Assembly (NCBI GenBank): GCA_963758715.1 | Contig: CAVWWK010000014.1 | Location: 68,381 to 132,380, forward strand | Length of the DNA: 64,000 bases | Direction of reading: 5' to 3' | Origin: an uncultured Actinomycetes bacterium | GTDB lineage: Bacteria > Actinomycetota > UBA4738 > HRBIN12 | In this document: piece by piece, positions 1-64,000 of the stretch | Layout: each line of letters begins with the position of its first letter | Position numbering within the stretch: the stretch's first letter is position 1 | The notes under the pieces: generated by a model | Told to the model about the DNA's origin: nothing | Databases searched by the model: none | The model's input: only the letters and a program-made list of their open reading frames with translations | Made by a program: the position numbers and the translations under genes

Positions 1-70
1 TGAAGGCGAGCCGCTCCAGCAGCTCGATCGGTGCGCGACGGAAGGAGATCCCGAGGGTGAGGATGGCCAT
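1..70 (-). CDS. hemA: Glutamyl-tRNA reductase, first 23 codons only (gene runs off the left edge)
   Basis: The reverse-strand ATG at 70..68 is followed by MAILTLGISFRRAPIELLERLAF. This resembles the conserved HemA N-terminus (hhGhSH+xAPhxhRE+hxF). The fragment is very short, so the call is tentative. Confidence 0.4.
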   Translation of the reverse strand, partial: MAILTLGISFRRAPIELLERLAF

Positions 71-109
71 GAGCAGGTAGGTCAGGGATTCTAGCTGCCT
101 CGGCGCCGT

Positions 110-1307
110 TCAGGCCCAGTCGAGTCGCAACGAGTCGAACCGCAGCGGTTCGAACGGCGAGGGATCGAACGGCGGCTTCTCGTCCGCGAGCTGACAGGCC
201 ACGAGCTGTGCGGTCCCCGCCCCCAGGATCACGCCTTCCGAACCGTGACCAGTGGCGACGTGCAGTCCCTCCCGGACGGGTCCCACGAACGGCCGCTCGT
301 CGGGGGAGAGCGGACGGACGCCCCACCACGAGGAGAGCAGCTCCGCTCGGGCCAGCGCGGGGACGATCTGGATCGCGGCGGCGAGCAGACGGGGCACGAC
401 GTCGGTGTCCGCGGGCTCCGGTGTGAGCCAGGTCTGGCGTGAGGAACCGACGAGCACGCTGCGGCCGTCACGATGCGGGTGCACGATCGTGCCGATCGCG
501 CTTCCCGGGATGCCGTCGGCGACGATCTCGCCCGCCGTCGGCCGCGGGACCGCGCCTTCGTCGCGGAGCGCCGCATGGGGGCCCGGGTGATTCGATCAGG
601 TGCGTCAGCAGGTGTGGATCGGTCCGGAGCCGGGCGATCCACCCGCGGGCTCCCGTGATCGGGAGGCGCACGCCCACGGGGTCGAGCAACTGCTGAGACC
701 ACGGGCCGGCCGCGACGATCGTGGTGTCCGCCTCGATCACGCCGTCGTCGGTGACCACGCCTCGCACGGTGTCGTCCTTCACCGCGAGCGCTCGCGCGTG
801 CAGGTGGTGTCGGATCGAGGCGCCTCGATCGGCGGCCGCCAGCGCCATCGCGACCGTGAGCGCGCCCGGATCCATGCGATGGCCGTGGTGCACGAGCCAG
901 GCGCCGGCGAGGTTCGGGCTCATCGCGGCCTCGGCGTCGCGGATCGCCCGCGGAGTCTCGAGCTCGTCCACGTCCACGCCGTGGGACCGCGCGATCTCGA
1001 CGGCTTCGACCGCGGCGCGATACTCGGCTCGGTCGTTCGCCACCAGGATCTGTCCGACCGGCTCGCGATCCAGGCCGATGTCGATCGGGGCGTCGGGGGC
1101 GATCTGCAGGTACCGCGCGAGGCTCGCTTCGGCCATGGGCAGGTTCGCGGCGTCCTCGGGCAGGACCCAGAGCCCCTGGTTCCGCCCCGATGCGTGGGCG
1201 GCCAGGTGGTCGCGTTCGACGAGCGTAACGGCGGCGCCTCGTTCGGCCAGCTCCATGGCGCAGGCGGCGCCGATCACACCTCCGCCCACGATGACCACGT
1301 CAGGCAT
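110..1307 (-). pseudogene. FAD-dependent oxidoreductase (DadA/glycine-oxidase-like), frame broken once
   Basis: ORFs 468..1307 and 110..484 (same strand, different frames) join into one protein. The N-terminus has the dinucleotide-binding motif VVIVGGGVIGAACAMELAERG. The C-terminus reads ...HVATGHGSEGVILGAGTAQL. The frame switches somewhere in 470-590. Confidence 0.8.
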
Positions 1308-1338
1308 GGCGCGAAGCGTAGCCCGTACAATCGACGAC

Positions 1339-1428
1339 GGAGACGTGCCTGAGAGGCCGAAAGGAGCCGCCTGCTAAGCGGTTAGGGGGTGTTGAGCTCC
1401 CTCGAGAGTTCGAATCTCTCCGTCTCCG
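1339..1428 (+). tRNA. tRNA-Ser (anticodon GCT)
   Basis: The 90-nt sequence folds as a cloverleaf by hand. Acceptor stem is GGAGACG/CGTCTCC and the anticodon stem is GCCGC/GCGGT with loop CTGCTAA (anticodon GCT). There is a long variable arm typical of class II tRNA, a T-arm GAGAG-TTCGAAT-CTCTC and discriminator G. No encoded CCA. Confidence 0.9.
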
Positions 1429-1626
1429 CTCCTCGTTAGCGCTCACAACAGGTTCGACGTTCACCTCAGCTCCCGCCGCTTGGTTCGATATCGAAGGACA
1501 TTCCTTTGCCGATGCCAGGATGGCTCCCTAGTGTCGGGGCGGAGGCGCCGCGGCACGCACCGGCGACCTTCTTCGCCGGTAGTGGACGAGGAAGTGAGAT
1601 GTCGAGCGACGGCAACCTGGGCCTCC

Positions 1627-3346
1627 ATGCTCGATCGCGACGTGCCGATCGAGATGGACGATGGCATCGTCCTGCGGGCCGATGTCTATCGGCCTCATGA
1701 CGACGAACGCCATCCGGTCATCCTCAGCTACGGCCCGTACGGGAAGGGACTGCACTTCCCCGATGGCTATCCGGACGCGTGGCGTGTCATGACCGAGACC
1801 CACCCCGATGTCGAGAAGGGTTCGACGAACCGCTTCCAAGCGTGGGAGGTGTGCGATCCGGAGAAGTGGGTGCCGGACGGGTACGTGTGCGTGCGCGTCG
1901 ACGCGCGAGGGTGGGGCCGTTCACCCGGATACATCGAGCCTTACGCAGCCAGGGGCACGACCGACTTCCACGACTGCATCGAGTGGGCGGGCACACAGCC
2001 TTGGAGCTCAGGCAGGGTCGGGTTGTTGGGGATCAGCTACTACGCCATCACGCAATGGCTGGTCGCCGGCACCCAGCCACCTCACCTGACCGCGATGATC
2101 CCGTGGGAGGGAGTGAGCGACTTCTATCGCGACATGTTCTACCACGGCGGCATGCTCTGTCAGTCCGTGGACACCTGGTACCGCCGAACGATCACGACCG
2201 TCCAGCATGGTCTCGGGGAGCGGAGCTTCCGCAGTTCGATGACCGGCGAGCTCGTGACCGGTCCCGAAACGCTGAGCGACGAAGAACTGGAAGCGAACCG
2301 AAGCGACTACGGCTCGGACGTGCGAGCCCATCCCCTTGCGACGCGTTCCATCGGGAACGCTCCGCCGACTTCTCGCGGATCACCGTGCCCTTCTTGTCCG
2401 CCGGCAACTGGGGAGGCGCAGGTCGGCATCTGCGCGGCAACGTGGAGGGATTCGTGCAGGCCGCGTCTGAACACAAGTGGCTCGAGATCCACGGGCTCGA
2501 GCACTGGACCGAGTTCTACACCGACTACGGAGTGACGCTGCAGAAGCGGTTCTTCGATCACTTCCTGAAGGGCGAGGACAACGGCTGGGAAGCTCAACGC
2601 CGTGTGATGTTGCGCGTGCGAACGGTCGACGGAGGGTTCGTCGACCGAACCGAAGATGGATGGCCGATCGCGCGCACAGAGTGGACCACGTTGCACCTCG
2701 ATCCGGGAGGAGCGGGACTGGTCCCCGAGCGCCTCGCCGAACCCAGCGAGGCGAGCTTCTCCGCACTCGAGGATCCCGGGATCACGATGTCGACGGCTCC
2801 CTTCGACACCGAGACCGAGATCACTGGGCCGGTCGCTGCGAAGCTGTTCGTATCCTCATCGACCGCCGACGCCGACGTGTTCCTCGTGCTCCGGGTGTTC
2901 GACCCGGACGGCGCCGAGGTCGTGGTGCAAGGCGCGGTGGATCCGCACACACCCATCGGACAAGGGTGGCTGCGCGCTTCGCATCGCAAGCTCGATCCCG
3001 AACGATCCGAACCGTGGCGCCCATGGCATACGCACGATGAGCTCCAACCCCTGGCGGCCGGCGAGATTGCTGAGCTCGACGTGGAGATCTGGCCGACGTC
3101 GATCGTGATCCTCCCGGCTATCGCGTCGGTCTCACCGTCAGAGGTACCGACTACGAGTACGAGGGGCCGGACGAAGCCGGCGAGCTCAGCCACTTCAAGG
3201 GCTCGAAGCTTCGCGGGGTCGGCATCTACACGCACGCCGATCCACACCACCGGCCGGTCGAGGTCTACGGAGGCATCACGACCCTGCATGCCGGACCGGA
3301 CCATCGGTCGACACTGCTCCTTCCCGTGATCCCTCCCCTGCGCTAG
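1627..3346 (+). pseudogene. CocE/NonD family (X-Pro dipeptidyl-peptidase S15-like) hydrolase, two frame breaks
   Basis: Pieces of ORFs 1480..2535 and 1779..3329, plus a third frame 3113..3346, join colinearly. Motifs seen: VILSYGPYGKG, GWGRSPG, LGISYYA (nucleophile elbow), VPFLSAGNWGG and the C-terminus HAGPDHRSTLLLPVIP. The breaks lie near 2340 and 3110. The in-frame ATG at 1627 was chosen as start. Confidence 0.8.
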
Positions 3347-3471
3347 CCAGGGTTGCCGGTTGTTTCGACGTCGAATCGAACGAGCATTGTCTTGCGTCCC
3401 TCCGACCGCGGGGCATACGTTCCCGTGGATCGACGACGATGCCCGCGTCGCGCGACTGAGGAGGGTGCTCC

Positions 3472-5245
3472 ATGGCATGGACCTGGGACGGTCGGCGAAC
3501 CATGGGGTCGTCCGCGAAGCCCCGAACCAACCATCCGGGTGGTCGCCGTTCGAGGGGCCCAAGCTCACGAAGCGCGATCGCACTGTTCCTCGTCCTGGTC
3601 TTCGCCCAAGCTTGCACCGGGGCCGCTACCCCTGAAGAGGAGGGTGGAGGCGACGCCGGAGGTGGAACCGGCGCGACGAGCGAGGTGAAGAACCCCGGGG
3701 TCCTGATCCACGCGCAAGGAGGGGAGCCGGATTCGCTCGATCCGGCGCGGGCCGAGCCGGGAGGCCGCGGCGGTCAGGCGATCATCCAGGTATACGACAC
3801 CTTGGTCGCCCGCCCCGTCGAGGGAACCGAGCTCATCCCGAGCCTCGCGACAGAGGTTCCGACTCAGGAGAACGGCTTGGTGTCCGAGGACGGACTCACG
3901 TACACCTTCCCTATCCGCGAAGGTGTGACCTTCCATGACGGGACCGAGTTGACGGCGGAAGACGTCAAGTACTCGTGGGACCGCGTCATCGAGATGGATC
4001 TCGCGGAAGGTGGCTCGTCCCTGTTCACGGACATCGTGCGAAACACCAAGGTTGTGGATGACTACACATTCGAGGTGACGCTCAAGGAGCCGGCGGGGTG
4101 GTTCCTCGCGGGTGTCGTGTACACGCCGACGGCAGTCGTCGTGAGCAAGGATGCGGTCGAGGCGAACGGTGGCGTCGTCGCCGGCGAGCCCAACCAGTAC
4201 ATGGACACACACATGGTCGGCACGGGGCCGTTCTCGTTCGTCGATTGGGAGCGGGGGTCGAGTCTGTCCTTCGAGGCCTTCGGTGAGTACTGGGGCGAAC
4301 CGGTTTCCTTCGATGCTCGATGGGAGGTCGTTCCCGACAACAGCGTGGGGCTGCTCGGGATGGAAGCGGGCGACTACGACATCATCGAGCCGACGCCGCA
4401 GTTCGTGTCGCAACTGGAGGGCAACGAGAACATCTGCATCGAGGAGGCCGGCTACCTCCTCGAGCCGCTCCATCTCGCGTTCAACCTGGACATCCCGGTG
4501 GACAAGCTGCCTCCGGAGGACACCGTCCCGTCCGACTTCTTCCAAGACGTCCGCGTGAGGCAGGCCTTCAACTACGCGTTCGACTACGACGCGTACATCG
4601 CCGCGGGTCTCGAGGGCAACGGGTCGATCGGCACGTACTTGCCGCCGGACATGTTCGGGTCCGATCCCGAACGCGCCCAAGTTCAGTCAGGACCTGGCCG
4701 AAGCTGAACGGCTCTTCCGCGAGAGCGGGTGGTGGGATCAGGGCTTCTCCGTCTCGATACTGGTCGAGAGCAACAACCCCACCTTCGAAAGGGTCGGACT
4801 GATCCTCAAGGATTCGCTCGAGCGCCTGAACGAGAACTTCCGCGTGAACGTCCTGATCGTTCCGGAGGCCCGCTTCGACGAAGCCCACGGCACCGTCCCG
4901 TTCGAGTATCCGATGTGGATCAAGAACGCGGACCTCTTCGCGGATCCGCACCAGATGATGACGACCTACTTCCACCCTGACGGCGAATGGGGAGAGACCC
5001 TCGGCTTCGCGAACGGGTATGAAGATCCACAGCAGATCGCCGATCTCATCGAGCAGGCCGGCACCTCGACCGACGTGGCCGAGCGTGAGCAGATCTACTC
5101 ACAGCTCCTGACGATCCTGCACGAGGACCCGATGTGGCTTTGGGCCGCCGACGAGAAGAACGTGCAGATCCATCAGTGCTGGGTCGACTTCAACTACAAC
5201 CCGCTGTGGATCACGCCGCTCTGGGGTTACATGAACAAGGGCTGA
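3472..5245 (+). pseudogene. ABC transporter substrate-binding lipoprotein, family 5 (peptide/nickel, DppA/OppA-like), one frame break
   Basis: The signal peptide carries the lipobox LVLVFAQAC. The body is typical of family 5 SBPs (LDPARA..., TFHDGTELTAEDVKYSWDR, GTGPFSFVDWERG). ORF 3472..4707 continues in the frame of ORF 4844..5245 (PKFSQDLAEAERLFRESGW...), with the break near 4675-4685. The start is uncertain (3472 or 3502). Confidence 0.85.
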
Positions 5246-5299
5246 GCGGGCTCCGATCGGGCTCGCGTTCCACGACGGTCAGGAGCACGATAGAGGCCG

Positions 5300-6314
5300 A
5301 TGCAGGTTCGTGAGTACGTGGTCAGGAGGCTCCTGAAGCTCCCGCTCGTCCTGATCGCCGTCACGGTGCTCGTATTCGCACTTTCGCGGCTCGGCGGCAG
5401 TCCCATCGGGATCTACCTGCAACACGACATGAGCCAGGAGGAGGTCGCCCAGCTCGAGGAACGCTACGGCGTCAACGATCCTCTCCCGGTCCAATACGTG
5501 GCGTGGCTGGGCGGCGTCTTGCGAGGAGATCTCGGGTGGTCCGGTGTGGCGGTCGCACCCGTGTCAGAGGTGCTCCCGGCGAGATTCGTCGCAACCATGG
5601 AGCTCGCTATCGCCGGCGCGCTGATCGCGATCCTCCTGGGGGTGGGGCTCGGTACGTACGCGGGCTCTCGACACAACAAGCTGGCCGACCACATCACGCG
5701 GGTCATCACGGTGAGCGGTGCCAGCTTGCCACTGTTCTGGTTCGCGCTCCTGGCGCTCATCCTGTTCTATCTGGTCATCCCGATCGCGCCCTTGGGCCGC
5801 TTCGATCAGGACGTCTACGGGCAGATCACGCACTACACAGGGTTCTACACGCTCGACGCCATCTTGAATCTCGATCCGCAAGCGCTGTGGGACTCGCTCA
5901 CCCATCTCGCGCTGCCCGCGTTCGTGCTGGGGTTCGAAGGGATGGCGGTGATCGCACGCATGGTCCGGTCGTCGCTGGTCGAGGAGATGGGTGAGGACTA
6001 CGTCGATTCGGCGAGGGCGAAGGGGCTTCCCGAACGGGACGTGATCCGGCGTCACGCCCGCCGGAATGCCCTCGTGCCCACCATCACGGTCATCGGGCTT
6101 TCGTGGGGGATCCTGCTCCAAGGAACCGTCGTCGTGGAGCTCGTGTTCCGCTGGCCCGGCATGGGCCGCTGGGCGACCGATGCCATCCTGCGAGGCGACC
6201 GCGCCACGATCATGGCGTTCGTCCTGGTCACGAGCGTGGTCTTCCTCACGCGTGAACCTTCTCGTCGACATCGTGCACGCCCATCTCGACCGCCGGGTGG
6301 TGCTGGGGACGTGA
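5300..6314 (+). pseudogene. ABC transporter permease (DppB/OppB-like), frame break near the 3' end
   Basis: ORF 5300..6322 is a typical six-TM binding-protein-dependent permease (MQVREYVVRRLLKLPLVLI...). The canonical C-terminus NLLVDIVHAHLDRRVVLGT* lies in the frame of ORF 6066..6314. The break is near 6250. Confidence 0.85.
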
Positions 6315-6318
6315 GTCG

Positions 6319-7251
6319 ATGAGCTCCATCAGTCATCCGGACGTCTCCTCTCCGAGGCGGACCGGCCGGTGGGCCTCCCTCCACACCCGCTCCAGACGGA
6401 TCGGGGAGCTCCTCGCCGAGGCGATGCGAAGCCCGACCACGGTGATCGGCGTGATCATCATCGTGGTGTTGATCACGATGGCGCTCCTCGCTCCATTGCT
6501 GATCGAGCCGAACCACCCGGACCCCTATCAGATGCCGAGGGACTGGCTCCAGATCAACGCACCGCCCGGCACCCCCGGACACCCTCTGGGCACGACCCCG
6601 CAGGGAGGTGACGTGTTGTACGGGGTGGTGTGGGGAGCCAGGACCTCGTTGCGCCTCGCCTTCATCGTGGTCGGGATCACGATGGTCGCGGGCGTCGCGA
6701 TCGGCAGCCTCGCGGGATTCCTTGGAGGGAAGGTCGATGAGGTACTCATGCGGGTCGTGGATGTATTCCTGGCCGTTCCCGAACTGATCCTCGCTCTCGC
6801 GATCGCGGCGATCCTGGGTCCGTCGTTCCGGAACATCATCCTCGCCATCGCGATCCTGGGATGGCCGAAGTACGCCAGGATCATCCGCGGCCAGATCCTG
6901 CACATCAAACAGAACGAGTACGTCGACGCAGCCAAGGTGATCGGTGACTCCAAGTGGCGGATCTACCGCAAGGACCTGCTCCCGAACGCGATCACGCCGG
7001 TCGTGGTGCAAGGCACGCTCGAGATGGGGCATGTCGTGCTCTTCGCAGCCACGTTGAGCTTCATCGGCCTGGCCGAGGCCGGGTTGGCGGAGTGGGGCAA
7101 CCTCGTGAGCGAAGGCCGAGAGGGGATCGTCGCCGGCCGATGGTGGGTCGCGACGTTCGGAGGTCTCATGGTGTTCCTCTGGTCGCTGGCGTTCAACCTC
7201 GTCGGTGACGGCTTCCGCGACGTCCTCGACCCGCGGACCGAAGGGCGATGA
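6319..7251 (+). CDS. ABC transporter permease (DppC/OppC-like)
   Basis: Intact 310-aa ORF starting 4 nt after the upstream permease. It has an N-terminal TM helix and a conserved permease core (DVLYGVVWGARTSL, GWPKYARIIRGQILHIKQNEYVDAAKVIG). Its stop overlaps the next start (ATGA at 7248-7251). Confidence 0.9.
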   Translation: MSSISHPDVSSPRRTGRWASLHTRSRRIGELLAEAMRSPTTVIGVIIIVVLITMALLAPLLIEPNHPDPYQMPRDWLQINAPPGTPGHPLGTTPQGGDVLYGVVWGARTSLRLAFIVVGITMVAGVAIGSLAGFLGGKVDEVLMRVVDVFLAVPELILALAIAAILGPSFRNIILAIAILGWPKYARIIRGQILHIKQNEYVDAAKVIGDSKWRIYRKDLLPNAITPVVVQGTLEMGHVVLFAATLSFIGLAEAGLAEWGNLVSEGREGIVAGRWWVATFGGLMVFLWSLAFNLVGDGFRDVLDPRTEGR

Positions 7252-8588
7252 TCGGCTTGCGCGGAGCGACGTCGGCGCCGGAGGACGCCGGCCGCACGAG
7301 CGAGCCACCTCCCCTGCTTTCGGTGCGACGACCTCCGTATCCTCTTCGAGACGAAGCGAGGCGCAGGCCTCCGCGGTGGACGGCGTGAGCTTCACATCGC
7401 GCAGGGGGAGACGCTCGGGTTGGTGGGCGAGACCGGCTCGGGCAAGAGCGTGACCGCTCGCGCGTTGCTCCGCCTGGTGCCCCGGCCTCCTGGTGTGTTC
7501 GCGGGCGGTGAAGCATTGTTCCGTCCGACGTCGACGTGCGCGGCATGCGGCGGTGTCGGATGTCCGGCGTGTGACGGCAATGGGGCGCTTGAACGCTCGG
7601 TGTCCCGCGTGCAAGGGAGCGGGGTGTGACGAGTGCGCGGGCACGGGACAGGAGACGGTGGATCTGTTGACCGCGACGGAACGGCGGATGCGCATCGATC
7701 CGAGGCAACCACATCGCGATGATCTTCCAGGATCCAGGGAAGGCACTGAATCCGGGGCTGCCGATCCGCCAACAGGTGGCGGAGGTCTTCGCTCAGCATC
7801 GGGCTGACGAGCTCATGAAGGACGCGGGGATGGACCCCGATCACGCGAACCTGGTGCTCCGCCGCGACGTGCGGCACCGGTCGCGGGCACTCGAGCGATG
7901 GCTGGTCCGGCTGCCTCCGTTCGCTCGGCGACACCGGCGCTTGGAAGGCGGTCGTCGATGAACGGGTCGCGCAGGCGCTCGCCGATACGCGCATCCCGAA
8001 CCCGAGGAAGGTGATGTCTCGCTACCCTCATGAGCTGTCGGGCGGCATGAAGCAACGCGTGATGATCGCCCAGGCATTGGCGGCCGATCCCGAGCTCCTG
8101 ATCGCCGACGAGCCGACCACGGCCCTGGACGTCACGATCCAGGCTCGCATCGTGGATCTCCTGGCGGAACTGCAGCAACGCCACCAGATGGCCATGCTGT
8201 ACATCAGCCACGATCTGTCGCTCGTCCGCCGGATCAGTGCCAGGACGGCCGTGATGTACGCCGGCCAGCTCGTGGAGACGGGTCCGGCGGATCGGGTTTT
8301 CGGGTCTCCGCTCCACCCGTACACCCGTGGACTGATCGGCGCCATCCCCTCCCCCGCGCACCGCCGGGGCGGTCTGGTGGCGATCGAGGGAACGGTGCCG
8401 GAGTTCATCGATCCTGCGCCCGGGTGCCGGTTCGCGGGACGGTGCCCGCATGCCGCTGCGGTCTGCCTGCGGTCGATCCGTTGCTCGTGGAGCAGGGCGG
8501 GTCGCAGAGTGTCGCGTGCTTCGGGTACGCCGACCCGAGTGCGCTCGGGGTGGACCCATCGGACATGCCGATCGTGGGTCGCCGATGA
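7248..8588 (+). pseudogene. Peptide ABC transporter ATP-binding protein (DppD/OppD-like) with a 4x CxxCxGxG zinc-finger insertion; at least five frame breaks
   Basis: Motifs seen: Walker A GETGSGKS (about 7426), Q-loop region IAMIFQDP, signature LSGGMKQR, Walker B LLIADEPTTALD and a C-terminal Cys motif CRFAGRCP. The sequence is spread over all three plus frames (ORFs 7205, 7420, 7493, 7719, 8011). Breaks lie near 7327, 7355, 7405, 7585, 7700, 7960 and 8470. Confidence 0.8.
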
Positions 8589-9806
8589 CCGTGACACCCG
8601 CACGCCCGCGCGACCGGCCGAGACCGGAACGAACGTCTTGACGGTCCGGGATCTGACGAAGCACTTCCCGATCCGCGAAGGGGTCCTGCAGAGGATCAAT
8701 GGCCACGTCAGGGCGGTCGATGGGGTGAGCTTCGACATCCGCCGGGGTGAGACCGTGGGACTGGTCGGTGAGAGCGGATGCGGGAAGTCGACCCTGGGCC
8801 GATGCATCGCCGGTCTGCTCGCCCCGACCGAGGGCGGGATCTATTTCGGACTGGACGACGAGTCGGTGCGTCGTCTCGATGCCCTGCGCGCCATCACCCG
8901 CGGAGCCGAACCCCTAGGGATCGGAGGACGCTGCAGACGCTGACCGAACGACACCGCATCGATCTGATGCCCAAGTACGCGTGGCGGAACTACCGGCGGA
9001 ACTGCCAGGTCGTGTTCCAGGATGCGTTCTCGTCCCTGAACCCGCGGCAACTCGTCATCGATATCGTCGGCCGGCCATTGAAGGTGCACGGGGAGGCGTC
9101 GGGGGCCGAGCTCACCAGGAGGGTCGTCGCACTCCTCGAGAGCGTGGGATTGGGACGGCAGCACCTCTATCGCTACCCCCATCAGTTCTCCGGAGGGCAG
9201 CGTCAGCGGATGTCCATCGCGCGGGCGCTGGCGCTGGATCCCGAGTTCATCGTGCTCGACGAACCCACCAGCGCCTTCGATGTCTCGGTGCAAGCGCAGA
9301 TCCTGAACCTGCTGCACGAGCTACAGCAGGAACGCGGCCTGACCTACCTGTTCATCAGCCACGACCTCAACGTCGTGCAGCACATGAGCGATCGGATCAT
9401 CGTCATGTATCTGGGAGTCGTCGCCGAGGTCGGTGACGCGAAGGACGTCTTCCGCGACCCTCGGCATCCGTATACAGAGGCGCTGCTCGCGGCGAACCCG
9501 GGCATGCACGGGGACGATACCGCGATCCGGCTGCCCGGTTCGCTTCCCGACCCGGCCGCACCGCCGCCCGGGTGCCGATTCCACACCCGATGCCCCGTGG
9601 TGACCGCGCGGTGCGGATGGGATGTCAGCGACGTGTCGCGCATCGTCGAGGAACGCGGCCAGCTTCCGGATGGTTTGAAAGACATCCAGCGCAGGACGCC
9701 GTTCGAGGGCACCCTTTCTTTCGAGAGTCCCGAGCAAGCGACGGCCTTGGTGGCCGAACTGACGGGCGAGGAGATGCCGCACCCCTCCGTGATGCGGCCC
9801 TCCTGA
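8585..9806 (+). pseudogene. Peptide ABC transporter ATP-binding protein (DppF/OppF-like), about two frame breaks
   Basis: The ATG at 8585 overlaps the upstream stop (ATGA). Motifs seen: Walker A GESGCGKS, QVVFQD, signature FSGGQRQR, Walker B FIVLDEPTSAFD and a C-terminal CRFHTRCP. Breaks lie near 8640 and 8930. Confidence 0.8.
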
Positions 9807-9928
9807 TCGAGCGCCGTGGCCGCGATGTCGCTGTCCGGTTCGTCGAAGTGGATGAGATGAGCGTGAGGGACGTCGGCGATGACCACCACAGCGCCTGCAT
9901 CTTGCACGACGACCGTCCGGCTGCCACG

Positions 9929-11038
9929 TCACTGGAGACAGGTAGCGCGACGGAGAGGTCCACCGGGACCCGTCCTCAGCGCCGCCCGGCATCCTCGCAC
10001 GGCGGGTCCGCTCGGCGGAGCCTGCGGTTCCTTCGTGGGCAGCGTGACCTGCGACCCGTTCCTTGGGACTGGGGAACCAGTCGTGGTCGCGGGTTCCTCG
10101 AGCCGGTTCCGCAAGGTCCCGATACCTTCGATCTCGAGCTCGACGACGTCGCCGGGGCGGAGCTTCCGGTAGAGCTCGAGGCCACACCCGAGCCCCACGG
10201 TGCCGCTCCCGATCACCTGGCCGGGCACGACCGGTTCGTTGCGCGACATGTAGGCGACGATCTCCGCCAGGCTCCACGTCAGCGTCGCGGTCGAGCCCCG
10301 CGACCATTCCTCTCCGTTCACCCGGGCGAGCATCGTGAGGTCCTCCACGTCGAGTTCGTCCAGGGTGGTGATCCAGGGCCCGAGCGAGGTGGCGAAGTCC
10401 TTGCCCTTTGCGGGACCGAACCCGGCCGTCATCTCCACGGCCTGGATGTCCCGGGCGCTGAAGTCGTTCATCACCGTGACCCCCAGGACGTGGTCGAGCG
10501 CCACGTCGGGATGCAGATCCTGCCCCCGCGTGCCGATCACCAGGGCGATCTCCAACTCGTAGTCCATGAACTTCGCTCCGCCGGGCCATGGCACCGATCC
10601 CTGATGCCCGATCACGGTCAGGGGATTCATCTTGTAGTAGACGGGAACCTCGTAGAACAGGTCCGGCACCTCGCGCTTCCCCCAGCGTGGGCATTGACCA
10701 GGTGCTGCTCGAACGCGGAGCCGTCTTGCATCGTCGGGGGGTCGATCGCAGCGAGCCACCGCAGATCGCCGATCGGAAGCAGCCGCCTCGTCGTGGGGAT
10801 CCTCGATCGCCGCCCCGGCTCGCACGAACGAGGGCCCGCCTTCGAGGGCCGCCGTCAGGCTGCCGGGGAAGACCGCCGCCGCCAGACGCCCCGCCGCCTC
10901 ACGACTCGCCCCGTTCGCCTCCAGACGGAGCCGCTCGGCAGACCGCAGGTCGACGACCACGCCATCGTCCGGGCGGACACCCACGACACGTGCGAGCGGA
11001 CCATCCGGACCGTCCCGGAGGATGCGCGAGAGCTTCAT
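9929..11038 (-). pseudogene. Fumarylacetoacetate hydrolase (FAH) family protein, compensating frameshift pair
   Basis: ORF 9929..11038 carries the FAH core (VIGHQGSVPWPGGAKFMDYELEIALVIG, NDFSARDIQ, GPAKGKDF, PGDVVELEIEGIGTLRN). About 35 codons around 10680-10790 read as Arg-rich junk. An alternative frame there reads LPIGDLRWLAAIDPPTMQDGSAFEQHLVNAHAGG. One of the two shifts sits at a C5 run (10679-10683). The 60-aa C-terminal tail may also be frame-extended. Confidence 0.75.
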
Positions 11039-11348
11039 GGGACATCATCCAAGTCCGCTGGGATCGGGATCAGTATCTGGCGCTCCCGAGCCGCGAGTAT
11101 CGGCACGATCACGCCTTCGATCAGCGCCTTGAAATGTGGAGTCTCACGATGGGCCAGCAAGGCTGCCTCATCTCGATACTCCTCGTAGAGCACGAACATG
11201 TCCGGGTCCTCGGTCGAGCGCGCGGCACGATAGGTCAGGCAGGCGGGCTCATCACGGTCGACGGCCGACGCCATCGCTCGCAACGTCTCCTCCACGCGTC
11301 GCCGTTCCCCGGTTCCGCGCGATACCTCGCCAACAGCGCCCGCATCAT
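11035..11348 (-). pseudogene. Antibiotic-biosynthesis-monooxygenase (ABM/YgiN-like) domain protein, one frame break
   Basis: ORF 11035..11295 reads ...DRDEPACLTYRAARSTEDPDMFVLYEEYRDEAALLAHRETPHFKAL, which is ABM-like. The missing N-terminal strand (MMRALLARYRAEPGNGDA) lies upstream in another frame, starting at the ATG at 11348. The gene's stop overlaps the start of the FAH gene (11035-11038). Confidence 0.65.
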
Positions 11349-11364
11349 CTCGCCCCTTCCGCGT

Positions 11365-12514
11365 TCACAGGTCCATCATCGACCGTTCGATCGCCCGAAG
11401 CTCGCGCCGGGCAGGCTCGCGCAACAGGAACCGTCGCAGCACGAAGATGATGACCGCCGCCGAGCGAGGCGATGGCCGCCGTCACCCACACGGCCGTGAA
11501 GGACAGGCGTTCGGCCAGGAACCCGAGACCGGCGGGACCGACGATCGCGCCCACGAACGCTCCGGTCTGCGTCACGCCGACCGCGGCGCCCGGCGCCACG
11601 GGGTTGAGCTTGACCATGGCCAGGTTGTACGAACCCAGCCACGCCCACCCCGTCGCGAACGCGAGCGGCACGGCGATCAACACCACCCATCCGATCAAGG
11701 TGCTGAGCAGCAGGAAGCCGACGGCTCCCAAGGCGAGCATCCAGCTGACCAGATCGAGTTGGCTGCCTCGGCGCCGGTCCGACCAATGCCCCACGAGCCG
11801 GCTCGTCAATCCCACCACGCTCCCGGGGCGACGAGCAGACCCGCCGGGCCTCGGCCATCCCGGACGCGACCGCGGTGCTCACGGTGTAGGCGCCCAAGGA
11901 GGCGGCGGCGGAGCTCCCCAGTCCGAAGGCGACCGCCGCGACGATGAGCAAGCCCATCGACATGTCCGCACGACCTTCCTCGGCCTTCGGGACCCCGCGT
12001 CCGGACGGTCTCGGGATGGCCAGCATCACGATGAGGGTGAGCCCGGCACCGATCACGTATGCCCAGTACCAACCGATCGTGAGTGCGATCGCGGGACCGC
12101 CAGGCCGGCGAGCAGCGTCGCGACGGGGATCGAACAATGCTTCAACCCGAACGCCAGGCCCTGACGACCCGGGTCGACGTTGCGGGCGACCAGGACGCTC
12201 GACGCGCTCCGCGTGAGCGCCGTCCCCACTCCGGCCAGGGCGATGAACACCGACAAGCTGATCGCGGACCTGGCCACCGCGGCGATGCCGATGAAGGCCG
12301 CGACGTAGATGCCGCACCCGATCCGCAGCGACCAATCCGGACCCGACCGTTCTGCGACGACGGCCAGCCTGGCTGACAGGAGGGCGGCCGCGGCGAAGTA
12401 GGACGCGTAGACCAGCCCCAGGGCGTTGATCGGCAGCCCGATCTCTTCCCGGAGCTGCACCGCGAACGCGCCGGTGAGGAACACGGGCAGGACGCCCACC
12501 GTATCGACGGCCAT
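11365..12514 (-). pseudogene. MFS transporter, about four frame breaks
   Basis: Hydrophobic TM-rich pieces on the minus strand come from ORFs 12053..12514 (N-terminal half), 11376..12557 (middle: IALTIGWYWAYVIGAGLTLIVML...) and 11345..11818 (C-terminal half). The true C-terminus IIFVLRRFLLREPARRELRAIERSMMDL* ends at 11365 in yet another frame. Confidence 0.7.
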
Positions 12515-12577
12515 GGCGACCGAGGCCGGGCGGACCCACGGGTGGCCGAGCCGTCATCGGTGGGCGACCATCCTCCG

Positions 12578-13569
12578 TCAGAGGTTGAGCAATCTCGCCG
12601 CGGTGCCTCCGACGATCTTGTCGACGACCGCCTGGTCCTCGATCGCAGCCTTGACCTTGCCGATGGGGTCGGCCTCGCCCATGTCGAAGGGGTGATCGCT
12701 GCCCAGCAGCACCTGATCCTCTCCGAGACGTTCCACCAGGTAACGGACCCCGCCGGATCGTGGTTCAACGAGTCGGCATAGATGTCCTTGAGGTACTCGC
12801 TGGGCATCTTGATCGTCGTGTCGGCCTCTTTGCTCAGTCGTTCGCGGTAGCCGTGATCCCACCGGCCCACCAGACAGGGGAACGTGCCCCCGCCGTGCGA
12901 ATAGCAGACCTTCAGGCCGGGCAGGCGCTCGTACACGCCCCCGAAGACCATCGATCCGACCGAGACCGCGGTGTCGATCGGCAGCCCGACGAAGTTCTTC
13001 AGCTCGTGCTCGGACATGCGCTCCGGGCCCAGGGGTGACAGCCCGTGGGAGAAGACGAACAGGTCCATCTCACGCACCTGCTCCCAGAACGGGAACAGCG
13101 ACTCGTCGCCCAGGTTCGTCCGTCGATGTTGCTCCCGACCTGCACGCCCTTGAAGCCGTAGTCGGTCACGATCCGCTTCAACTCCTGCAGCGCCAGATCG
13201 ACATCCTGCAGCGGGACGTTGCCCAGCGGCAGGATCCGGCCCTCATACTCATCGGCCAGCTCGGCGTACGCGTCGTTGATGGCACGGCTTACACCGAGCG
13301 CGATCTGCGGGTCGCAATCCAGATGCGACAGCGGCGGCGCGATCGATGCGCACGCCACATCGACGCCGGCGGCATCGAGGTCGGCGATGATCGTCGCAGG
13401 GTCGGTCAGGAACGGGGGCAGCGGCTGCTTGAAGCCGTTGTCCATCTTGATGAGCGGAGCCGTCGTCCTTCGTGATCACCTTGCCGGCGATCGGAAGGTC
13501 CCCGGAGACGACGGCGTCCGCGAAGGCTTTCGGAACGTGGTGCCAGTGCACATCGATGGTCGTGGTCAT
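12578..13569 (-). pseudogene. Amidohydrolase-2 (ACMSD-like metal-dependent hydrolase/decarboxylase) family protein, about three frame breaks
   Basis: The N-terminus is MTTTIDVHWHHVP, the metal-binding HxH of the family. Colinear pieces lie in ORFs 13249..13569, 12999..13445, 12142..13077 (CYSHGGGTFPCLVGRWDHGY) and 12578..12862 (VLLGSDHPFDMGE...). Confidence 0.75.
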
Positions 13570-13572
13570 GCG

Positions 13573-14365
13573 TTACTTCCCCTTCCAGTTCGGAGCCCGA
13601 TGCTCCTCGAAAGCTTTGGCGCCTTCCGCGAGGTCCTCCGAGTCCCAGACCTCCTTCAGCATGTATGCCGACAGGTCCAGCGCATCTCGGAGGCCGAAGT
13701 TGAGGCCCTCCATGATCGCCTGCTTCGACCAGCGAACCGCCAGCGGCGCGTTGGCCAGGACGTCATGGGCGATCTCCTCCGCCCGCGCCGAGAGCTGGTC
13801 GGCCGGGACCACCTCGGTCAGGATTCCGATCCGGTGTGCTTCCTCGGCATCGATACGATAGCACTTGCCTTGCAAGGTCATCCGCAGTACGTAGTTGAGC
13901 GGGATCCGCCGGCAGAGGCCGATGGGCTCCCACCCGGAGATCAGGCCGACGTTCACATGAGGGTCGAAGAACTGCGCGTTCTCCGACCCGATGATGATGT
14001 CGGTGTCGCACATGAAATGCAGTCCGCCGCCACAGCAGATGCCGTTCACCGCGCAGATGATGGGCTTGTGCACCTGCTCCATCAGCCGGGCGATCGGGAG
14101 CCACACGTGACCCATGGGCCGGGTCCTCGACTCCTTGACGTCGACGCCGGTACAGAAGAACTTCTCACCCGCCGACGAGAGGATCGCGACCCACACGTCG
14201 TCGTCATCCCGGAAGTCGGTCCAGATCGCCTCCATCTCATCGCACATCTGCACGTTGAACGAGTTGCCCGCATGTGCCCGGTTCAGCGTGATGTTCGCGA
14301 TCCGATCCTTCTTCTCGTAGATCGTTTCGATGAGGGCGAGTCTCGCCCAGCGTGCTGATTGTCAT
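13573..14365 (-). pseudogene. Enoyl-CoA hydratase/isomerase (crotonase) family protein, one frame break near the 5' end
   Basis: ORF 13573..14253 contains FCTGVDVKE and ICAVNGICCGGGLHF, a crotonase oxyanion-hole region. The N-terminus MTISTLGETRLALIETIYEKKDRIANITLNRAHAGNSFN starts at the ATG at 14365. It needs a shift near 14335. Confidence 0.8.
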
Positions 14366-14390
14366 CGGTTCCGCGCGCTCGAGGGCTGGT

Positions 14391-15171
14391 TCAATTCGGC
14401 GAGAAACCGCCGTCGACGTTGATGGCCTGCATCGTGATGGCGCCCGCACCGTCCGAGCCCAGGAACAGCACCAGGGGCACGACCTCTTCAGGGTCGATGA
14501 AGCGGCCCAGCGGGATCTTGGCGATCCAGAATGGCCCGCGTCTCTTCCGGCGTCTTCCCGGAGTCGCGGGCGAACTTGCGCATGCTGTCTTCGACCATGT
14601 CGGTGAGCACGAATCCCGGGCAGATCGCGTTGACGGTCACGCCATGGGGGGCCGCCTCGAACGCGACCTCTTTCGTCAGGCCAAGGACGGCATGCTTCGA
14701 CGAGACGTACGCGGCACGGTTGGGACCGATCGGCACCTTGCTCGAGGTCGACGCGATGTTGATGACCCGACCTTTCCCCCGATCGAACATCTCGCCGATG
14801 ATCTCGCGGATCGTGTAGAAGTACGAGTTCACGTTGACACTGTAGTGGTACTCCCACACCTCGTCGTTGTGGCCCACGATCGGCTCGTTGTCAAGCACAC
14901 CGGCGCTGTTGATCAGCACGTCGATCTCGCCGATTCCTCCCGAGCCCTCGCGACTGCATCCTTGACTTGTTGCCGTTCGCTGACATCGGCGGGTACGCGA
15001 TGCCGCGCCTGCCCAGCCCGTTCAACTCCTCCGCCAGTTCCTCCAGGGCCGGCTTGGTCCTGGCAACGAGCGCGATCGTCGCGCCCTCCTTAGCGAGGCC
15101 TCGCGCCATCTCCCTGCCCATGCCCTTCTCGCGCCAGTCAGGAAGACGTCTTTCCCGTCCATCTGTCCCAT
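14391..15171 (-). pseudogene. Short-chain dehydrogenase/reductase (SDR), about three frame breaks
   Basis: A Shine-Dalgarno-like GGAGAGGAAG precedes the ATG at 15171. Motifs seen: the N-terminal cofactor motif VFLTGARKGMGREMA, the catalytic YVSSK (YxxxK) in ORF 14488..14919, and the C-terminus ...GAITMQAINVDGGFSPN* ending at 14391. Confidence 0.8.
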
Positions 15172-15399
15172 CGTGTCTCTTCCTCTCCCGAAGCGGCGGG
15201 CTCGTGGCGCCGCTCAGGCCGCCGCTGTTCTTCGTCGACGATCTGCGCGAACACGCGAAGGGTGGGTTCGCGTCTTCGCTGCCGCCTCCGCGCGAACTCG
15301 GTCGGCACACGGTTCGCCGTCGCGTCATGGACCCGATCCAGCCGCCATCGATGATCTTCTTCTGGATCGCCTTCGGTCCCGAGTAGTGGCAGAGCGGGA

Positions 15400-16639
15400 C
15401 TAGGCGTCGTTGCCGATAACCCGCGGGGACCAGGCGTTGAACGACCACTCGTCGCCTTCCGGGAGCGCGTAGTGCACCTCTGCGGCATGGCTGAAGGCCG
15501 TCTGTCCGGTGCCGGACATGTGGGCGTCGGCCGGTTCCAGACGTCGGCGACCCATTCCGACAGGTCCTGGAGCTTGTCGAGCTTCAGGCCGGGCTCGTAG
15601 CCGTACATGATCTCGACGACCGAGGCGAGCACGGCCAGGTTCGGGACACCCGCCCGCTCGCCGAGCCCGTTGATGCAGCCTTCGAGGATCTCGGCCCCAC
15701 CCTCGAGCGCGGCGAGCTGACCTGCTGTGCCCAATTCGAAGTCGTTGTGGCTGTGGATGGCCAGCGGGATCTCGGGCCCGAGGTTCTGCTTCACCTCCCA
15801 CGCGTGATGCTTGTAGACGGCGGGGATGCACGCCCCGCAGATGTCATCGATCCTGAGCGAGTCGATCCCGGCCTCCTTGAGTCCTCACGATCACCTTCAA
15901 CCACTCCAGGTCCAGGCGCGAGAAATCCATGAGGTTCGGGTTCATGAAGGCGCCCTGCTCCTTGCCGTACTGGATCGCCTCGCACGCCCGATCGAGGGCC
16001 TCCTCGCGGGTGATCGTGAGGCCGCCCATCGACTCGACGAGCTTGTAGTTGTAGTCGTGATCGCGAACGCGGGACACAGGATGTCGGCCCCCGCCTCCAA
16101 GCAGAGGTCGATCTCCTCGCGGCACGCTTCCGGGTCCAACGCTGCCGTCGGATGGACCAGAGCCTGGGTCTTGAACTTCACACGCATCGCCTTCGTGCGC
16201 CTGATCTCGTCGATGAATCGTGATGCATCTCGACGATGTGCACACCCACGTCGTCGATCCTGCGGACGAACTCCAGGACTTCGTCCAGGCCAACGGAGAC
16301 GCCGGCAACCTGACGCCCCTCACGCAACGTCATGTCCATCAGCTGAACCTGCGCCGGCAGGTGCATGCCTTCGCGGACACGATCGTCGAAGTTGTAGGGG
16401 CTCACCGCCCACTTGCCCTCGCGGAAGCCGGGAGTGCCGTCCCTCGGCAGGCTCTTGCCGTCCGTATCGACCGGTGCTTGCGTCTGCGCCCTGAACGCGA
16501 GATCCGTCCCGTGCTGGCCCACATCGATCACCACCACTGCCGACTCCTTCCCCAGCTGGTCAGGCCAGCGGATGCTAGGCACGGCGACCGGCCGCGCAGC
16601 AAGGCGAGGTTCATTTGATTCACCCTCGAAACACGTCAC
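15400..16639 (-). pseudogene. HMGL-like / pyruvate carboxyltransferase family enzyme (aldolase/lyase or synthase type), about three frame breaks
   Basis: The substrate-binding N-terminal motif MDMTLREGRQ (DxTLRDGxQ type) lies in ORF 16178..16639. The metal motif IHSHNDFELGTA lies in ORF 15138..15794. The C-terminus ...SFNAWSPRVIGNDA* ends at 15400 in the frame of ORF 15400..15831. The start is not resolved. Confidence 0.7.
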
Positions 16640-16777
16640 GACCGGCTTGCCCCCGGATCTACGCCTGGGACTACTGTCCCGGTCGATGGACGCGTGGCCT
16701 GAACGTGTGGCTCGGCAGCTCGCAGATGCTTCGACGATAGGTCCAATCCGATCTCAGCCGTCGTTCGAGGCGATCTG

Positions 16778-17975
16778 ATGCTCGAGCACCTAAGGATCAT
16801 CGAGCTCGGACAGGTCATCGCCGGGACATTCGGAGGGATGATCCTCTCCGACCTCGGCGCGGACGTCATCAAGGTCGAGCCGCCAAGGGCGACGCGGGGC
16901 GACGTTCTGCGATCTACGGCGTCGGCGACCGCAGCGCGATCCATCTCACCCACAACCGGAACAAGCGAAGCGTGATCCTCGACCTGAAGAACGACTCGGG
17001 CGAGAGGTCCTGTTCGACCTGGTTCGCAACGCCGACGCGGTCGTCGAGAACTTCCGTCCCGGCGTGCTCGATCGGCTCGGAGTGGGGTTCGACGCGATGC
17101 GGGCCGTGAATGCCGATGTCGTGCTCGTGTCGGTGTCGGGGTTCGGGCTGGACAGCCCCTACCGCGACCTCCCGGCCTATGACCTGATCCTGCAGGCCAT
17201 GACGGGACACATGTCCATCATGGGCGAGCCGAACGTCCACCGGTGATCATGGGGATCCCGATCGCCGACCTGCTGGCCGGCGTGTTCTCCGCCATGGCGG
17301 TGCTCGCCGGGCGTCGAGGGCCGGCGGGCTCGAGGGCGCGGCGGCCATTTCGACATCGCGATGTTCGATGTGATGGTCGAGATGCTCGCGCATGTCGGCA
17401 CCCTCTTCCTGAACACGGGACAAGACCAGGAACCACGCGGATCCGCGCACCCGTTCATCACGCCGTGGCAGGCGTTCCGTTGCAGGGATGAGCGCTACAT
17501 CGTCGTCGCTCCCCGCGAAGAGCACTTCTGGTCCAAGATGTGCAATCGCCCTCGGGTTCGCCACGGTCGCTGGAGACGCTCATTTCGACGATGCAAGAGC
17601 CGGCAGACACATCGAGAGGAACTGCTCCCCGAGCTGAGGAGCATCTTCGTCGGACGCGATTCGGCTGCCTGGCTCGAGGTGCTCCGCGCGGAAGGGTGCC
17701 TGCAGCCCCAGTGAACAGGATGCCCACGATGTTTCGAGACGCACACGTCGAGGCACGGGGATGGTGAAGTCGTTCGGTGAGGGCGACGAGCGGATCCATG
17801 CGGTCGGGAACGCGCTCAAGGTGGTGGCGCCCCGGAAACGGCTCCGGTCATGCCTCCCGAGCTCGGGGCTGACACCGACGAGGTCCTGGGATCGATCCTC
17901 GGTTACGACGCCGCAAGGATCGCGGCCCTGCACGGAGCTGGGGCGCTCGGCGGCGTGGGGGCTCCGGTGGCGTGA
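16778..17975 (+). pseudogene. Family III CoA-transferase (CaiB/BaiF type), at least five frame breaks
   Basis: The N-terminus LEHLRIIELGQVIAGTFGGMILSDLGADVIKVEPP is the family III hallmark. Colinear pieces follow in ORFs 17064..17246 (LVSVSGFGLDSPYRDLPAYDLILQAMTGHMSIMG), 17243.., 17361..17714 and 17761.., with the end at ...ALHGAGALGG..* (17975). Confidence 0.75.
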
Positions 17976-17991
17976 TGCGGACGGTGAACCG

Positions 17992-18464
17992 ATGACGTGG
18001 ATCGCTCGTCACGCCGGAGTTGGACGCCTTGGTCGGCGAGGATTGGCCACCCGTGATCCACGATGTTGAAGCGACCGGGATACGAGCTTGGGCAGAAGCG
18101 GTCGGATTCGACGAACTCGTCTACTTCGACGAGGCGGTTGCCCGGTCGAGGGGGTTCGCGTCGTTGCCCGGCGCCTCCCGGGTTCCTCGGCATCCCGCGA
18201 CGTCGACCCGGCGACGAGGACCCCGGACCCCCGATCCGCGGTCTTCATCCCGACCTGACGCGGAGCCTCAACGGGGGCACGCGGTTCGAGTACTTCGCCC
18301 CCGTGGTCTCGGGGGACGTGCTCGAGGCGGTCTCGACGATCGTCTCGATCGAGGAGAAGCGGTCCGGCTCGTTGGGAAGGATGCTGCTGATCGAGCGCGA
18401 GACGACCTATCGGCGGGGCGACGAGGTGGTCGCGGTGCTGCGCGCAACCGTGATCAACCACTGA
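17992..18464 (+). pseudogene. MaoC-like hydratase, N-terminal-type hotdog subunit, about two or three frame breaks
   Basis: Translation reads LDALVGEDWPPVIHDVEATGIRAWAEAVGFDELVYFDEAVARSRGF...APPGFL...NGGTRFEYFAPVVSGDVLEAVSTIVSIEEKRSGSLGRMLLIERETTYRRGDEVVAVLRATVINH*. It is spread over the frames of ORFs 18020.. and 18063..18464. The start is uncertain. Confidence 0.65.
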
Positions 18465-18932
18465 TGGACATGCTAGGGATGGAGTTGACCGACAGGTCTA
18501 CATCGAGGATGTGCGGGTCGGAGACGGAGATCCCCGCCTTGCGCAAGCGATGCACGCCCCGACAGCTCGTCATGTGGGCGGCCGCCTCCCGCGACTTCTA
18601 CGAGATCCACTACGACGTCGAGTATGCGCGCTCGATCGGCCTGTCCGGACTGGTCGTGCATGGGGCGCTCAAGCACGCGTTCCTCGGTCAGCTGCTCCAT
18701 GACTGGATCGCGCCGCTCGGCAGCATCGTCGAGTATCGGGTGCTCCTACCGTGGTCTCGATCACGCGGGACACGAACTGACGTGTCGCGGCGCCGTGGTG
18801 GAGATGTTCGAACGTGACGGTGCGACCCTGGCCCGGCTCGAGATCGGTGTCGAGAACCATGAAGGGGTCGTCACCACACCGGGGACGGCGGTCGTCGCGT
18901 TGCCGTCCCGATCCGAGGAGGGGTCCGATTGA
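18464..18932 (+). pseudogene. MaoC-like (R-specific enoyl-CoA hydratase type) hotdog subunit, about two frame breaks
   Basis: The start overlaps the upstream stop (TGATGG at 18462). Translation reads IEDVRVGD..IPALRKRCTPRQLVMWAAASRDFYEIHYDVEYARSIGLSGLVVHGALKHAFLGQLL. It then continues in the frame of ORF 18624..18932 (...GHELTCRGAVVEMFERDGATLARLEIGVENHEGVVTTPGTAVVALP). Confidence 0.7.
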
Positions 18933-19530
18933 CGCTCCAAGACGACGCACGACACAGCACGGGTGAGCGCGAGGCGGCCGGGTCGCCTACGAAGGTCACA
19001 CACAATCGGTTCGCAGAGGCGACGGCGCCGGCTGTCGACCAGATCGACGTCGTCCTGGGTGAATGGGCCAGCGAACGTCCACGCGGCCGATCTCGCGCCC
19101 GTCGCCGTGACCGCCCGAATCTCGAGGCTCAGCCAGATCCTCCAGCAACGGATGGAGCGCACGCTCGCACGACTCGGCCTGGATTGGGGACAGTTCCTCG
19201 TCCTCGCCACGCTGCGAGGCGCTGGGCAGCCCTTCCGCATGTCACCCCGTGAACTCCACCGTCTCCTGCTGTTGTCTCCCGCCGCGGTCACGAACCGCCT
19301 CTACCGACTCGAAGCGAAGGGACTTGATCGAGCGCACGGCCGACCCGACCGACCGCCGGAGCCTGCCGGTGGTGCTGACGATGCAGGGGCTGAGCACGAT
19401 CGACCGAGCGATGACCGCGTGCCTCGAGAGCGAGCGAGAGTTGCTGGCCGGAGTCGAACCCGACGACCTGCGAAACGACGCTGCGCACCCTTCGGCAACT
19501 GCTGTCGGCCTACGAGGAGTACCCGACCAG
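18929..19530 (+). pseudogene. MarR family transcriptional regulator, about three frame breaks; 3' end not resolved
   Basis: The wHTH core reads LGLDWGQFLVLATLRGAGQPFRMSPRELHRLLLLSPAAVTNRLYRLEAKGLIERTADPTDRRSLPVVLT. It is assembled from ORFs 18929.., 18963.. and 19249.. Confidence 0.65.
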
Positions 19531-19660
19531 GCGAAGGCGCCGTCGGAACGTCGGACTCGCCGGCGAGGAGCTCCGGGTCGTGCCACCAGCGATCCAGCCT
19601 GGTGGGGGCCGGGAGGGCCACGACGCCTCCGAGCAGGTGCTCCCGCTCCCGGCGAGCGAG

Positions 19661-20420
19661 ATGTGGCCGACAACGCATCGAGAACTCGAGCGACTGCAAC
19701 GCAAGCTCGCGAAGCGGGTGGATGAGAACGAACCGTGGAGGTGGACCGGCGACCGCCATCCGACGATCGCAGGCGTCTTCGTTGCCTTGCCGGACCAGCG
19801 CCTGAACGACGACATCCGGGACATCGCGTGGGCAGCGGCAGTTGTGATGGAAGGTCACACGGTGATCGCGACGGCGACGACCACGAGGAAGCTGGTGCGG
19901 CCCTATCGATCCGGCTACCTTTCGCTCACGATCGGCCAGATCCTCGAAGACGTTGTCGCGGCTCTGTCGGCGAAGCCGGACATCATCCTCGTCAATGCTG
20001 CCGGGCGCGATCACGTTCGGGGGGCGGGTCTCGCGATCCAGCTGGGGGCAGCGATCGAGCACCCCGACCGTCGGCGTCACGGATCGTCCGGATGTAGGAG
20101 AGGCGCCGGAACCCGATACGCATCGTGGCGATTGGACCCCCGTCCGGATCGAGAACCGGCTCGTGGGGTTCCGCGTCCGAACGGTGGCGAAGGCGAGTCC
20201 GGTGATGGCGCACGCGGCGTGGCTGACCAGCGCCGAGACCGCGCGGGATGTCGTGCTCGGCACCACCGGCCGCCTGAGGGTGCCCGAACCGCTCCAGCGC
20301 GCTCGGGAGCTTCGCGCCGGCTCCGGAGCGAGCACGAGCGCGGTGGTGTCGGTCTACGCGACGGGATCCATGCATGAATCGTTCCATACCGCCGCACAGG
20401 GACGGAGGACGGGATCGTGA
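19661..20420 (+). pseudogene. Endonuclease V-like protein with substituted catalytic residues; one frame break near 20070
   Basis: Colinear with Nfi: MWPTTHRELERLQRKLA..., IAGVFVAL, PYRSGYLSLTIGQ, PDIILVNAAGRDHVRGAGLAIQLG, HPTVGVTD, LRVPEPLQRAREL. Assembled from ORFs 19580..20377 and 19953..20420. Confidence 0.6.
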
Positions 20421-21286
20421 AGACGCCTGACCGGCCGGTTGCGGTCGTCGGCGCTGGCACCATGGGCCACGGGATCGCGCAGATCGCGGCGCAGCGAGGA
20501 TTCGACGTGCTGTTGTCCGACGAGAGCGCCGAGGCGTTGGGCGTAGCGAAGTCCGGCATCGAGCTCACGCTCGATCGAGCGATGGCTCGAGGAGTGGTCA
20601 CGCGTGATGAGCGGGAAGAGACCCTTGCGCGGATCCACCTGGTGGCGACCCTCGAAGAGGCGGTCGAGAACGCGCGGATCGTCATCGAGGCCGTCCCTGA
20701 AGACCGAGCGATCAAGCGAGCCGTCTTCGAGAGGCTCGATACCCTCGCACCCTCGGACGCGATCCTGGCTTCCAACACGTCCGCGATGAGCATCACGATG
20801 ATCGGGAGCTGGACCCGGGCGCGGACTCGTGTGGTCGGTCTGCACTTCTTCAATCCACCCGACCGCATGCCCCTGGTCGAGGTCGTCAAGGGGCTCACCA
20901 CCGATGAGAAGACGGTGGACCGGTGTCTCCGATTCTGCCGTCAGCTGGGCAAGGAGACGATCGTCGTCGCCGATCGGCCGGGGTTCGCGACCAGCCGGCT
21001 GAGCGCAACCATCGGGAACGAGGCCTGGTACATGTTCATGGAGGGGGTCGCCTCGCCCGAGGAGATCGACAAGGCGGTCAAGCTGGCGCTCGGGTTCCCG
21101 ATGGGTCCCTTCGAGCTGGGCGACCTGATCGGCCTCGACGTCCGACTCAGCGTCCTCCGGTACCTGCATGAGACCTTGGGGGAGCGCTACCGCCCGTGTC
21201 CGCTCCTCGTCCAGTACGTCGAGGCGGGCCACCTCGGACGCAAGACCGGCAAGGGCGTCTACGAGTATCCGACCGACGATGCCTGA
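20417..21286 (+). CDS. 3-hydroxybutyryl-CoA / 3-hydroxyacyl-CoA dehydrogenase
   Basis: Intact 289-aa ORF. It has an NAD-binding N-terminus VAVVGAGTMGHGIAQIAA and a typical core (HFFNPPDRMPLVEVV, PGFATSRL, GFPMGPFELGDLIGLD). Confidence 0.9.
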   Translation: MKTPDRPVAVVGAGTMGHGIAQIAAQRGFDVLLSDESAEALGVAKSGIELTLDRAMARGVVTRDEREETLARIHLVATLEEAVENARIVIEAVPEDRAIKRAVFERLDTLAPSDAILASNTSAMSITMIGSWTRARTRVVGLHFFNPPDRMPLVEVVKGLTTDEKTVDRCLRFCRQLGKETIVVADRPGFATSRLSATIGNEAWYMFMEGVASPEEIDKAVKLALGFPMGPFELGDLIGLDVRLSVLRYLHETLGERYRPCPLLVQYVEAGHLGRKTGKGVYEYPTDDA

Positions 21287-22067
21287 AAGCCCACTCGTGA
21301 AGACGGTCGTCGACGACCACATCGCAACCGTCACGATCGATCGGCCGGAACGACGCAACGCCCTCTCGAGGCAGGCCTGGCTCGAGCTTCGCACGGCGAT
21401 CCAACGGTTGGCCGACGAGGAGCGGGTCCGCGGCATGATCGTGACGGGAGCAGGCGATCGCGCCTTCGCCGCCGGTGCGGACGTCGCCGAACTCGCCGAG
21501 CGGGAGCCGGCGGTCGCACTGGACGGGCTCGCACAGCGGATCCTCCTTGAGGTCGAACGACTCCCGTTCCCCACGATCGCTGCGCTGAACGGAGACGCAT
21601 TGGGCGGAGGGTGGGAGCTCTGCCTTGCGTGCGATCTTCGGGTCGCGGTCCGGACGGCACGTGTTGGGTTCCCGGAGGTCTCGCTCGGGATCATGCCGGG
21701 TGCGGGCGGTTCGATCAGGCTCCTTCGCCACGTGGGGCTGGGCCTTGCCAAGGAGTGGATCTTCACGGGGCGGATCCTCACGGCCGAGGAAGCGTCCACG
21801 TACGGCCTCCTGAACCGCGTGGTAGAGCCCGGCGAGGCGATGCCGGCCGCCCTCGAGCTGATGGAAACATTGGTAGCCCAGCCTCCGACCTCCATCCGAC
21901 TCGCGAAGCTCGTGCTCGACGCGGCATCACGCGCCGACGCGACGCCGGAGCTGGAGCGGCTCGCGTACACCTTGACCTACTACACGCCGGAGCGTGCCGA
22001 ACGGATGCACCGTTTCCTGAACCGTCATGCGGACCAGAGCCGTCACGCCGACCCGTCTGAGGACTGA
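21279..22067 (+). CDS. Enoyl-CoA hydratase (crotonase)
   Basis: The in-frame ATG at 21279 overlaps the hbd-like stop. Motifs seen: VTIDRPERRNAL, VTGAGDRAFAAGADV, ALNGDALGGGWELCLACDLRV, FPEVSLGIMPGAGG. No frame break. Confidence 0.9.
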   Translation: MPESPLVKTVVDDHIATVTIDRPERRNALSRQAWLELRTAIQRLADEERVRGMIVTGAGDRAFAAGADVAELAEREPAVALDGLAQRILLEVERLPFPTIAALNGDALGGGWELCLACDLRVAVRTARVGFPEVSLGIMPGAGGSIRLLRHVGLGLAKEWIFTGRILTAEEASTYGLLNRVVEPGEAMPAALELMETLVAQPPTSIRLAKLVLDAASRADATPELERLAYTLTYYTPERAERMHRFLNRHADQSRHADPSED

Positions 22068-23338
22068 TCCGCCCCCTTGGGTCTCGACCCCTGTCCGTCG
22101 TCCGAAAGCGCTCGGTACTTACGGAATGAAGGCACGAGCCAAGCGATGGCTCCCGCGCCAACGATGCACATCAAGCCGCCGGAAACCACGGACACGGTCA
22201 CCCCCCAGATCGACGCCGACGAGGCCCGCCTCGAGATCGCCCAGACGTGGACCGCCCGCGACCACGAGGTAGTTGATGCTCGATAGGCGTCCGCGCAACT
22301 CATCCGGTACCGAGAGTTGGATGATCGTTCCTCGGAAGATCGCGGAGATCACATCGGCTGCCCCGGCGCATGCCAGGAGCAGGACCGCCATCCAGAGTTG
22401 CTCGGCTAGTCCGAACGCGGCGATCGCCGCTCCCCAAGCCGTGATTGCCCACAGCACCGCCTGCCCCTGATGTCTGATCCTGCGCACCCACCCACCCGTC
22501 AGCGCACCGACGACCGCGCCGAGGGCTGGCGCGGCGAAGAGGAAGCCGACGGCGGCGGCGCCCTCCCCGAACCGCGTGACGGCGATCAGCGGGAACAACG
22601 CACGAGGCATGCCGAAGATCATGGCGACCAGGTCGGCCCCGAACGCCGCCTGCAGCACCCGGCGACGTCGCAGGTAGCGGAAGCCATCCGCCACGGCGGC
22701 CAGTCCCCGCTGCGGCCGACCGTCGCGTTCGACGGGCACGGGACGGATCGACCAGACGATGGAGAACATCGCGATGCTCGACGCGAGGTCGAGACCGTAG
22801 GCGACGCGGAGTCCGAACCGTTCGATCACGATGCCCGCGACGGCGGGTCCAAGGAGCGCCGTGGCGTTCATCACGACCTGGTTCAGCGTCAGTGCCGGCG
22901 CCAACCGCTCACGACCGACCAGCCGCGGAACGGTGGCGTTGCGCACCGACGCGTCGATCGCGGAAACCCCGGAAAGGATCGCGACACCGAGGTACACGAG
23001 GGCGACCGGTGGTCGCCCTATCACCGCGCCGAACAGCAGGAGCGCGCTTCCGAACGCGGCGCCGACCTGAGCACCAGCAGGGTGCGGCGCCGGTCGACGG
23101 CGTCGATGAACGTCCCACCGACGACGATCCCGATCACGATGCCGACCAGCCCAACGAATCCGACGAGCCCGACCGCGACGGTCGATCCGGTGAGCTCGAA
23201 CACCTGCACGAAGGTCGCAACGATCGTGAAGTGGTAGCCCGTCCCGGACAGGAACAGACCCATCCAGAGCCGCCTGAAGTCGCGAGACGCCCGCAGGGGA
23301 CCGACATCGATCGCGATCCGGCGAAGCAGTGGCGCCAT
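22043..23338 (-). pseudogene. MFS transporter (EntS/MFS_3-like), two frame breaks
   Basis: ORFs 23021..23338 (RDFRRLWMGLFLSGTGYHF...), 22119..23024 and 22043..22303 join colinearly into a protein of about 12 TM helices. Breaks lie near 23030 and 22290. The 3' end overlaps the convergent crotonase gene by about 25 nt. Confidence 0.8.
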
Positions 23339-23533
23339 CGTCCTCTATCCAGCCGTCAAAGGCAGTCTCCCCAGTTCAAGGATGGCCGACACACGAACAA
23401 GCTTCACTTCGTGCTCGAACTATCTGTCCCGGTGGTCACGCGATCATCGATTTCCATGACCACCCGGCGCAGGCAAGGTATCGTGCACGCGGCATCAAAA
23501 CTTCTCGAACGGTGAGGAAGGGAGCTACGAACG

Positions 23534-23923
23534 ATGGTGGCCGAGATCGAATTCGGAGAGATCCTGTGGACGACGATCGTGATCTTCTTCATGATCGCCT
23601 ACCTGATGATCCTGTTCAGGGTCATCTTCGACATCTTCCGCAACCATGAGATGTCCGGAGGCGTGAAAGCGATATGGCTGATCGCCTTGCTCTTCCTGCC
23701 AGTGCTGACGTTGTTCATCTACGTGATCACGCAGGGACGCAGCATGGCCGAGCGCGACATGGCGCAGCACAAGGCGGCCGAGGCGGACTTCCAGCAGTAC
23801 GTGCAGAAGGCGGCGGGCGATTCCGGCCCAGCCAGCGAGATAGCCAAGGCGAAGGAGCTGCTCGACGCGGGTTCGATCACCCAGGAGGAGTACGAGGCGC
23901 TCAAGCGGAAAGCCCTCGCGTAG
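23534..23923 (+). CDS. Small membrane protein with PLD-nuclease-N-terminal-like TM domain and C-terminal SHOCT domain
   Basis: Intact 129-aa ORF preceded by GAGGAAGGGAG. It has two TM helices (ILWTTIVIFFMIAYLMILF; AIWLIALLFLPVLTLFIYVI). The C-terminus IAKAKELLDAGSITQEEYEALKRKAL matches the SHOCT pattern. Confidence 0.8.
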   Translation: MVAEIEFGEILWTTIVIFFMIAYLMILFRVIFDIFRNHEMSGGVKAIWLIALLFLPVLTLFIYVITQGRSMAERDMAQHKAAEADFQQYVQKAAGDSGPASEIAKAKELLDAGSITQEEYEALKRKALA

Positions 23924-24154
23924 TCGAGGCTCCACGCGGTCGGCGCGAGGAGCCCGCGCGTCGATCGTCGAAGCGAGGGCTGAGAGCCCCACGGGCTTAC
24001 TCTTCAGCGGGCTTGCGCGCCTTCGCGATCACGCTCGTCGCGACCGTCGCGAGCCGTTCCGCAGGGATCAGCCGCCTCATCAGGTCGATCAGGTCCAGGG
24101 TGAACAGCGGGCACAGCGCGGCTTGCTCCACCCCGTACGGGATTCTCCGCAACC

Positions 24155-24493
24155 ATGGCCTTCCTCGAACGGTTCGGCGGCGCGGTCGCCGAAGTCTCCC
24201 ACGACACGACCGCCTTCGGTCACCGCGACGCTGAGTACGACCTCGTCATCGCATCGATGTGGTCGGAGGAACGCGAACAAGAGACGCACATCGAGTGGGC
24301 GAAGGCGTTCTGGGACGCGATGAAGCCGTACTCGACCGACTCCGTATACGTGAACTACCTCAGCGAGGAAGGAGAAGACCGGGTCCGAGAGGCCTACGGC
24401 GGGGACCACTACGCACGCCTGGCCGAGCTCAAGCGGACGTTCGACCCGCAGAACGTCTTCCGCAACAACCAGAACATCCTCCCGACGGCATGA
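24155..24493 (+). pseudogene. C-terminal fragment (about 110 aa) of an FAD-linked oxidase (BBE/berberine-bridge-like C-terminal domain)
   Basis: Translation reads ...VSHDTTAFGHRDAEYDLVIASMW...EWAKAFWDAMKPYSTDSVYVNYLSEEGEDRVREAYGGDHYARLAELKRTFDPQNVFRNNQNI. This is the typical end of FAD/PCMH-type oxidases of about 450 aa. Only about 230 nt separate it from the upstream gene, so the FAD-binding part is absent. Confidence 0.7.
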
Positions 24494-24567
24494 GCCGAGG
24501 TGCCTACGCTGGCCACGTCCCTTGGAGTGTGATCCCGCGCTCAGCCTGAGCGCGCGTTGCGGGCGCC

Positions 24568-25020
24568 TCACCCGGGCTTGAAGTCGGGCCTCCCGTCGCC
24601 CGGCGTCGAGACGAGCACAGCGTCGACACCGGTGAGCTCGGCGAGCCTTGCCGATACCCGGTTGAACCCGTCTCGATCCCACGCGCCGACCGACTCGATC
24701 ACGCGTGCGTCGTCCCCGACCAGGTAGAGCGTGGGTACCGACTCCACGGCATACGCGTCGGAGATCGCGTACGGCGGGGAGTCCTCGATCGACGTGATGC
24801 CCATGTCGTAGGCTCAGTAAAGCGAGGCGAGCTTCGGGTCGGGATCCTGTCCGATGCCGAGAACACGGCCCGGGTAGGCCCGCTCGAACGCGTGCATCGG
24901 CGGCGCCGCCATCTGGCAGGTGGGGCACGTCACCTTGTAGAAGAACAGTCCGACGGGTCCATCGCCGAAACCGATCCCGGAGATCGGCGGAGCAACGTCA
25001 CCCACCTGCAGAGGACTCAC
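24568..25020 (-). pseudogene. Thioredoxin-fold redoxin (TlpA/AhpC-TSA-like) interrupted by an in-frame TGA
   Basis: ORFs 24814..25020 (active site FYKVTCPTCQ) and 24568..24804 (...VESVPTLYLVGDDARV...) are in the same frame. They are separated only by a TGA at 24814-24816 (...KLASLY*AYDMGITS...). Confidence 0.75.
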
Positions 25021-25061
25021 ATATCCGAGCCTACGCAGTCGACGCTACTCCGGCCACCATG

Positions 25062-25140
25062 TCAGTCCGGGCACTGCGCGACATGGAGGAGCTGGTCGCA
25101 TTCCTCGTCGGTTAGCTCGCGCGGTGACCTCGCGACGGGG
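25062..25140 (-). pseudogene. Orphan remnant of the giant-gene C-terminal tail (REVTAR-ELTDEECDQLLHVAQCPD*)
   Basis: The minus-strand translation ending at the TGA at 25062-25064 matches the last 25 or so residues of the WD40 giants (compare ...REVTRELTDEECRQFL.LEQCPD* at 26407). No WD40 sequence lies upstream, and there is one frame slip inside the remnant. Confidence 0.55.
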
Positions 25141-25417
25141 AGCTCTCCTCGCGCGGAGCACGTCTGTTCCTGGCGAAGGCACAGGCAGCTGTTCCGCCGG
25201 TATCAAGGGAGACGGCCCCGAGCAAGGTCTTGAGTGGACTTTGCCCTGATTCCGCTTCTCCTCCGACGAGGGACGTTGAACCTCACCCCAAGGTCTCTTG
25301 AGAGGGCCAACGGACGAGAAGGCCAGCGTCTGTCGTGAACGGCGAAAGACATCGGTCCATCAGGTCGGCCGCTCGCCGTCCGGCGGAGCTCAGGTGCCTG
25401 AAGGGAGGGGAAGGCTT

Positions 25418-26362
25418 ATGTGTGTGTCGAGGACCGTGAGGCAAGGAGGGTGGTCGTTGGCGGTTCGGTTCCGGGTGGTCGTTGCGGTGATCGCGCTGAT
25501 GACGGGCGGTTGCAGCGACAACGTCGGCGCCCCGACGTCCGCCGGAGACGGCAGTGAGCCCCAAGAGGTCAAGATCGTCGCAGTCGACTACGCGTACTCT
25601 GACGTTCCCGAGCTCGAGGGCGGCGTGATCAACCTGACCTTCGAGAACCAGGGCACGGCGGGCCACGAGTTCGCCCTGGCTGGGATCGGCGACACGCCGG
25701 TCGATCGTTGGGTGGAGGATCTGGGAGGCGGTTCGGGCCTTGAGGGCAAGCCCTTCCCCGACTACGTGGACCAGGTCGCAGTGCCCCCGTTCGTGAGTAC
25801 CGAGGGGGGCACAACAGCGGAGGCGACGTTCACCCTCAGCGAGGGGCGATACGCGCTGTTCTGCTCGATCAAGGACGCCGCGAAGGGCGACGAGAGGGCG
25901 CGCCACTACGAGCTCGGCATGATCCAGGCAATAACGGTCTTGGGTGGAGACGCAGACCCGCAGCTTCCCGAGGCAGATGGCACCATCACCGCTCGGGACT
26001 ACGCCTTCGAAGTCGACCTCGATGCCGGGGACAGGAGCGTGAACTTCATCAACGAAGGCCCCCACCAGGTGCACCTCACCGCCGTCGAGCGTTACCCGGA
26101 AGGCGTCGACGCTGTGGAAGCGGAGGAGGCTTTCGAGGCGTCACTCGAGCCTGGGCCACTGCCCGAGGGCTTCCCCTCGCCCGATGAGGGGCTCGGGTTC
26201 AGCGGCATCTTCAGCGACGGGCTGGGCGCCAGGCTGCTGTTCGATGAAGGAGGGTTCGAATCAGGTCGCACCTACCTGTTTGCGTGCTGGCTCGCGGACC
26301 GAGCCGGCGGCGAACCGCACGCGATCGCCGACGACATGTATGAGATCGTCACGATCGAGTAG
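25418..26362 (+). CDS. Lipoprotein with two cupredoxin-like domains
   Basis: A strong SD (GAAGGGAGGGGAAGG) precedes the ATG at 25418. The protein has a signal peptide plus lipobox VIALMTGGC. Two similar halves each carry a His...Cys...His...Met pattern (GHEFAL / FCSIKDAAKGDERARHYELGM, and GPHQVHL / FACWLADRAGGEPHAIADDM). The ORF is intact. Confidence 0.8.
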   Translation: MCVSRTVRQGGWSLAVRFRVVVAVIALMTGGCSDNVGAPTSAGDGSEPQEVKIVAVDYAYSDVPELEGGVINLTFENQGTAGHEFALAGIGDTPVDRWVEDLGGGSGLEGKPFPDYVDQVAVPPFVSTEGGTTAEATFTLSEGRYALFCSIKDAAKGDERARHYELGMIQAITVLGGDADPQLPEADGTITARDYAFEVDLDAGDRSVNFINEGPHQVHLTAVERYPEGVDAVEAEEAFEASLEPGPLPEGFPSPDEGLGFSGIFSDGLGARLLFDEGGFESGRTYLFACWLADRAGGEPHAIADDMYEIVTIE

Positions 26363-26406
26363 CGGCTCGCTGTTCGTGCCGCCACATTCTGGCATGCACG
26401 TTCCGG

Positions 26407-29400
26407 TTAGTCCGGGCATTGCTCCAGGCGAGGAACTGCCGGCACTCCTCGTCGGTGAGCTCTCGCGTGACTTCCCGACGGGCGATCTCGAGCAGGTCGT
26501 CGATCTCGAGCGCCCAGATCCGGACGCTGTCCCCAACCAAGCCGATCCCGACCGAGGCCAGCCTCCGGCCGTCGGGGCTGAATTCGAGGCCCGTGGCACC
26601 CGCGATCTCCTCACGAAGGACCACCTGCTCGCCCGTGCCCGTATCGAGCAGAGCGATCGACGAGTTCTGGAACGAGGTCGCGATGCGCGAACCGTCGGGA
26701 CTGATCGCGACGTCCCAGATTGCTGCCGAGCGGCCGGCCGGACTCCTCCGCCACGCGAGCCCCGGTTCGGACGTCCCAGGTCTCGACGACCTCCCCGTCG
26801 AACGTCACGAGACGAGCGCCCGTCTCGATCGAACGCGATCTCCCCGAGCCCCGTCTCGATCTCCTGGACGACATGACGTCGCCGCCAGTCCCAGATCCGG
26901 ACCAGCGCGTCCTCCGCGGTGCCGCCATGCACTCGGACCGACGTCGCGAGGTAGCGGCCGTCCGGGCTGAACAGGGCGGCTCGGACGTGGTGGGCGTCCT
27001 CCTCGTCGCAGGACCACGACCTCCCGCCCAGATCGATCCAGGATCCTCACCGAACTCGGTCCGGCGCCCATGCGCGACGAGAGTCCCATCCGGACTCCAG
27101 ACGGCGCGGAGGTTGCCATGCGGCCTCGTGGTGAAGAGCGCGTCGCCGGTCGCCGTGTCGTACGCGGTGACCCTGGCGCGCCTGGCGACCAAGTCGTCGA
27201 TGACGATCGCCTCGCTGTCGATGACGATCGAGCTGCCATCCGGGCTTACCGCAAGCTCCGGGTGCGCCGCTCGCGGATAGGCCGTTGTCCCCGGGACACC
27301 GATCGTTCGGAGCTTTCGGAGAGGATCGAGTCCCCAGATCGCCACCGAGCCCCATCCGTTGGTTATGGCCACCCGATCCCCGTCCGCGACGAACCCGACG
27401 TGTCCGAAGGCGAGCGGAGCCGGAAGGTTCCCCAACTCGGCGTCACCGGTCGGACCTATATCCCAGATCTTCACGGCGGAGCGGTCGGCGGCGCCGGCGA
27501 GCACCCGGTTCCCGTCCGGCGAGAACGCCACGCCGCCGATCCCGCTGGACATCTCCGGCGACGACAGCGACATGAGCTCCCTGCCCTCGTTCTCGCCGAC
27601 CTTCCATACCTGCGCGGCCCCCTCGTCACCTCCGGAGACGATGCGCGTTCCATCGGGGCTCCACGCAACCGACCAGACGAACGACCTCTGGCCCCACAGC
27701 TCGTGCTGGACGCGCCCCGACCTCGCGTCCCAGGTCTCGATCACGCCGCTGGATCCGACCGTGGCGATCGATCGGTCGTCGGGGCTCCAGGCCAGTGCGT
27801 CGACGAGTTCGGGGCCATGGAGCTTGACCATGCGTCGCCGGTCGAAACGTCCATGATCACGACGCCGCCGTCGTCGTCAGCGACCGCGATCATCCGTCCG
27901 TCGGCGCTGAGGGCCGCGTCCTCGACGGGGTAGTCACCGGACGCGTTGAGGTTTCGGAACGTCCGGGTCGCGGCCCCATGAGCGAGGTCCACGAACCGGA
28001 TGGTACGGAAGTTCCACACGGCGGCGGCAAGCGCCCCACCGCCGCTGAAGGAGGGGTCCTCGACGGACCCCGGGCCCGTCTCGCTCGTGATGAGCCTTCC
28101 CGTCTCGGGATCCCATACCTTCAACATCCCGTCGTCGCCGGTGGTGGCCAGCATGGTGCCGTCCCGGCTGAACGCCGCGTCAGTGATGTCGCCTGTCGTG
28201 TCCGCGGAAAGGAGGGAGGGCGCTCTCACCTGAATCGGCGTCACGGATGTCGATGATCCCCGCTCCTCCTGGGACCCTGGGTGACGAAGACACCCTTCGC
28301 GCTCCAGGCCACCTCCCCTCCGACGCCCGGGGTCGTCGCCACAACCCGTGAGGTCGTGACGGCTTGGTGCAGCGCCTCCTCCGCCTCGGGAAGAACCGAC
28401 CCGTCCACCGATCTCGTGTGGTCGACCGCCTCCATCGCCAGCAGGATGCTTCGCTCGGGATCGACCTGGAGGTTCGCGACCGCAGCCGCGGCCAGTCCCC
28501 TCGCGGTGGCGACCCTCGCCTCTCGCGCCGCCTCGTCGCTCTCATTGGTCGCGATGATGGTGAGTGTGCCGGCGACCAGCGCTGCGACTGCGAAGACGGC
28601 CACGAGTGCGCGCAGCCTCGTCCGCGCGCGGCGCTCGACGTGCCGCTCGTGCTCGCCCCGCTCCCGCTCCACCGCGCGTTCCCGCTCGCGTTCGTCGATG
28701 CTCGCCTTGAGGTAGGACCGCCCAGGCCTGCCGATCGCGAGGTCGGTGGTCGTCGCCCAGGCTTCGGCTTGCTCGAGTCGCGCACCCCGCAACAGGAAGC
28801 TCGGGTCCTGCTGGGAGCCCCGCCATTCCGCGCTGGCTCGCGCGAGGCGCCGTTCCTGCCTGAGGTCGTCGCGCGCGTCGTCGATCCAGCCGGCCATCCG
28901 CTTCCATGCGCCGAGGAGCGCCTCGTGGGCGATCTCGACCGTCGGCTCGCGGGTGGAAGGCTCGCGATCGAAGGTCAACAGGCGGTGGTGTCCGAAGGTG
29001 TCAAGCACCTCGTCGACCTCGGCCGGATCCACGTCGAGGTCGACCAGCTCCCTCCTCGCCACCCGCCGTCGGGTGTCATGCCGGCCTTCGCCCAGCGTGA
29101 CGAGCCGCAGGAACACCTGCTTGATCGCTCGTCGTCCATCGGCGTCGGTCGCCTCGTACGTGCGCTCCGCCCTCGCCGACAGCGCTCCCGCGACGCCCCC
29201 GATCTTCCGGTAGGCGTCGAGGGTCAGTCGTTCCTCGTCACGCCGTTCGAACAGCTCTGTGAGCGCGTACTGCAGCAGGGGGAGCCCGCCCGGCTGATGG
29301 GCAACGTCGGCGATCATCTCCGCCACCAAGCCGGGCTCCGCCCTGACGCCTTCCTGCTCGGCGGGCCCTCGGATCGCCTGCTCGAGCTCGTCGGGGGTCA

Positions 29401-31450
29401 TCGGGGGAACCGCCTCGGTCCGGGCGGCGAGCAGCTCTCCGAACCGTGGGTAGACGAGCGGCCGGTCGTAGAAGTCGGCGCGCAGGGTCACGACCACGCG
29501 GAGCCTGCTCCGGGGGTCGGCGGTCGCCACACGGAGGGACTCGAGGAACAGCTCCCGCTCGTGTTCGTTCGTGGTGAGCGTGAAGAGCTCTTCGAACTGG
29601 TCGATCACGAGCACGACGCCTTTGTCGTCGGATGCGACGAGATCCACCGCCTCGAGCAGCCCCCGCGTCCCACCTTCGATCACATCCTGCAGCCGGGGTG
29701 TCGGACGCACGGCGATCCGGACCAGGGCGGCCACCAGCTCGTCGATCGGGTGCGGGCCGGGGAACATCTCGGCGATTGCTGGTTCCTCCGTCCCCTCGAC
29801 CGCTCCTCTGCGGATCGCCGGTATCAACCCTGCGCGCACCACCGACGACTTGCCGCTCCCGCTCGGACCAACGACGGCGAGGAACCTGCCTGGCGATCCC
29901 GCCTCGTTCAGCTTGGCCACGAGGCGTTCGGTCAGCTCGCCCCGGCCGAAGAAGTCGCGCGACTCGGCCGACGTGAAGGGTCGGAGGCCCTTGTACGGGT
30001 TGCGCACGTCCCGGGAAGTGGGGGAAGGGCCCGCTTCCGGTTCTAGGGACGCACGCATTTCCTCTGCGAATACCGCGGCCCCCGGGACCTCCAAGCCGCT
30101 CTCGGCTCGATCGACGAGATCGGCCATTCGGTGCGGCATCTCGTGCCCCAGCAGGTCCACCGCGAGTCGTGAGAGCGCGCGCACGTCCTCCTGAGGCTCG
30201 GGCGAGGTGCCGACCGCGATACGGAAGTCGGCGAGGTATGCGTTCCCCTCGGCGTCGAGCAACACGTTGGACGGCCCGAGGTTCCCGTGGGCGACACCGT
30301 GGCGGTGGGCGAAGGCGAGCGCCGATGCGATCTGTTCGACGATGCGAACAGCCCGGTCTCGTGGGAGCGACCCTTCGCGTTCCTCGACGGCACGCACGCT
30401 GCCTCCCCGCAGGTAGCGAGAGACGATGTAGGCGCGACCGGGTTCGCGCCAGTAGTCGTGGATCGGCACGATGTGGGGGTGCTCGAGTGCCGCGACGGCT
30501 TGAGCCTCTGGTTCGAATCGACCGACGAACGACGGGTCGCTCGCGATGTGCTCCGAGATCACCTTGACGGCTACGTCACGACCGACGTGGGGCTGGATCG
30601 CGCGGAACACCGTCCCCGTCGGCCCGTCGGCGATCCTCTCGAGGAGCCGGTAACCGCGGAGCGGCTCGCCTCGCAGTTCCAGTCCGGGGTCCTGCTTGAG
30701 GATCCGCTCGTGGAGCCGTGTCAGCTCGGGCGAGGGGTCGATGCCGAGCTCGTCGGCCAGGATCTCTCGCGCGCGCTGGAAGGCGCCCAATGCTTCGCCC
30801 TGCCGTCCTTCGCGGTAGAGCGCCGTCATCAACAGGCCCCACAGGCTCTCCCTCAACGGGGTGTGGGCCAGCAGGGCCTCCAGCTCCCCGATCGCCCCGG
30901 CCTGAGCGCCGCCCGCGAGGAGCCCTTCGATGCGGTCTTCCTGCGCCTCGAGCCGAAGGTCGTCGAGACGGGCCGCTTCGGCCAACAGCGATCTCTGCTC
31001 ACCGACGTCGGCGAGGTCGGCGAGCGCGGGACCGCGCCACAGCGCCAACGCGTCCTCGAGCGTCGCGACCGCGACCGTGGGGGCGACGGGGAGGGCCTGC
31101 TTCGCGTCGCGGACGAGCGAGTCGAACCGTGCGGCGTCCAGGTCGATCGGATCGACGACCAACATGTAGCCCGGGGACCGGCCCTGGAGCCGATCGTCAC
31201 CCAGCGTCGACCGCAGCTTGGACACGTAGGTCTGCAGCGTGTGCCGCGCCTTCTCGGGTGGCTCTTCGCCCCAGATCTCACCGATCAGCGTGTCGGCCGG
31301 CACGAGCTGGTTGGCGCGAATCAAGAGGTTCGCGAGCACGGCTCGCTGCTTCGGCCCACCGAGGGGGATCGGGCCGTCCCCCGCGTCGACCTCGAGAGGT
31401 CCAAGGACGCGGAACTGCACCCGCCGACCGTACACAGACGTCGTATCCAT
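26407..31450 (-). pseudogene. Giant paralog 1: SARP wHTH + BTAD + kinase-like + P-loop STAND-type NTPase + TM helix + WD40 propeller. N-terminal 3.2 kb intact, WD40 part has about seven frame breaks
   Basis: ORF 28241..31492 (1083 aa) carries these motifs:
- FRVLGPLEV...GGPKQRAVLANLL (OmpR/SARP wHTH);
- ALALWRGPALADL...ALYREGRQGEAL (BTAD);
- VAVKV...HGNLGPSNVLL...DFRIA (kinase-like);
- NPYKGLRPF...FFGR...VVGPSGSGKSS...VLVIDQFEELF (NTPase);
- RLRALVAVFAVAALVAGTLTIIAT (hydrophobic helix).
WD40 blades continue in ORFs 27741..28244, 26611..27831, 26261..26932 and 26349..26624. The true tail ...CRQFL.LEQCPD* ends at TAA 26407-26409. The start is 31450 (MDTTSVYGRRVQF) or 31492. Confidence 0.85.
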
Positions 31451-31602
31451 GAGCAACGCAGGACGCTGCCACGCCGTTGTCAAGAACCGCACAAATGCCG
31501 GGTTTGAGCATTCGTTGCCTCAGCTCTGCCTCACCTTCGATCGAGACGGTCGACCCTTCCCAGGTCCTCATGAGGGAGGGCGATCCGATGGAAGGAGGCG
31601 GT

Positions 31603-32115
31603 ATGGGCAGGAAGCTGTTGATCGGTGGGCTCGCGTCGGCGGTGCTGCTGGTGGGGGCCTTGGTCGGCGTCTCATACGGAGGTGGTGGTGGGATCACAGA
31701 GCCCCAGGTAATCGTGCTGAGCCACAGCAGCTGCGGCAAGGACGCACGGTGCGGGTTCTTCAAGTTGAAGCCGTTGGGGAGTTCGGATTCCGCGTACGGG
31801 CAACTGATCCTGGGGCGGATCCCATCGCATGACGTCGATGGGAACCTCGTGGGCATGTCCCACGGCTGGGTCAGCTCCGCCCAGGGAACCGGCTCGTTCG
31901 CCACCGTGATCGAGACCTTGAAGCCCGGCCCGCACACGTCTCGCGGGTCGGTCACCTTGACGGGATTCGTGCCGGGTGGCGGCTGCTACTTCGGCGACAA
32001 GGTCTGCACGTTCGCGGTCACCGGTGGAACCGGCGCCTACGTCAACGCGCGTGGGTACGCCACGGTGGAAGCGGTCCGCCGGCAGATCCGAACGACGCTC
32101 CACCTGATCCCGTAG
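31603..32115 (+). CDS. Secreted/membrane-anchored hypothetical protein (dirigent / allene-oxide-cyclase-like C-terminal signature)
   Basis: An SD (GGAAGGAGG) precedes the ATG at 31603. The N-terminus has a hydrophobic helix LLIGGLASAVLLVGALVGV. The C-terminus FAVTGGTGAYVNARGYATVE resembles the GGTGxYxxARG signature of dirigent-like beta-barrels. The gene is divergent from giant paralog 1. Confidence 0.7.
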   Translation: MGRKLLIGGLASAVLLVGALVGVSYGGGGGITEPQVIVLSHSSCGKDARCGFFKLKPLGSSDSAYGQLILGRIPSHDVDGNLVGMSHGWVSSAQGTGSFATVIETLKPGPHTSRGSVTLTGFVPGGGCYFGDKVCTFAVTGGTGAYVNARGYATVEAVRRQIRTTLHLIP

Positions 32116-32126
32116 GCCGGACAGCG

Positions 32127-32240
32127 ATGCGCGACTTCGGAGAGTGGCTGCGGCACTGGGCGACGTGGCTGGTCGTCGCGGTCACCCTCGGAGTCGTGGT
32201 CGCGATGATCGTCGTCGGGGTCGCTCGGATCGGCTCCTGA
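32127..32240 (+). CDS. Possible 37-aa single-TM peptide
   Basis: The ATG at 32127 gives MRDFGEWLRHWATWLVVAVTLGVVVAMIVVGVARIGS*. It lies 12 nt after the upstream stop. Support is only ORF shape and hydrophobicity. Confidence 0.3.
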   Translation: MRDFGEWLRHWATWLVVAVTLGVVVAMIVVGVARIGS

Positions 32241-32266
32241 GCGGACGAGGGATCCAGGCGACGAAG

Positions 32267-32515
32267 TTACTTCGGGGCGCTGGATCCCTTGACGACGCGT
32301 CGGAACCAATCGCGCAGCCATCCGACCCTGCGCACCGTGGCGTCGGCGTGCAAGGACGCCTCTTCGAGGACCTGGTCGACCTTCGGATCCTCGTTCGCTT
32401 CGGCGGCCTCGTCGATCTTCTCCGCGGTGGTCTCGGACGATGCGTGTGCCGCCTCTGAGACGCTTCCCGGCACGGAGGTCTTAGCGTCGTCGGCGTCCTC
32501 GCGCCCCGTCGTCAT
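32267..32515 (-). CDS. Acidic hypothetical protein (82 aa)
   Basis: Intact ORF whose start overlaps the stop of the upstream STAS gene (ATGA at 32512-32515). The composition is acidic and low-complexity (EAAHASSETTAEKIDEAAEANEDPKVDQVLEE). Confidence 0.5.
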   Translation of the reverse strand: MTTGREDADDAKTSVPGSVSEAAHASSETTAEKIDEAAEANEDPKVDQVLEEASLHADATVRRVGWLRDWFRRVVKGSSAPK

Positions 32516-32850
32516 GCCGGCTCGTCTCCTTCATGAGGGTGTTCGAACGGCATCTTGTCCGCGAGCTCCGTCACCTCGAAGACCCGTTGGACCTCTCGTG
32601 GCCCCGGGATGAGTGTGAGCTCGGTCCCGTTCGCCTTCGAGCGTTCCAACACCTGAACGAGGAGGCGGATCCCGGACGAGTCGATGAAGGACAGCCCCCG
32701 AAGGTCCACCTCGACCGCCTCGTGCGCGTTGCCGAGCGCGTCGGCGAACACCTTCTCCGCCTGGGGGAGGGCGGCGAGGTCGAACTCACCCTGCAGCCGG
32801 ACGACGCGCACACGACCGGTGTCGGACGTCTCGATGTCGAACATCGCCAC
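32512..32850 (-). CDS. STAS-domain anti-sigma-factor antagonist (SpoIIAA/RsbV-like)
   Basis: Intact 112-aa ORF. It reads VVRLQGEFDLAALPQAEKVF...VEVDLRGLSFIDSSGIRLLVQV, with the phosphorylatable-Ser context DSSG. Confidence 0.8.
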   Translation of the reverse strand: MAMFDIETSDTGRVRVVRLQGEFDLAALPQAEKVFADALGNAHEAVEVDLRGLSFIDSSGIRLLVQVLERSKANGTELTLIPGPREVQRVFEVTELADKMPFEHPHEGDEPA

Positions 32851-32939
32851 CTTCCTTCGGAGCGGGAGGAATATCGTAGCCCGCTTCGGGGAAACGATGA
32901 TCCGACGATCCTTTCACCCGTGGCTCGCGAGCGGCGACC

Positions 32940-33335
32940 GTGAGGGCCTCGATGTCTCAGATCTCTATCTCATTCCCCGCGGATCGAACCGCCCCTGCGT
33001 TTGCACGCAGGACCGTCGCCGAGTTCATCGGGCAGGACGCGTCACGGTTGGCGAGCGACGCGGAGCTGCTCACCAGCGAGGTCGTCACCAACAGCGTGCG
33101 GCATGCCGGCTTGGACAGGTCCGACCTGATCGGCCTGAACCTTGATCTGACGGACGAGCGCATGAGGGTCTCGATCTCGGATGGGGGTGCAGGATTCGAT
33201 CCGGATGCACCCAGGCCGCGGGAACTCGGGGGGTGGGGCCTCGTGCTCGTGGCTCGCATCTCCGATCGGTGGGGTGTCGAGCGAAACGATCCCACCGTCG
33301 TGTGGTTCGAGCTTGACCGCGACCTGGACGGTTGA
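32940..33335 (+). CDS. HATPase_c-type anti-sigma factor / serine kinase (RsbW/SpoIIAB-like)
   Basis: Intact 131-aa ORF divergent from the STAS gene. It has an N-box ELLTSEVVTNSVRHA and G-boxes ISDGGAGFD and GGWGLVLVARISD. Confidence 0.75.
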   Translation: MRASMSQISISFPADRTAPAFARRTVAEFIGQDASRLASDAELLTSEVVTNSVRHAGLDRSDLIGLNLDLTDERMRVSISDGGAGFDPDAPRPRELGGWGLVLVARISDRWGVERNDPTVVWFELDRDLDG

Positions 33336-33341
33336 ACGCGC

Positions 33342-34004
33342 TCAGGTCTCGAGCCTGTATCCCATGCCTCGGATGTTCGTGATGCGATCGGCGCCGAGCT
33401 TCTTGCGGAGATGTCCGACGTACACGTCGACCACGTTGGACCGTGGGTCGTAGTCGTAGCCCCACACCAGGCTCAGCAGCTGCTCCCGGCTCAGCACCTG
33501 CCCTGGGTTGCTGAAGAACGCGTCGGCGAGCGCGAACTCGCGAGCGGTGAGCTCCACCGTCGTCCCGTCGACGATCGCGTCCCGGCGCCGCAGGTCCAGG
33601 GTCACGTCGCCGACGGTCAGCATGGGCGATGCCGGCGCGGCATCGGTTCGGAGCCGCGTGCGGACGCGTGCGAGCAGCTCCTCGAACGGGAAGGGCTTGC
33701 GCACGTAGTCGTCGGCACCGCCCTCCAGCCCCGCCACCGCGTCACGCGCACTGTCCCGCGCCGTCAGGATGATGACCGGAAGCGACGTGTTCTGCTCGCG
33801 GATCTCGCGCAGGACCTCGAAGCCGTCCTTCCCGGGCAGCCCGATGTCCAGGATCAGCAGGTCGAATCCGCCGGAAAGGGCCTTGAGCAGCGCGGAGGGG
33901 CCGTCGGCCGCGACCGTCGTCGAGAAGCCGGCCGCCATGAGCCCCTTCTCCAGGAACGAGGCGATGCGCTCCTCGTCCTCGGCGATCAGGATCCGCCCGC
34001 TCAT
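33342..34004 (-). CDS. OmpR-family response regulator
   Basis: Reads MSGRILIAEDEERI...DLLILDIGLPGKDGFEVL...GADDYVRKPF, followed by a wHTH ...LTAREFALADAFFSNPGQVLSREQLL...VDVYVGHLRKKL...IRGMGYRL. The start overlaps the kinase stop (ATGA at 34001-34004). Confidence 0.9.
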   Translation of the reverse strand: MSGRILIAEDEERIASFLEKGLMAAGFSTTVAADGPSALLKALSGGFDLLILDIGLPGKDGFEVLREIREQNTSLPVIILTARDSARDAVAGLEGGADDYVRKPFPFEELLARVRTRLRTDAAPASPMLTVGDVTLDLRRRDAIVDGTTVELTAREFALADAFFSNPGQVLSREQLLSLVWGYDYDPRSNVVDVYVGHLRKKLGADRITNIRGMGYRLET

Positions 34005-35470
34005 GCGCCCGCCCTCGTGCGTTCGGCGGGCTTCCGGCGATCGGAGGGTCGGAGGCCCGGCGTCCTGACCGGAAGGTGCAGCGTGAACTTCGCGCCATGG
34101 CCAGGGCGACTGGTGACGTCCGCCCGCCCGCCGTGCGCCTCGACGATCGCCCGCACGATCGCCAGCCCCAGTCCCGCACCGTCGGATCGTCGGTGGCCGT
34201 CGCCGCGCGCGAACCGGTCGAAGATGGTCTCCTGTGCCGCCAGCGGGATGCCCGGCCCGTCGTCGCGGACCCACAGGCGTATGCCGCCCGCCGTCACCGA
34301 CGACCCCATCCAGATCGCCACGCCCTCCGGTGTGTGCTGGGACGCGTTCACCGCAAGCTGCATCATCGCCTGGGTGATCCGCTGACGGTCCATGAGGAAC
34401 AAGCCGGCGCCGACGGCTTCGAGCTGCCAGCCCCGGTTGGCGATCCCTAGCGCCTTCGCGTGCAGGTCCCTGGTGAGCTCGTCCAGATCCACGGCCTCCA
34501 TCTCGACGAACCCCGGCTGGTCGGCCTTCGACAGCAACAACAGGTCGTTCACGATGCGATCGATCCGCCCCAGCTCATCCATGACGATGTTCATCGTGTC
34601 GGCTCGCTGCGCGGGGTCGTCGCCCATCAGCTCCAGGTGGCCTCGCACGATCGTGACGGGCGTTCGCAGCTCGTGGCCGGCGTCATCGGCGAAGCGGCGC
34701 TGCGCGGTGAAGGCCTCCTCCAGTCGATCGAGCATCTGGTTGAAGGTCCGGGCCAACACAGCGACCTCGTCGTTCCCTCGGGCGTCGATCCGGCGATGGA
34801 GGTCGGTATCCGTGATCGACTGCGCGGTGTCGGTGAGCCGCCGCAACGGGGAGACGACCCGGCCGGCGGCGAACCACGAGACGATCGACGCCAGGATGGT
34901 CACACCGATGCCCACCAGGGCCATCGTCCGCGACACCTCATCGATCTCCTCGCGCTCGAACGCCGACGAGTTCGAGATGATCAGGGTTCCCCGGACGCCG
35001 TCGTTCAGCACGATCGGCTCCACAACGTATCGGAGATCGCCCGCCGCCGTCGCGAGCACCCCTTGCTGCGGCCCGTCGAGGTTCGACCAGCGCTGCAGGT
35101 CCGTCGTGAGGTCCTCCAGAGGGAAGCCGGCGTCGTGCGCTCGCTCGCTGGCGTAGGGGACTCCGTCGATGAGGGCGAGCACCTCCTCACCCTCGGACGG
35201 AAGGTTCTGCGACAGGTAGGTATCGAAGATCGCCGGGAGGTCGGATCCGAACGGTTCGCCCGTGTCGGGATTGTTCGACCCCAAGACCGTTCGGAACTCT
35301 CCGACCTCCTTCTCGAGCGACCGTTCGATCTCGTCGCTCAGCTGGGTCAGGAGGATCTGTCGAACCGCCAGGACCGAGGCAACCGTGGCCGCCGTCAACA
35401 CCAGCACGAAGATGACCACCAGCTTGCCCCGCAGGCCCAGCCGAGTCGTCGTCTCCGATCGGATCTCCAT
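34001..35470 (-). CDS. Sensor histidine kinase (two TM helices, HAMP, HisKA, HATPase_c)
   Basis: Intact 489-aa ORF. It has an H-box FADDAGHELRTPVTIV, an N-box QLAVNASQHTP, and G-boxes VRDDGPGIP and GAGLGLAIV. Confidence 0.9.
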   Translation of the reverse strand: MEIRSETTTRLGLRGKLVVIFVLVLTAATVASVLAVRQILLTQLSDEIERSLEKEVGEFRTVLGSNNPDTGEPFGSDLPAIFDTYLSQNLPSEGEEVLALIDGVPYASERAHDAGFPLEDLTTDLQRWSNLDGPQQGVLATAAGDLRYVVEPIVLNDGVRGTLIISNSSAFEREEIDEVSRTMALVGIGVTILASIVSWFAAGRVVSPLRRLTDTAQSITDTDLHRRIDARGNDEVAVLARTFNQMLDRLEEAFTAQRRFADDAGHELRTPVTIVRGHLELMGDDPAQRADTMNIVMDELGRIDRIVNDLLLLSKADQPGFVEMEAVDLDELTRDLHAKALGIANRGWQLEAVGAGLFLMDRQRITQAMMQLAVNASQHTPEGVAIWMGSSVTAGGIRLWVRDDGPGIPLAAQETIFDRFARGDGHRRSDGAGLGLAIVRAIVEAHGGRADVTSRPGHGAKFTLHLPVRTPGLRPSDRRKPAERTRAGA

Positions 35471-35498
35471 CGTTCCTAACCCTAGGCTTGCACACGAA

Positions 35499-35528
35499 CC
35501 GCAGGGGTGCCGATCTGGCCCCCTGCGG
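35499..35528 (-). terminator. GC-rich hairpin downstream of the 35550-35951 gene
   Basis: A perfect 9-bp stem CCGCAGGGG / CCCCTGCGG encloses a 12-nt loop. It lies about 20 nt after the stop of the minus-strand secreted-protein gene. There is no U-tract. Confidence 0.45.
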
Positions 35529-35549
35529 TCGTGAGCGATGTGGTAACGC

Positions 35550-35951
35550 TTACAGCTTGGCCGTCGCCATGCAGAACGCTCCCGTCACCGTGTTGCGGGC
35601 GCGGACCGTGAAGCGGTCCAGCCCGATGTGGTCCTTCACCGAGCGGTCGACCTCCAGGTCGGGCCGGTCGTCGTCGTCAAGGTGCGTGACCCGGGTGCCC
35701 TGGAAGACCTTCACGCCGTCGTGGTGGATCTTGATCTTCCAGCGCTGGCCTGCCGGAGCGGCCGTCACCTCGAAGTCCACCTCGATCCTGCCGTTGTCCC
35801 GCTCCAGATCGAGCTCCCATCGGCCACGGCCATCGCAGCTGCCGTGCTTCTCCACGCCGCCCCCGCGGGCGGCGTTGGCCGCGCCTCCAGGGACGACCAA
35901 GGCGAGCGCCGCGATCCCTGCCAACGCGAACCCGATGATCCGTCGTGCCAT
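35550..35951 (-). CDS. Secreted hypothetical protein
   Basis: The ATG at 35951 gives the signal peptide MARRIIGFALAGIAALALVVPGGAANA. The mature part is beta-rich: GSCDGRGRWELDLERDNGRIEVDFEVTAAPAGQRWKIKIHHDGVKVFQG...TGAFCMATAKL. Confidence 0.7.
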   Translation of the reverse strand: MARRIIGFALAGIAALALVVPGGAANAARGGGVEKHGSCDGRGRWELDLERDNGRIEVDFEVTAAPAGQRWKIKIHHDGVKVFQGTRVTHLDDDDRPDLEVDRSVKDHIGLDRFTVRARNTVTGAFCMATAKL

Positions 35952-36113
35952 GATGCACCTCCTGCGTTCGGGGGACGCCTCTCCTCGTGCGCCCTCGATC
36001 ACAAGCTATGGAGCGGGTGTGAGCGCTCGATGAAGGTCGCGTGAAAGGGTCTTCATCTGGTGTGCGGGCATGGACCGGGCGGATCCGCGCGCATGCCGGT
36101 AGGTTCCCGGCGT

Positions 36114-36634
36114 CGTGATCCTCTCCGGCTCGCTCGTGACGCTGCGCCCCGCCTCCGACGGCGATGCCGAGCGACTTGGCGGAGATCCGCGTGGAGCCAG
36201 AGGTGGTCAGGCACTGGGGCACCTTCGACGAGGCGGATGGGATCCTGGGCGACGACGACGTGGAGGTGTTCGTCGTCGAGGTGGGCGGTGAGGTGATCGG
36301 CGCGGTCCAGTTCGGCGAAGAGGACGATCCGATGTACCGGCACGCGAGCGTTGACATCTTCCTGACCACGTCGATGCACGGCCAGGGTTTCGGTTCTGAC
36401 GCCATCCGGACGATCGCCAGGTACCTGTTCGACGAACGGGGGCACCACCGGCTGACGATCGATCCCGCCGCCCACAACCGCGCGGCGATCGCGGCCTACG
36501 AGCGCGTTGGGTTCCTTCGCGTCGGCGTGATGCGTGACTATGAACGCGGTCCCGACGGCACGTGGCACGACGGGCTGCTCATGGACATGCTCAGCGGGGA
36601 GCTCGTGGATCCCGCCGGCCCGGGCGATCGGTAG
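36114..36634 (+). pseudogene. GNAT family N-acetyltransferase, one frame break near the 5' end
   Basis: ORF 36164..36634 reads VFVVEVGGEVIGAVQF...IFLTTSMHGQGFGSDAIRTIARYLFDERGHHRLTIDPAAHNRAAIAAYERVGF. The N-terminus VILSGSLVTLRPASDGDAERL starts at the GTG at 36114 in another frame. Confidence 0.75.
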
Positions 36635-36650
36635 CCGTCGTCGACGGTGT

Positions 36651-37475
36651 TCAGGCGATCTGGAAGGAACGCTTGGCGAGGCCCAGGAAGAAGCCCTCGA
36701 TCTCCGTGTCGGGCGCGGCGCCCGCATCGCCGGCCGCACCGAGCGTGACGAACAGCGGCGCGAAGTGTTCCACGGTGGGGTGCGCGTAGGGCATGCCGGG
36801 CGCGCGCCGGCGGAAATCCATCAGCTCGTCGACGTCGCGCCTCGCGAGCGCCTCGGCGCTCCACGCGTCGAACTCCTTCGACCAGTCGGGCGGTAGCGCG
36901 TCGGGGCGGAAGTCACGTAGGAACGGCAGCCCATGGGTGAGGAACCCCGACCCCACGACGAGCACGCCTTCGTCGCGAAGGGGCCGCAGCCGGCGCCCGA
37001 GATCGAAGAGGCGCGGTGGATCGAGCGAGGGCATCGACATCTGCAGCACCGGGATGTCGGCCCCCGGGTACATGACCATCAGCGGCACGTACGCGCCGTG
37101 GTCGAGCCCGTAGTCGGGCCGGTCGGCGACCGGTTCGGTGTCGGGCATCAGGGCCCTCACGCGGGCCGCCAGATCGGGCGCGCCAGGCGAGCGATACGTC
37201 ATGCGGTAGAAGCGTTCAGGGAACCCGTAGAAGTCGTAGGTGAGCGGAACGCCGGTCTCGGTCGCACCCAGCGTGAGGGGCGCCGACTCCCAGTGCGCCG
37301 ACACGATCAGGATCGACCGCGGGCGGGGAAGGTCCCTCGCCCAGGCCGCGAGCTGCGACGTCCAGAGGGCATCGTCCAGGAGCGGGGGAGCGCCGTGCCC
37401 GAGGTAGAGGGCCGGCATCGGCTCGTCGGACGACACCCGATCCGGGTCAGGCTTGGTCTGCGTGTCGGTCAGCAT
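36651..37475 (-). CDS. Class III extradiol ring-cleavage dioxygenase (4,5-DOPA dioxygenase / YgiD-like)
   Basis: Intact 274-aa ORF. Motifs seen: PALYLGHGAPP, ILIVSAHWE, YDFYGFP, GLDHGAYVPL, VVGSGFLTHG, HPTVEHFAPL. Confidence 0.85.
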   Translation of the reverse strand: MLTDTQTKPDPDRVSSDEPMPALYLGHGAPPLLDDALWTSQLAAWARDLPRPRSILIVSAHWESAPLTLGATETGVPLTYDFYGFPERFYRMTYRSPGAPDLAARVRALMPDTEPVADRPDYGLDHGAYVPLMVMYPGADIPVLQMSMPSLDPPRLFDLGRRLRPLRDEGVLVVGSGFLTHGLPFLRDFRPDALPPDWSKEFDAWSAEALARRDVDELMDFRRRAPGMPYAHPTVEHFAPLFVTLGAAGDAGAAPDTEIEGFFLGLAKRSFQIA

Positions 37476-37493
37476 CGCGATCCTTCCGGCGGG

Positions 37494-37946
37494 CTATCCG
37501 TCGATCTCGCCGAGCCAGTCTCGCAGTCTGGGCAGGTGTTCGGCGTAGTGCTCGGGTCCGGCCTTGCGCACCCACCAGTCTCCCTTGTCGGCGTCGGCAG
37601 GGAGCGCGCCCCACGCCGCGAGCATGCGGGCACGGGCGGCGATCGCCTGACTTCGCACGATCGGGTACGGCACGTCCTTCATCGCCTCGTAGAACCCCGC
37701 GTTCACGGCGTCGATGTCGATCTCCTCCCGCCGGTAGGTGCCGAAGCGGATGCGTTCGAGGATCATCCCCGCTTCGGCGAGCCAGCTCCCGATGTGGGCG
37801 ACCAGATCCTTCGCGGACCAGCCTTCCTCGAAGTAGCCAGGCGTGGTCACCTTGGAGGCCGGGAGGGAGTCGACCAGGGAGTCGAGGTCCGCCCACAGCC
37901 GATCCTCCTCGGCCATGAGCTGTTGCTTGTCTCGGCCTACCGACAT
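37494..37946 (-). CDS. DinB/ClbS-like four-helix-bundle protein
   Basis: Intact 150-aa ORF. It reads LWADLDSLVDSLP...GWSAKDLVAHIGSWLAEAGMILERI...HYAEHLPRLRDWL. Confidence 0.6.
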   Translation of the reverse strand: MSVGRDKQQLMAEEDRLWADLDSLVDSLPASKVTTPGYFEEGWSAKDLVAHIGSWLAEAGMILERIRFGTYRREEIDIDAVNAGFYEAMKDVPYPIVRSQAIAARARMLAAWGALPADADKGDWWVRKAGPEHYAEHLPRLRDWLGEIDG

Positions 37947-37964
37947 CGCGACAGTATGCCGGGG

Positions 37965-38363
37965 TCAGTCGTGATCGTGCTCGGCGGCGTCGGCTTCGGC
38001 CTTCGTCCGATGCACGGTGCCGTCGGGGTGCTCGGGAGGCGAGTACAGCGAATAGAGCTTGACGTCGCCGTCACCGATGTTGACCACGTTGTGCCAGATA
38101 CCGGCCGGCACGATGAAGGCCCAGTCGTCCTGGACCTCGTGGGTCTCGTCGACGGAATCCTCGGTTCGGCCGAACTCGACGCGGGCCTGGCCCTGTTCGA
38201 GCCTGAGGAACTGGTCGAGGTGTCCGTGACGTTCCCACCCGATCTCCTCGCCCGGGCCCAGCCGCATCAACGTCAGCTGGGTGTGCTCACCCGTGTACGC
38301 GACGGTGCGGAAGTTGGTGTTGTCCAGCGTGAGCCGTTCGATGTCATCGAGCCATCCGAGCAT
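37965..38363 (-). CDS. Cupin domain protein
   Basis: Intact 132-aa ORF. It reads GEEIGWERHGHLDQFLRLEQGQARVEF...AFIVPAGIWHNVVNIGDGDVKLYSLYSPPEH. Confidence 0.8.
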   Translation of the reverse strand: MLGWLDDIERLTLDNTNFRTVAYTGEHTQLTLMRLGPGEEIGWERHGHLDQFLRLEQGQARVEFGRTEDSVDETHEVQDDWAFIVPAGIWHNVVNIGDGDVKLYSLYSPPEHPDGTVHRTKAEADAAEHDHD

Positions 38364-38461
38364 CGAGGACCTCCCGTCTTCGATCGAACCGTGTCTTCGG
38401 GACAGTCTGCGGCATCGTGGGTGGGTCCGCCTGACACCGATGGCTCACCTAGACTGCCTGC

Positions 38462-39076
38462 ATGATCGCCTTGAGCACCGCTACCGAGGTCCTCGCGATC
38501 GCCGTGGCGGTGTGGCTCACGATCGGCATCACCCTCGCCGTCGTCATGGGGCGTCGTGGGCACGGCGCGTTCCAGTGGCTCATCCTCGGGACGGTCCTCG
38601 GTCCGATCGCGCTGCCGCTCGCATGGACCTCCATCCGCGATGAGCGTCCCGCTCACGTCCGCGAGCTGACCGAGGGGACACCGGGTACGGGGGACACGGA
38701 TGTTCTCGTCGGGATCGACGGGTCCCCCGAGTCCGAGCAGGCCTTGCGGTCCGCGGTCGAGCTGGTCGGTGCTCGCCTCGGCCGTCTCACGCTTGCAGGC
38801 GTCATCGATACCAACAACACGAGCCAGCAGGCGCGGTCGAACGAGGAGCGAGCCATCCGCCTGCTCGAAGGGTCGGTTGCTTCCACCGACGGGCACGAAC
38901 CGGCCACGATCCTGTTGTCCGGTCAGCCGGCCGAGGCGCTCGCGAGCCATGCCGGCAAGGAGGGATACGACCTCCTCGTCGTCGGGCGACGAGGGCGCGG
39001 ACTGAGCAAGGCGGTCCTGGGCAGCACCGCAGCCCGGGTGGCGAACCGGACCCACGTCCCGGTGCTCATCGTCTGA
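38462..39076 (+). CDS. Membrane-anchored universal stress protein (UspA family)
   Basis: Intact 204-aa ORF. It has two N-terminal TM helices followed by VLVGIDGSPESEQALRSAVEL...GYDLLVVGRRGRGLSKAVLGSTAARVANRTHVPVLIV. Confidence 0.8.
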   Translation: MIALSTATEVLAIAVAVWLTIGITLAVVMGRRGHGAFQWLILGTVLGPIALPLAWTSIRDERPAHVRELTEGTPGTGDTDVLVGIDGSPESEQALRSAVELVGARLGRLTLAGVIDTNNTSQQARSNEERAIRLLEGSVASTDGHEPATILLSGQPAEALASHAGKEGYDLLVVGRRGRGLSKAVLGSTAARVANRTHVPVLIV

Positions 39077-39106
39077 CGGCCGAGCGAGGGGTCGAGACGG
39101 GCGCGC

Positions 39107-39446
39107 TCACGCGCTGGGGCAACGATCGACGTGGAGGAACTGGCGGCATTCGTCGTCGGTCAGCGAGCGTGTGACCTCGCCCTTCGCGATCTCGAGGAGG
39201 TCGTCGATGTCGAGCGCCCACACGTGGATCCCCTCCGTCGTTCGGCGATTGGGACGCCAGCATGCTGCTATCGGCGCTGAATGCCAGCCGTCCGACCGGC
39301 CACGGATCGTTGGTGTGGAGCGTGTACAGGAAGGCCCCCGTCGCGCCGTCGAACAGGTAGACGCTGCCTGGCCTGCCGCTGGCGGCGATCCGACGACCGT
39401 CGGGGCTGAACTCAAAGTCGTAGACGGAGGCCGGGCCTCCCTTCAA
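39107..39446 (-). pseudogene. Orphan 3' fragment of a giant-gene paralog (last two WD40 blades plus conserved tail)
   Basis: ORFs 39066..39446 and 39107..39415 join to SVYDFEFSPDGRRIAASGRPGSVYLFDGATGAFLYTLHTNDPWPVGRLAFSADSSMLAS...HVWALDIDDLLEIAKGEVTRSLTDDECRQFLHVDRCPSA*. This is colinear with the last 110 or so residues of paralog 2. No WD40, NTPase or start signal lies upstream of 39446. Confidence 0.75.
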
Positions 39447-39724
39447 TGCGGCTACGCGGGCGAGCTTCCGGTCGGCGTGTCGTTCATGGCCTGTGCCTGG
39501 AGGAGCCCAAGCTCATCAAGTACGCGTACGCCGTCGACCAGGCTCTGCAGGTGCGGCACGAGCCGAAGTTCCTGGAGGGCTACGCCACGAGGGAGTTCAG
39601 CAGTCGTTGAACGGGAGGCCTCTTTGAGCGTTCCTCCAGCGGCTTGAATGAGGATTGCAAGGTGAGGCTGGCAGGTTCTTGCCACCGGACCTTGGAACAA
39701 GGTCATGGAACAAGGAGGAACCCG

Positions 39725-39871
39725 ATGAAGATCGGACCGTTCATACGGGAGCTGCTGGCAGAACCCGTGATCGAGCCGGTTCCCGACGTGCTCCCGCCGG
39801 TCGGGCCCATCGAGGCGCCGCTGCCGGAGTCCGCGGACGCCGAGGAAGTGCCGGTTCCGGCAGAGCGATGA
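39725..39871 (+). CDS. Small Pro/Glu-rich hypothetical protein (48 aa)
   Basis: A strong SD (CAAGGAGGAA) lies 5 nt before the ATG at 39725. The product is MKIGPFIRELLAEPVIEPVPDVLPPVGPIEAPLPESADAEEVPVPAER*. Its stop overlaps the next start (ATGA at 39868-39871). Confidence 0.5.
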   Translation: MKIGPFIRELLAEPVIEPVPDVLPPVGPIEAPLPESADAEEVPVPAER

Positions 39872-40488
39872 GTCTCGACGACGCCGTCCATGTGTGGCGT
39901 ACCTGGGCGCTCTTCGACGACCCGGGCTCACGGACGCCGACGCTGAGGCCGATCACCGGCGACAGGCGGATCTGGACGCCGCGGAGACCCGCTCGTGCGA
40001 GGTGCACCATCCATCGGCGCCATCGCGCGCCGGATCCCGGCTGCCGATGCGGGCTCTACGCGGTGAAGGACCCGAACCTGTTGCGGTACGCGCGCGATCC
40101 CGCCGTCCTGGGAACCGTGGCGCTGTGGGGACGGATCATGGAGCACGAGCTGGGGTTCCGTGGTGAGTTCGCGTACCCGCAGCGGCTCGGTCTGATCTGT
40201 TCCCTGTGCTTCTGGCAGTGGGGGGCGGGAACACGCGAGGTCGACCATGTCGCTAGGGTCGATCGCCACCAGCTCGTCCCACTGTGCGACACGCACCTGA
40301 CCCTTGCGATCGCCACGGGATACGACGTGACGGAGCTGCGTGACGCCGCGGTCGTTCGAACGTCGCTGCTGGCCACCTACGCGGTCGACCCGCTCGATCG
40401 GGGCCTCGCCGCCCGGCTCACGTCCCCACTGGACACCGTTCCACGTGCAGGAACTGCCGGCACTCTTCGTCCGTCAGCGAACGCGTGA
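39868..40488 (+). CDS. Cys/His-rich hypothetical protein
   Basis: The in-frame ATG at 39868 lies within ORF 39655..40488. Translation reads ...ARCTIHRRHRAPDPGCRCGLYAVKD...GTVALWGRIMEHELGFRGEFAYPQRLGLICSLCFWQW...LVPLCDTHL. The last 70 or so nt overlap the convergent 3' end of giant paralog 2, so the true stop may lie earlier. Confidence 0.55.
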   Translation: MSLDDAVHVWRTWALFDDPGSRTPTLRPITGDRRIWTPRRPARARCTIHRRHRAPDPGCRCGLYAVKDPNLLRYARDPAVLGTVALWGRIMEHELGFRGEFAYPQRLGLICSLCFWQWGAGTREVDHVARVDRHQLVPLCDTHLTLAIATGYDVTELRDAAVVRTSLLATYAVDPLDRGLAARLTSPLDTVPRAGTAGTLRPSANA

Positions 40489-43400
40489 CCTCCCGCCGGG
40501 CGATCTCGAGCAGGTCGTCGATGTCGAGCGCCCAGACCTTGATCTCTCCAGCGGTGATGGCTGCCAGCTTCGTGCCGTCGCGGCTGAAGTCCACGCGCCA
40601 CGCTCCGAGTTCGGAACCGGGCAGGGTGAACAGCAGATCGCCGGACTCGGCATCGAACATCCGGACGGCCGGGATTCCGAAGGAGCCCGTCGCGACGCGG
40701 GTTCCGTCGGGGCTGAAGGCCACATCGATGACCTCCCCTGAGCTCACCGCGAGGACCGCTTCGCGCTCTCCGGTCTCGACGTTCCACACTTCCGGCTGCC
40801 CGCCACCCGGCGGCGGGACGGTGGCGATCCGAGCTCCGCTCGAGTCGAACGCGAACCGACCCGTGGAGATCGGGAGCTCACGTACGACGCGTGCCCGCTC
40901 CCAATCCCAGAGCCGCATGCTGCGGCCGGACGACCCGGTCCCCGATGTGGCCACCAAGGCCCCGTCGGGGCTGAACCGCGCGAACCCGATCTCGAAAGCC
41001 TCGTCTTCCAGGGTCTGGATCTCGTTCCCGGTGCGATCCACTATGACGGCGGAGCCGTCGAGCATCGACATCAGCAGCAGCGTGCCATCTGGGCTCCAGT
41101 CGACATCGCTTACCCCGGGCGGACCGTCGACCGTGAACAGGGGTCGTCGTGTGGCCCTGCCCCAGGCCTCCACGCGCCCGCCGTTCCACTCGCTAACGGC
41201 TACCGATCTGCCGTCGGCACTCACCGACACCTCCCCGTCGTACCAGTCTTGACCGAAGCGAGGGGAGCCGATCGTGTCGAGGGGGCGCCGCGCCTCGGTG
41301 TCCCAGATCGTGACTGTGCCCTCTCCGTTGGACGCCGCGAGGTGGCCGCCCGGCAGGAACTCGGCGTCGCCCAGCAGGTAGTTCGCGTTCAGGTTCGCCC
41401 ATTCGGCGTCGCCGTCGAAGCCGATGTCCCAGATCTTCACCGCGGCCCCATCCTGCGCTCCGAACATGATCTGGGATCGGTCTGGAGAGAAGGCGATGCC
41501 CGCGATCCCACCCAGCGTCTCCGCGGACGAGAGCGACAGCACCTCTCTCGCGCCGTCAACCTCCCACACCTTGACTTCCCCGTCCTCGGCAGCCGAGGCC
41601 AGGAACGACGAATCCGAGCTCCATGCGACCCTCGTGACGAAGCCGTTGTGACCGATGAGCCCGAATGCGTGCTCCCCCGAAACCGCGTCGTAGACCTCGA
41701 TCGATGGGTGGGTCGTCGTGCCTGCGATGAACCGACCATTCGGGCTCCATGCCAGGGACCCGAAGGAAGGCTGCTTCGCGAACACGTGCTCTTCGGTCTC
41801 GAGGTCGATCACGATGAACCCGAAGGAGTCTCGGGTCTGGGAGTCGGTCGTCACGGCGATCCGCTGCCCGTCGGGACTGAGCGCGGTGGCACGAGGCACC
41901 CCAGGGACTCGAAGCGTTTGGACCTCATCCCGGGACAGGTCGACGACGCGTACGACCCGTTCACGGGGCCAGGAGGCTGCGAACGAACCCTCGGCGCCGG
42001 CCGAGAGCCCGGTCGCCGAACCCTGGCCGACGTACTCGACGAGGAGGTCGCCGGTCGACGGATCCCACACCTTCAGGATCCCGTCGGCACCCGTTGTGGC
42101 GAGGGTGGCACCGTCGGCGCTGAATGCCACGCCCGTCACGCCCCCGTCGTGGTCTCCGACCGTATGCACGAGCGCTCCCGTCCCGGCGTTCCTGATCGCA
42201 ACCAGCCCCGAGCCGCGCGGTCCCTCGGCTGCGAACACGCCGTTCGGACCCCACGCCACGGAGCCGCCGACGTCGGGCACGGTCAACGCCGCCCGCGACG
42301 CGCTGAGGGCCCGATGCATTGCATCCTCGGCCTCGGGGAGGACGGAGCCGTCGAGCGATCTCGAGAGGTCGACGGCCTCCATGGCCAGCAGGATGCTTCG
42401 CTCGGGGTCGGTGTCCACGTTGACGACGGCCGCGGCCGCGAGCTCCCGCGCCGTCGCGATCGTGGCCTCTCGGCCCGCCCTCTCGCCTTGGTTCATCGCG
42501 ATCGCGGTCAGCGTTCCCGCGACGAGGGCGGCGGCGCCGAGCACCGCGACGAGTGACCGGAGCCGTCGGATCGACCGGCGTTCCAGGACCCGTTCGCGTT
42601 CTTCGGCCTCGCGCTCGGCGGCGTTCTCTTCATCGCGCAAGGCGATGCTCGCGTCCAGGTAGGCACGGTCGTTCTCCACCAGGGAGAGCGTCGTCGTCTC
42701 GGTCCACGCCTGGGCTCTCTCGAGTCGCGCTCCCCGCAGCAGGAAGCTCGGATCTCGCCCGCTCGTCGTCCACTCGGCGGCGGCCGCGGAAAGCTGTCGT
42801 TGTGCCCGGATGTCGTCCCGGGCTTCTTCGATCCAGACGCGCAGCCTGGCCCACGATCCCAGCAGCGCCTCGTGCGCGATCTCGATCGTGGGCTCGCGCG
42901 TCTCCGGGTCGCGGTCGAACGAGAGCAGGCGATGCCGGCCGAAGGCGTCGATCACGCTCTCGAACGCCACCGGGTCGGCGACCGGCGTGAGCTCCGAGCG
43001 CCGCACCCGTCGCCGCGTGTCCTGCGCCCCCTCACCGAGCGTGACCATCCTGAGCAGGAGCTGGCGGCAGGCGACGCGCGCGCCCTCGTCCATCGCGGCG
43101 AACAACCGGTCGGCGCGTTGCGCGACGGCGCCGGACACCCCGCCGATCCCCCGGTACCCGTCGAGCGTGAGCGCGCCGTCCTCACGTCGCTCGGCCAGCT
43201 CGGTGAGCGCGAACTGCAGCAACGGAAGCGCGCCCGGCTGGTCGACGACGTCGGCGATCATCACGGCCAGCAGCGACGGCTCGACGTGGAGCTCGGCCCG
43301 TTCCGCGGGCTCCACGATCGCGCGTTCGAGCTCGTCGGGTGACATCGGTGCGATCGCTTCGGTGCGTTCGGCGAGCAGGTCTCCGAATCCCCGGATCGAA

Positions 43401-45440
43401 AGTGGCTCGTCGAAGAAGTCCGCTCGCAGGGTCGCGACGATCCTGATCCGGCTGCCGGGTTCGAGCGCGGCCGCCCGGAGTGTGGAGAGCACGTGTGCGC
43501 GCTCGCGTTCGTCCTCGACCAGCGTGAACACTTCCTCGAGCTGGTCGACCACGATCAGCAGCTCGTCGTCGGTGTGAGGAAGCACGCGGTGCGCTGCTCG
43601 CACCAGGCCGAGCTCGTCGTGCTCGAGGTCGTCCAGGAGGGACGGCGGGGGTTCGATCGCCACGCTCAGCAGCGCCGATTCGAGCTCGCGGAGCGGATGG
43701 GAGCCCGGCAGGAGCTCGATCACGTACCAGCGGTCGGATCCGGGCACCGCCCCGGCGCGCAGCGCCGGCACCAGACCGGCTCGCACGACCGACGACTTCC
43801 CCGAGCCCGACGGCCCCACGACGGCCAGGAACCGGGCGGTGGCGGACTCGTCCCGCAACCTGTCGACAAGTCGAGCGACGAGCGCCTCGCGGCCGAAGAA
43901 GTCCGCTTCGTCGGCCTCCAGGAAGGCCCGCAGTCCCTTGTACGGGTTGCGGATCGTCCCGGGCGGCTCTCCGATGGCGGTGGCGCCGTCGACCGCTGCT
44001 CGGAAGGCGGCCGCCAGCTCGAGGGCGCCCGTGAAACGGTCGTCGAGCTCCTCGGCCGTCGCTCGAGCGATCGTGGTCTGGAGCGCTGGCGTCGGCTGCG
44101 CCCCGCCGAGCATCTGCGACGCAACGATCCCCAAGGCGTCAACGTCTGACTGCGGCGTGGCCGGTTCCTCGCGGAGCTGCGCCGCCACGACGAAGTCGGT
44201 CAGGTATGCGTTGCCCTCCTCGTCGAACAGCACGTTCCTCGGCTTCACGTCTCCATGCACGACACCCTGGCGGTGCGCGGCGTCCAGCGCGGCAGCAACC
44301 TGATCGAGGACGTCCGCGGCGCGGTCGGGCTCGAGCGGCCCCGCGCTCGAGCGATCGCTCCAAGCTCCCGCCGACGAGGAAGCGCGTCACCAGGTAGGCG
44401 GCGTCGGCCTCGCGCCAGTAGTCGTAGAGCGGCACGATGTGCGGGTGCTCCAATCGAGCCACGATCTGCGCCTCGCGTTCGAACCGGCGCACGAAGCCCG
44501 GGTCGTTCGCCAGCTTGGGATTCACGGCCTTGATCGCCACCTCGCGGCCGATCTGGGGCTGGATCGCACGATGGACGACACCGTTGGCGCCCCGACCCAC
44601 CTGCTCGAGCAACCGATAGCCGCGGAGAGGCTCGCCCCTGAGTGCGAGCTCCGGATCCTGGCGAAGGATCCGCTCGTGCAGGATCTGTAGATCGCGCGAG
44701 GGATCGATCCCGAGCTCGTCGGCCAGGGTCGTGCGGGCACGCTCGAACGCGGCGAGCGCGTCTGCCTGCCTGTCCTGTCGGTAGAGCGCGAGCATGAGCT
44801 CTCCCCACAGGCGCTCCCGCAGGGGGTGAGCGCGGGTCAAGCCCTCGAGCTCGGCGACGACCCGGTTGTGCTGGCCCAGGTCGAGCTGCGCCGCGATCTT
44901 CTCCTCGACCGTCTCGAGCCGGAGCTCCTCGAGCCGGGCGATCTCTCCCGAGAGCGACGGTTCGGCCGCGAGGTCGGCGAGGGCCGGGCCCCGCCACAGC
45001 TCGAGCGCCTCGGTGAGCGTGTCCGCGACATCACGCGGCTCGGTCTCCGAGACCCTCGCCTCGCCGAGGAGATCCTCGAACAGCTGAGCGTCCACCTCGT
45101 CCGGTTCCGCCCGGAGCCGGTAGCCGGGAGGACGCCCCTCGATCGTGTCCGGCCCGAGCACCGAGCGCAACCGCGAGATGTAGACCTGAAGGGTCGCCTT
45201 CGGGACCTCGGGAAGCTCTTCCCCCCAGACGGCGTCGATCAGGTGCTCGGCGGGAACGACCCTGTTCGCCGCCAGCACGAGGTGCGCGAGCACGATCCGC
45301 TGTTTGGGGCCGCCGAGTGGGCGCGGGCCGTCCTGCCCGGAGACCTCGAGAGGCCCGAGGACACCGAAGCGCACGGGCCGACGGTACATCCCGGATGCAC
45401 TATTCGGAACCCCCTGCCGATCCGTGGTGGTCGAGGACAC
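40418..45440 (-). pseudogene. Giant paralog 2 (SARP wHTH + BTAD + kinase-like + STAND-type NTPase + TM helix + WD40). Best preserved copy, single frame break at a C4 run (44339-44342)
   Basis: ORF 44139..45440 covers the wHTH, BTAD and kinase N-lobe (GRGANGVVHRA...VAIKAV). ORF 40418..44260 (1280 aa, uninterrupted) carries:
- HGDVKPRNVLF...DFVVA;
- NPYKGLRAF...FFGRE...VVGPSGSGKSS...LLIVVDQLEEVF;
- RLRSLVAVLGAAALVAGTLTAIAM;
- about 650 aa of WD40-like blades;
- the tail WALDIDDLLEIARREVTRSLTDEECRQFLHVERCPVGT*. Confidence 0.9.
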
Positions 45441-45500
45441 CGGGCCAGCCTGGGTCCTACCCCTTTCAGACCGCTTTCATCGACCGGCCCGGGCCGCGAC

Positions 45501-45873
45501 TCAGTAGGGAGGCTTCAGGCCGCGGAACATCGGGAAATGACGAACGTTGGTCGTGGCCAGCTTCAGGCCCGAGTGTTGGGCGGTGGCGGCGATCATCAGG
45601 TCGGCCACCCCGATGCCGACATGGCGCCGTCGATGGCGCCGCCCGCAGATCGCCCGCGAGCCGCGCGACCGGTTCATCGACCGGTGCCCACCACAGCCTC
45701 ATGAACAGCTGCTCGGCGGATCGCCGCTCCTCGCTCCTGAGACCCCAAAGGATCTCCACGCGGGTCACCTCGGAGCATGTAGGAACCTCGTCCAGAGCCA
45801 ACACGTAGTCGACCGCGTCAGGGTCACCGCGAAGCACGTCGATCAGCACGGTGGTATCGAGGACGACGCTCAT
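45501..45873 (-). pseudogene. vapC: PIN-domain toxin VapC, one frame break
   Basis: MSVVLDTTVLIDVLRGD... supplies the first acidic PIN residue. After a shift near 45640 the sequence continues VADLMIAATAQHSGLKLATTNVRHFPMFRGLKPPY*. The start overlaps the vapB stop (ATGA at 45870-45873). Confidence 0.8.
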
Positions 45874-46148
45874 GCTCGGCGTCGTTCGAGATCACGCTCA
45901 CGGGCGGCGTCGATCGACCGGATCTCGTCCACGTACCGGCTCCCCTCCGGGAGCCTCGCGGCCGAGCCGGCCGCGGCTCGGACGGCGTCTCGGAAGGCGA
46001 GGAGCTGCCCTCGCTCTGCCTGCGGTCCTGCGAGATAGGCGTCGACGGCTTCCCGTATGAGGTCGGACGTGGTGGTCCCGACGGCCGCCGCGCGCCTGGT
46101 CAGTGTCTCGTGCTGCGAGTCCTCGAGGTAGATCTGGGTGCGCCTCAT
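45870..46148 (-). CDS. vapB: Ribbon-helix-helix (CopG-type) antitoxin VapB
   Basis: The ATG at 46148 gives MRRTQIYLEDSQHETLTRRAAAVGTTTSDLIREAVDAYL.... This is the typical RHH N-terminus, and the ORF is intact. Alternative ATGs at 46169/46166 would add MMYATYI. Confidence 0.8.
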   Translation of the reverse strand: MRRTQIYLEDSQHETLTRRAAAVGTTTSDLIREAVDAYLAGPQAERGQLLAFRDAVRAAAGSAARLPEGSRYVDEIRSIDAARERDLERRRA

Positions 46149-46169
46149 GATGTATGTAGCATACATCAT
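46147..46169. promoter_or_regulatory. Perfect AT-rich inverted repeat overlapping the vapB start; candidate TA operator
   Basis: ATGATGTATG-TAG-CATACATCAT has 10-bp perfect arms and a 3-nt spacer. It is the most AT-rich spot in its neighbourhood. It lies in the 50-nt gap between the paralog 3 stop and vapB. Confidence 0.5.
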
Positions 46170-46198
46170 TGCATTCGGAGGCTGGCGGTGGAGATCCC

Positions 46199-49100
46199 TC
46201 AGGCGGGGCAGCGATCGAGGTGCAGGTACTGGTGGCACTCTTCGTCGGTGAGCGATCTGGTGACGTCTGTCGTGCGATCTCGAGCAGGTCGTCGATGTCG
46301 AGTGCCCAGATCCGGACGCACCCGTGACGCCCACCCGACGCGAGCATCGTGCCGTCCGTGCTGAATACCAGCCAGTTGGAGACCTCGACGTGGCCTCGAA
46401 GCACGAGCTGCTGCTCGCCCGAGGTTGCATCGTAGAGTCGGACGGAGCATCGTTCAGGGTCGCCGCCAGCCGAGTGCCGTCCGGACTGAAGTCGACGTTG
46501 GTGATCTTCTCCGGAGGGCAACGAGCTTCTCGAGGCGTCCTCGGTCTCCCATACCTCCCAGATCTTCGTCGTACGGCAGGGCACGGTGGCGAGCCGCGCA
46601 CCATCAGGAGCGAAGTCGGAATCAGCGAGACCAACCAGCGATCGTCCTCGACGACCTCGCCTCGCGCCAGGTCCCAGATCGTCGTGCGAGGCTCGACGTT
46701 TCCGATTCTCCGTTCCAGGGCGTGCACTCATCGCGACGGAACGCCCGCGGGGCTGAACCTGGCGGCTACGAGCCATGATACCCGTCGTCCTCGCGCAGGA
46801 CTTGGATCTCCCGACCGTTCCGATCAACGATCTTCGCCCAACCATGACTGCTCGCGAGGAACGAGCGGCCCTCGGGGCTCCAGTCGACTAGCTGGATGAG
46901 CTGGTCGTCGTGAGACGCGCAGGTTCGGTTTCCCGACGCGATATCCCAGACGTCGGACGCCTCATCCCCGAAGGTAACGATCGACTCGCCCGCCGGGCTC
47001 ACCTCGAGTTGAGGATGTCCGAGGCCGAAGAGATCCACGAACGGCGGATCGAGCCTCATCGGCGGTCCGCCCTGTTTCCCGGTCCCAGATCGCAAGCGCT
47101 CGGTGAGCCATCCTCCGATGCCGTCACATGGGGTCCGTCCGGCATGAAGCCAGCGGGATACCAATACGCGCCTGGGAAGTTCGCGACCTCGGCGCCACCC
47201 GAGATGCTCACGTCCCAGAGTCCATGACAGCCGTGAAGTCGGCATCCGAGCGGGTCATCACCGGGTCCCATCGGGCGAGAAGGCAACGCCGGTGATCTGG
47301 CCCGGCACGCGAGGAGAAGGACCGACACTTCCGTGGCGTCCCGCTCCACGATAGGCCACACCTTCGCGGTAGATTCCCTGCGGTTACCAAGCACGTCGAG
47401 TGCGGGATGCCCCCGCTCACCGGGTCGCATGCGTGGACTGGGCATCGGGAGTCCTGACCCACATGGCGACGGCGCCGTGTACCCTCGCAGCATTCGAACT
47501 CGAAGAGGTGTCGTCCGTTCGCGGCCAACACTGCCGAGGTCCCCGAATGTCGGTACGGCGATGTGCCGCCCATCTGGGACTCCATGCGACCGAGGTGAGC
47601 CCCTGGTCCGCGCATAGAGTCGGCGGCCATCACCGGTCTCGACATCGATCAGATGGAACACCTCGCCCTCGTAGCCCCCAGACGGCGACGACCCGTTCCC
47701 GTCGGGACTGAGCGCGACGTCGTTCGTGTACGGCGCAGCTGGGAACGTCCGGACTCGGCCCGTGTCAGCTCGACACTCGCACCGATCTCGAACGGTGCCT
47801 GAACTCGCCGCATGCCGCAGCGACCCGCGACCCATCCGCAGCTGAAGGAAGGACCCGCGCGCCCCACCCCGGACCCTGATGTCCTGATCAGATCGCCGCT
47901 TGACAGATCCCAGACCTTGAGCCGCCCGTCCTTGCCCGTCGTCGCGAGCATCGAGCCGTCGGGGCTGAACTCGGCGCCGGTGACCTTCCCGTCGTGGCCG
48001 GAAGCGAACGCATGATCTCGCCCGTCTCCTGGTCCCTGAGGTCGATGATCCCGACCGGGCGAGGGCCTTCCGACGCGAAGTCCCCATCCATGACGACGAG
48101 GCCCGCTGGGCCCCAGTCGATGGCACCCCGGTTCGGAGCCGCACGAGAGCTCATCTCGCCCGAGCCCGGGATCGACCTCACGATCCGCGACGCCGTCACA
48201 GCTCGGTGGAGCGCCTGTTCGGCCTCTCGCAGCACGGAGCCGTCGACCGAGCGCGTCCGGTCCACGGCCTCCTTCGCGAGCAGGATGCTGCAGCTCTGGA
48301 TCGACTCGAGGTTCGCGACGCGCCGCCGCAGCCAGTTCCCGAGCGAAGGCGACCCTCGCTTGGCTCCGCAGCTGCTCGCGCTGGCGGTCGCGATGACGGT
48401 GAGCACCGACGCCACCAGGGCGGCGACTGCGAACACCGCGACGAGCGCGCGCAGCCGGGAACGAGAGCGACGCTCCGTCCGTTCCTCGCGGCTCCGGCGG
48501 GCTTCGCTCCTCCGCCGCTCCTGGTCGCGCACGTCGACGCTCGCCTTCACGTATTCGCGCTCGGGTCGTCCGATCGCGAGGTCGGTCGATGCGGCCCACG
48601 ACTCGACCTGCTCCAGCCGCGCGCCTCGAAGCAGGAAGCTCGGGTCGCGGCCGGAACCTCGCCACTCCCCGGCCGCCGCGCCAGGCGGTGGTCCTGGCGG
48701 AGGTCCTCCCGGGCGTCGTCGATCCACGTTCGGAGTCTGGCCCACGCCGTGAGCAGTGCCTCGTGCGCGATCTCGACGGTCGGTTCCCGGGTCGACGGCT
48801 CCCGGTCGAACGTCAGCAAGCGGTGACGTCCGTACGTGTCCATCACCGTCTCGACGAGCTCGGGATCGACGTCGAGCGCATCGAGCTCGCTCCGCGTGAC
48901 GCGACGTCGCGTGTCCTGGCGGCCCTCCCCGATCGTGACGAGCCGCAGGAACACCTGGCGGATCGCCCGCTGCCCATCGGGCTCGGTCGGTCGCGAAGAT
49001 CCGGTCGGCCCGCGCGGACAAGGCGCCCCCGATGCCTCCGATCTCCTCGTAGGCCGCAGGGTGAGCCGGTCGCCGTCCCGTCGCTCGAACAGCTCGGTGA

Positions 49101-51308
49101 GCGCGTACTGCAGCAGCGGCAGCGCGCCGGGCTGGTGGGCGACATCGGCGATGATCTCTGCCTCGAGGCCGGGCTCGGCCGCGATGCCGACCCCTTCGGC
49201 CGGCCGTCGGATCGCCTGCTCGATCTCGTCGGGCGTGAGCGGGGGAACCGCCTCCGTCCGTGCCGCGAGCAGCTCGCCGAAGCGCGGGTACATCAAGCGG
49301 TCGGTCGTAGAAGTCGGCGCGCAGCGTGACGACGACCCGGAGTCTGCTCTCGGGATCGAGGGCCGCCACGCGCAGGGACTCGAGGAACAGCTCACGCTCG
49401 TGCTCGTCGGTGGTGAGGGTGAAGACCTCCTCGAACTGGTCGACGACCAGGACGAGGATCGCGGGTGCGGGCAGCACGAGATCCAGCGCGTCGAGGAGGC
49501 CTCGCGAGCTTCGATCGAGCAGGTCGTGCAGGCGTGACGTCGGGTGCGTTCCGACCCGGACGAGCGCCTGTTCGAGCTCCTCGATCGGGTGCGCTCCCGG
49601 GGAACATCTCGGCCACGAAGCACGGTCCTGCGCGTCCCCGAGGGCGCCCTGCCGGATCGCCGGCACCATCCCTGCCCTGACGACCGAGGACTTGCCCGCG
49701 CCGCTCGGGCCGACCACGGCGAGGAACCGGGCCCTGCCCGGTCTCGCCGAGCCGGCCGAGCAGCCGCGCGGTGAGCTCGCTCCGCCCGAAGAAGTCGTGG
49801 GCGTCGGCCTCGGTGAACGGCCTCAGGCCCTTGTAGGGGTTGCGGACGTCGGCCGGTCGAGGAGCTGGGGACCGTCTCGGGCGTCGGCGACCGTGCGTGC
49901 GGCCTCGACGAACGCCTCCGCGCCGGGGATCTCATCCGAGAGCAGCGTCCGCTCGACGAGCTCAGCGAGCCGATGCGGCATGCTCTCCGTCGAAGATGCT
50001 CTTCGCGAGCCTGGCGAGCTCGCGGATGTCATCGGCCGGCTCCGGTTCGGGCCCGACGCCGACCCGGAAGTCCCCGAGGTAGGCGTTGTGCTCCCCGTCG
50101 AACAGCACGTTGGAGGGGCGCAGCCCGCCGTGCGCGACGTGCTGTCGGTGTGCGAACGCCAGCGCCGAGGCGATCTGCTCGACGACCAGCGACGCACGAT
50201 CCGCCTCGAGCCGCTCGCCCGTGCCTCGAGGGCGGCGAGGCTTCCTCCCTTGAGGTACCGCGAGACGACGTAGGCGCCGCCGGGCTCTCTCCAGTAGTCG
50301 TAGACCGGGACGATGTGGGGATGTTCGAGCGCCGCGGCCGCCTGCGCTTCCCGTTCGAATCGCCGCACGAACGCGGGGTCCGACGCGATCTGCTCGTGGA
50401 AGATCTTGACCGCGACGTCTCGCCCCACGCGAGGCTGGAGCGCCCGGAAGACGACCCCGGTGGGCCCTTCGCCGATCTTCTCCAACAGGCGGTAGCCGCG
50501 CAGCGGGTCGCCGCGGAGCTCCAGGTCCGGGATCCTGCTTCAGGATCCGTTCGTGGAGCCGTGCGAGCTCCGGCGAGGGATCGACGCCAAGCTCGTCGGC
50601 CAGGATCTCCCGGACGCGCTGGTAGGCGCCGAGGGCCTCGGCTTGGCGCCCGTCTCGGTACAGGGCAAGCATGAGCTGGCGCCAGATGCGCTCCCGGAGC
50701 GGGTGCTGTGCGACCAGGAGCTCGGCTTCGCCGATGACTCGGGCGTGCTCGCCGATCGCCATCAAGGCTTCGACGCGCTCCTCCTCGGCGACCAGCCTCA
50801 GCTCATCCAGGCGTGTCGCCTCGGCGCGCAAGCCGCCATCCTCGGCGACGTCGGCGAGCGCGGGGCCGCGCCAGAGCCCGAGCGCCTCTTCCAACACGGA
50901 GGCGGCGATGCCCGGGTCGAGGGGTCCGACCTTCCTGGCGTCGTTGAAGAGCTTGTCGAACCGCGCCGCGTCCAGCTCCGAGGGATCGAGCCGCAGCCGG
51001 TAGCCGGGGGTCTGACCCTCGATGCGGTCGGCACCGAGCTCCTTCCGTAGCCGGGAGACGTACGTGTGGATCGTGCCCCGCGCGGACGCCGGTGCGTCGT
51101 CCTCCCAGACCTCGTTCACCAAGACGTCGGTCGGGACCAGCTCGTTGGCTCGGACGATCAGATGCGCCAGGAGTGCCCGCGGCCGGGGCCCGCCCAACGG
51201 GAGCGGTTGGTCTGCCCGATCGACCTCGAGCGAACCGAGGATCCTGAACTGCATCCTGGCCCCACCCGCAGATCGAGCCTGACCCTTCGAGGTGGTGGTT
51301 TCGACCAT
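46199..51308 (-). pseudogene. Giant paralog 3 (same architecture), at least ten frame breaks along its whole length
   Basis: Colinear pieces are:
- ORF 49962..51341 (FRILGSLEV..., BTAD);
- ORF 49823..50485 (GEGPTGVVFRA...VAVKIF...);
- HVAHGGLRPSNVLF...GDFRVGVG;
- ORFs 47888..49717 and 48547..49935 (VGPSGAGKSS, LVLVVDQFEEVF, DPSFLLRGARLEQVESWA, RLRALVAVFAVAALVASVLTVIAT);
- WD40 pieces in 47056..48144, 46766..47245 and 45898..46845;
- the tail ...VTRSLTDEECHQYLHLDRCPA* (46199).
The start is 51308 (MVETTTSK) or 51341. Confidence 0.8.
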
Positions 51309-51662
51309 CCGATCACCGGACCGAGTATCGAACTTCGGCACAGAGAGCGCCAGTGAGTCGCTCCATCCCGGGAAGGCATACGCGAGTCGTCACCCGGCCA
51401 TCCTGATCGTCGGGTCTTGCAACATCCTTGACGTCACGGTTCAGGGGATGTCTGGGGCCACCGGTGAGGGTTCTATTCGTAACGATCAGAGGGGATCGGA
51501 TGGCCACGCTCGAGAACCGCCGGACGCGTCGCGGAGCTGAGGTGTCATGCAGACGCGTTGTCCCGAGGGTCGCTGCGATGCCCTGCTCGCGTCGGCCGCG
51601 TGCATCGGATCGACGACGCCGGGGGCATCTGGCCAGATCCCACCCTTTAGGAGGCTGACCGA

Positions 51663-52763
51663 ATGAGCGAAGGCACCCGAACCTTTGCACGGATCCGCTG
51701 GCGAGGAGAAGCCGTGGGTCTCGCGCTCGTGCTCGTCCTGGCCGGATGCACCGATGCGGGCGAGCAGATCGCGACACCGGATGCGAGCGAAGGTAGTCAG
51801 ACACCGGTCGTCGGGTCGATGGGAGCGAGCCCGAGCGGAGCCACGGGGGATCCTGTCGCTGCGGACGTCGAGCTGGAACCCGGCCTGTACCGGCTCGACC
51901 CCGCGACAGGGGAGGCTGAGCTGTTCTTCTCCGCTGCCGGGGAATTGCGTGAGCCGGAGCGCTCACCCGAAGGCTCAGCGATCGTGTATCAGGGCTCGGG
52001 AAGGCGCGGGATCCCACAGATCTTCATGCTCGAGGACGGGGAGGCACGCAAGCTGACCCACCTGCCGGGCGGCGCCGCGGAGCCGACGTGGTCGCCGGAC
52101 GGATCGCTGATCGCGTTCGCGGGTGCGGTGAGCGAGGGCGACGACACGGACATCTTCGTGATGGAGCCCGGTGGCAGCGGCGTCCGCCTGCTCGCTCGAA
52201 CGAACGGATACGACCGCCGCCCCGACTGGTCCCCAGATGGCTCGCGGATCGTCTTCGACACGTACGGGAAGATCTGGGTGGCAGCCGTCGCCGACGGCCA
52301 CGTGACACAGATCCCGATCTCGACCCCTCAAGGCTACCCGGTAGCTCCGCTCTGGTCGCCGAACGGCCGATGGATCGCCGTCACGGGGTACGACTCGCAC
52401 ACCATCAACGGGCTCGTCCATATCACCCGTCTGTGGCTGGTGCGTCCCGATGGCACGGGCCGTCGATCCCTCGAGAAGGGGAAACCCAAGTTCTACGATT
52501 CGCAGCTGGAAGCGAGCTGGTCGCCCGACGGAAGCTCGATCGCGTTCCTTGGCGGGGAAGGGTTGGGAGCATCGAAGCTGGGGATCATCGACGTCCATAC
52601 GGGGAAGGTGGTCTTCATCTCTGCAGCCCGCAGGGTGATCGATCTCAGCTGGAGCGCCGAGGACTTCATCCTCGCGAGCGAGGCGGAGGGCGCTTCTCCA
52701 TCCCCTCCGATCACGGGAGTCTCGACCTCCGCCACTCGGGATTCCTGGCCCGACGTCGCGTGA
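51663..52763 (+). CDS. TolB-like beta-propeller lipoprotein (PD40 repeats)
   Basis: Intact 366-aa ORF with an SD (TAGGAGG) upstream and the lipobox LVLVLAGC. It has repeated WSPDGS/WSPNGR blades (TWSPDGSLIAF, DWSPDGSRIVF, LWSPNGRWIAV, SWSPDGSSIAF). It is divergent from giant paralog 3. Confidence 0.85.
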   Translation: MSEGTRTFARIRWRGEAVGLALVLVLAGCTDAGEQIATPDASEGSQTPVVGSMGASPSGATGDPVAADVELEPGLYRLDPATGEAELFFSAAGELREPERSPEGSAIVYQGSGRRGIPQIFMLEDGEARKLTHLPGGAAEPTWSPDGSLIAFAGAVSEGDDTDIFVMEPGGSGVRLLARTNGYDRRPDWSPDGSRIVFDTYGKIWVAAVADGHVTQIPISTPQGYPVAPLWSPNGRWIAVTGYDSHTINGLVHITRLWLVRPDGTGRRSLEKGKPKFYDSQLEASWSPDGSSIAFLGGEGLGASKLGIIDVHTGKVVFISAARRVIDLSWSAEDFILASEAEGASPSPPITGVSTSATRDSWPDVA

Positions 52764-52782
52764 AAGCTCTGAGCCAGCGAAC

Positions 52783-53093
52783 ATGAGGATCGACTCCGTG
52801 TTCCGTTCGTCTCTCCCATACGCCAGGTTCTCCGACGCGGACGGGAGCGACGTCCGCGAGCTCGTCCACTCGAGGGGCGGGTGGTACGGAGACAACGGGC
52901 AGGGCAGGTGGTCGCCGGAGGGCGGTGGATCTTCGACACGACGGATGGGAACCCCAAGACCTACCGGAAGGGGTATCTCTACCTGCTCGACCTCACGACG
53001 GGCCGCTCGAGACTCCTATGGGACGGACGGCGCCTCGAACACGCGGGTAGCAGGCGGGTTGTTCGGTCTTCGGCGGTCCTGCAAGCGAGTTGA
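52783..53093 (+). pseudogene. Possible short PD40-like remnant
   Basis: Two frames join to ...FSDADGSDVRELVHSRGGWYGDNGQGRWSP / GGRWIFDTTDGNPKTYRKGYLYLLDLTTGRSRLLWDG. This resembles one or two PD40 blades. There is no convincing start or full domain. Confidence 0.3.
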
Positions 53094-53305
53094 AAGGGAC
53101 CTGTACCACGGTGCGGTAGCACGAGAACCAAGGGAGGACCGGATGATCGACTTTGCGTGTTCCTTGCGTGCGCTTTGCACCGGTTCCACTCCTGACGCGT
53201 CACGATCGCCGCGCATGACGTTCCTGCACCAGATCTGTTGAGGCTCCCCAAGGAGAACCGGTGATGGGCCTAGCCCTTCACACGGATAGAGAGAGGAGGA
53301 GTGAC

Positions 53306-54594
53306 ATGAAGGGACGCTTGATCATCCGGCGCCCCGTTCGCAGGATCGGCGTCATCGGCGTCATCGCTGCGCTCGGTGCCGGGTTCATCTTGCCCGCGTC
53401 CCTGCCCGCAGCCGCGGTCGCGCCGAAGGACGCGGTCGTGGAATGGAACCAACACGCAGCGAACGCGCTCATCGTCACCGGGCTGCAGCCGCCGACCGTG
53501 GCTGCCTTGCACCTGGCGATGGTGCACGGAGCCATCTACGACGCGGTGAACGCGATCGACGGCGGCTTCGAGCCGTACCTGGTGAAGCCGCCGGCCGAAG
53601 AAGCTGGTACTCGAAGAACGCGGCCGCGGCGACGGCGGCGTTCAAGGTGCTCGTGAACATCGTGCCCACGCAGCAGGGCGCGTTGCAGTCGCTGTACGAC
53701 GCCACGCTCGCGGGCATCTCGAACGGGGCGGCGAAGACCGGCGGCATCGCCGTGGGCAACGCCGCCGCAACCGCGATGATCAACGAGAGGATGGGCGACG
53801 GCCGGTTCGGACCTCCCGGGTTCGACGTCGGCACGAAGCCCGGCGAGTGGCGCCCGACGCTGCCGTTGTTCCTCAACGACCCCGCCGCGTGGGTCGGTGA
53901 CGTGGAACCGTTCCTGATCAAGAGCCCGTCGCAGTTCCGTACTGAAGGACCGAACGAGCTCAAGAGTTGGAGGTACACGAAGGACTTCAAAGAGGTGAAG
54001 GCGATCGGTTCGCGCACGAGCACGACGCGGACCGCCGATCAGACCGACATCGCGAAGTTCTGGGCCGACCACGCGACGGCGATGTGGAACCGCATCTTCC
54101 TGCAGCTCTCGGACACCGAGGACCTGTCGATCGTGGAGAACGCGCGGTTCTTCGCGATGCTCTTCCTGACGGACGCCGACGCGATCATCGGCTGCTGGGA
54201 CGACAAGCAGCACTACGGCTTCTGGCGGCCGATCACGGCGATCCGTGAGGCCAATACCGACGGGAACCCCAAGACGGCTCGCGATACCGAGTGGTTGCCG
54301 CTGATCGACACGCCCCCGTTCCCCGATCACCCATCGGGCCACGGGTGCGCCAGCGGCTCGATCGCACGCACGCTGCAGGCGTTCTTCGGAACTGACCAGA
54401 TGGAGTTCAGCACGAACAGTGTGGTGTCGGGAACGACGAGGAAGTTCACGACCTTCACCCAGGCGATCGAGGAGATCGTCGACGCGCGTGTGTACAGCGG
54501 GATCCACTTCCGGACCGCCGACGAGCAGGGCGCCCTGATGGGCAAGAGGGTCGCCAACTACGCGCAGGACCACTTCTTCGAGCGGGACGACTGA
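53306..54594 (+). pseudogene. Secreted PAP2-superfamily / vanadium-haloperoxidase-like protein, one frame break near 53600
   Basis: An SD (GAGAGGAGGAG) precedes the ATG at 53306, followed by the signal peptide IGVIGVIAALGAGFILPASLPAAAVA. All three PAP2/haloperoxidase motifs are present: KQHYGFWRP (Kx6RP), HPSGHG (PSGH) and ARVYSGIHFRTAD (SRx5Hx3D-like). Confidence 0.8.
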
Positions 54595-54619
54595 CGGAAG
54601 GCGTCGACCCGGGCGACGG

Positions 54620-54642
54620 GTGGGCCGCATCGAGCGGCCCAC
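54620..54642. terminator. Hairpin between convergent genes
   Basis: A perfect 9-bp stem GTGGGCCGC / GCGGCCCAC encloses the 5-nt loop ATCGA. It sits between the stops at 54594 (+) and 54653 (-). Confidence 0.5.
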
Positions 54643-54652
54643 CTGCCGCTGC

Positions 54653-55240
54653 TCAGGTGGCGTGCTTCTCCGGCTCCCAATGGTCGCCATAGCGCTCGTG
54701 AGCCGTCGCGCGAGGTTCGTCTTCGATCTGTGTCGCCATCGTGTCGTTCCATCGATTGAGGAAGCCGAACAGACCGACCACCGAGAGGATCTCCACGATC
54801 TGCCCGTCGTCCCAGTGCGCGCGGAGCGCCAGGAAGTGTTCGGGCGTGACCTCGTTGGGCACCAGAGAGGCGTCGCGCGCGAAGCGCAGCGCCGTCCGCT
54901 CACCCTCGTCGTACAGGTCCGAGCGTTCGAAGTTCCAGATCTGCGCGACCTTGGCGTCCGGCACACCTCGCTCGCGGGCATCGACCGCCTCGTGGGCCTG
55001 GCAGTAGCGGCAACCGGACGCGATGCTCGAGACGATCGCGATCAGGGGCTTCAACGGCTTCGGCAGGGTCCCCGAGTTCCAGACCTGGGTGATCAGCTCG
55101 CTGAACGCGCGCAAGATCTCCGGGCGTCGCGCCATGGTGTAGAGGCTGTTGGGGACGAAGCTCAACGTCTCGTCGTAGTGGCGGAAGAGCGCCTCGAGCT
55201 CGGGATGGTCCTCGCGCCGCAGCGGTTCCATGCGCGCCAT
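54653..55240 (-). CDS. Carboxymuconolactone decarboxylase / AhpD-like peroxidase-related protein
   Basis: Intact 195-aa ORF with the CxxC motif IASGCRYCQAHE. The surrounding helices are typical of the AhpD-like fold. Confidence 0.8.
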   Translation of the reverse strand: MARMEPLRREDHPELEALFRHYDETLSFVPNSLYTMARRPEILRAFSELITQVWNSGTLPKPLKPLIAIVSSIASGCRYCQAHEAVDARERGVPDAKVAQIWNFERSDLYDEGERTALRFARDASLVPNEVTPEHFLALRAHWDDGQIVEILSVVGLFGFLNRWNDTMATQIEDEPRATAHERYGDHWEPEKHAT

Positions 55241-55287
55241 CCGCGAAGACTACGACCGCGGACGCCCGCCCGCGGCGAGGGGTCCGC

Positions 55288-55851
55288 CTACGACTCGATG
55301 AGCTCGTCGAGCCGGCGTTCCAGGTCCTCGGAGGAGAGCTCCTGCGGAACCACGGTCGTGTCACCGGAGTCGTCCACGAAGACCCATGCCGGTTGGTACG
55401 CCACGCCGAAATGCCCCCAGAGCGAACCGTCTTCGGTGACCGCCTGTTCGAAGGGCAGGTCGTACCGATCGACGAACTCTTGCATCGCCTCGACGCCGTC
55501 GTTCCCGGGCACTCCCAGGAACGTCACCCTGTCCGCATAGTCTCGCGCCACCTGCGCGACTCCCGGGGCTGCGCCCTGGCACCGTACTCACCACGGAGCC
55601 CAGAACCAGATTGCGAGATCTCGTCCCGCGAACTCGGACCCCTCGACGGTGCCGCCGGACAGCCGCGGCGCGGAGAACCCCAGGATCTCGGGGACCGGCC
55701 GTTCCTCGCCGGGGCTCGGCTTCGCCTCGGCGGACGAGGGACTCGGCCTCGCACCGTCGGCCGGCGCCGGGGACGGTGACGATGCGCACGCTGCCGAGAA
55801 CACGCCCATCACGATCAGCAGCGCTGCATGTCGGAGTGACGTGCGGATCAT
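55288..55851 (-). pseudogene. Thiol:disulfide oxidoreductase lipoprotein (TlpA/ResA-like), frame break at the active site
   Basis: The ATG at 55851 overlaps the kinase stop. The protein has the lipobox VMGVFSAAC. The sequence ...DLAIWFWAPW then shifts frame to (C)..C-QGAAPGVAQVARDYADRVTFLGVPGND.... Assembled from ORFs 55588..56175 and 55288..55551. Confidence 0.75.
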
Positions 55852-57072
55852 GCCGGCAGCTCGATCGCGAATCGGGCGCCTGCGGTCGGCATGGGCTCGG
55901 CGACGATCCTGCCGTCCATCGCTTCGACGATCCTCCTGGCGAGCGCGAGACCCAGGCCCGCCCCCGGTCCGGAGCGAGCGGGATCCTCGCGGAAGAACGG
56001 ATCGAAGACACGCTCCAGGTTCTCGGGCGCGATGCCGTCCCCGGTGTCCTCCACGGCCAGCCGCAGCCGGTCTCCGTCCCGGTGCGCATCCAGGCGAACC
56101 GAGCCGTCGGCGGGCGTGTGCCGCACCGCGTTCGCGAGCAGGTTCTGCAACACCCTTCCCACGCGCGGCGAGCACCGGACGTCTTCGACGCCCGCGATGG
56201 TGGTCTCCAGCATCAGGCCCTTCTCCTGGGCGGCCATCGAGACCGCGTCGACCGCGGCGACGATCACCTCATCGAGTCTGGCGCGCGTGGTCTCGGCCTC
56301 GATCGCTCCGGCGTCCAGCTGCGTGAGCTCGAACAGGTCGTCCACCATGGAGGAGAGCTGCGAGACCGACCGACGCATCTCCGCCACGTACCGGCGGAGG
56401 CTCGCCTGATCGGCGACCACGCCTTCGTCGATCGCCTCCACCATCGCACGCAATGAGGCGAGGGGCGTACGGAGATCGTGGGAAACGGTCGTGATGAGGT
56501 CGCGCCGCATCGATTCCTGTTCACGCTCCCGAGCGGCGGACGCTTCCAACGTGGCGGCCATGTCGTCGAGCGTGGCCGCCAGGGTGTCGAGCTCGGGCCC
56601 GGCGTCGATCGGCCCGGTGCGGGCGCCGAGGTCTCCTTCGCCCATGCGCCGGGCGGTCGCTTCCAGTCGCGCGAGGGCGTCCGACGACGAGCGAGCGACG
56701 ACAAGGGCGCCCGCGACGCCCGCCGCCGCCGAGTAGACCAGCAGCACCGCGACCAGGGTCGGCATCGTGATCGCTCACCGCCATCTGCAGGACCAGCACC
56801 CCGATGTTGGCGATCGCGATGACCGCGCCCAGCAGCGCCACGGCGACGAAGCGCTGCCGCAGCGAGGTCCTCGCCAGCAGGGTTCGCGCCAGCACCGCCG
56901 CCAGCACGGTGACCACGGCTGCGGGGACGAGGAACGCGACCAGGTGGCTTCGCTCCGACGCGTCGACACCCATCGCGGCCGCCACGAGGACCGTTCCCGC
57001 GGCGCCGGCCGCCGCCACGGCCACGACGAGCACGAGCGTGCGCCAGCCCGAGGCGCCGTCGCGCGCGATCAT
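55848..57072 (-). pseudogene. Sensor histidine kinase, one frame break near 56770
   Basis: The N-terminal TM region lies in the frame of ORF 56521..57207 (MIARDGASGWRTLVLVVAVAAAG...). The HAMP, H-box VSHDLRTPLASL, N-box LLANAVRHTP, and G-boxes VEDTGDGIA and GLGLALARRIV lie in ORF 55848..56765. The start overlaps the regulator stop (ATGA at 57069-57072). Confidence 0.85.
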
Positions 57073-57768
57073 GGCTCGAACCGGTAGCCCACGCCCCAGA
57101 CCGTGAGCACTCGCGTCGGATGGGACGGATCGTCCTCGATCTTCTCCCGCACGCGGCGAACGTGGACCGTGATCGTCGAGCTGTCGCCGTCCCACGCGAA
57201 GTCCCACACCTCTTCCAGGAGCTGCGTGCGCGTGAACGTCACGCCGGGATTGGAGGCCAGGAACGCCAGCAGCTCGAACTCCTTCCGGGTGAACTGCACG
57301 GGGACGTCGTCGAGGCGCACCTCGCGGCGCGCCAGGTCGATCTCGAGGTTCCCGGAACGGATCGTGGCCGGCGCCTTCTGAGCCGATCCGTTCGCGCGTC
57401 GCAGCACCGCGCGCACCCGCGAGACGACCTCACGCGGCGAGAACGGCTTCGCGATGTAGTCGTCGGCGCCGAGGTCCAGGCCGACGATCCGATCGGTCTC
57501 GTCGCCACGCGCGGTGAGCATGATCACCGGGACGCTCGATGCCGCTCGCATCAGGCGGAACACCTCCAGCCCGTCGACGCCAGGCAGCATCAGGTCGAGC
57601 AGCACGAGATCTGGGGTATCCCGGCCGAAGCGATCCAGCGCCTCGCCTCCGTCCCGGGCCGTTTCGCACCCCGAAGCCCTCGGTCTCCAGGTAACGAGCC
57701 AGGACCTCGCGGACCATCGGCTCGTCGTCGACGACCAGCACCCGAGCGTCTTCCATCGCGTCCAGCAT
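57069..57768 (-). pseudogene. OmpR-family response regulator, one frame break near 57665
   Basis: ARVLVVDDEPMVREVLARYLETEGF lies in ORF 57430..57768. LVLLDLMLPGVDGLEVF...GADDYIAKPFSPREV... and the wHTH (TRKEFELLAFLASNPGVTFTRTQLL...VWGVGYRF) lie in ORF 57069..57605. Confidence 0.85.
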
Positions 57769-58006
57769 GCACCCGTGTCCTTACCGAAGCCTTACTTCTT
57801 AGCTACGCCCCGGCACCGCGAACGGTTTCCGAGGTCCAGGTCAGACGAGCGGTGGAATCGTTCGATTTCGGCAATCGGTCCGACACCGGTTCGAAATGGC
57901 GCGGCGCCTACGGTCGGATCGATGCGGCGTCATCACCCCCTCGGAGGAGGTGTCCCCACCGTTCCCGTCGTATCAGGACCGCACGCGATCGAAGGAGGAA
58001 CCTCGC

Positions 58007-59113
58007 ATGGCACGTTCACGTACCCGGAGGCTCGCGGCGCTCGCGCTCGGGCCTCTCCTCGTGCTCTCGGTCGTCGCCGCGACGCCCGCCCGGGCCGACG
58101 GATCGACCGGCGCCGTCTACACCCTGTCCAACGACCCCGCCGGCAACCGTGTGGTGATCTTCCGCCGCGCCGCGAACGGGTCCCTGCATGCTGCCGGATC
58201 CGTCCGCACGGGGGGCCTCGGTTCGGGTGGGGGGCTCGGCAGTCAGGGTGCCATCGTCCTCAGCGACAGCGGACGCTGGCTCATCGGGGTGAACGCCGGG
58301 AGCGACGAGCTGTCACTGTTCGCCGTGAGCGGGATCGGCCTCCGACGGACGGCGGTCGTGGGATCGGGAGGAGACCTGCCGATCAGCGTCACCGTCCACG
58401 GCAACCTCGTGTACGCGCTGAACGACGGTTCCGACGACCTGGTCGGCTTCAGGATCGCCTCGTACGGGCGGCTCCTGCGGATCCCCGGCTCGAGGATCGG
58501 ACTGTCTGGTGACGACGTCGCGCCCGCCCAGGTCGAGTTCACCCCGAATGGCCGACGGGTCGTCGTGACGGAGAAGGACACGAACCTGATCGACGTCTAC
58601 CGGGTCCGCTCGGACGGCAGGCTCTCACCGCCGAACGTGCAGGCGTCGGAAGGCGCCACGCCGTTCGGGTTCGCCTTCGATCCGTCGGGGCGGCTGGTCG
58701 TCTCCGAGGCGTTCGGGGGAGCGCCCGGAGCGAGCGCGATGTCGTCCTACACCGTCGGTCTCGGCGGAACACTGACGACGCTCAGCGCGTCGGTGCCCGA
58801 CTTCGAGGCGGCCGCGTGCTGGGTGGCCATCACGCCCGACGGGCGGTTCGCGTACACGACGAACACCGGGTCCGACACGGTCTCGGGCTACGAGATCGCA
58901 GCGAACGGCGCCCTGACGCTGTTCGGCGGTGCCGCGTTCGCCGCGGGAGACGAACCGATCGACATGGGCATCGCGCGAGGGGAGTTCCTCTACACGCTCG
59001 ACGCCGGCTCCCACACGATCAGCGCGTTCGAGATCGAGGACGACGGGGAGCTCGAAGCGATCGCGGGCCGTGCGGGACTGCCGCCGGCTTCGGTCGGCCT
59101 CGCCGTCGCCTGA
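58007..59113 (+). CDS. Secreted lactonase-type seven-bladed beta-propeller protein
   Basis: An SD (GAAGGAGGAA) precedes the ATG at 58007, followed by the signal peptide LAALALGPLLVLSVVAATPARA. The body is intact and repetitive in a beta-propeller pattern (VYTLSNDPAGNRVVIF, VYALNDGSDDLVGF, AYTTNTGSDTVSGY, LYTLDAGSHTISAF). Confidence 0.75.
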   Translation: MARSRTRRLAALALGPLLVLSVVAATPARADGSTGAVYTLSNDPAGNRVVIFRRAANGSLHAAGSVRTGGLGSGGGLGSQGAIVLSDSGRWLIGVNAGSDELSLFAVSGIGLRRTAVVGSGGDLPISVTVHGNLVYALNDGSDDLVGFRIASYGRLLRIPGSRIGLSGDDVAPAQVEFTPNGRRVVVTEKDTNLIDVYRVRSDGRLSPPNVQASEGATPFGFAFDPSGRLVVSEAFGGAPGASAMSSYTVGLGGTLTTLSASVPDFEAAACWVAITPDGRFAYTTNTGSDTVSGYEIAANGALTLFGGAAFAAGDEPIDMGIARGEFLYTLDAGSHTISAFEIEDDGELEAIAGRAGLPPASVGLAVA

Positions 59114-59121
59114 ACGTGTCG

Positions 59122-59152
59122 CAGGCCCGGCCGCCGACGGTGGCCGGGCCTG
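59122..59152. terminator. Strong hairpin between convergent genes
   Basis: A perfect 11-bp stem CAGGCCCGGCC / GGCCGGGCCTG encloses a 9-nt loop. It sits between the stops at 59113 (+) and 59156 (-). Confidence 0.6.
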
Positions 59153-59155
59153 CCG

Positions 59156-60133
59156 TCACCCCTTGGGTCGGGGCGCGTCCGGGGACGATCCGTACAGCTC
59201 GGTGAGCTCGGCGCCAAGGCGCGCCAGATCCTCTCGAACCTCGGGAGGATCGACGACCTCGACCCGGGCGCCGAAGGCCGCGAGCTCCGAGCCTGACCGT
59301 ATGGGCCGACCAGCTCCTGATCTCGACCTCGACACGACCGCCGGGGACCGGGTCGCCGACCGTGATCCGTGCGCCGAACGCGCCCTGGAGCCATCGGCAC
59401 GGCCTCCGGGTCGGCGAGCGCGACCGCCCGGAACCACTCGCGCCGCTCGTCGATCGTGTCCACGATCTCCTTCCAGGTCTCCGCCAGGTCGAAGCCTTCC
59501 GGGCGTTCGGCGGGCTCGTCGGTGACGGTCACGTCGCGGATGCGACTGAGCCGGAACGTGCGCAGCCCCGCGTCGGTTCCGGCGACCAGGTACCAGACCG
59601 ACGCCTTGGCCACGAGACCCGAGCGGGTGCACCATGCGCTCGGTCTCGGGCCGGTCGCGACCCGCATAGCGCAGGTCGCACCTGCACGGCGTCCACGACG
59701 GCTCGCTGCAGGACGTCGAGGTGCTCGGGAGGCGGCACGCTCGTTCGGTCCCAACTCGTGGGGTCCAGCACCACGGCCGCGGCCGCCGACTCGGCCTCCG
59801 CTCGGAACGGCTCCGGGAGCGCGCGAACGAGCTTGCGGAGCGCGGCCTTGATCTGCGGGGTCGCGGAAGCCGACGGCCCGGCGACGAGGAACAGCGTGCG
59901 AGCCTCGGCGGCGGTCAAGCCGCTCAGGTCGGTGCGCGCGCCGCCCACCAGCGACCACCCGCCGCCCCGCCCCGCCTGGGAATAGACGGGGATGCCCGCG
60001 AGCCCCAAGCGCCTCCAGGTCGCGGCGGGCCGTCCGTTCGGAGATCTCGAGCTCATCGGCGAGCTCGGCCGCGGTGACGCGTCCCTGTCGCCTGGAGGAT
60101 GAGCAACACCGCCACGAGTCGGTCCGCGCGCAC
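59156..60133 (-). pseudogene. YafY-type transcriptional regulator (HTH + WYL + C-terminal domain), about five frame breaks
   Basis: The GTG at 60133 gives VRADRLVAVLLILQ..RGRVTAAELADELEISERTARRDLEAL (HTH). It is followed by GIPVYSQAGRGGGWSL, then the WYL core ...KASVWYLVAGTDAGLRTFRLSRIRDV, then the C-terminus ...FGARVEVVDPPEVREDLARLGAELTELY. The pieces are spread over ORFs 58990.., 59529.. and 59156.. Confidence 0.75.
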
Positions 60134-60247
60134 GCGCCCAGATTCTCACGGAAACCGGACAAGAGATGACCACTTTCGTCGGCGATGATGTGCGGCACGC
60201 AGGGAGTTGCACGAGATGGGTAGCAGGCGAAGAGCGAGGGGGGAGCG

Positions 60248-61299
60248 ATGCCGACATCGGCGATCGAGGCCGAGGGCCTCGTCAAGAGCTTCGGGAAGGT
60301 GCGGGCGCTCGACGGCATCGACATGGTGGCCGGCGAGGGCACCGTGTTCGGGTCTGCTCGGGCCCAACGGCGCCGGCAAGACCACCGCGATCCGGGTGTT
60401 GTCCACGTTGATCCGGCCGGATTCGGGCCGGGCGGCGGTCGGAGGCTTCGACGTCGAGCGTGAGCCCGAGAAGGTTCGACGGATGATCGGCCTGACCGGC
60501 CAGTACGCCGCGGTCGACGAGCTGCTGTCGGGCAAGGAGAACCTGTTCATGATCGGGCGGCTGCTCGGGATCCGCCCGAGCGAGGCACGTCGGCGCGCGA
60601 CAGAGCTGCTCGACGCGTTCGACCTGTCCGACGCGGCGACGAAGTTCGTCAAGACGTACTCGGGGGGCATGCGGCGTCGGCTCGACCTGGCGGCGAGCCT
60701 CGTCGGCCGGCCCCGCTTCCTGTACCTGGACGAGCCGACGACCGGATTCGATCCCACGGAGCCGTCTGGAGCTGTGGGGCATGATCCGCACGCTCGTTGC
60801 CGACGGAACCACGGTGCTCCTCACCACCCAGTACCTCGAGGAGGCCGACCGGCTCGCCGACGAGATCGTCGTGATCGATCACGGCAAGGTGATCGCCGCC
60901 GGCACCCCGCAGCAGCTCAAGACGCGCGTGGGAGGGCTGGTGCTGCAGGCGCAGCCCGACGGACCCGGTCGACCTCCCGGCGGTCGAGAAGATCCTGTCG
61001 GAGTTCGGCGACGACGACGAGGGCGTCTACAACGACGGACAGCTCGTCACGGTCCGGATCGAGGACCGCGCGGCGATCGGCTGGCGTTCCGGCGCCTCGA
61101 AGAGGCGGGAGTCGCGGTCGATGACCTGTCGCTGCGACGTCCCAGCCTGGACGAGGTGTTCCTGGCCGTCACGGGCCACGTCGCCGAGGAGGAACGCTCG
61201 GACGAGGACGAGGACGAGGTCACGAGACGACGAGCATCGACGAAAGGAAGATGGCATGAGCGCCGCCACCATCGCTCCGGCGGCGCGGCCACATCGTGA
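60248..61299 (+). pseudogene. ABC-2 type (DrrA-like) exporter ATP-binding protein, about three or four frame breaks
   Basis: Motifs seen: Walker [13 protein letters not shown]-loop [10 protein letters not shown], signature YSGGMRRRL, Walker [13 protein letters not shown], and [29 protein letters not shown]. Pieces lie in ORFs 60248.., 60207.. and 60781.. The exact stop is uncertain. Confidence 0.8.
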
Positions 61300-62042
61300 G
61301 CAACACGCTCACGATCGCCCGCCGGAACCTGCTGCACATCAAGGCCACGCCCGAGCAGCTCGTCGAGATGACCATCCAGCCGCTGATGTTCCTCGTGCTG
61401 TTCGTCTACGTCTTCGGCGGCGCGATCGCCGACTCCAGCCGCGAGTACCTGCAGTTCGCGCTGCCCGGCATCCTCGTCCAGTCCGTGGCGTTCCTGCCGT
61501 TCACGACCGCGCTCGCGCTCAACACCGACTTCCAGCGGGGCGTGATCGACCGGTTCCGGTCGCTGCCCATGGCGAGGTCCTCGGTGATCGGGGGCCGCAT
61601 CCTCGCCGACGGTGTACGGATCGTGTGGAGCATCCTGATCATCACCGGGTTCGCCGTGGTGCTCGGGTTCCGCTTCGGCGGCGGGACTGCCGGCGCGCTC
61701 GGCGCGCTCGTGCTGGTCACGGCGTTCGGGATCACGCTGTGCTGGCCCATGGCGTTCATCGGCATCACGGCTCGCAGCACCGAGTCGGTGAACACGTGGG
61801 GCTTCATGATCATCCTGCCGCTCACGTTCGCGAGCTCCGCGTTCGTGGAAGTCGACACGATGCCCGGGTGGCTCCAGGCGTTCGCCGAAGTGAACCCGGT
61901 CACCGCGGCGATCGACGCGGCACGTGGGCTCATGCTCGGGGGACCGGTCGCCGAGGCGGTCACGAAGTCGGTGATCTGGATGGCGGTGATCACCGCCGTG
62001 TTCGCCCCGCTGGCGATCGCCCGCTACCGCCGCAGGGTCTAA
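61256..62042 (+). pseudogene. ABC-2 type exporter permease (DrrB-like), frame break within the first 15 codons
   Basis: ORF 61296..62042 is an intact six-TM ABC-2 permease (RRNLLHIKATPEQLVEMTIQPLMFLVLFVYVFGG...). An SD (AAAGGAAG) and an ATG at 61256 (MSAATIAPAARPH) lie upstream in another frame. Confidence 0.8.
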
Positions 62043-62267
62043 CCGGGTCGACAGGTCGGGCTCGACCACCTGTTCGCCGCCCGGAGCGTTCGCATAGTCT
62101 GCGAGGTCGCAGATGTGCTAACAAGCGGCGAGCGTCGGGCCCAGGGGTTCTCGAGCGCTCTGCAGTGAGCGGAACGCGGGGAGGGGACCCTGAGCACGAA
62201 GCCTGGTGGTGGGGCTCGGCCCGAGGAGGCGACACAGACCGAGGCGTCGGTCGTGCCCGGGCTGGGC

Positions 62268-63954
62268 ATGGTGCGCGGCTACCGGCGGGAGTGGTTGCCG
62301 AAGGACCTGGTCGCCGGCCTGATCCTGACGGCCTTGCTCGTGCCGCAGGGCATGGCATACGCAGAGCTGGCAGGACTCCCGGCGATCACCGGCCTGTACA
62401 CGTCGATCATGTGCCTGCTGGGCTACGCGGTGTTCGGGCCGTCGAAGATCCTGGTGCTGGGGCCGGACTCGTCGCTGGGCCCGATGATCGCGGCGACGTT
62501 GGCGCCGCTGCTGCTCGCCGACGGCGATCCCGCCCGCGCGGTGGCGCTCGCCTCCATGCTCGCGCTGGTCGTCGGCGCCGTGATGATCCTGGCAGGCGTG
62601 TTGAAGCTGGGATTCCTGGCCGATCTGCTGTCCAAGCCCACACAGATCGGCTACATGAACGGTCTCGCGCTCACGATCCTTGTCGGCCAGCTGCCCAAGC
62701 TGCTGGGCTTCTCGGTCGACGCCGACGGCCTGATCGACGAGGCCATCGCCTTCGTCGAAGGCGTGGCGGCGGGCGACGTCGTCGGCGCCGCCGCCGCGAT
62801 CGGCGTCGGCTCCCTGGTGTTGATCCTGGCCCTGCAGCGTGCGCTGCCGAAGATCCCCGCGGTGCTGATCGCCGTGGTGCTCGCGATCCTCGCGGTCAAC
62901 GTCTTCGACCTTGCCGAAGAAGGGGTGTCGGTGGTCGGGTCGCTGCCACAGGGATTCCCGCCGTTCACGATCCCCGATGTCTCGATCACGGACGTCGCGC
63001 AGCTCGTCCCGGGCGCGCTGGGGATCGCGCTGGTCGCACTCGTCGACACGATCTCGACCGCCTCGGCGTTCGCCTCCCGGCGCGGGCCAGCGGGTGCATG
63101 GCAGCCAGGAGATGATCGGCATCGGCGCGTCCAACGTCGCGGCGGGGATGTTCCAGGGGTTCCCGGTGAGCACGAGCGGCTCGCGGACGGCGGTCGCCGA
63201 GCAGGCGGGCGCCAAGACCCAGCTCACGGGCGTCGTCGGCGCCGTCGCGATCACGCTCATCCTGCTGCTGGTGCCCGGACTGCTGAAGAACCTGCCGCAG
63301 CCGACCCTGGCCGCCGTGGTCATCGCGGCTTCGCTCTCGCTCGCCGACATCCCCGCCACGATCCGCCTGTGGAAACAGCGGCGGACCGAATTCTGGCTGT
63401 CGATCGCTGCCTTCCTGGGAGTCGCGATCCTCGGGGTGCTGCCGGGCATCGGCATCGCGGTCGTGTTGTCGATCCTCAACGTGTTCCGCAGGGCGTGGTG
63501 GCCGTACCAGGCGACGCTCGGCCGCGTCGACGGGCTCCCCGGCTACCACGACACACGGTCGTATCCCGACGCCGAGCTCATGGACGACCTCGTGATCTAC
63601 CGCTTCGACGCTCCGCTGATCTTCGCGAACGCGCGCACGTTCCGAGAGGAGGTCGAGGAGCTCGTTCACACGCGGCCGAACCTGCGATGGATCGTGGTGG
63701 CCGCCGAGCCGATCACCGACGTCGACACCACCGCCGCCGACATGCTGGAGGAGCTGGACGAGGAGCTGAACGCCCGCGAGATCTCATTGGTGTTCGCCGA
63801 GATGAAGGATCCCGTCCGGCGCAAGATCGAGCGCTACGAGTTGACACGCACGATCGACCCGGGCCATTTCTACCCCACCTTGGAAGCCGCGATCACCGCG
63901 TTCCAGGCCGAGACCGGGCGCACGTGGAAGCCACCGGGAGGAGACCGAACATGA
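62268..63954 (+). pseudogene. SulP-family anion transporter with C-terminal STAS domain, one frame break near 63085
   Basis: The N-terminal frame reads YRREWLPKDLVAGLILTALLVPQGMAYAELAGLP...GPDSSLGPM.... It continues in ORF 62911..63954 (...EMIGIGASNVAAGMFQGFPVSTSGSRTAV..., then the STAS domain VIYRFDAPLIFANARTF...SLVFAEMKDPVRRKIERYEL). The start may be the GTG at 62253 or the ATG at 62268. Confidence 0.8.
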
Positions 63955-64000
63955 CGAACGGATCCGCACCGAACGCCCGGCGGCGCGTCGCCGCACTGGC
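63951..64000 (+). CDS. 5' end of an unidentified gene (runs off the right edge)
   Basis: The ATG at 63951 overlaps the SulP stop (ATGA). Only MTNGSAPNARRRVAAL is visible. Confidence 0.3.
   Translation, partial: MTNGSAPNARRRVAAL

What the first reader, a model, noticed from the sequence alone, without database searches (positions are those of the whole stretch)
26407..51341. Three paralogous ~1,680-codon genes fusing SARP DNA-binding/BTAD, a kinase-like domain, a STAND-type P-loop NTPase, a hydrophobic helix and a WD40 propeller
Three minus-strand genes (26407-31450, 40418-45440, 46199-51308) share one colinear architecture, readable directly in the translations:
- an OmpR/SARP winged helix (FRVLGPLEV...GGPKQR..L);
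- a BTAD (LWRGPALADL...ALYR.GRQ.EAL..Y);
- a Hanks-kinase-like domain;
- an NTPase beginning NPYKGLR.F...D...FFGR with Walker A VGPSG[SA]GKSS and Walker B hhhhDQ[FL]EE[LV]F;
- a long helical region (DPSFLLRGARLE.A..W);
- one hydrophobic helix of about 21 residues;
- about 650 aa of WD40 blades.

SARP regulators, STAND NTPases with WD40 sensor arrays and Ser/Thr kinases are each well known. A single polypeptide that joins a DNA-binding output, a pseudokinase, a STAND switch and an apparently extracytoplasmic propeller is not a described, characterised system as far as I know. STAND/WD40 proteins act as ligand-triggered switches in signalling and in anti-phage or conflict systems. Three copies within 25 kb, plus two more decayed remnants, points to a diversifying family.
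Basis: partly seen in the sequence, partly recalled or inferred. Interest (0 to 1): 0.85.

Follow-up and report, generated by a model that had tools for sequence, protein, structure and literature searches.

The report
Membrane-spanning SARP–STAND–WD40 regulator paralogs
Three neighbouring genes encode giant proteins that appear to span the membrane, with a double beta-propeller sensor outside and an ATP-driven switch plus a DNA-binding head inside, forming an uncharacterised but widespread class of soil-actinobacterial regulator that probably turns on its own promoter.

Summary
Three minus-strand paralogs and two small remnants share the order wHTH–BTAD–kinase-like–nSTAND1 NTPase–hydrophobic helix–WD40–Cys tail, and Pfam supports every domain.

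None of the three is one intact ORF. Copy 2 has one extra G, copy 1 about eight indels (all in the WD40 part), and copy 3 at least nine. Housekeeping genes in the window are broken too. Relatives are mostly intact, and substitutions fall mainly on third codon positions. The breaks therefore look mostly like long-read assembly noise.

The architecture is not rare. There are more than 5,500 close homologs, nearly all from uncultured soil Actinomycetota. I found no characterised member.

New evidence from this work:
- The helix behaves as a membrane span, and Cys counts are even only on its C-terminal side, which places the propellers outside the cell.
- The kinase-like domain descends from active kinases but has lost its catalytic Asp (kept in copy 2) and its activation segment.
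- Family promoters carry 11-nt-period direct repeats, as SARP operators do, and the repeat word varies together with the recognition helix.

Best reading: a one-protein transmembrane transcription activator that regulates itself. It is a new variant of AfsR-type SARP/STAND regulators.

The parts
26407..31450 (-). Copy 1. Open for 1,083 codons (31492..28244; likely start ATG 31450), covering wHTH, BTAD, kinase-like, nSTAND1, helix and cap. The WD40 part is broken by about eight 1-2-nt indels.
   Evidence: It is 84% identical to the intact 1,678-aa P0002.
31136..31426 (-). Copy 1 OmpR/SARP winged helix-turn-helix
   Evidence: Pfam Trans_reg_C; coordinates; EmbR is the top structural match.
30677..31135 (-). 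Copy 1 BTAD
   Evidence: Pfam BTAD, E 7e-42; coordinates.
29957..30676 (-). Copy 1 kinase-derived pseudokinase. The VAVK Lys and the DFR Asp are kept, HRD is replaced by HGN, and there is no activation segment or APE.
28616..29956 (-). Copy 1 nSTAND1 NTPase plus helical arm (NPYKGLR, Walker A GPSGSGKSS, Walker B DQFEE, DPSFLLRGARLE)
   Evidence: Pfam PF20703, E 5e-121, profile positions 1-378 of 379; motif conservation.
28550..28615 (-). Copy 1 predicted transmembrane helix (LRALVAVFAVAALVAGTLTIIA)
   Evidence: It lies inside a single 84-residue helix in the AF2 model.
26407..28549 (-). Copy 1 extracytoplasmic part: helical cap, WD40 blades (frame-broken) and the Cys-x8-Cys tail
31462..31517 (-). 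Copy 1 upstream repeats with 11-nt period: GCAACGA-N4-TCAAACC, then TTTGTGC-N4-TCTTGAC-N10-CAGCGT
   Evidence: Conserved in orthologs L001, L002, L017 and L029; sequence. This is the weakest of the three boxes.
40421..45389 (-). Copy 2. A single frame break (an extra G in a GGGG run near 44340) gives a 1,656-aa product from ATG 45389 once corrected.
43904..44642 (-). Copy 2 kinase-like domain (HGDVKPRN and DFV; activation segment deleted). It contains the frame break.
42563..43903 (-). Copy 2 nSTAND1 NTPase plus helical arm
   Evidence: Pfam PF20703, E 1.4e-118; coordinates.
42497..42562 (-). Copy 2 predicted transmembrane helix (LRSLVAVLGAAALVAGTLTAIA)
40421..42496 (-). Copy 2 helical cap, two WD40 propellers of about seven blades each, and the Cys-x8-Cys tail
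   Evidence: AF2 mean pLDDT 84.7, about 58 strands. Best PDB matches are 2YMU and the Apaf-1 propellers.
45447..45479 (-). Copy 2 SARP-box-like operator and -10-like hexamer: TGAAAGC-N4-TGAAAGG-N8-CAGGCT
   Evidence: exact match; 0.02 expected in the window.
46202..51254 (-). Copy 3. It has at least nine frame changes, yet every hallmark motif is present: FRILG, LWRGPALAD, DVAVK, VAHGGLRPSN, GDFRVG, NPYKGL, Walker A and B, the helix at 48389-48454, and the EEC..C tail.
   Evidence: Third-position substitution excess against the ortholog L012 copy A.
51400..51431 (-). Copy 3 SARP-box-like operator: TCAAGGA-N4-GCAAGAC-N8-CAGGAT
39113..39467 (-). Remnant 1: last WD40 blade plus tail (…ALDIDDLLEIAKGEVTRSLTDDECRQFLHVDRCPS), in two frames, about 950 nt downstream of copy 2
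25062..25130 (-). Remnant 2: tail only (…RELTDEECDQLLHVAQCPD, then a stop), about 1.3 kb downstream of copy 1
51663..52763 (+). Divergent neighbour of copy 3: a PD40/TolB-like beta-propeller lipoprotein (lipobox LVLAGC). Homologs lie upstream of family genes in at least 10 other loci.

Best explanation
Each copy encodes a single-pass membrane protein.

Shown by profile and motif matches:
- The cytoplasmic N-terminal ~945 residues hold a SARP DNA-binding head (wHTH plus BTAD).
- Next comes a kinase-derived pseudokinase.
- Next comes an nSTAND1 P-loop NTPase with intact Walker motifs.

Inferred from sequence statistics and AF2 models:
- One transmembrane helix follows.
- About 700 residues lie outside the cell: a helical cap, two seven-bladed WD40 propellers and a disulfide-bonded tail.

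Inferred mechanism: a ligand or surface cue binds the external propellers. This changes the clustering or orientation of the helices, which lets the cytoplasmic NTPase modules exchange nucleotide and oligomerise. Two SARP heads are then positioned side by side on two 11-bp direct repeats that overlap the -35 region, recruiting RNA polymerase as AfsR does. The clearest target is the gene's own promoter, giving positive autoregulation. Each paralog has its own repeat word and recognition helix, so the three copies would be separate signalling channels. The pseudokinase most likely serves as a nucleotide-binding or docking module, not as an enzyme.

The frame breaks are mostly indel errors of a long-read metagenome assembly. 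Real recent decay of copy 3 and of the 3' part of copy 1 cannot be excluded.
For: Architecture:
- Pfam matches for every domain.
- Walker A and B invariant in 115 members.
- EmbR and the PknA/PknB kinase domains are the top structural matches for the N-terminal part.
- Apaf-1-like tandem propellers for the C-terminal part.

Membrane topology:
- The helix is the top hydropathy segment in 115 of 115 members (mean KD19 2.49, next best 1.58).
- It is kept at the same position in 139 of 150 diverse relatives while its sequence varies freely.
- Net charge is +3.1 upstream and +0.5 downstream.
- Cys counts are even on the C-terminal side in 96.5% of 115 members and in 76 of 85 diverse representatives. 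On the N-terminal side the figures are 53-54%.
- AF2 draws one isolated helix of about 85 residues through the segment.

Pseudokinase:
- HRD is replaced by H-G-N (N 88, S 10, D 6 of 115), while the VAVK Lys and the DFx Asp are kept.
- Kinase-only relatives on the same chassis are canonical: HRD 52/59, DFG 54/59, APE 56/59.

Operator:
- Exact 6-mer direct repeats at 11-nt spacing number 95 in the upstream regions, against 2-23 at other spacings, 6 inside the genes and 3 far upstream. By locus, 30 of 69 have one, against 2-10 of 69 at other spacings.
- The consensus is TTCAAGCG-N3-TTCAAGCG-N8-GAGGCT at a fixed distance from the start.
- All three window copies carry a version of it.
- The repeat word co-varies with the wHTH recognition helix.
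- The AfsR operator has the same 2 x 11-bp geometry (PMC10936776).

Functional genes:
- 56 of 79 loci hold one ORF of at least 1,550 codons, and 12 of the 14 internally broken ones are long-read MFD contigs.
- Housekeeping genes in the window are frame-broken too.
- Differences by codon position are 9/8/22% for copy 3 and 13/10/32% for copy 1.
- Breaks in the ortholog L012 fall mostly at different positions.
Against: - Nothing here is experimental. The topology rests on hydropathy, charge bias and Cys parity.
- Family members are related, so the counts are not independent.
- WD40 propellers are classically cytoplasmic. In canonical STAND proteins the sensor folds back on the NTPase, which a membrane between the two would prevent.
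- AF2 confidence for the N-terminal model is modest (mean pLDDT 67, pTM 0.33).
- Copy 1's box is degenerate and uses N10 spacing, not N8.
- Co-variation between box and helix could reflect shared ancestry alone.
- Frame breaks are not spread evenly: none in the first 3.3 kb of copy 1, then about eight in 1.8 kb, and at least nine in copy 3 against one in copy 2. Uniform sequencing noise does not predict that pattern.
Confidence: 0.55

Rival explanations
1. These are conflict or immunity sensors (anti-phage, or kin or non-self recognition). nSTAND1-WD40 proteins would detect an invader, and the paralog array would be diversifying under an arms race.
For: - nSTAND1 was defined in predicted conflict systems (PMC8195603).
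- Some nSTAND1 proteins are targets of diversity-generating retroelements.
- WD40 is the most divergent part: 43% between copies 1 and 2, against 56-57% for SARP and the NTPase.
- Copies cluster in 9 of 79 loci.
- Displaced tail remnants lie downstream of copies 1 and 2.
Against: - The output is a transcription activator, not a toxic effector.
- PADLOC matches only the kinase-like segment.
- The neighbours are metabolic and signalling genes, not defence genes.
- A sensor outside the membrane cannot see intracellular phage proteins.
- The autoregulatory operators fit ordinary gene regulation.
- Most STAND clades (391 of 589) were not classed as defence-associated (PMC13581612).
Confidence: 0.15
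2. These are soluble, AfsR-like cytoplasmic regulators. The hydrophobic helix would be a buried or oligomerisation helix, and the WD40 sensor would fold back on the NTPase as in Apaf-1 and other STANDs.
For: - Known STAND regulators and Apaf-1 are cytoplasmic, and the propellers resemble those of Apaf-1.
- No signal peptide is present.
- AF2 cannot tell a membrane helix from a solvent-exposed one.
Against: - The helix sequence varies freely while its hydrophobicity is conserved in 139 of 150 relatives.
- The positive-inside charge bias and the strong even-Cys bias appear only on the C-terminal side.
- AF2 does not pack the helix against any domain.
Confidence: 0.12
3. In this genome the copies, at least copy 3 and the 3' part of copy 1, are true pseudogenes. 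They would be decaying members of an expanded family with no present function.
For: - There are multiple frame breaks.
- They are concentrated in copy 3 and in the WD40 part of copy 1, not spread evenly.
- Two obvious dead remnants lie nearby.
- The orthologous cluster in L012 is also broken.
Against: - Conserved housekeeping genes in the same window are broken too.
- Breaks differ between the orthologs.
- The third-position excess shows purifying selection.
- Every catalytic and structural motif of copy 3 is intact.
- Broken copies are largely confined to long-read MAGs.
Confidence: 0.18

Closest known systems
AfsR and other large SARPs (SARP-NB-ARC-TPR) of Streptomyces
   Same: - N-terminal OmpR-type wHTH plus BTAD.
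- A STAND-type NTPase switch followed by a repeat sensor.
- An operator of two 11-bp direct repeats overlapping the -35 region.
- AfsR is controlled by a Ser/Thr kinase (AfsK).

   Different: - The NTPase is nSTAND1, not NB-ARC.
- The sensor is a double WD40 propeller, not TPR.
- A kinase-derived domain is fused in cis.
- A predicted transmembrane helix puts the sensor outside the cell.
- The NCBIfam AfsR model matches only the SARP part (191 bits, cutoff 1430).
- SARP classifications list no such class.
EmbR (SARP-FHA) with the membrane kinase PknH in Mycobacterium tuberculosis
   Same: The SARP fold is the best PDB match (2FF4/2FEZ, E about 1e-12). From my own knowledge of that system, a transmembrane Hanks-type kinase pathway feeds a SARP.
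   Different: There the receptor kinase and the SARP are separate proteins linked by phosphorylation. Here they are fused, the kinase is degenerate, and a STAND NTPase is inserted between them.
Kinase-nSTAND1-helix-WD40 proteins of Chloroflexota and Actinomycetota (annotated 'protein kinase' or 'nSTAND1 domain-containing NTPase')
   Same: They share the chassis of NTPase, hydrophobic helix at the same position, cap, WD40 and Cys tail, at 47-55% identity over the NTPase-helix module.
   Different: They carry a canonical, apparently active kinase and no SARP. Some carry LuxR/GerE or XRE HTH heads instead. I found no characterised member.
ToxR/CadC-type membrane-anchored one-component regulators
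   Same: An N-terminal cytoplasmic OmpR-type wHTH, one transmembrane helix and an external sensor, with DNA bound while the protein stays tethered to the membrane (my own knowledge of these families).
   Different: Those have no NTPase, pseudokinase or BTAD, and they are five to eight times smaller with unrelated sensors.
Apaf-1 and bacterial STAND-WD40 proteins
   Same: A STAND NTPase followed by tandem WD40 propellers. Apaf-1 gives TM-score about 0.46 on the query.
   Different: Apaf-1 is soluble and its propellers bind ligand in the cytosol. Its output is a CARD adaptor, not a DNA-binding domain.

Membership tests
SARP family transcription regulators | OmpR-type winged helix (Trans_reg_C) directly followed by a BTAD | tested here: met
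   Pfam hits in all three copies. EmbR is the top structural match.
SARP family transcription regulators | Binds direct repeats of 11-nt period that overlap the -35 region of target promoters | tested here: inconclusive
   Such repeats are strongly enriched upstream of family genes, and all three copies carry one. Binding itself was not tested.
Large SARP / AfsR-like (SARP-NB-ARC-TPR) | Central NB-ARC-clade NOD | tested here: not met
   The NTPase matches nSTAND1 PF20703 end to end, with no NB-ARC hit. The NCBIfam AfsR model aligns only to residues 9-257.
Large SARP / AfsR-like (SARP-NB-ARC-TPR) | C-terminal TPR sensor | tested here: not met
   The sensor is made of WD40 blades.
STAND NTPases, nSTAND1 clade | Full-length match to the nSTAND1 profile with Walker A and Walker B | tested here: met
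   E 5e-121 and 1.4e-118 over profile positions 1-378 of 379. GPSGxGKSS and DQFEE are invariant.
STAND NTPases, nSTAND1 clade | C-terminal array of structure-forming repeats as the sensor | tested here: met
   About 14 WD40 blades.
Active Hanks-type Ser/Thr protein kinases | Catalytic Asp in the HRD motif | tested here: not met
   HGN in copy 1 and HGG in copy 3. Across the clade the position is N 88, S 10, D 6 of 115. Copy 2 keeps HGD.
Active Hanks-type Ser/Thr protein kinases | Activation segment with an APE motif and a complete C-lobe | tested here: not met
   The Pfam match stops at profile position 151 of 263. There are about 16 residues between DFx and the alpha-F Asp in copy 2. Kinase-only relatives keep APE in 56 of 59 cases.
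Anti-phage STAND systems (Avs, bNACHT and related) | NTPase or sensor matches a defence-system model | tested here: not met
   PADLOC hits cover only the kinase-like segment, residues 258-422.
Anti-phage STAND systems (Avs, bNACHT and related) | Toxic effector domain and/or a defence-island neighbourhood | tested here: not met
   The N-terminal module is a transcription factor. The neighbours are STAS, a histidine kinase, GNAT, LigB, DinB, cupin, USP and RHH.
Membrane-anchored one-component regulators (ToxR/CadC-like topology) | Cytoplasmic N-terminal wHTH, a single transmembrane helix and an external C-terminal sensor | tested here: inconclusive
   Hydropathy, charge bias and Cys parity all agree. 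No experimental topology is available, and there is no homology to ToxR or CadC beyond the wHTH.

The most novel reading that the evidence does not exclude
This would be a receptor-like STAND: an NLR-type nucleotide switch whose repeat sensor sits outside the cell and signals across the membrane directly to a fused transcription activator. Arrays of paralogs would each carry a private sensor, a private recognition helix and a private operator, forming orthogonal, self-amplifying channels. Displaced 3' tails would record swapping of sensor modules. The same chassis, with kinase, LuxR or XRE heads, numbers tens of thousands of representative clusters in Actinomycetota and Chloroflexota, so this would be a major unstudied mode of bacterial transmembrane signalling.
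Probability: 0.4. Interest if true: 0.82.

Novelty: new variant of a known kind. Interest (0 to 1): 0.62.

Why it matters
STAND/NLR switches are regarded as intracellular sensors, and SARPs as soluble activators of antibiotic gene clusters. This family would join the two in a protein that reads the outside of the cell, which neither field describes.

It is testable. The predicted operators, the Walker motifs and the topology each give a simple assay in a Streptomyces or E. coli host.

The family is abundant in uncultured soil Actinomycetota and often multi-copy, so it may be a main route by which these organisms sense their surroundings. Paralog-specific pairs of box and recognition helix could also supply orthogonal regulatory parts.

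Tried and rejected
- **Intact ORFs.** Rejected by the ORF list and six-frame maps.
- **Frame breaks specific to these genes.** Rejected: the SBP_bac_5, DAO and OppF genes are split too.
- **Old pseudogenes.** Rejected by the codon-position pattern and by breaks that are mostly private to each assembly when compared with L012.
- **Hidden N-terminal cyclase domain**, as in the ~1,880-aa relatives. No hit in the window.
- **Source contig look-up.** The exact product P0001 is not on record, and the cluster look-up gave no name.
- **Defence system.** PADLOC gave only kinase-segment hits.
- **Biosynthetic cluster context**, as expected for a SARP. None among the neighbours.
- **AfsR membership.** The NCBIfam score is far below the cutoff.
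- **One universal conserved neighbour.** None found. A PD40 lipoprotein, a ~200-aa HExxH protein and a ~170-aa protein with no Pfam match each recur in only part of the loci.
- **Extra copies of copy 3's box** in the window. Not above chance: 4 matches against 2.9 expected.
- **Literature searches** for nSTAND1, BTAD with WD40, SARP with WD40, and kinase with WD40 and transmembrane. No paper describes this architecture. The library lacks most subscription journals.

Full report
**1. What is in the sequence**

The window is about 68% G+C. On the minus strand between 26.4 and 51.3 kb lie three colinear paralogs.

Pfam gives the same order for each copy:
- Trans_reg_C (OmpR/SARP winged helix).
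- BTAD, E 1e-42 to 1e-46.
- Pkinase, covering profile positions 1-151 of 263 only.
- nSTAND1 (PF20703), E 5e-121 and 1.4e-118, end to end.
- WD40 repeats.

None of the three is one ORF.

| Copy | State in this sequence |
|---|---|
| 1 | Open for 1,083 codons, then about eight 1-2-nt indels between 28261 and 26430 when aligned to an intact ortholog at ~80% nucleotide identity |
| 2 | One extra G in a GGGG run near 44340 |
| 3 | At least nine frame changes |

After correction, copies 1 and 2 give 1,683 and 1,673 residues. Copy 2 is 1,656 residues if it starts at the likelier ATG 45389.

A family profile finds two remnants:
- 39113-39467: the last blade plus the tail.
- About 25062-25130: the tail only, ending in a stop codon.

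**2. Are the breaks real?**

Housekeeping genes in the same window are also split between frames:
- An SBP_bac_5 solute-binding protein.
- A DAO oxidoreductase.
- An OppF-type ABC ATPase.

Relatives tell the same story:
- Among 79 related loci, 56 carry the gene as one ORF of at least 1,550 codons.
- Of the 14 internally broken ones, 12 are contigs of the 'MFD' long-read MAG series.
- A related MAG (L012) has a similar three-copy cluster. Its copies are also broken, mostly at other positions.

Selection is still visible. Differences between copy 3 and its L012 ortholog are 9.2%, 8.0% and 22.0% at codon positions 1, 2 and 3. For copy 1 against L001 they are 13.3%, 9.6% and 31.7%. Copy 3 also keeps every hallmark motif.

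I conclude that the genes are, or very recently were, functional, and that most breaks are assembly indels. The uneven density of breaks is not explained by uniform noise. It leaves room for real decay, or for consensus errors in a strain-variable region.

**3. The family**

- The copy 1 ORF finds 5,574 homologs at E < 1e-10. The best 120 are mostly intact proteins of 1,650-1,890 aa with the same Pfam set. They are named only 'BTAD domain-containing putative transcriptional regulator' or 'WD40 repeat protein/SARP family activator'.
- In one-genome-per-species contigs, 566 stretches encode relatives. The best 78 loci are almost all from uncultured soil Actinomycetota, often with several copies per genome. 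In 9 of 79 loci, copies lie within 21 kb of each other.
- Longer relatives add an N-terminal domain resembling a class III cyclase. The window copies lack it.

The NTPase-helix module alone has 43,487 representative clusters at E ≤ 0.001. Among the top 150:
- 50 have SARP plus a kinase-like domain.
- 59 have a kinase-like domain only.
- 7 have SARP only.
- The rest are mostly fragments.

Kinase-type relatives abound in Chloroflexota. Some carry LuxR/GerE or XRE HTH heads.

**4. Pseudokinase**

In 115 close members:
- HRD is replaced by H-G-[N 88 / S 10 / D 6].
- The VAVK Lys is kept in 113.
- The DFx Asp is kept in 113.

The stretch from DFx to the alpha-F Asp is too short to hold an activation segment or an APE motif. 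Kinase-only relatives on the same chassis keep HRD in 52 of 59, DFG in 54 of 59 and APE in 56 of 59. The domain therefore descends from an active kinase and has lost its catalytic apparatus in this clade. Copy 2 keeps HGD..KPRN but also lacks the activation segment. The AF2 model of this part matches the PknA, PknB and PknI kinase domains (TM-score 0.65-0.68 on the target).

**5. Topology**

- The hydrophobic helix is the highest hydropathy segment in all 115 members (mean KD19 2.49, next best 1.58).
- In 139 of 150 diverse relatives a segment with KD19 ≥ 1.8 sits at the same distance from the NTPase, although its sequence varies freely.
- Net charge in the flanking 15 residues is +3.1 before the helix and +0.5 after it.
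- Cys counts after the helix are even (2, 4, 6 or 8) in 96.5% of the 115 members and in 76 of 85 diverse representatives. Before the helix they are even in 53-54%, and Cys is 2.5 times rarer there.
- From my own knowledge, exported actinobacterial proteins tend to have paired, disulfide-bonded cysteines. The two invariant Cys of the tail (EEC-x8-C) fit that.
- AF2 draws one unbroken helix of about 85 residues through the segment in both models. It also predicts a confident C-terminal part (pLDDT 84.7) with about 14 blades. The closest solved structures are a cyanobacterial double propeller and the Apaf-1 propellers.

Together this supports an orientation with the N-terminus inside and the propellers outside.

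**6. Operator**

The spacing test used about 70 non-redundant upstream regions.

| Test | At 11-nt spacing | Comparison |
|---|---|---|
| Exact 5-mer direct repeats | 154 | 17-42 at spacings 7-10 and 12-16 |
| Exact 6-mer direct repeats | 95-98 | 2-23 at other spacings |
| 6-mer repeats in control regions of equal size | n/a | 6 inside the genes, 3 far upstream |
| Loci with at least one 6-mer repeat | 30 of 69 | 2-10 of 69 at other spacings |

The commonest form is TTCAAGCG-N3-TTCAAGCG-N8-GAGGCT, about 105-110 nt before the FRVLGP codon. The window copies carry these versions:

| Copy | Upstream sequence |
|---|---|
| 3 | TCAAGGA-N4-GCAAGAC-N8-CAGGAT |
| 2 | TGAAAGC-N4-TGAAAGG-N8-CAGGCT |
| 1 | TTTGTGC-N4-TCTTGAC-N10-CAGCGT |

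The copy 1 box is conserved in four orthologs.

The repeat word tracks the wHTH recognition helix across the family:
- TCAAGCG goes with RN.[IL]Q.Y.SHLRKALG.
- TCTTGnGCG goes with RHILHTYISSLRK.
- TTTCAGCG goes with RNALQSYASH.
- TGAAAG goes with KATLQVYISRLRS.

The AfsR operator is likewise two 11-bp direct repeats overlapping the -35 region, each bound by one SARP protomer (PMC10936776). The simplest reading is positive autoregulation with paralog-specific operators.

Copy 2's box type also occurs, with one mismatch, before a GNAT gene and before a gene for a secreted PAP2-like protein. That makes 3 sites in the window against 0.02 expected.

**7. Comparison with what is known**

- SARP classifications list small, medium (NB-ARC), large (NB-ARC plus TPR, such as AfsR) and SARP-LAL types. 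No WD40, nSTAND1, kinase or membrane-bound class appears.
- nSTAND1 was named in work on predicted conflict systems.
- A 2026 STAND phylogeny classes 198 of 589 clades as defence-associated and does not describe this architecture in its main text.
- PADLOC and NCBIfam give no specific family.
- The neighbourhood holds no defence genes and no biosynthetic cluster.

**8. Verdict**

The family is common but uncharacterised.

It works most like AfsR, which also couples a SARP head to a STAND switch, but it fails the AfsR membership tests on the NOD clade, the sensor type and solubility. I file it as a new variant of the SARP/STAND regulator kind.

The predicted membrane-spanning layout and the private operators are the points worth testing.

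Noticed in passing
window 110-1373, 3460-5245, 7819-9806: Conserved housekeeping genes (a DAO oxidoreductase, an SBP_bac_5 solute-binding protein and an OppF-type ABC ATPase) are each split between two frames. The whole window therefore carries indel noise typical of a long-read metagenome assembly.
   Followed up: partly
window 36031-36047 (+) and 53080-53096 (+): Two further near-matches to copy 2's operator (TGAAAG-N5-TGAAAG, one mismatch each; 3 sites in the window against 0.02 expected). They lie upstream of a GNAT acetyltransferase gene (36164-36634) and of a gene for a secreted PAP2-like protein (53307-54594). These are possible regulon members.
   Followed up: partly
window 51663-52763 (+); L003 8188-9189, L012 8386-9351, L050 2-691, L052 7840-8718: A PD40/TolB-like beta-propeller lipoprotein is transcribed divergently from copy 3, and homologs lie upstream of family genes in at least 10 other loci. 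It may be an external partner of the sensor.
   Followed up: partly
L051 7057-7944, L062 9238-9909 and about 14-18 other loci: A sister subfamily has a conserved protein of about 200-295 aa with an HExxH motif and no Pfam match immediately upstream, mostly on the opposite strand. It is absent from the window.
   Followed up: partly
window 25062-25130 and 39113-39467 (-): Both remnants are 3' ends (tail, or last blade plus tail) lying 1-1.3 kb downstream of a full copy on the same strand. They look like displaced ends left by replacement of the sensor-encoding 3' part through recombination.
   Followed up: no
window 31453-32115 (+); L001 9217-9729 (-): A protein of about 170-200 aa with no confident Pfam match (a weak Dirigent-like hit) is encoded divergently from copy 1 and from its orthologs L001, L002, L017 and L029.
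   Followed up: no
window 33342-35584 (-): An OmpR-type response regulator (wHTH at 33348-33506) sits next to a HAMP-HisKA-HATPase sensor kinase (34001-35584), between copies 1 and 2. It is a separate two-component system, not a family remnant.
   Followed up: no
window 45873-46190 (-): A small ribbon-helix-helix (CopG-type) gene lies between the stop of copy 3 and the promoter of copy 2.
   Followed up: no
P0010, P0033 and other ~1,880-aa relatives: About a third of the listed close relatives add an N-terminal domain resembling a class III nucleotide cyclase in front of the SARP head (FLVADVRGYT…GDEALAVF). That would give them a second possible output.
   Followed up: partly

What the first reader, a model, noticed from the sequence alone, without database searches (positions are those of the whole stretch)
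28547..28609. Single hydrophobic helix after an Arg-rich stretch in every paralog implies a membrane-spanning topology
Between the NTPase/helical region and the WD40 array, each copy has about 21 uncharged hydrophobic residues directly preceded by a basic coiled segment:
- ERRARTRLR-ALVAVFAVAALVAGTLTIIAT (paralog 1, 28547-28609);
- RRSIRRLRS-LVAVLGAAALVAGTLTAIAM (paralog 2, 42494-42556);
- RRSRSRLR-ALVAVFAVAALVASVLTVIAT (paralog 3, 48386-48448).
By the positive-inside rule, the DNA-binding, kinase-like and NTPase parts would be cytoplasmic and the WD40 propeller would face outward. That is a ToxR/CadC-like one-component transmembrane regulator, but with a STAND switch. It would be unusual for both SARP and STAND proteins.
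Basis: inference. Interest (0 to 1): 0.6.

Follow-up and report, generated by a model that had tools for sequence, protein, structure and literature searches.

The report
Membrane-spanning helix in giant SARP-STAND-WD40 regulators
The 21-residue greasy stretch in all three giant regulator genes is almost certainly a true membrane-spanning helix that keeps the DNA-binding, kinase-like and ATP-switch parts inside the cell and puts the WD40 propellers outside, a layout that is the rule in its large protein family, is already listed in a published supplement, and has never been tested.

Summary
The genes lie on the minus strand, and all three quoted peptides are there. Each hydrophobic segment sits about 60 residues after an nSTAND1 (PF20703) NTPase domain and about 65 residues before a 14-blade WD40 array.

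Four lines of evidence support a real single-pass helix with the N-terminus inside and the WD40 outside:
- It is by far the most hydrophobic window of each protein.
- Position and hydrophobicity are conserved, but sequence is not. It is present in 120/120 close homologs, 136/140 diverse cluster representatives and 77/77 genome loci.
- Lys+Arg are more numerous on the N-terminal side in 97/103 representatives.
- After the helix, cysteines occur only in pairs. Counts are even in 83/83 full-length homologs, across 21 distinct patterns. Before the helix, parity is mixed. This is a disulfide signature.

AlphaFold2 folds both flanks confidently and leaves only this segment unpacked. Full-length Apaf-1 is the best structural match.

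The helix is the norm for this nSTAND1 clade, not an oddity. The supplement of Kaur et al. 2021 lists this exact architecture without discussing it.

Caveats: no dedicated topology predictor was available, no Dsb-type machinery was found in most relatives, and all three copies are frame-shifted in this assembly.

The parts
28547..28609 (-). Paralog 1: predicted transmembrane helix ALVAVFAVAALVAGTLTIIAT (residues 962-982 of the 1083-aa frame)
   Evidence: KD19 mean 2.58, Hessa sum -1.97. It is the hydrophobic maximum of the protein.
28610..28636 (-). Paralog 1: Arg-rich cytoplasmic flank ERRARTRLR, at the end of a long charged helix
   Evidence: E-R-R-S-x-R-R-L-R is nearly invariant in the family. 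In the paralog-2 model the equivalent helix is H430-465.
28349..28546 (-). Paralog 1: conserved juxtamembrane helical module directly after the helix (NESDEAAREARVATARGLAAAAVANLQVDPERSILLAMEAVD...ALHQAV)
   Evidence: In the paralog-2 model the equivalent part forms three helices with pLDDT about 90. At 68% identity it is one of the two most conserved segments of the protein, with the C-terminal tail.
28802..29998 (-). Paralog 1: nSTAND1 NTPase domain (PF20703)
   Evidence: E = 5e-121, residues 499-897, profile positions 1-378 of 379.
30197..30652 (-). Paralog 1: truncated, degenerate protein-kinase-like domain (HGNLGPSN in place of HRDxKxxN, DFR in place of DFG)
   Evidence: (Pkinase profile positions 1-151 of 263) and the sequence.
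30698..31357 (-). Paralog 1: SARP module (OmpR-type wHTH Trans_reg_C plus BTAD)
   Evidence: Trans_reg_C at residues 46-101, BTAD at 118-265 (E = 7e-42).
26407..28348 (-). Paralog 1: WD40 array, broken by at least four frame changes in this assembly
   Evidence: tblastn with the intact ortholog P0013 runs through frames -1, -2, -3, -2 and -3. WD40 hits in 26611-27831.
42494..42556 (-). Paralog 2: predicted transmembrane helix SLVAVLGAAALVAGTLTAIAM (residues 569-589 of the 1280-aa frame)
   Evidence: KD19 mean 2.25, Hessa sum -0.44. The AlphaFold2 low-confidence stretch 462-480 covers the Arg-rich flank and the first half of this segment, which is model residues 470-490.
42749..43945 (-). Paralog 2: nSTAND1 NTPase domain
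   Evidence: E = 1.3e-118, residues 106-504.
42296..42493 (-). Paralog 2: juxtamembrane three-helix module on the predicted outer side
   Evidence: (helices 477-514, 520-534 and 543-555 of the model, pLDDT 79-94).
40529..42292 (-). Paralog 2: tandem WD40 beta-propellers (about 14 blades), the most variable part of the protein
   Evidence: strands at model residues 558-1145; 38-44% identity, against 60% for the NTPase.
40421..40528 (-). Paralog 2: conserved C-terminal tail with the invariant Cys-x8-Cys pair (EECRQFLHVERCP)
   Evidence: (the pair is present in 83 of 83 homologs).
43976..45308 (-). Paralog 2: SARP module plus shortened kinase-like domain, with one frame change near 44350
48386..48448 (-). 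Paralog 3: the same hydrophobic segment, ALVAVFAVAALVASVLTVIAT. The gene (about 46199-51341) is heavily frame-shifted, including directly after the helix.
45460..45481 (-). Direct repeat with 11-nt spacing (GATGAAAGCGGTCTGAAAGGGG) 20-40 nt upstream of the paralog 2 start. It is a candidate SARP box.
31513..31535 (-). Direct repeat with 11-nt spacing (GGTGAGGCAGAGCTGAGGCAACG) upstream of paralog 1. It is a candidate SARP box.

Best explanation
Each hydrophobic segment is a genuine single-pass transmembrane helix with the N-terminus inside and the C-terminus outside.

Inside the cell are the SARP DNA-binding module (wHTH plus BTAD), a degenerate kinase-like domain, the nSTAND1 NTPase, and a long charged helix that ends in RRSxRRLR at the membrane. 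Outside are a conserved three-helix juxtamembrane module, two seven-bladed WD40 propellers, and a short tail that probably carries a disulfide. That much is shown, or strongly indicated, by sequence statistics.

The mechanism is inferred. The variable propellers bind an external ligand. In Apaf-1 the WD40 region folds back onto the NTPase, but here the membrane makes that contact impossible. The signal must therefore pass through the helix, most simply by ligand-driven clustering of ectodomains. Clustering would bring the cytoplasmic NTPase domains together for ATP-dependent oligomerisation. The clustered SARP modules would then bind 11-nt-spaced direct repeats, including ones upstream of their own genes, and activate transcription while tethered to the membrane, as ToxR and CadC do.

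The helix is a family trait of this nSTAND1 clade and is not special to these three genes.
For: 1. Hydrophobicity. KD19 is 2.58 and 2.25, against at most 1.54 elsewhere in the same proteins. The Hessa-scale sum is negative.

2. Conservation of the property, not the sequence.
- The hydrophobic maximum is the same segment in 120/120 close homologs.
- 136/140 representatives of distinct 50%-identity clusters have a window with KD19 >= 1.9, 42-84 residues after the NTPase domain. Their N-terminal architectures differ.
- 77/77 genome loci from Actinomycetota and Chloroflexota have it.
- All 7 nSTAND1 copies of this genome have it.
- The windows are only about 20% identical pairwise, and about 90% of their residues are A, L, V, I, G or F.

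3. Positive-inside rule. Lys+Arg in the 15 residues before the helix exceed those in the 15 after it in 97/103 representatives. The reverse holds in 1.

4. Cysteine parity.
- After the helix, Cys counts are even (2-10) in 83/83 full-length homologs.
- There are 21 distinct Cys patterns, all even. Cysteines are gained and lost as local pairs: columns 921/956 in 57/57, vicinal CC in 28/29, and the tail pair in 83/83.
- Before the helix, Cys is 4.5-fold rarer and parity is mixed (52/83 even).
- In the diverse representatives, 85/103 are even after the helix and 62/103 before, 37 of the latter being zero.
- Exported proteins of aerobic Actinobacteria favour even Cys numbers because of disulfides (PMC2823432).

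5. AlphaFold2. Mean pLDDT is 88. The only internal stretch below 50 is residues 462-480, the Arg-rich flank plus the first half of the segment. It lies between two confidently folded halves.

6. Structural match. Foldseek's best PDB hit is full-length Apaf-1 (E = 1.9e-39). The parts on either side of the helix are therefore the NOD and the WD40 sensor of a STAND protein.

7. Variability. The propellers are the most variable region (38-44% identity), and the juxtamembrane module and tail the most conserved (68-69%).

8. Candidate binding sites. Direct repeats with 11-nt spacing are enriched upstream of these genes (z = 8.2 at spacing 11).

9. Precedent. Periplasmic WD40 arrays behind a single helix are predicted for planctomycete Ser/Thr kinases (PMC11032199). 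A surface WD40 propeller acts as a sensor in Actinomycetota (PMC13622651).
Against: - No dedicated topology predictor (DeepTMHMM, TMHMM, Phobius) was available. The hydrophobicity scores are my own simple implementations.
- The C-terminal flank also carries 2-5 Lys/Arg, so the charge bias is moderate (mean difference 3).
- Known disulfide-forming enzymes were not found in this 66%-complete genome and are rare in relatives: VKOR in 1/21 and Thioredoxin_4 (DsbA-like) in 3/21. Only these two families were tested. The catalyst of the inferred disulfides is therefore unknown.
- The homologs are related, so the parity p-values overstate independence. The 21 distinct patterns are the fairer count.
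- AlphaFold2 does not model membranes, and no coordinates were available to inspect contacts.
- All three copies in the window are frame-shifted, so they may not be functional here.
- Everything about ligand, signalling direction and DNA binding at the membrane is inference.
Confidence: 0.78

Rival explanations
1. The topology is right, but the function is not a ToxR-like outside-in transcription sensor. The family could be a conflict or defence module, as proposed for nSTAND1 in general. It could instead signal from inside to outside, or act as a scaffold, with NTPase-driven oligomerisation arranging propellers on the cell surface. In either case the SARP part would be secondary.
For: - nSTAND1 was defined in the context of counter-invader systems (PMC8195603).
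- Sister architectures replace SARP with a kinase alone, or with nothing.
- The Kaur supplement lists caspase versions, and earlier scan notes report TIR and trypsin versions.
- Multiple paralogs per genome, variable propellers and a vapBC pair between two copies resemble fast-evolving conflict loci.
Against: - This subfamily keeps a complete SARP module in well over a thousand homologs.
- It has 11-nt-spaced repeats upstream of its own genes, which fits transcriptional output.
- No effector of cell death is fused or adjacent in the window.
Confidence: 0.25
2. The segment is a buried or oligomerisation helix of a soluble protein. The WD40 array would stay in the cytoplasm and fold back on the NTPase, as in Apaf-1.
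For: - The overall fold resembles Apaf-1, which is cytosolic.
- The segment is Ala-rich, which is common in high-GC soluble helices.
- STAND proteins are classically cytosolic sensors.
Against: - Across the family the segment keeps only its hydrophobicity and length, not its sequence. A packed core helix would keep specific residues.
- It has no charged residue in 20-23 positions and is flanked by the RRSxRRLR motif.
- AlphaFold2 gives it the lowest confidence of the whole chain rather than packing it.
- The even-Cys rule holds only downstream of it.
Confidence: 0.07
3. The segment anchors the protein in the membrane without crossing it, as a monotopic or re-entrant helix. Both halves would then be cytoplasmic.
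For: Hydrophobicity alone cannot distinguish a crossing helix from an embedded one.
Against: - Twenty-one residues is the length of one crossing and is too short for a hairpin.
- There is no central Pro/Gly turn.
- The charge asymmetry across the segment (97/103) and the compartment-like switch in cysteine usage both indicate that the two sides lie in different compartments.
Confidence: 0.04
4. In this genome the three window copies are dead pseudogenes. The helix would then be a relic without function here, whatever the family does.
For: - Paralog 1 has at least four frame changes in its WD40 part, paralog 2 has one, and paralog 3 has many.
- The neighbourhood contains gene remnants.
Against: - Unrelated opp-type ABC transporter genes in the same window are also split by frame changes.
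- The assembly is a 15-contig, 66%-complete MAG.
- GC3 stays at the coding level (0.85) in the long frames.
- Another copy on contig C13 is open over a 1832-codon stop-to-stop frame.
Confidence: 0.3

Closest known systems
nSTAND1 NTPase proteins of the layout 'nSTAND1+TM+BetaPropeller' (Kaur, Iyer, Burroughs and Aravind 2021, eLife, PMC8195603; Pfam PF20703)
   Same: - Same NTPase family (E about 1e-120).
- Same order of parts.
- The supplement lists 'nSTAND1+TM+BetaPropeller' 278 times and even 'wHTH-4stranded+TPRs+Pkinase+nSTAND1+TM+BetaPropeller'.
   Different: - The layout appears only in supplement rows.
- The main text does not discuss the helix or the location of the propellers.
- The topology has never been tested.
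- The window's genes are new, frame-shifted members from an uncultured actinobacterial MAG.
Apaf-1 / Dark (apoptosome STAND ATPases with tandem WD40 propellers)
   Same: - Best structural match of the model (3shf, 3sfz; E = 1.9e-39).
- A NOD plus helical domains, followed by two propellers.
   Different: - Apaf-1 is cytosolic, and its propellers fold back on the NOD.
- Here a membrane helix separates NOD and propellers, so that mode of autoinhibition is impossible.
- The N-terminal output is a DNA-binding SARP module, not a CARD.
AfsR and other 'large SARPs' of Streptomyces (SARP + NB-ARC-type NOD + TPR)
   Same: - An N-terminal wHTH plus BTAD fused to a STAND-type NTPase and a C-terminal repeat sensor.
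- SARPs bind direct repeats spaced by one helical turn (established knowledge). Such repeats occur upstream here.
   Different: - AfsR is soluble, uses an NB-ARC-type NOD and has TPR repeats.
- This family has nSTAND1, an inserted kinase-like domain, a membrane helix and WD40 propellers.
ToxR, CadC and TcpP (membrane-tethered one-component regulators)
   Same: An OmpR-type winged-helix DNA-binding domain in the cytoplasm, a single helix, and a C-terminal sensor on the other side.
   Different: - There is no homology beyond the wHTH.
- Those proteins are small and have no BTAD, kinase-like or NTPase module.
- Membrane-proximal DNA binding is untested here.
Receptor-type Hanks kinases with external beta-propellers (M. 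tuberculosis PknD; planctomycete Pkinase-TM-WD40 proteins, PMC11032199)
   Same: - A cytoplasmic kinase fold, one helix and an external propeller.
- Sister proteins in this family, including one in this genome (C4:191771), carry an apparently active kinase.
   Different: - The kinase-like domain of the window's copies has lost catalytic residues.
- A STAND NTPase sits between the kinase and the helix.
- The PknD propeller is of the NHL type.

Membership tests
nSTAND1 (Pfam PF20703) | Match to the family profile above the curated cut-off, over its full length | tested here: met
   405 and 397 bits against a cut-off of 27.1, covering profile positions 1-378 of 379 in paralogs 1 and 2.
nSTAND1 (Pfam PF20703) | Tripartite STAND layout: N-terminal output module, central NTPase, C-terminal repeat sensor | tested here: met
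   SARP plus kinase-like, then nSTAND1, then WD40; Apaf-1 is the top structural match.
nSTAND1+TM+BetaPropeller layout (Kaur et al. 2021 supplement) | A single hydrophobic segment between the NTPase and the propeller | tested here: met
   The listing in the supplement was verified.
SARP (Streptomyces antibiotic regulatory protein) family | An OmpR-type winged-helix domain (Trans_reg_C) followed by a BTAD domain | tested here: met
   Trans_reg_C (35 and 44 bits) and BTAD (144 and 152 bits) in paralogs 1 and 2.
SARP (Streptomyces antibiotic regulatory protein) family | Binding to direct repeats spaced by one helical turn near the target promoter | tested here: inconclusive
   Repeats with 11-nt spacing are enriched upstream of family members (z = 8.2) and are present upstream of paralogs 1 and 2. 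Binding itself cannot be tested with these tools.
ToxR/CadC-like membrane-tethered one-component regulators | Cytoplasmic wHTH, one transmembrane helix, extracytoplasmic C-terminal sensor | tested here: met
   Met as a predicted topology only. There is no experimental topology.
ToxR/CadC-like membrane-tethered one-component regulators | Transcription activated while the protein stays in the membrane | not testable with these tools
   This needs reporter and localisation experiments.
Active Hanks-type Ser/Thr receptor kinases (PknD-like) | Catalytic HRD Asp, the DFG motif and an activation segment | tested here: not met
   - Paralog 1 reads HGNLGPSN and DFR, and its Pkinase match stops at profile position 151 of 263.
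- Paralog 2 reads HGD and DFV and has a shortened C-lobe compared with P0004.
- A sister clade keeps HRD and DFG.
Single-pass type II (N-in) membrane proteins | About 20 uncharged hydrophobic residues, with more Lys/Arg on the cytoplasmic flank | tested here: met
   20-23 uncharged residues, and the Lys+Arg difference is positive in 97 of 103 representatives.
Single-pass type II (N-in) membrane proteins | Called as transmembrane by a trained predictor (DeepTMHMM, TMHMM, Phobius) | not tested
Exported disulfide-bonded domains of Actinobacteria | An even number of cysteines, gained and lost in pairs | tested here: met
   83 of 83 even, with 21 patterns; 85 of 103 even among the diverse representatives. 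Reference: PMC2823432.
Exported disulfide-bonded domains of Actinobacteria | A disulfide-forming system (DsbA/MdbA-like plus VKOR or DsbB) in the genome | tested here: not met
   VKOR is absent from this genome and present in 1 of 21 relatives. Thioredoxin_4 is absent here and present in 3 of 21. Only these two Pfam families were tried, and the genome is 66% complete.

The most novel reading that the evidence does not exclude
These proteins, and the nSTAND1+TM+propeller clade as a whole, would be transmembrane NLR-like receptors. A STAND nucleotide switch in the cytoplasm would read a ligand bound by disulfide-stabilised WD40 propellers outside the cell, through one helix. In the SARP subfamily it would convert that signal directly into transcription at 11-nt-repeat promoters, including its own. 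One polypeptide would then form a complete outside-to-gene pathway. Its activation logic would have to be clustering, because the fold-back autoinhibition of Apaf-1 is impossible across a membrane.
Probability: 0.45. Interest if true: 0.8.

Novelty: new member of a known kind. Interest (0 to 1): 0.45.

Why it matters
STAND/NLR proteins are textbook intracellular sensors. This clade is very large. The NTPase domain of paralog 2 matches 45,571 clusters at 50% identity, and nearly all of the closest 140 carry the helix. The clade would place the sensor outside the cell and the switch inside. If so, bacteria have an NLR-type receptor that works across a membrane and must be activated differently from Apaf-1.

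The SARP subfamily adds a direct transcriptional output. That makes it a simple system for asking how a single helix couples an external propeller to an ATP-driven oligomeric switch.

The cysteine-parity test used here is a cheap, alignment-only way to support the topology of such proteins. For this particular window the result is modest: the genes are ordinary, frame-shifted members of an architecture already listed in print.

Tried and rejected
- Plus-strand translation at the given coordinates gave nonsense. The genes are on the minus strand.
As a proxy I looked at neighbouring genes. Opp-type ABC transporter genes are also split, which points to assembly indels but does not prove them.
- Disulfide machinery: VKOR and Thioredoxin_4 were sought in this genome and in 20 relatives and were mostly absent. 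This does not support the disulfide reading and is recorded as a caveat. DsbB, DsbA (PF01323) and other oxidoreductases were not tried.
- A sequence search of the nSTAND1-to-linker region against the PDB found nothing.
- The model coordinates could not be read in the Python box. I could not measure Cys-Cys distances or contacts of the helix.
- Literature: no searchable paper discusses a helix between nSTAND1 and WD40 in its main text. No paper contains SARP, BTAD and WD40 together. The architecture turned up only in supplement tables.
- A buried-helix reading and a re-entrant-helix reading were considered and rejected, for the reasons given under the rival explanations.
Full report
**Observation**

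Translating the plus strand at the three given intervals gives meaningless peptides.
- 28547-28609: ALVAVFAVAALVAGTLTIIAT after ERRARTRLR.
- 42494-42556: SLVAVLGAAALVAGTLTAIAM after RRSIRRLR.
- 48386-48448: ALVAVFAVAALVASVLTVIAT after RRSRSRLR.

Pfam assigns the surrounding frames to Trans_reg_C + BTAD (the SARP module), a partial Pkinase, nSTAND1 (PF20703; about 400 bits over the full profile) and many WD40 or beta-propeller models. In the 1280-residue frame of paralog 2, the NTPase domain ends at residue 504, the hydrophobic segment is 569-589, and the blades start near 657. The stated position between NTPase and WD40 is therefore correct.

**State of the genes**

All three copies carry frame changes in this assembly (tblastn with intact homologs). 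Paralog 1 has at least four, all in its WD40 part. Paralog 2 has one, near 44350. Paralog 3 has many, including one directly after the helix.

The window belongs to a 2.43-Mb, 15-contig, 66%-complete genome. Unrelated opp-type ABC transporter genes at 7819-9803 are also split between frames. I therefore consider assembly indels at least as likely as real decay. It does not affect the segments themselves.

**Is it a membrane helix?**

*1. Hydrophobicity.* The 19-residue Kyte-Doolittle mean is 2.58 for paralog 1 and 2.25 for paralog 2. No other window in these proteins exceeds 1.54.

*2. Conservation pattern.*
- Among 120 listed homologs, out of at least 1,482 hits (mostly 1,600-1,900-residue proteins of uncultured Actinomycetota), the hydrophobic maximum is always this segment. 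It has 20-23 uncharged residues and a KD mean of 2.2-2.9. The second-best window never exceeds 1.97.
- A whole-library search with only the NTPase domain found 45,571 cluster representatives.
- Of the 140 best representatives with a complete domain and at least 150 residues downstream, 136 have such a window 42-84 residues after the domain. This holds whether the N-terminus is SARP plus kinase, kinase alone, or nothing.
- The windows are about 20% identical pairwise, and about 90% of their residues are A, L, V, I, G or F.
- The same holds in 77 of 77 scorable loci from genomes of distinct species of Actinomycetota and Chloroflexota, and in all seven nSTAND1 copies of this genome.
- A helix whose length, place and hydrophobicity are kept while its sequence drifts is what a lipid-facing anchor looks like. 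A packed core helix would not behave this way.

*3. Charge.* Lys+Arg in the 15 residues before the segment exceed those in the 15 after it in 97 of 103 representatives. The reverse holds in one. The positive-inside rule therefore places the N-terminal part in the cytoplasm. ATP-using domains and a DNA-binding domain must be there in any case.

*4. Cysteines.* This test is independent of hydrophobicity.
- In 83 full-length homologs the part after the segment always has an even number of cysteines (2, 4, 6, 8 or 10).
- There are 21 different Cys patterns, all even.
- Cysteines appear and disappear as local pairs: columns 921/956 together in 57 of 57, vicinal CC in 28 of 29, several rarer pairs, and the invariant tail pair C-x8-C in 83 of 83.
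- Before the segment, Cys is 4.5 times rarer and parity is mixed (52 of 83 even).
- In the diverse representatives, 85 of 103 are even after the segment and 62 of 103 before, 37 of the latter being zero.
- An even-number bias is the accepted mark of disulfide-bonded exported proteins, and aerobic Actinobacteria show it (PMC2823432).

*5. Structure prediction.* AlphaFold2 on residues 100-1280 of the paralog 2 frame, with 70 homologs, gives a mean pLDDT of 88.
- The only internal stretch below 50 is residues 462-480, the Arg-rich flank plus the first half of the segment.
- A 36-residue cytoplasmic helix (430-465) leads up to it.
- A helix (477-514) continues out of it into a confident three-helix module (to residue 557).
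- About 14 blades and two tail helices follow.
- The model does not bury the segment in either half.
- Foldseek's best PDB match is full-length Apaf-1 (E = 1.9e-39). The two halves are thus the NOD and the tandem-propeller sensor of a STAND protein.

**Caveats**
- No trained topology predictor was available.
- The outer flank also carries some Arg.
- Homologs are not independent samples.
- I could not read model coordinates.
- I did not find the usual disulfide-forming enzymes. VKOR and Thioredoxin_4 are absent from this incomplete genome and occur in only 1 and 3 of 21 relatives. Only those two families were tried.

**How it probably works**

Shown or strongly indicated: a single-pass N-in/C-out protein. 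SARP, a degenerate kinase fold and the nSTAND1 NTPase are inside. A conserved juxtamembrane module, variable propellers and a Cys-paired tail are outside. The propellers are the most variable region (38-44% identity), and the juxtamembrane module and tail the most conserved (68-69%).

Inferred:
- The propellers bind an external ligand.
- The membrane prevents the Apaf-1-type fold-back of WD40 on the NOD. Activation is therefore most simply by clustering of ectodomains, which is passed through the helix to ATP-dependent NOD oligomerisation.
- Oligomerisation brings the SARP modules together on DNA.

In support of a transcriptional output, direct repeats spaced by 11 nt (the SARP arrangement) are enriched upstream of family members. 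The enrichment is z = 8.2 at spacing 11, which stands out from the 3-nt coding periodicity. Such repeats occur 20-40 nt upstream of the paralog 2 start (45460-45481) and upstream of paralog 1 (31513-31535).

Alternative functions with the same topology remain open. They are a conflict or defence module, or inside-out scaffolding.

**Comparison with what is known**

The NTPase family was named nSTAND1 by Kaur et al. 2021 (PMC8195603). The main text says nothing about a helix in these proteins. The supplement's architecture tables, however, contain 'nSTAND1+TM' 412 times, 'nSTAND1+TM+BetaPropeller' 278 times, and the exact string 'wHTH-4stranded+TPRs+Pkinase+nSTAND1+TM+BetaPropeller' for a Chloroflexi protein.

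Other relevant literature:
- Predicted periplasmic WD40 arrays behind one helix are described for planctomycete Ser/Thr kinases (PMC11032199).
- A surface WD40 propeller acts as a threat sensor in Actinomycetota (PMC13622651).
- No searchable paper combines SARP, BTAD and WD40.

The architecture is therefore in print, its topology and meaning are not discussed, and nothing has been tested. It does not hold within nSTAND1, where the helix is the rule.

**Verdict**

The ToxR-like mechanism is plausible but inferred. The window's genes are new, frame-shifted members of a catalogued, uncharacterised architecture.

Noticed in passing
window 7819-9803 (+), also 3460-5242 (+): Opp-type ABC transporter genes are split between reading frames. 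ABC_tran profile positions 2-45 lie in one frame and 52-137 in the next. An SBP_bac_5 gene stops at profile position 256 of 368. This suggests indel errors across the assembly rather than decay confined to the giant genes.
   Followed up: partly
window 45460-45481 (-) and 31513-31535 (-); loci L016, L020, L025, L034, L037, L046, L060, L083; genome contig C13: Heptamer or octamer direct repeats spaced by 11 nt lie 50-190 nt upstream of the conserved FRVLG codon of many family members. Examples are TCAAGCG-n4-TCAAGCG and, in paralog 2, TGAAAGC-n4-TGAAAGG. They are candidate SARP boxes and would suggest autoregulation.
   Followed up: partly
genome contig C4:191771-191836 (-), outside the window: The same genome encodes a divergent protein with an apparently active kinase (HRD, DFG and APE motifs), nSTAND1, a helix and WD40, but no SARP. 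It keeps the helix, the juxtamembrane motif and a C-terminal Cys pair. A further SARP copy on contig C13 is open over a 1832-codon stop-to-stop frame.
   Followed up: partly
homologs P0011, P0012, P0014, P0025, P0027, P0066, P0120 and others (about 1,850-1,930 aa): A sub-branch carries an extra N-terminal domain of about 230 residues. Source annotations call it a class 3 adenylate cyclase. It sits ahead of the SARP module, so these proteins would have a cyclic-nucleotide part as well.
   Followed up: no
post-helix alignment columns 342/343, 586/587 and 800/801 (homologs): Vicinal Cys-Cys pairs recur in propeller loops, for example GPNCCxxP. They are gained as pairs. Vicinal disulfides are rare and are known from periplasmic PQQ-dehydrogenase propellers (from my own knowledge).
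   Followed up: no
own genome and 20 relatives: VKOR (1 of 21) and Thioredoxin_4/DsbA-like (3 of 21) are largely absent from this lineage, although the family shows a strong paired-cysteine pattern. It is unexplained what oxidises these cysteines.
   Followed up: partly
window 34001-35470 (-): A 489-residue frame between paralogs 1 and 2 reads like a membrane sensor histidine kinase. It has an N-terminal hydrophobic segment, an H-box (HELRTP) and an ATPase G-box. It was judged from the sequence only and was not scanned.
   Followed up: no
loci L018 and L025: Two close homologs (50% identity) sit in MAGs labelled Gemmatimonadota or Gemmatimonas, among otherwise actinobacterial hits. Either the contigs were mis-binned or the gene was transferred.
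   Followed up: no
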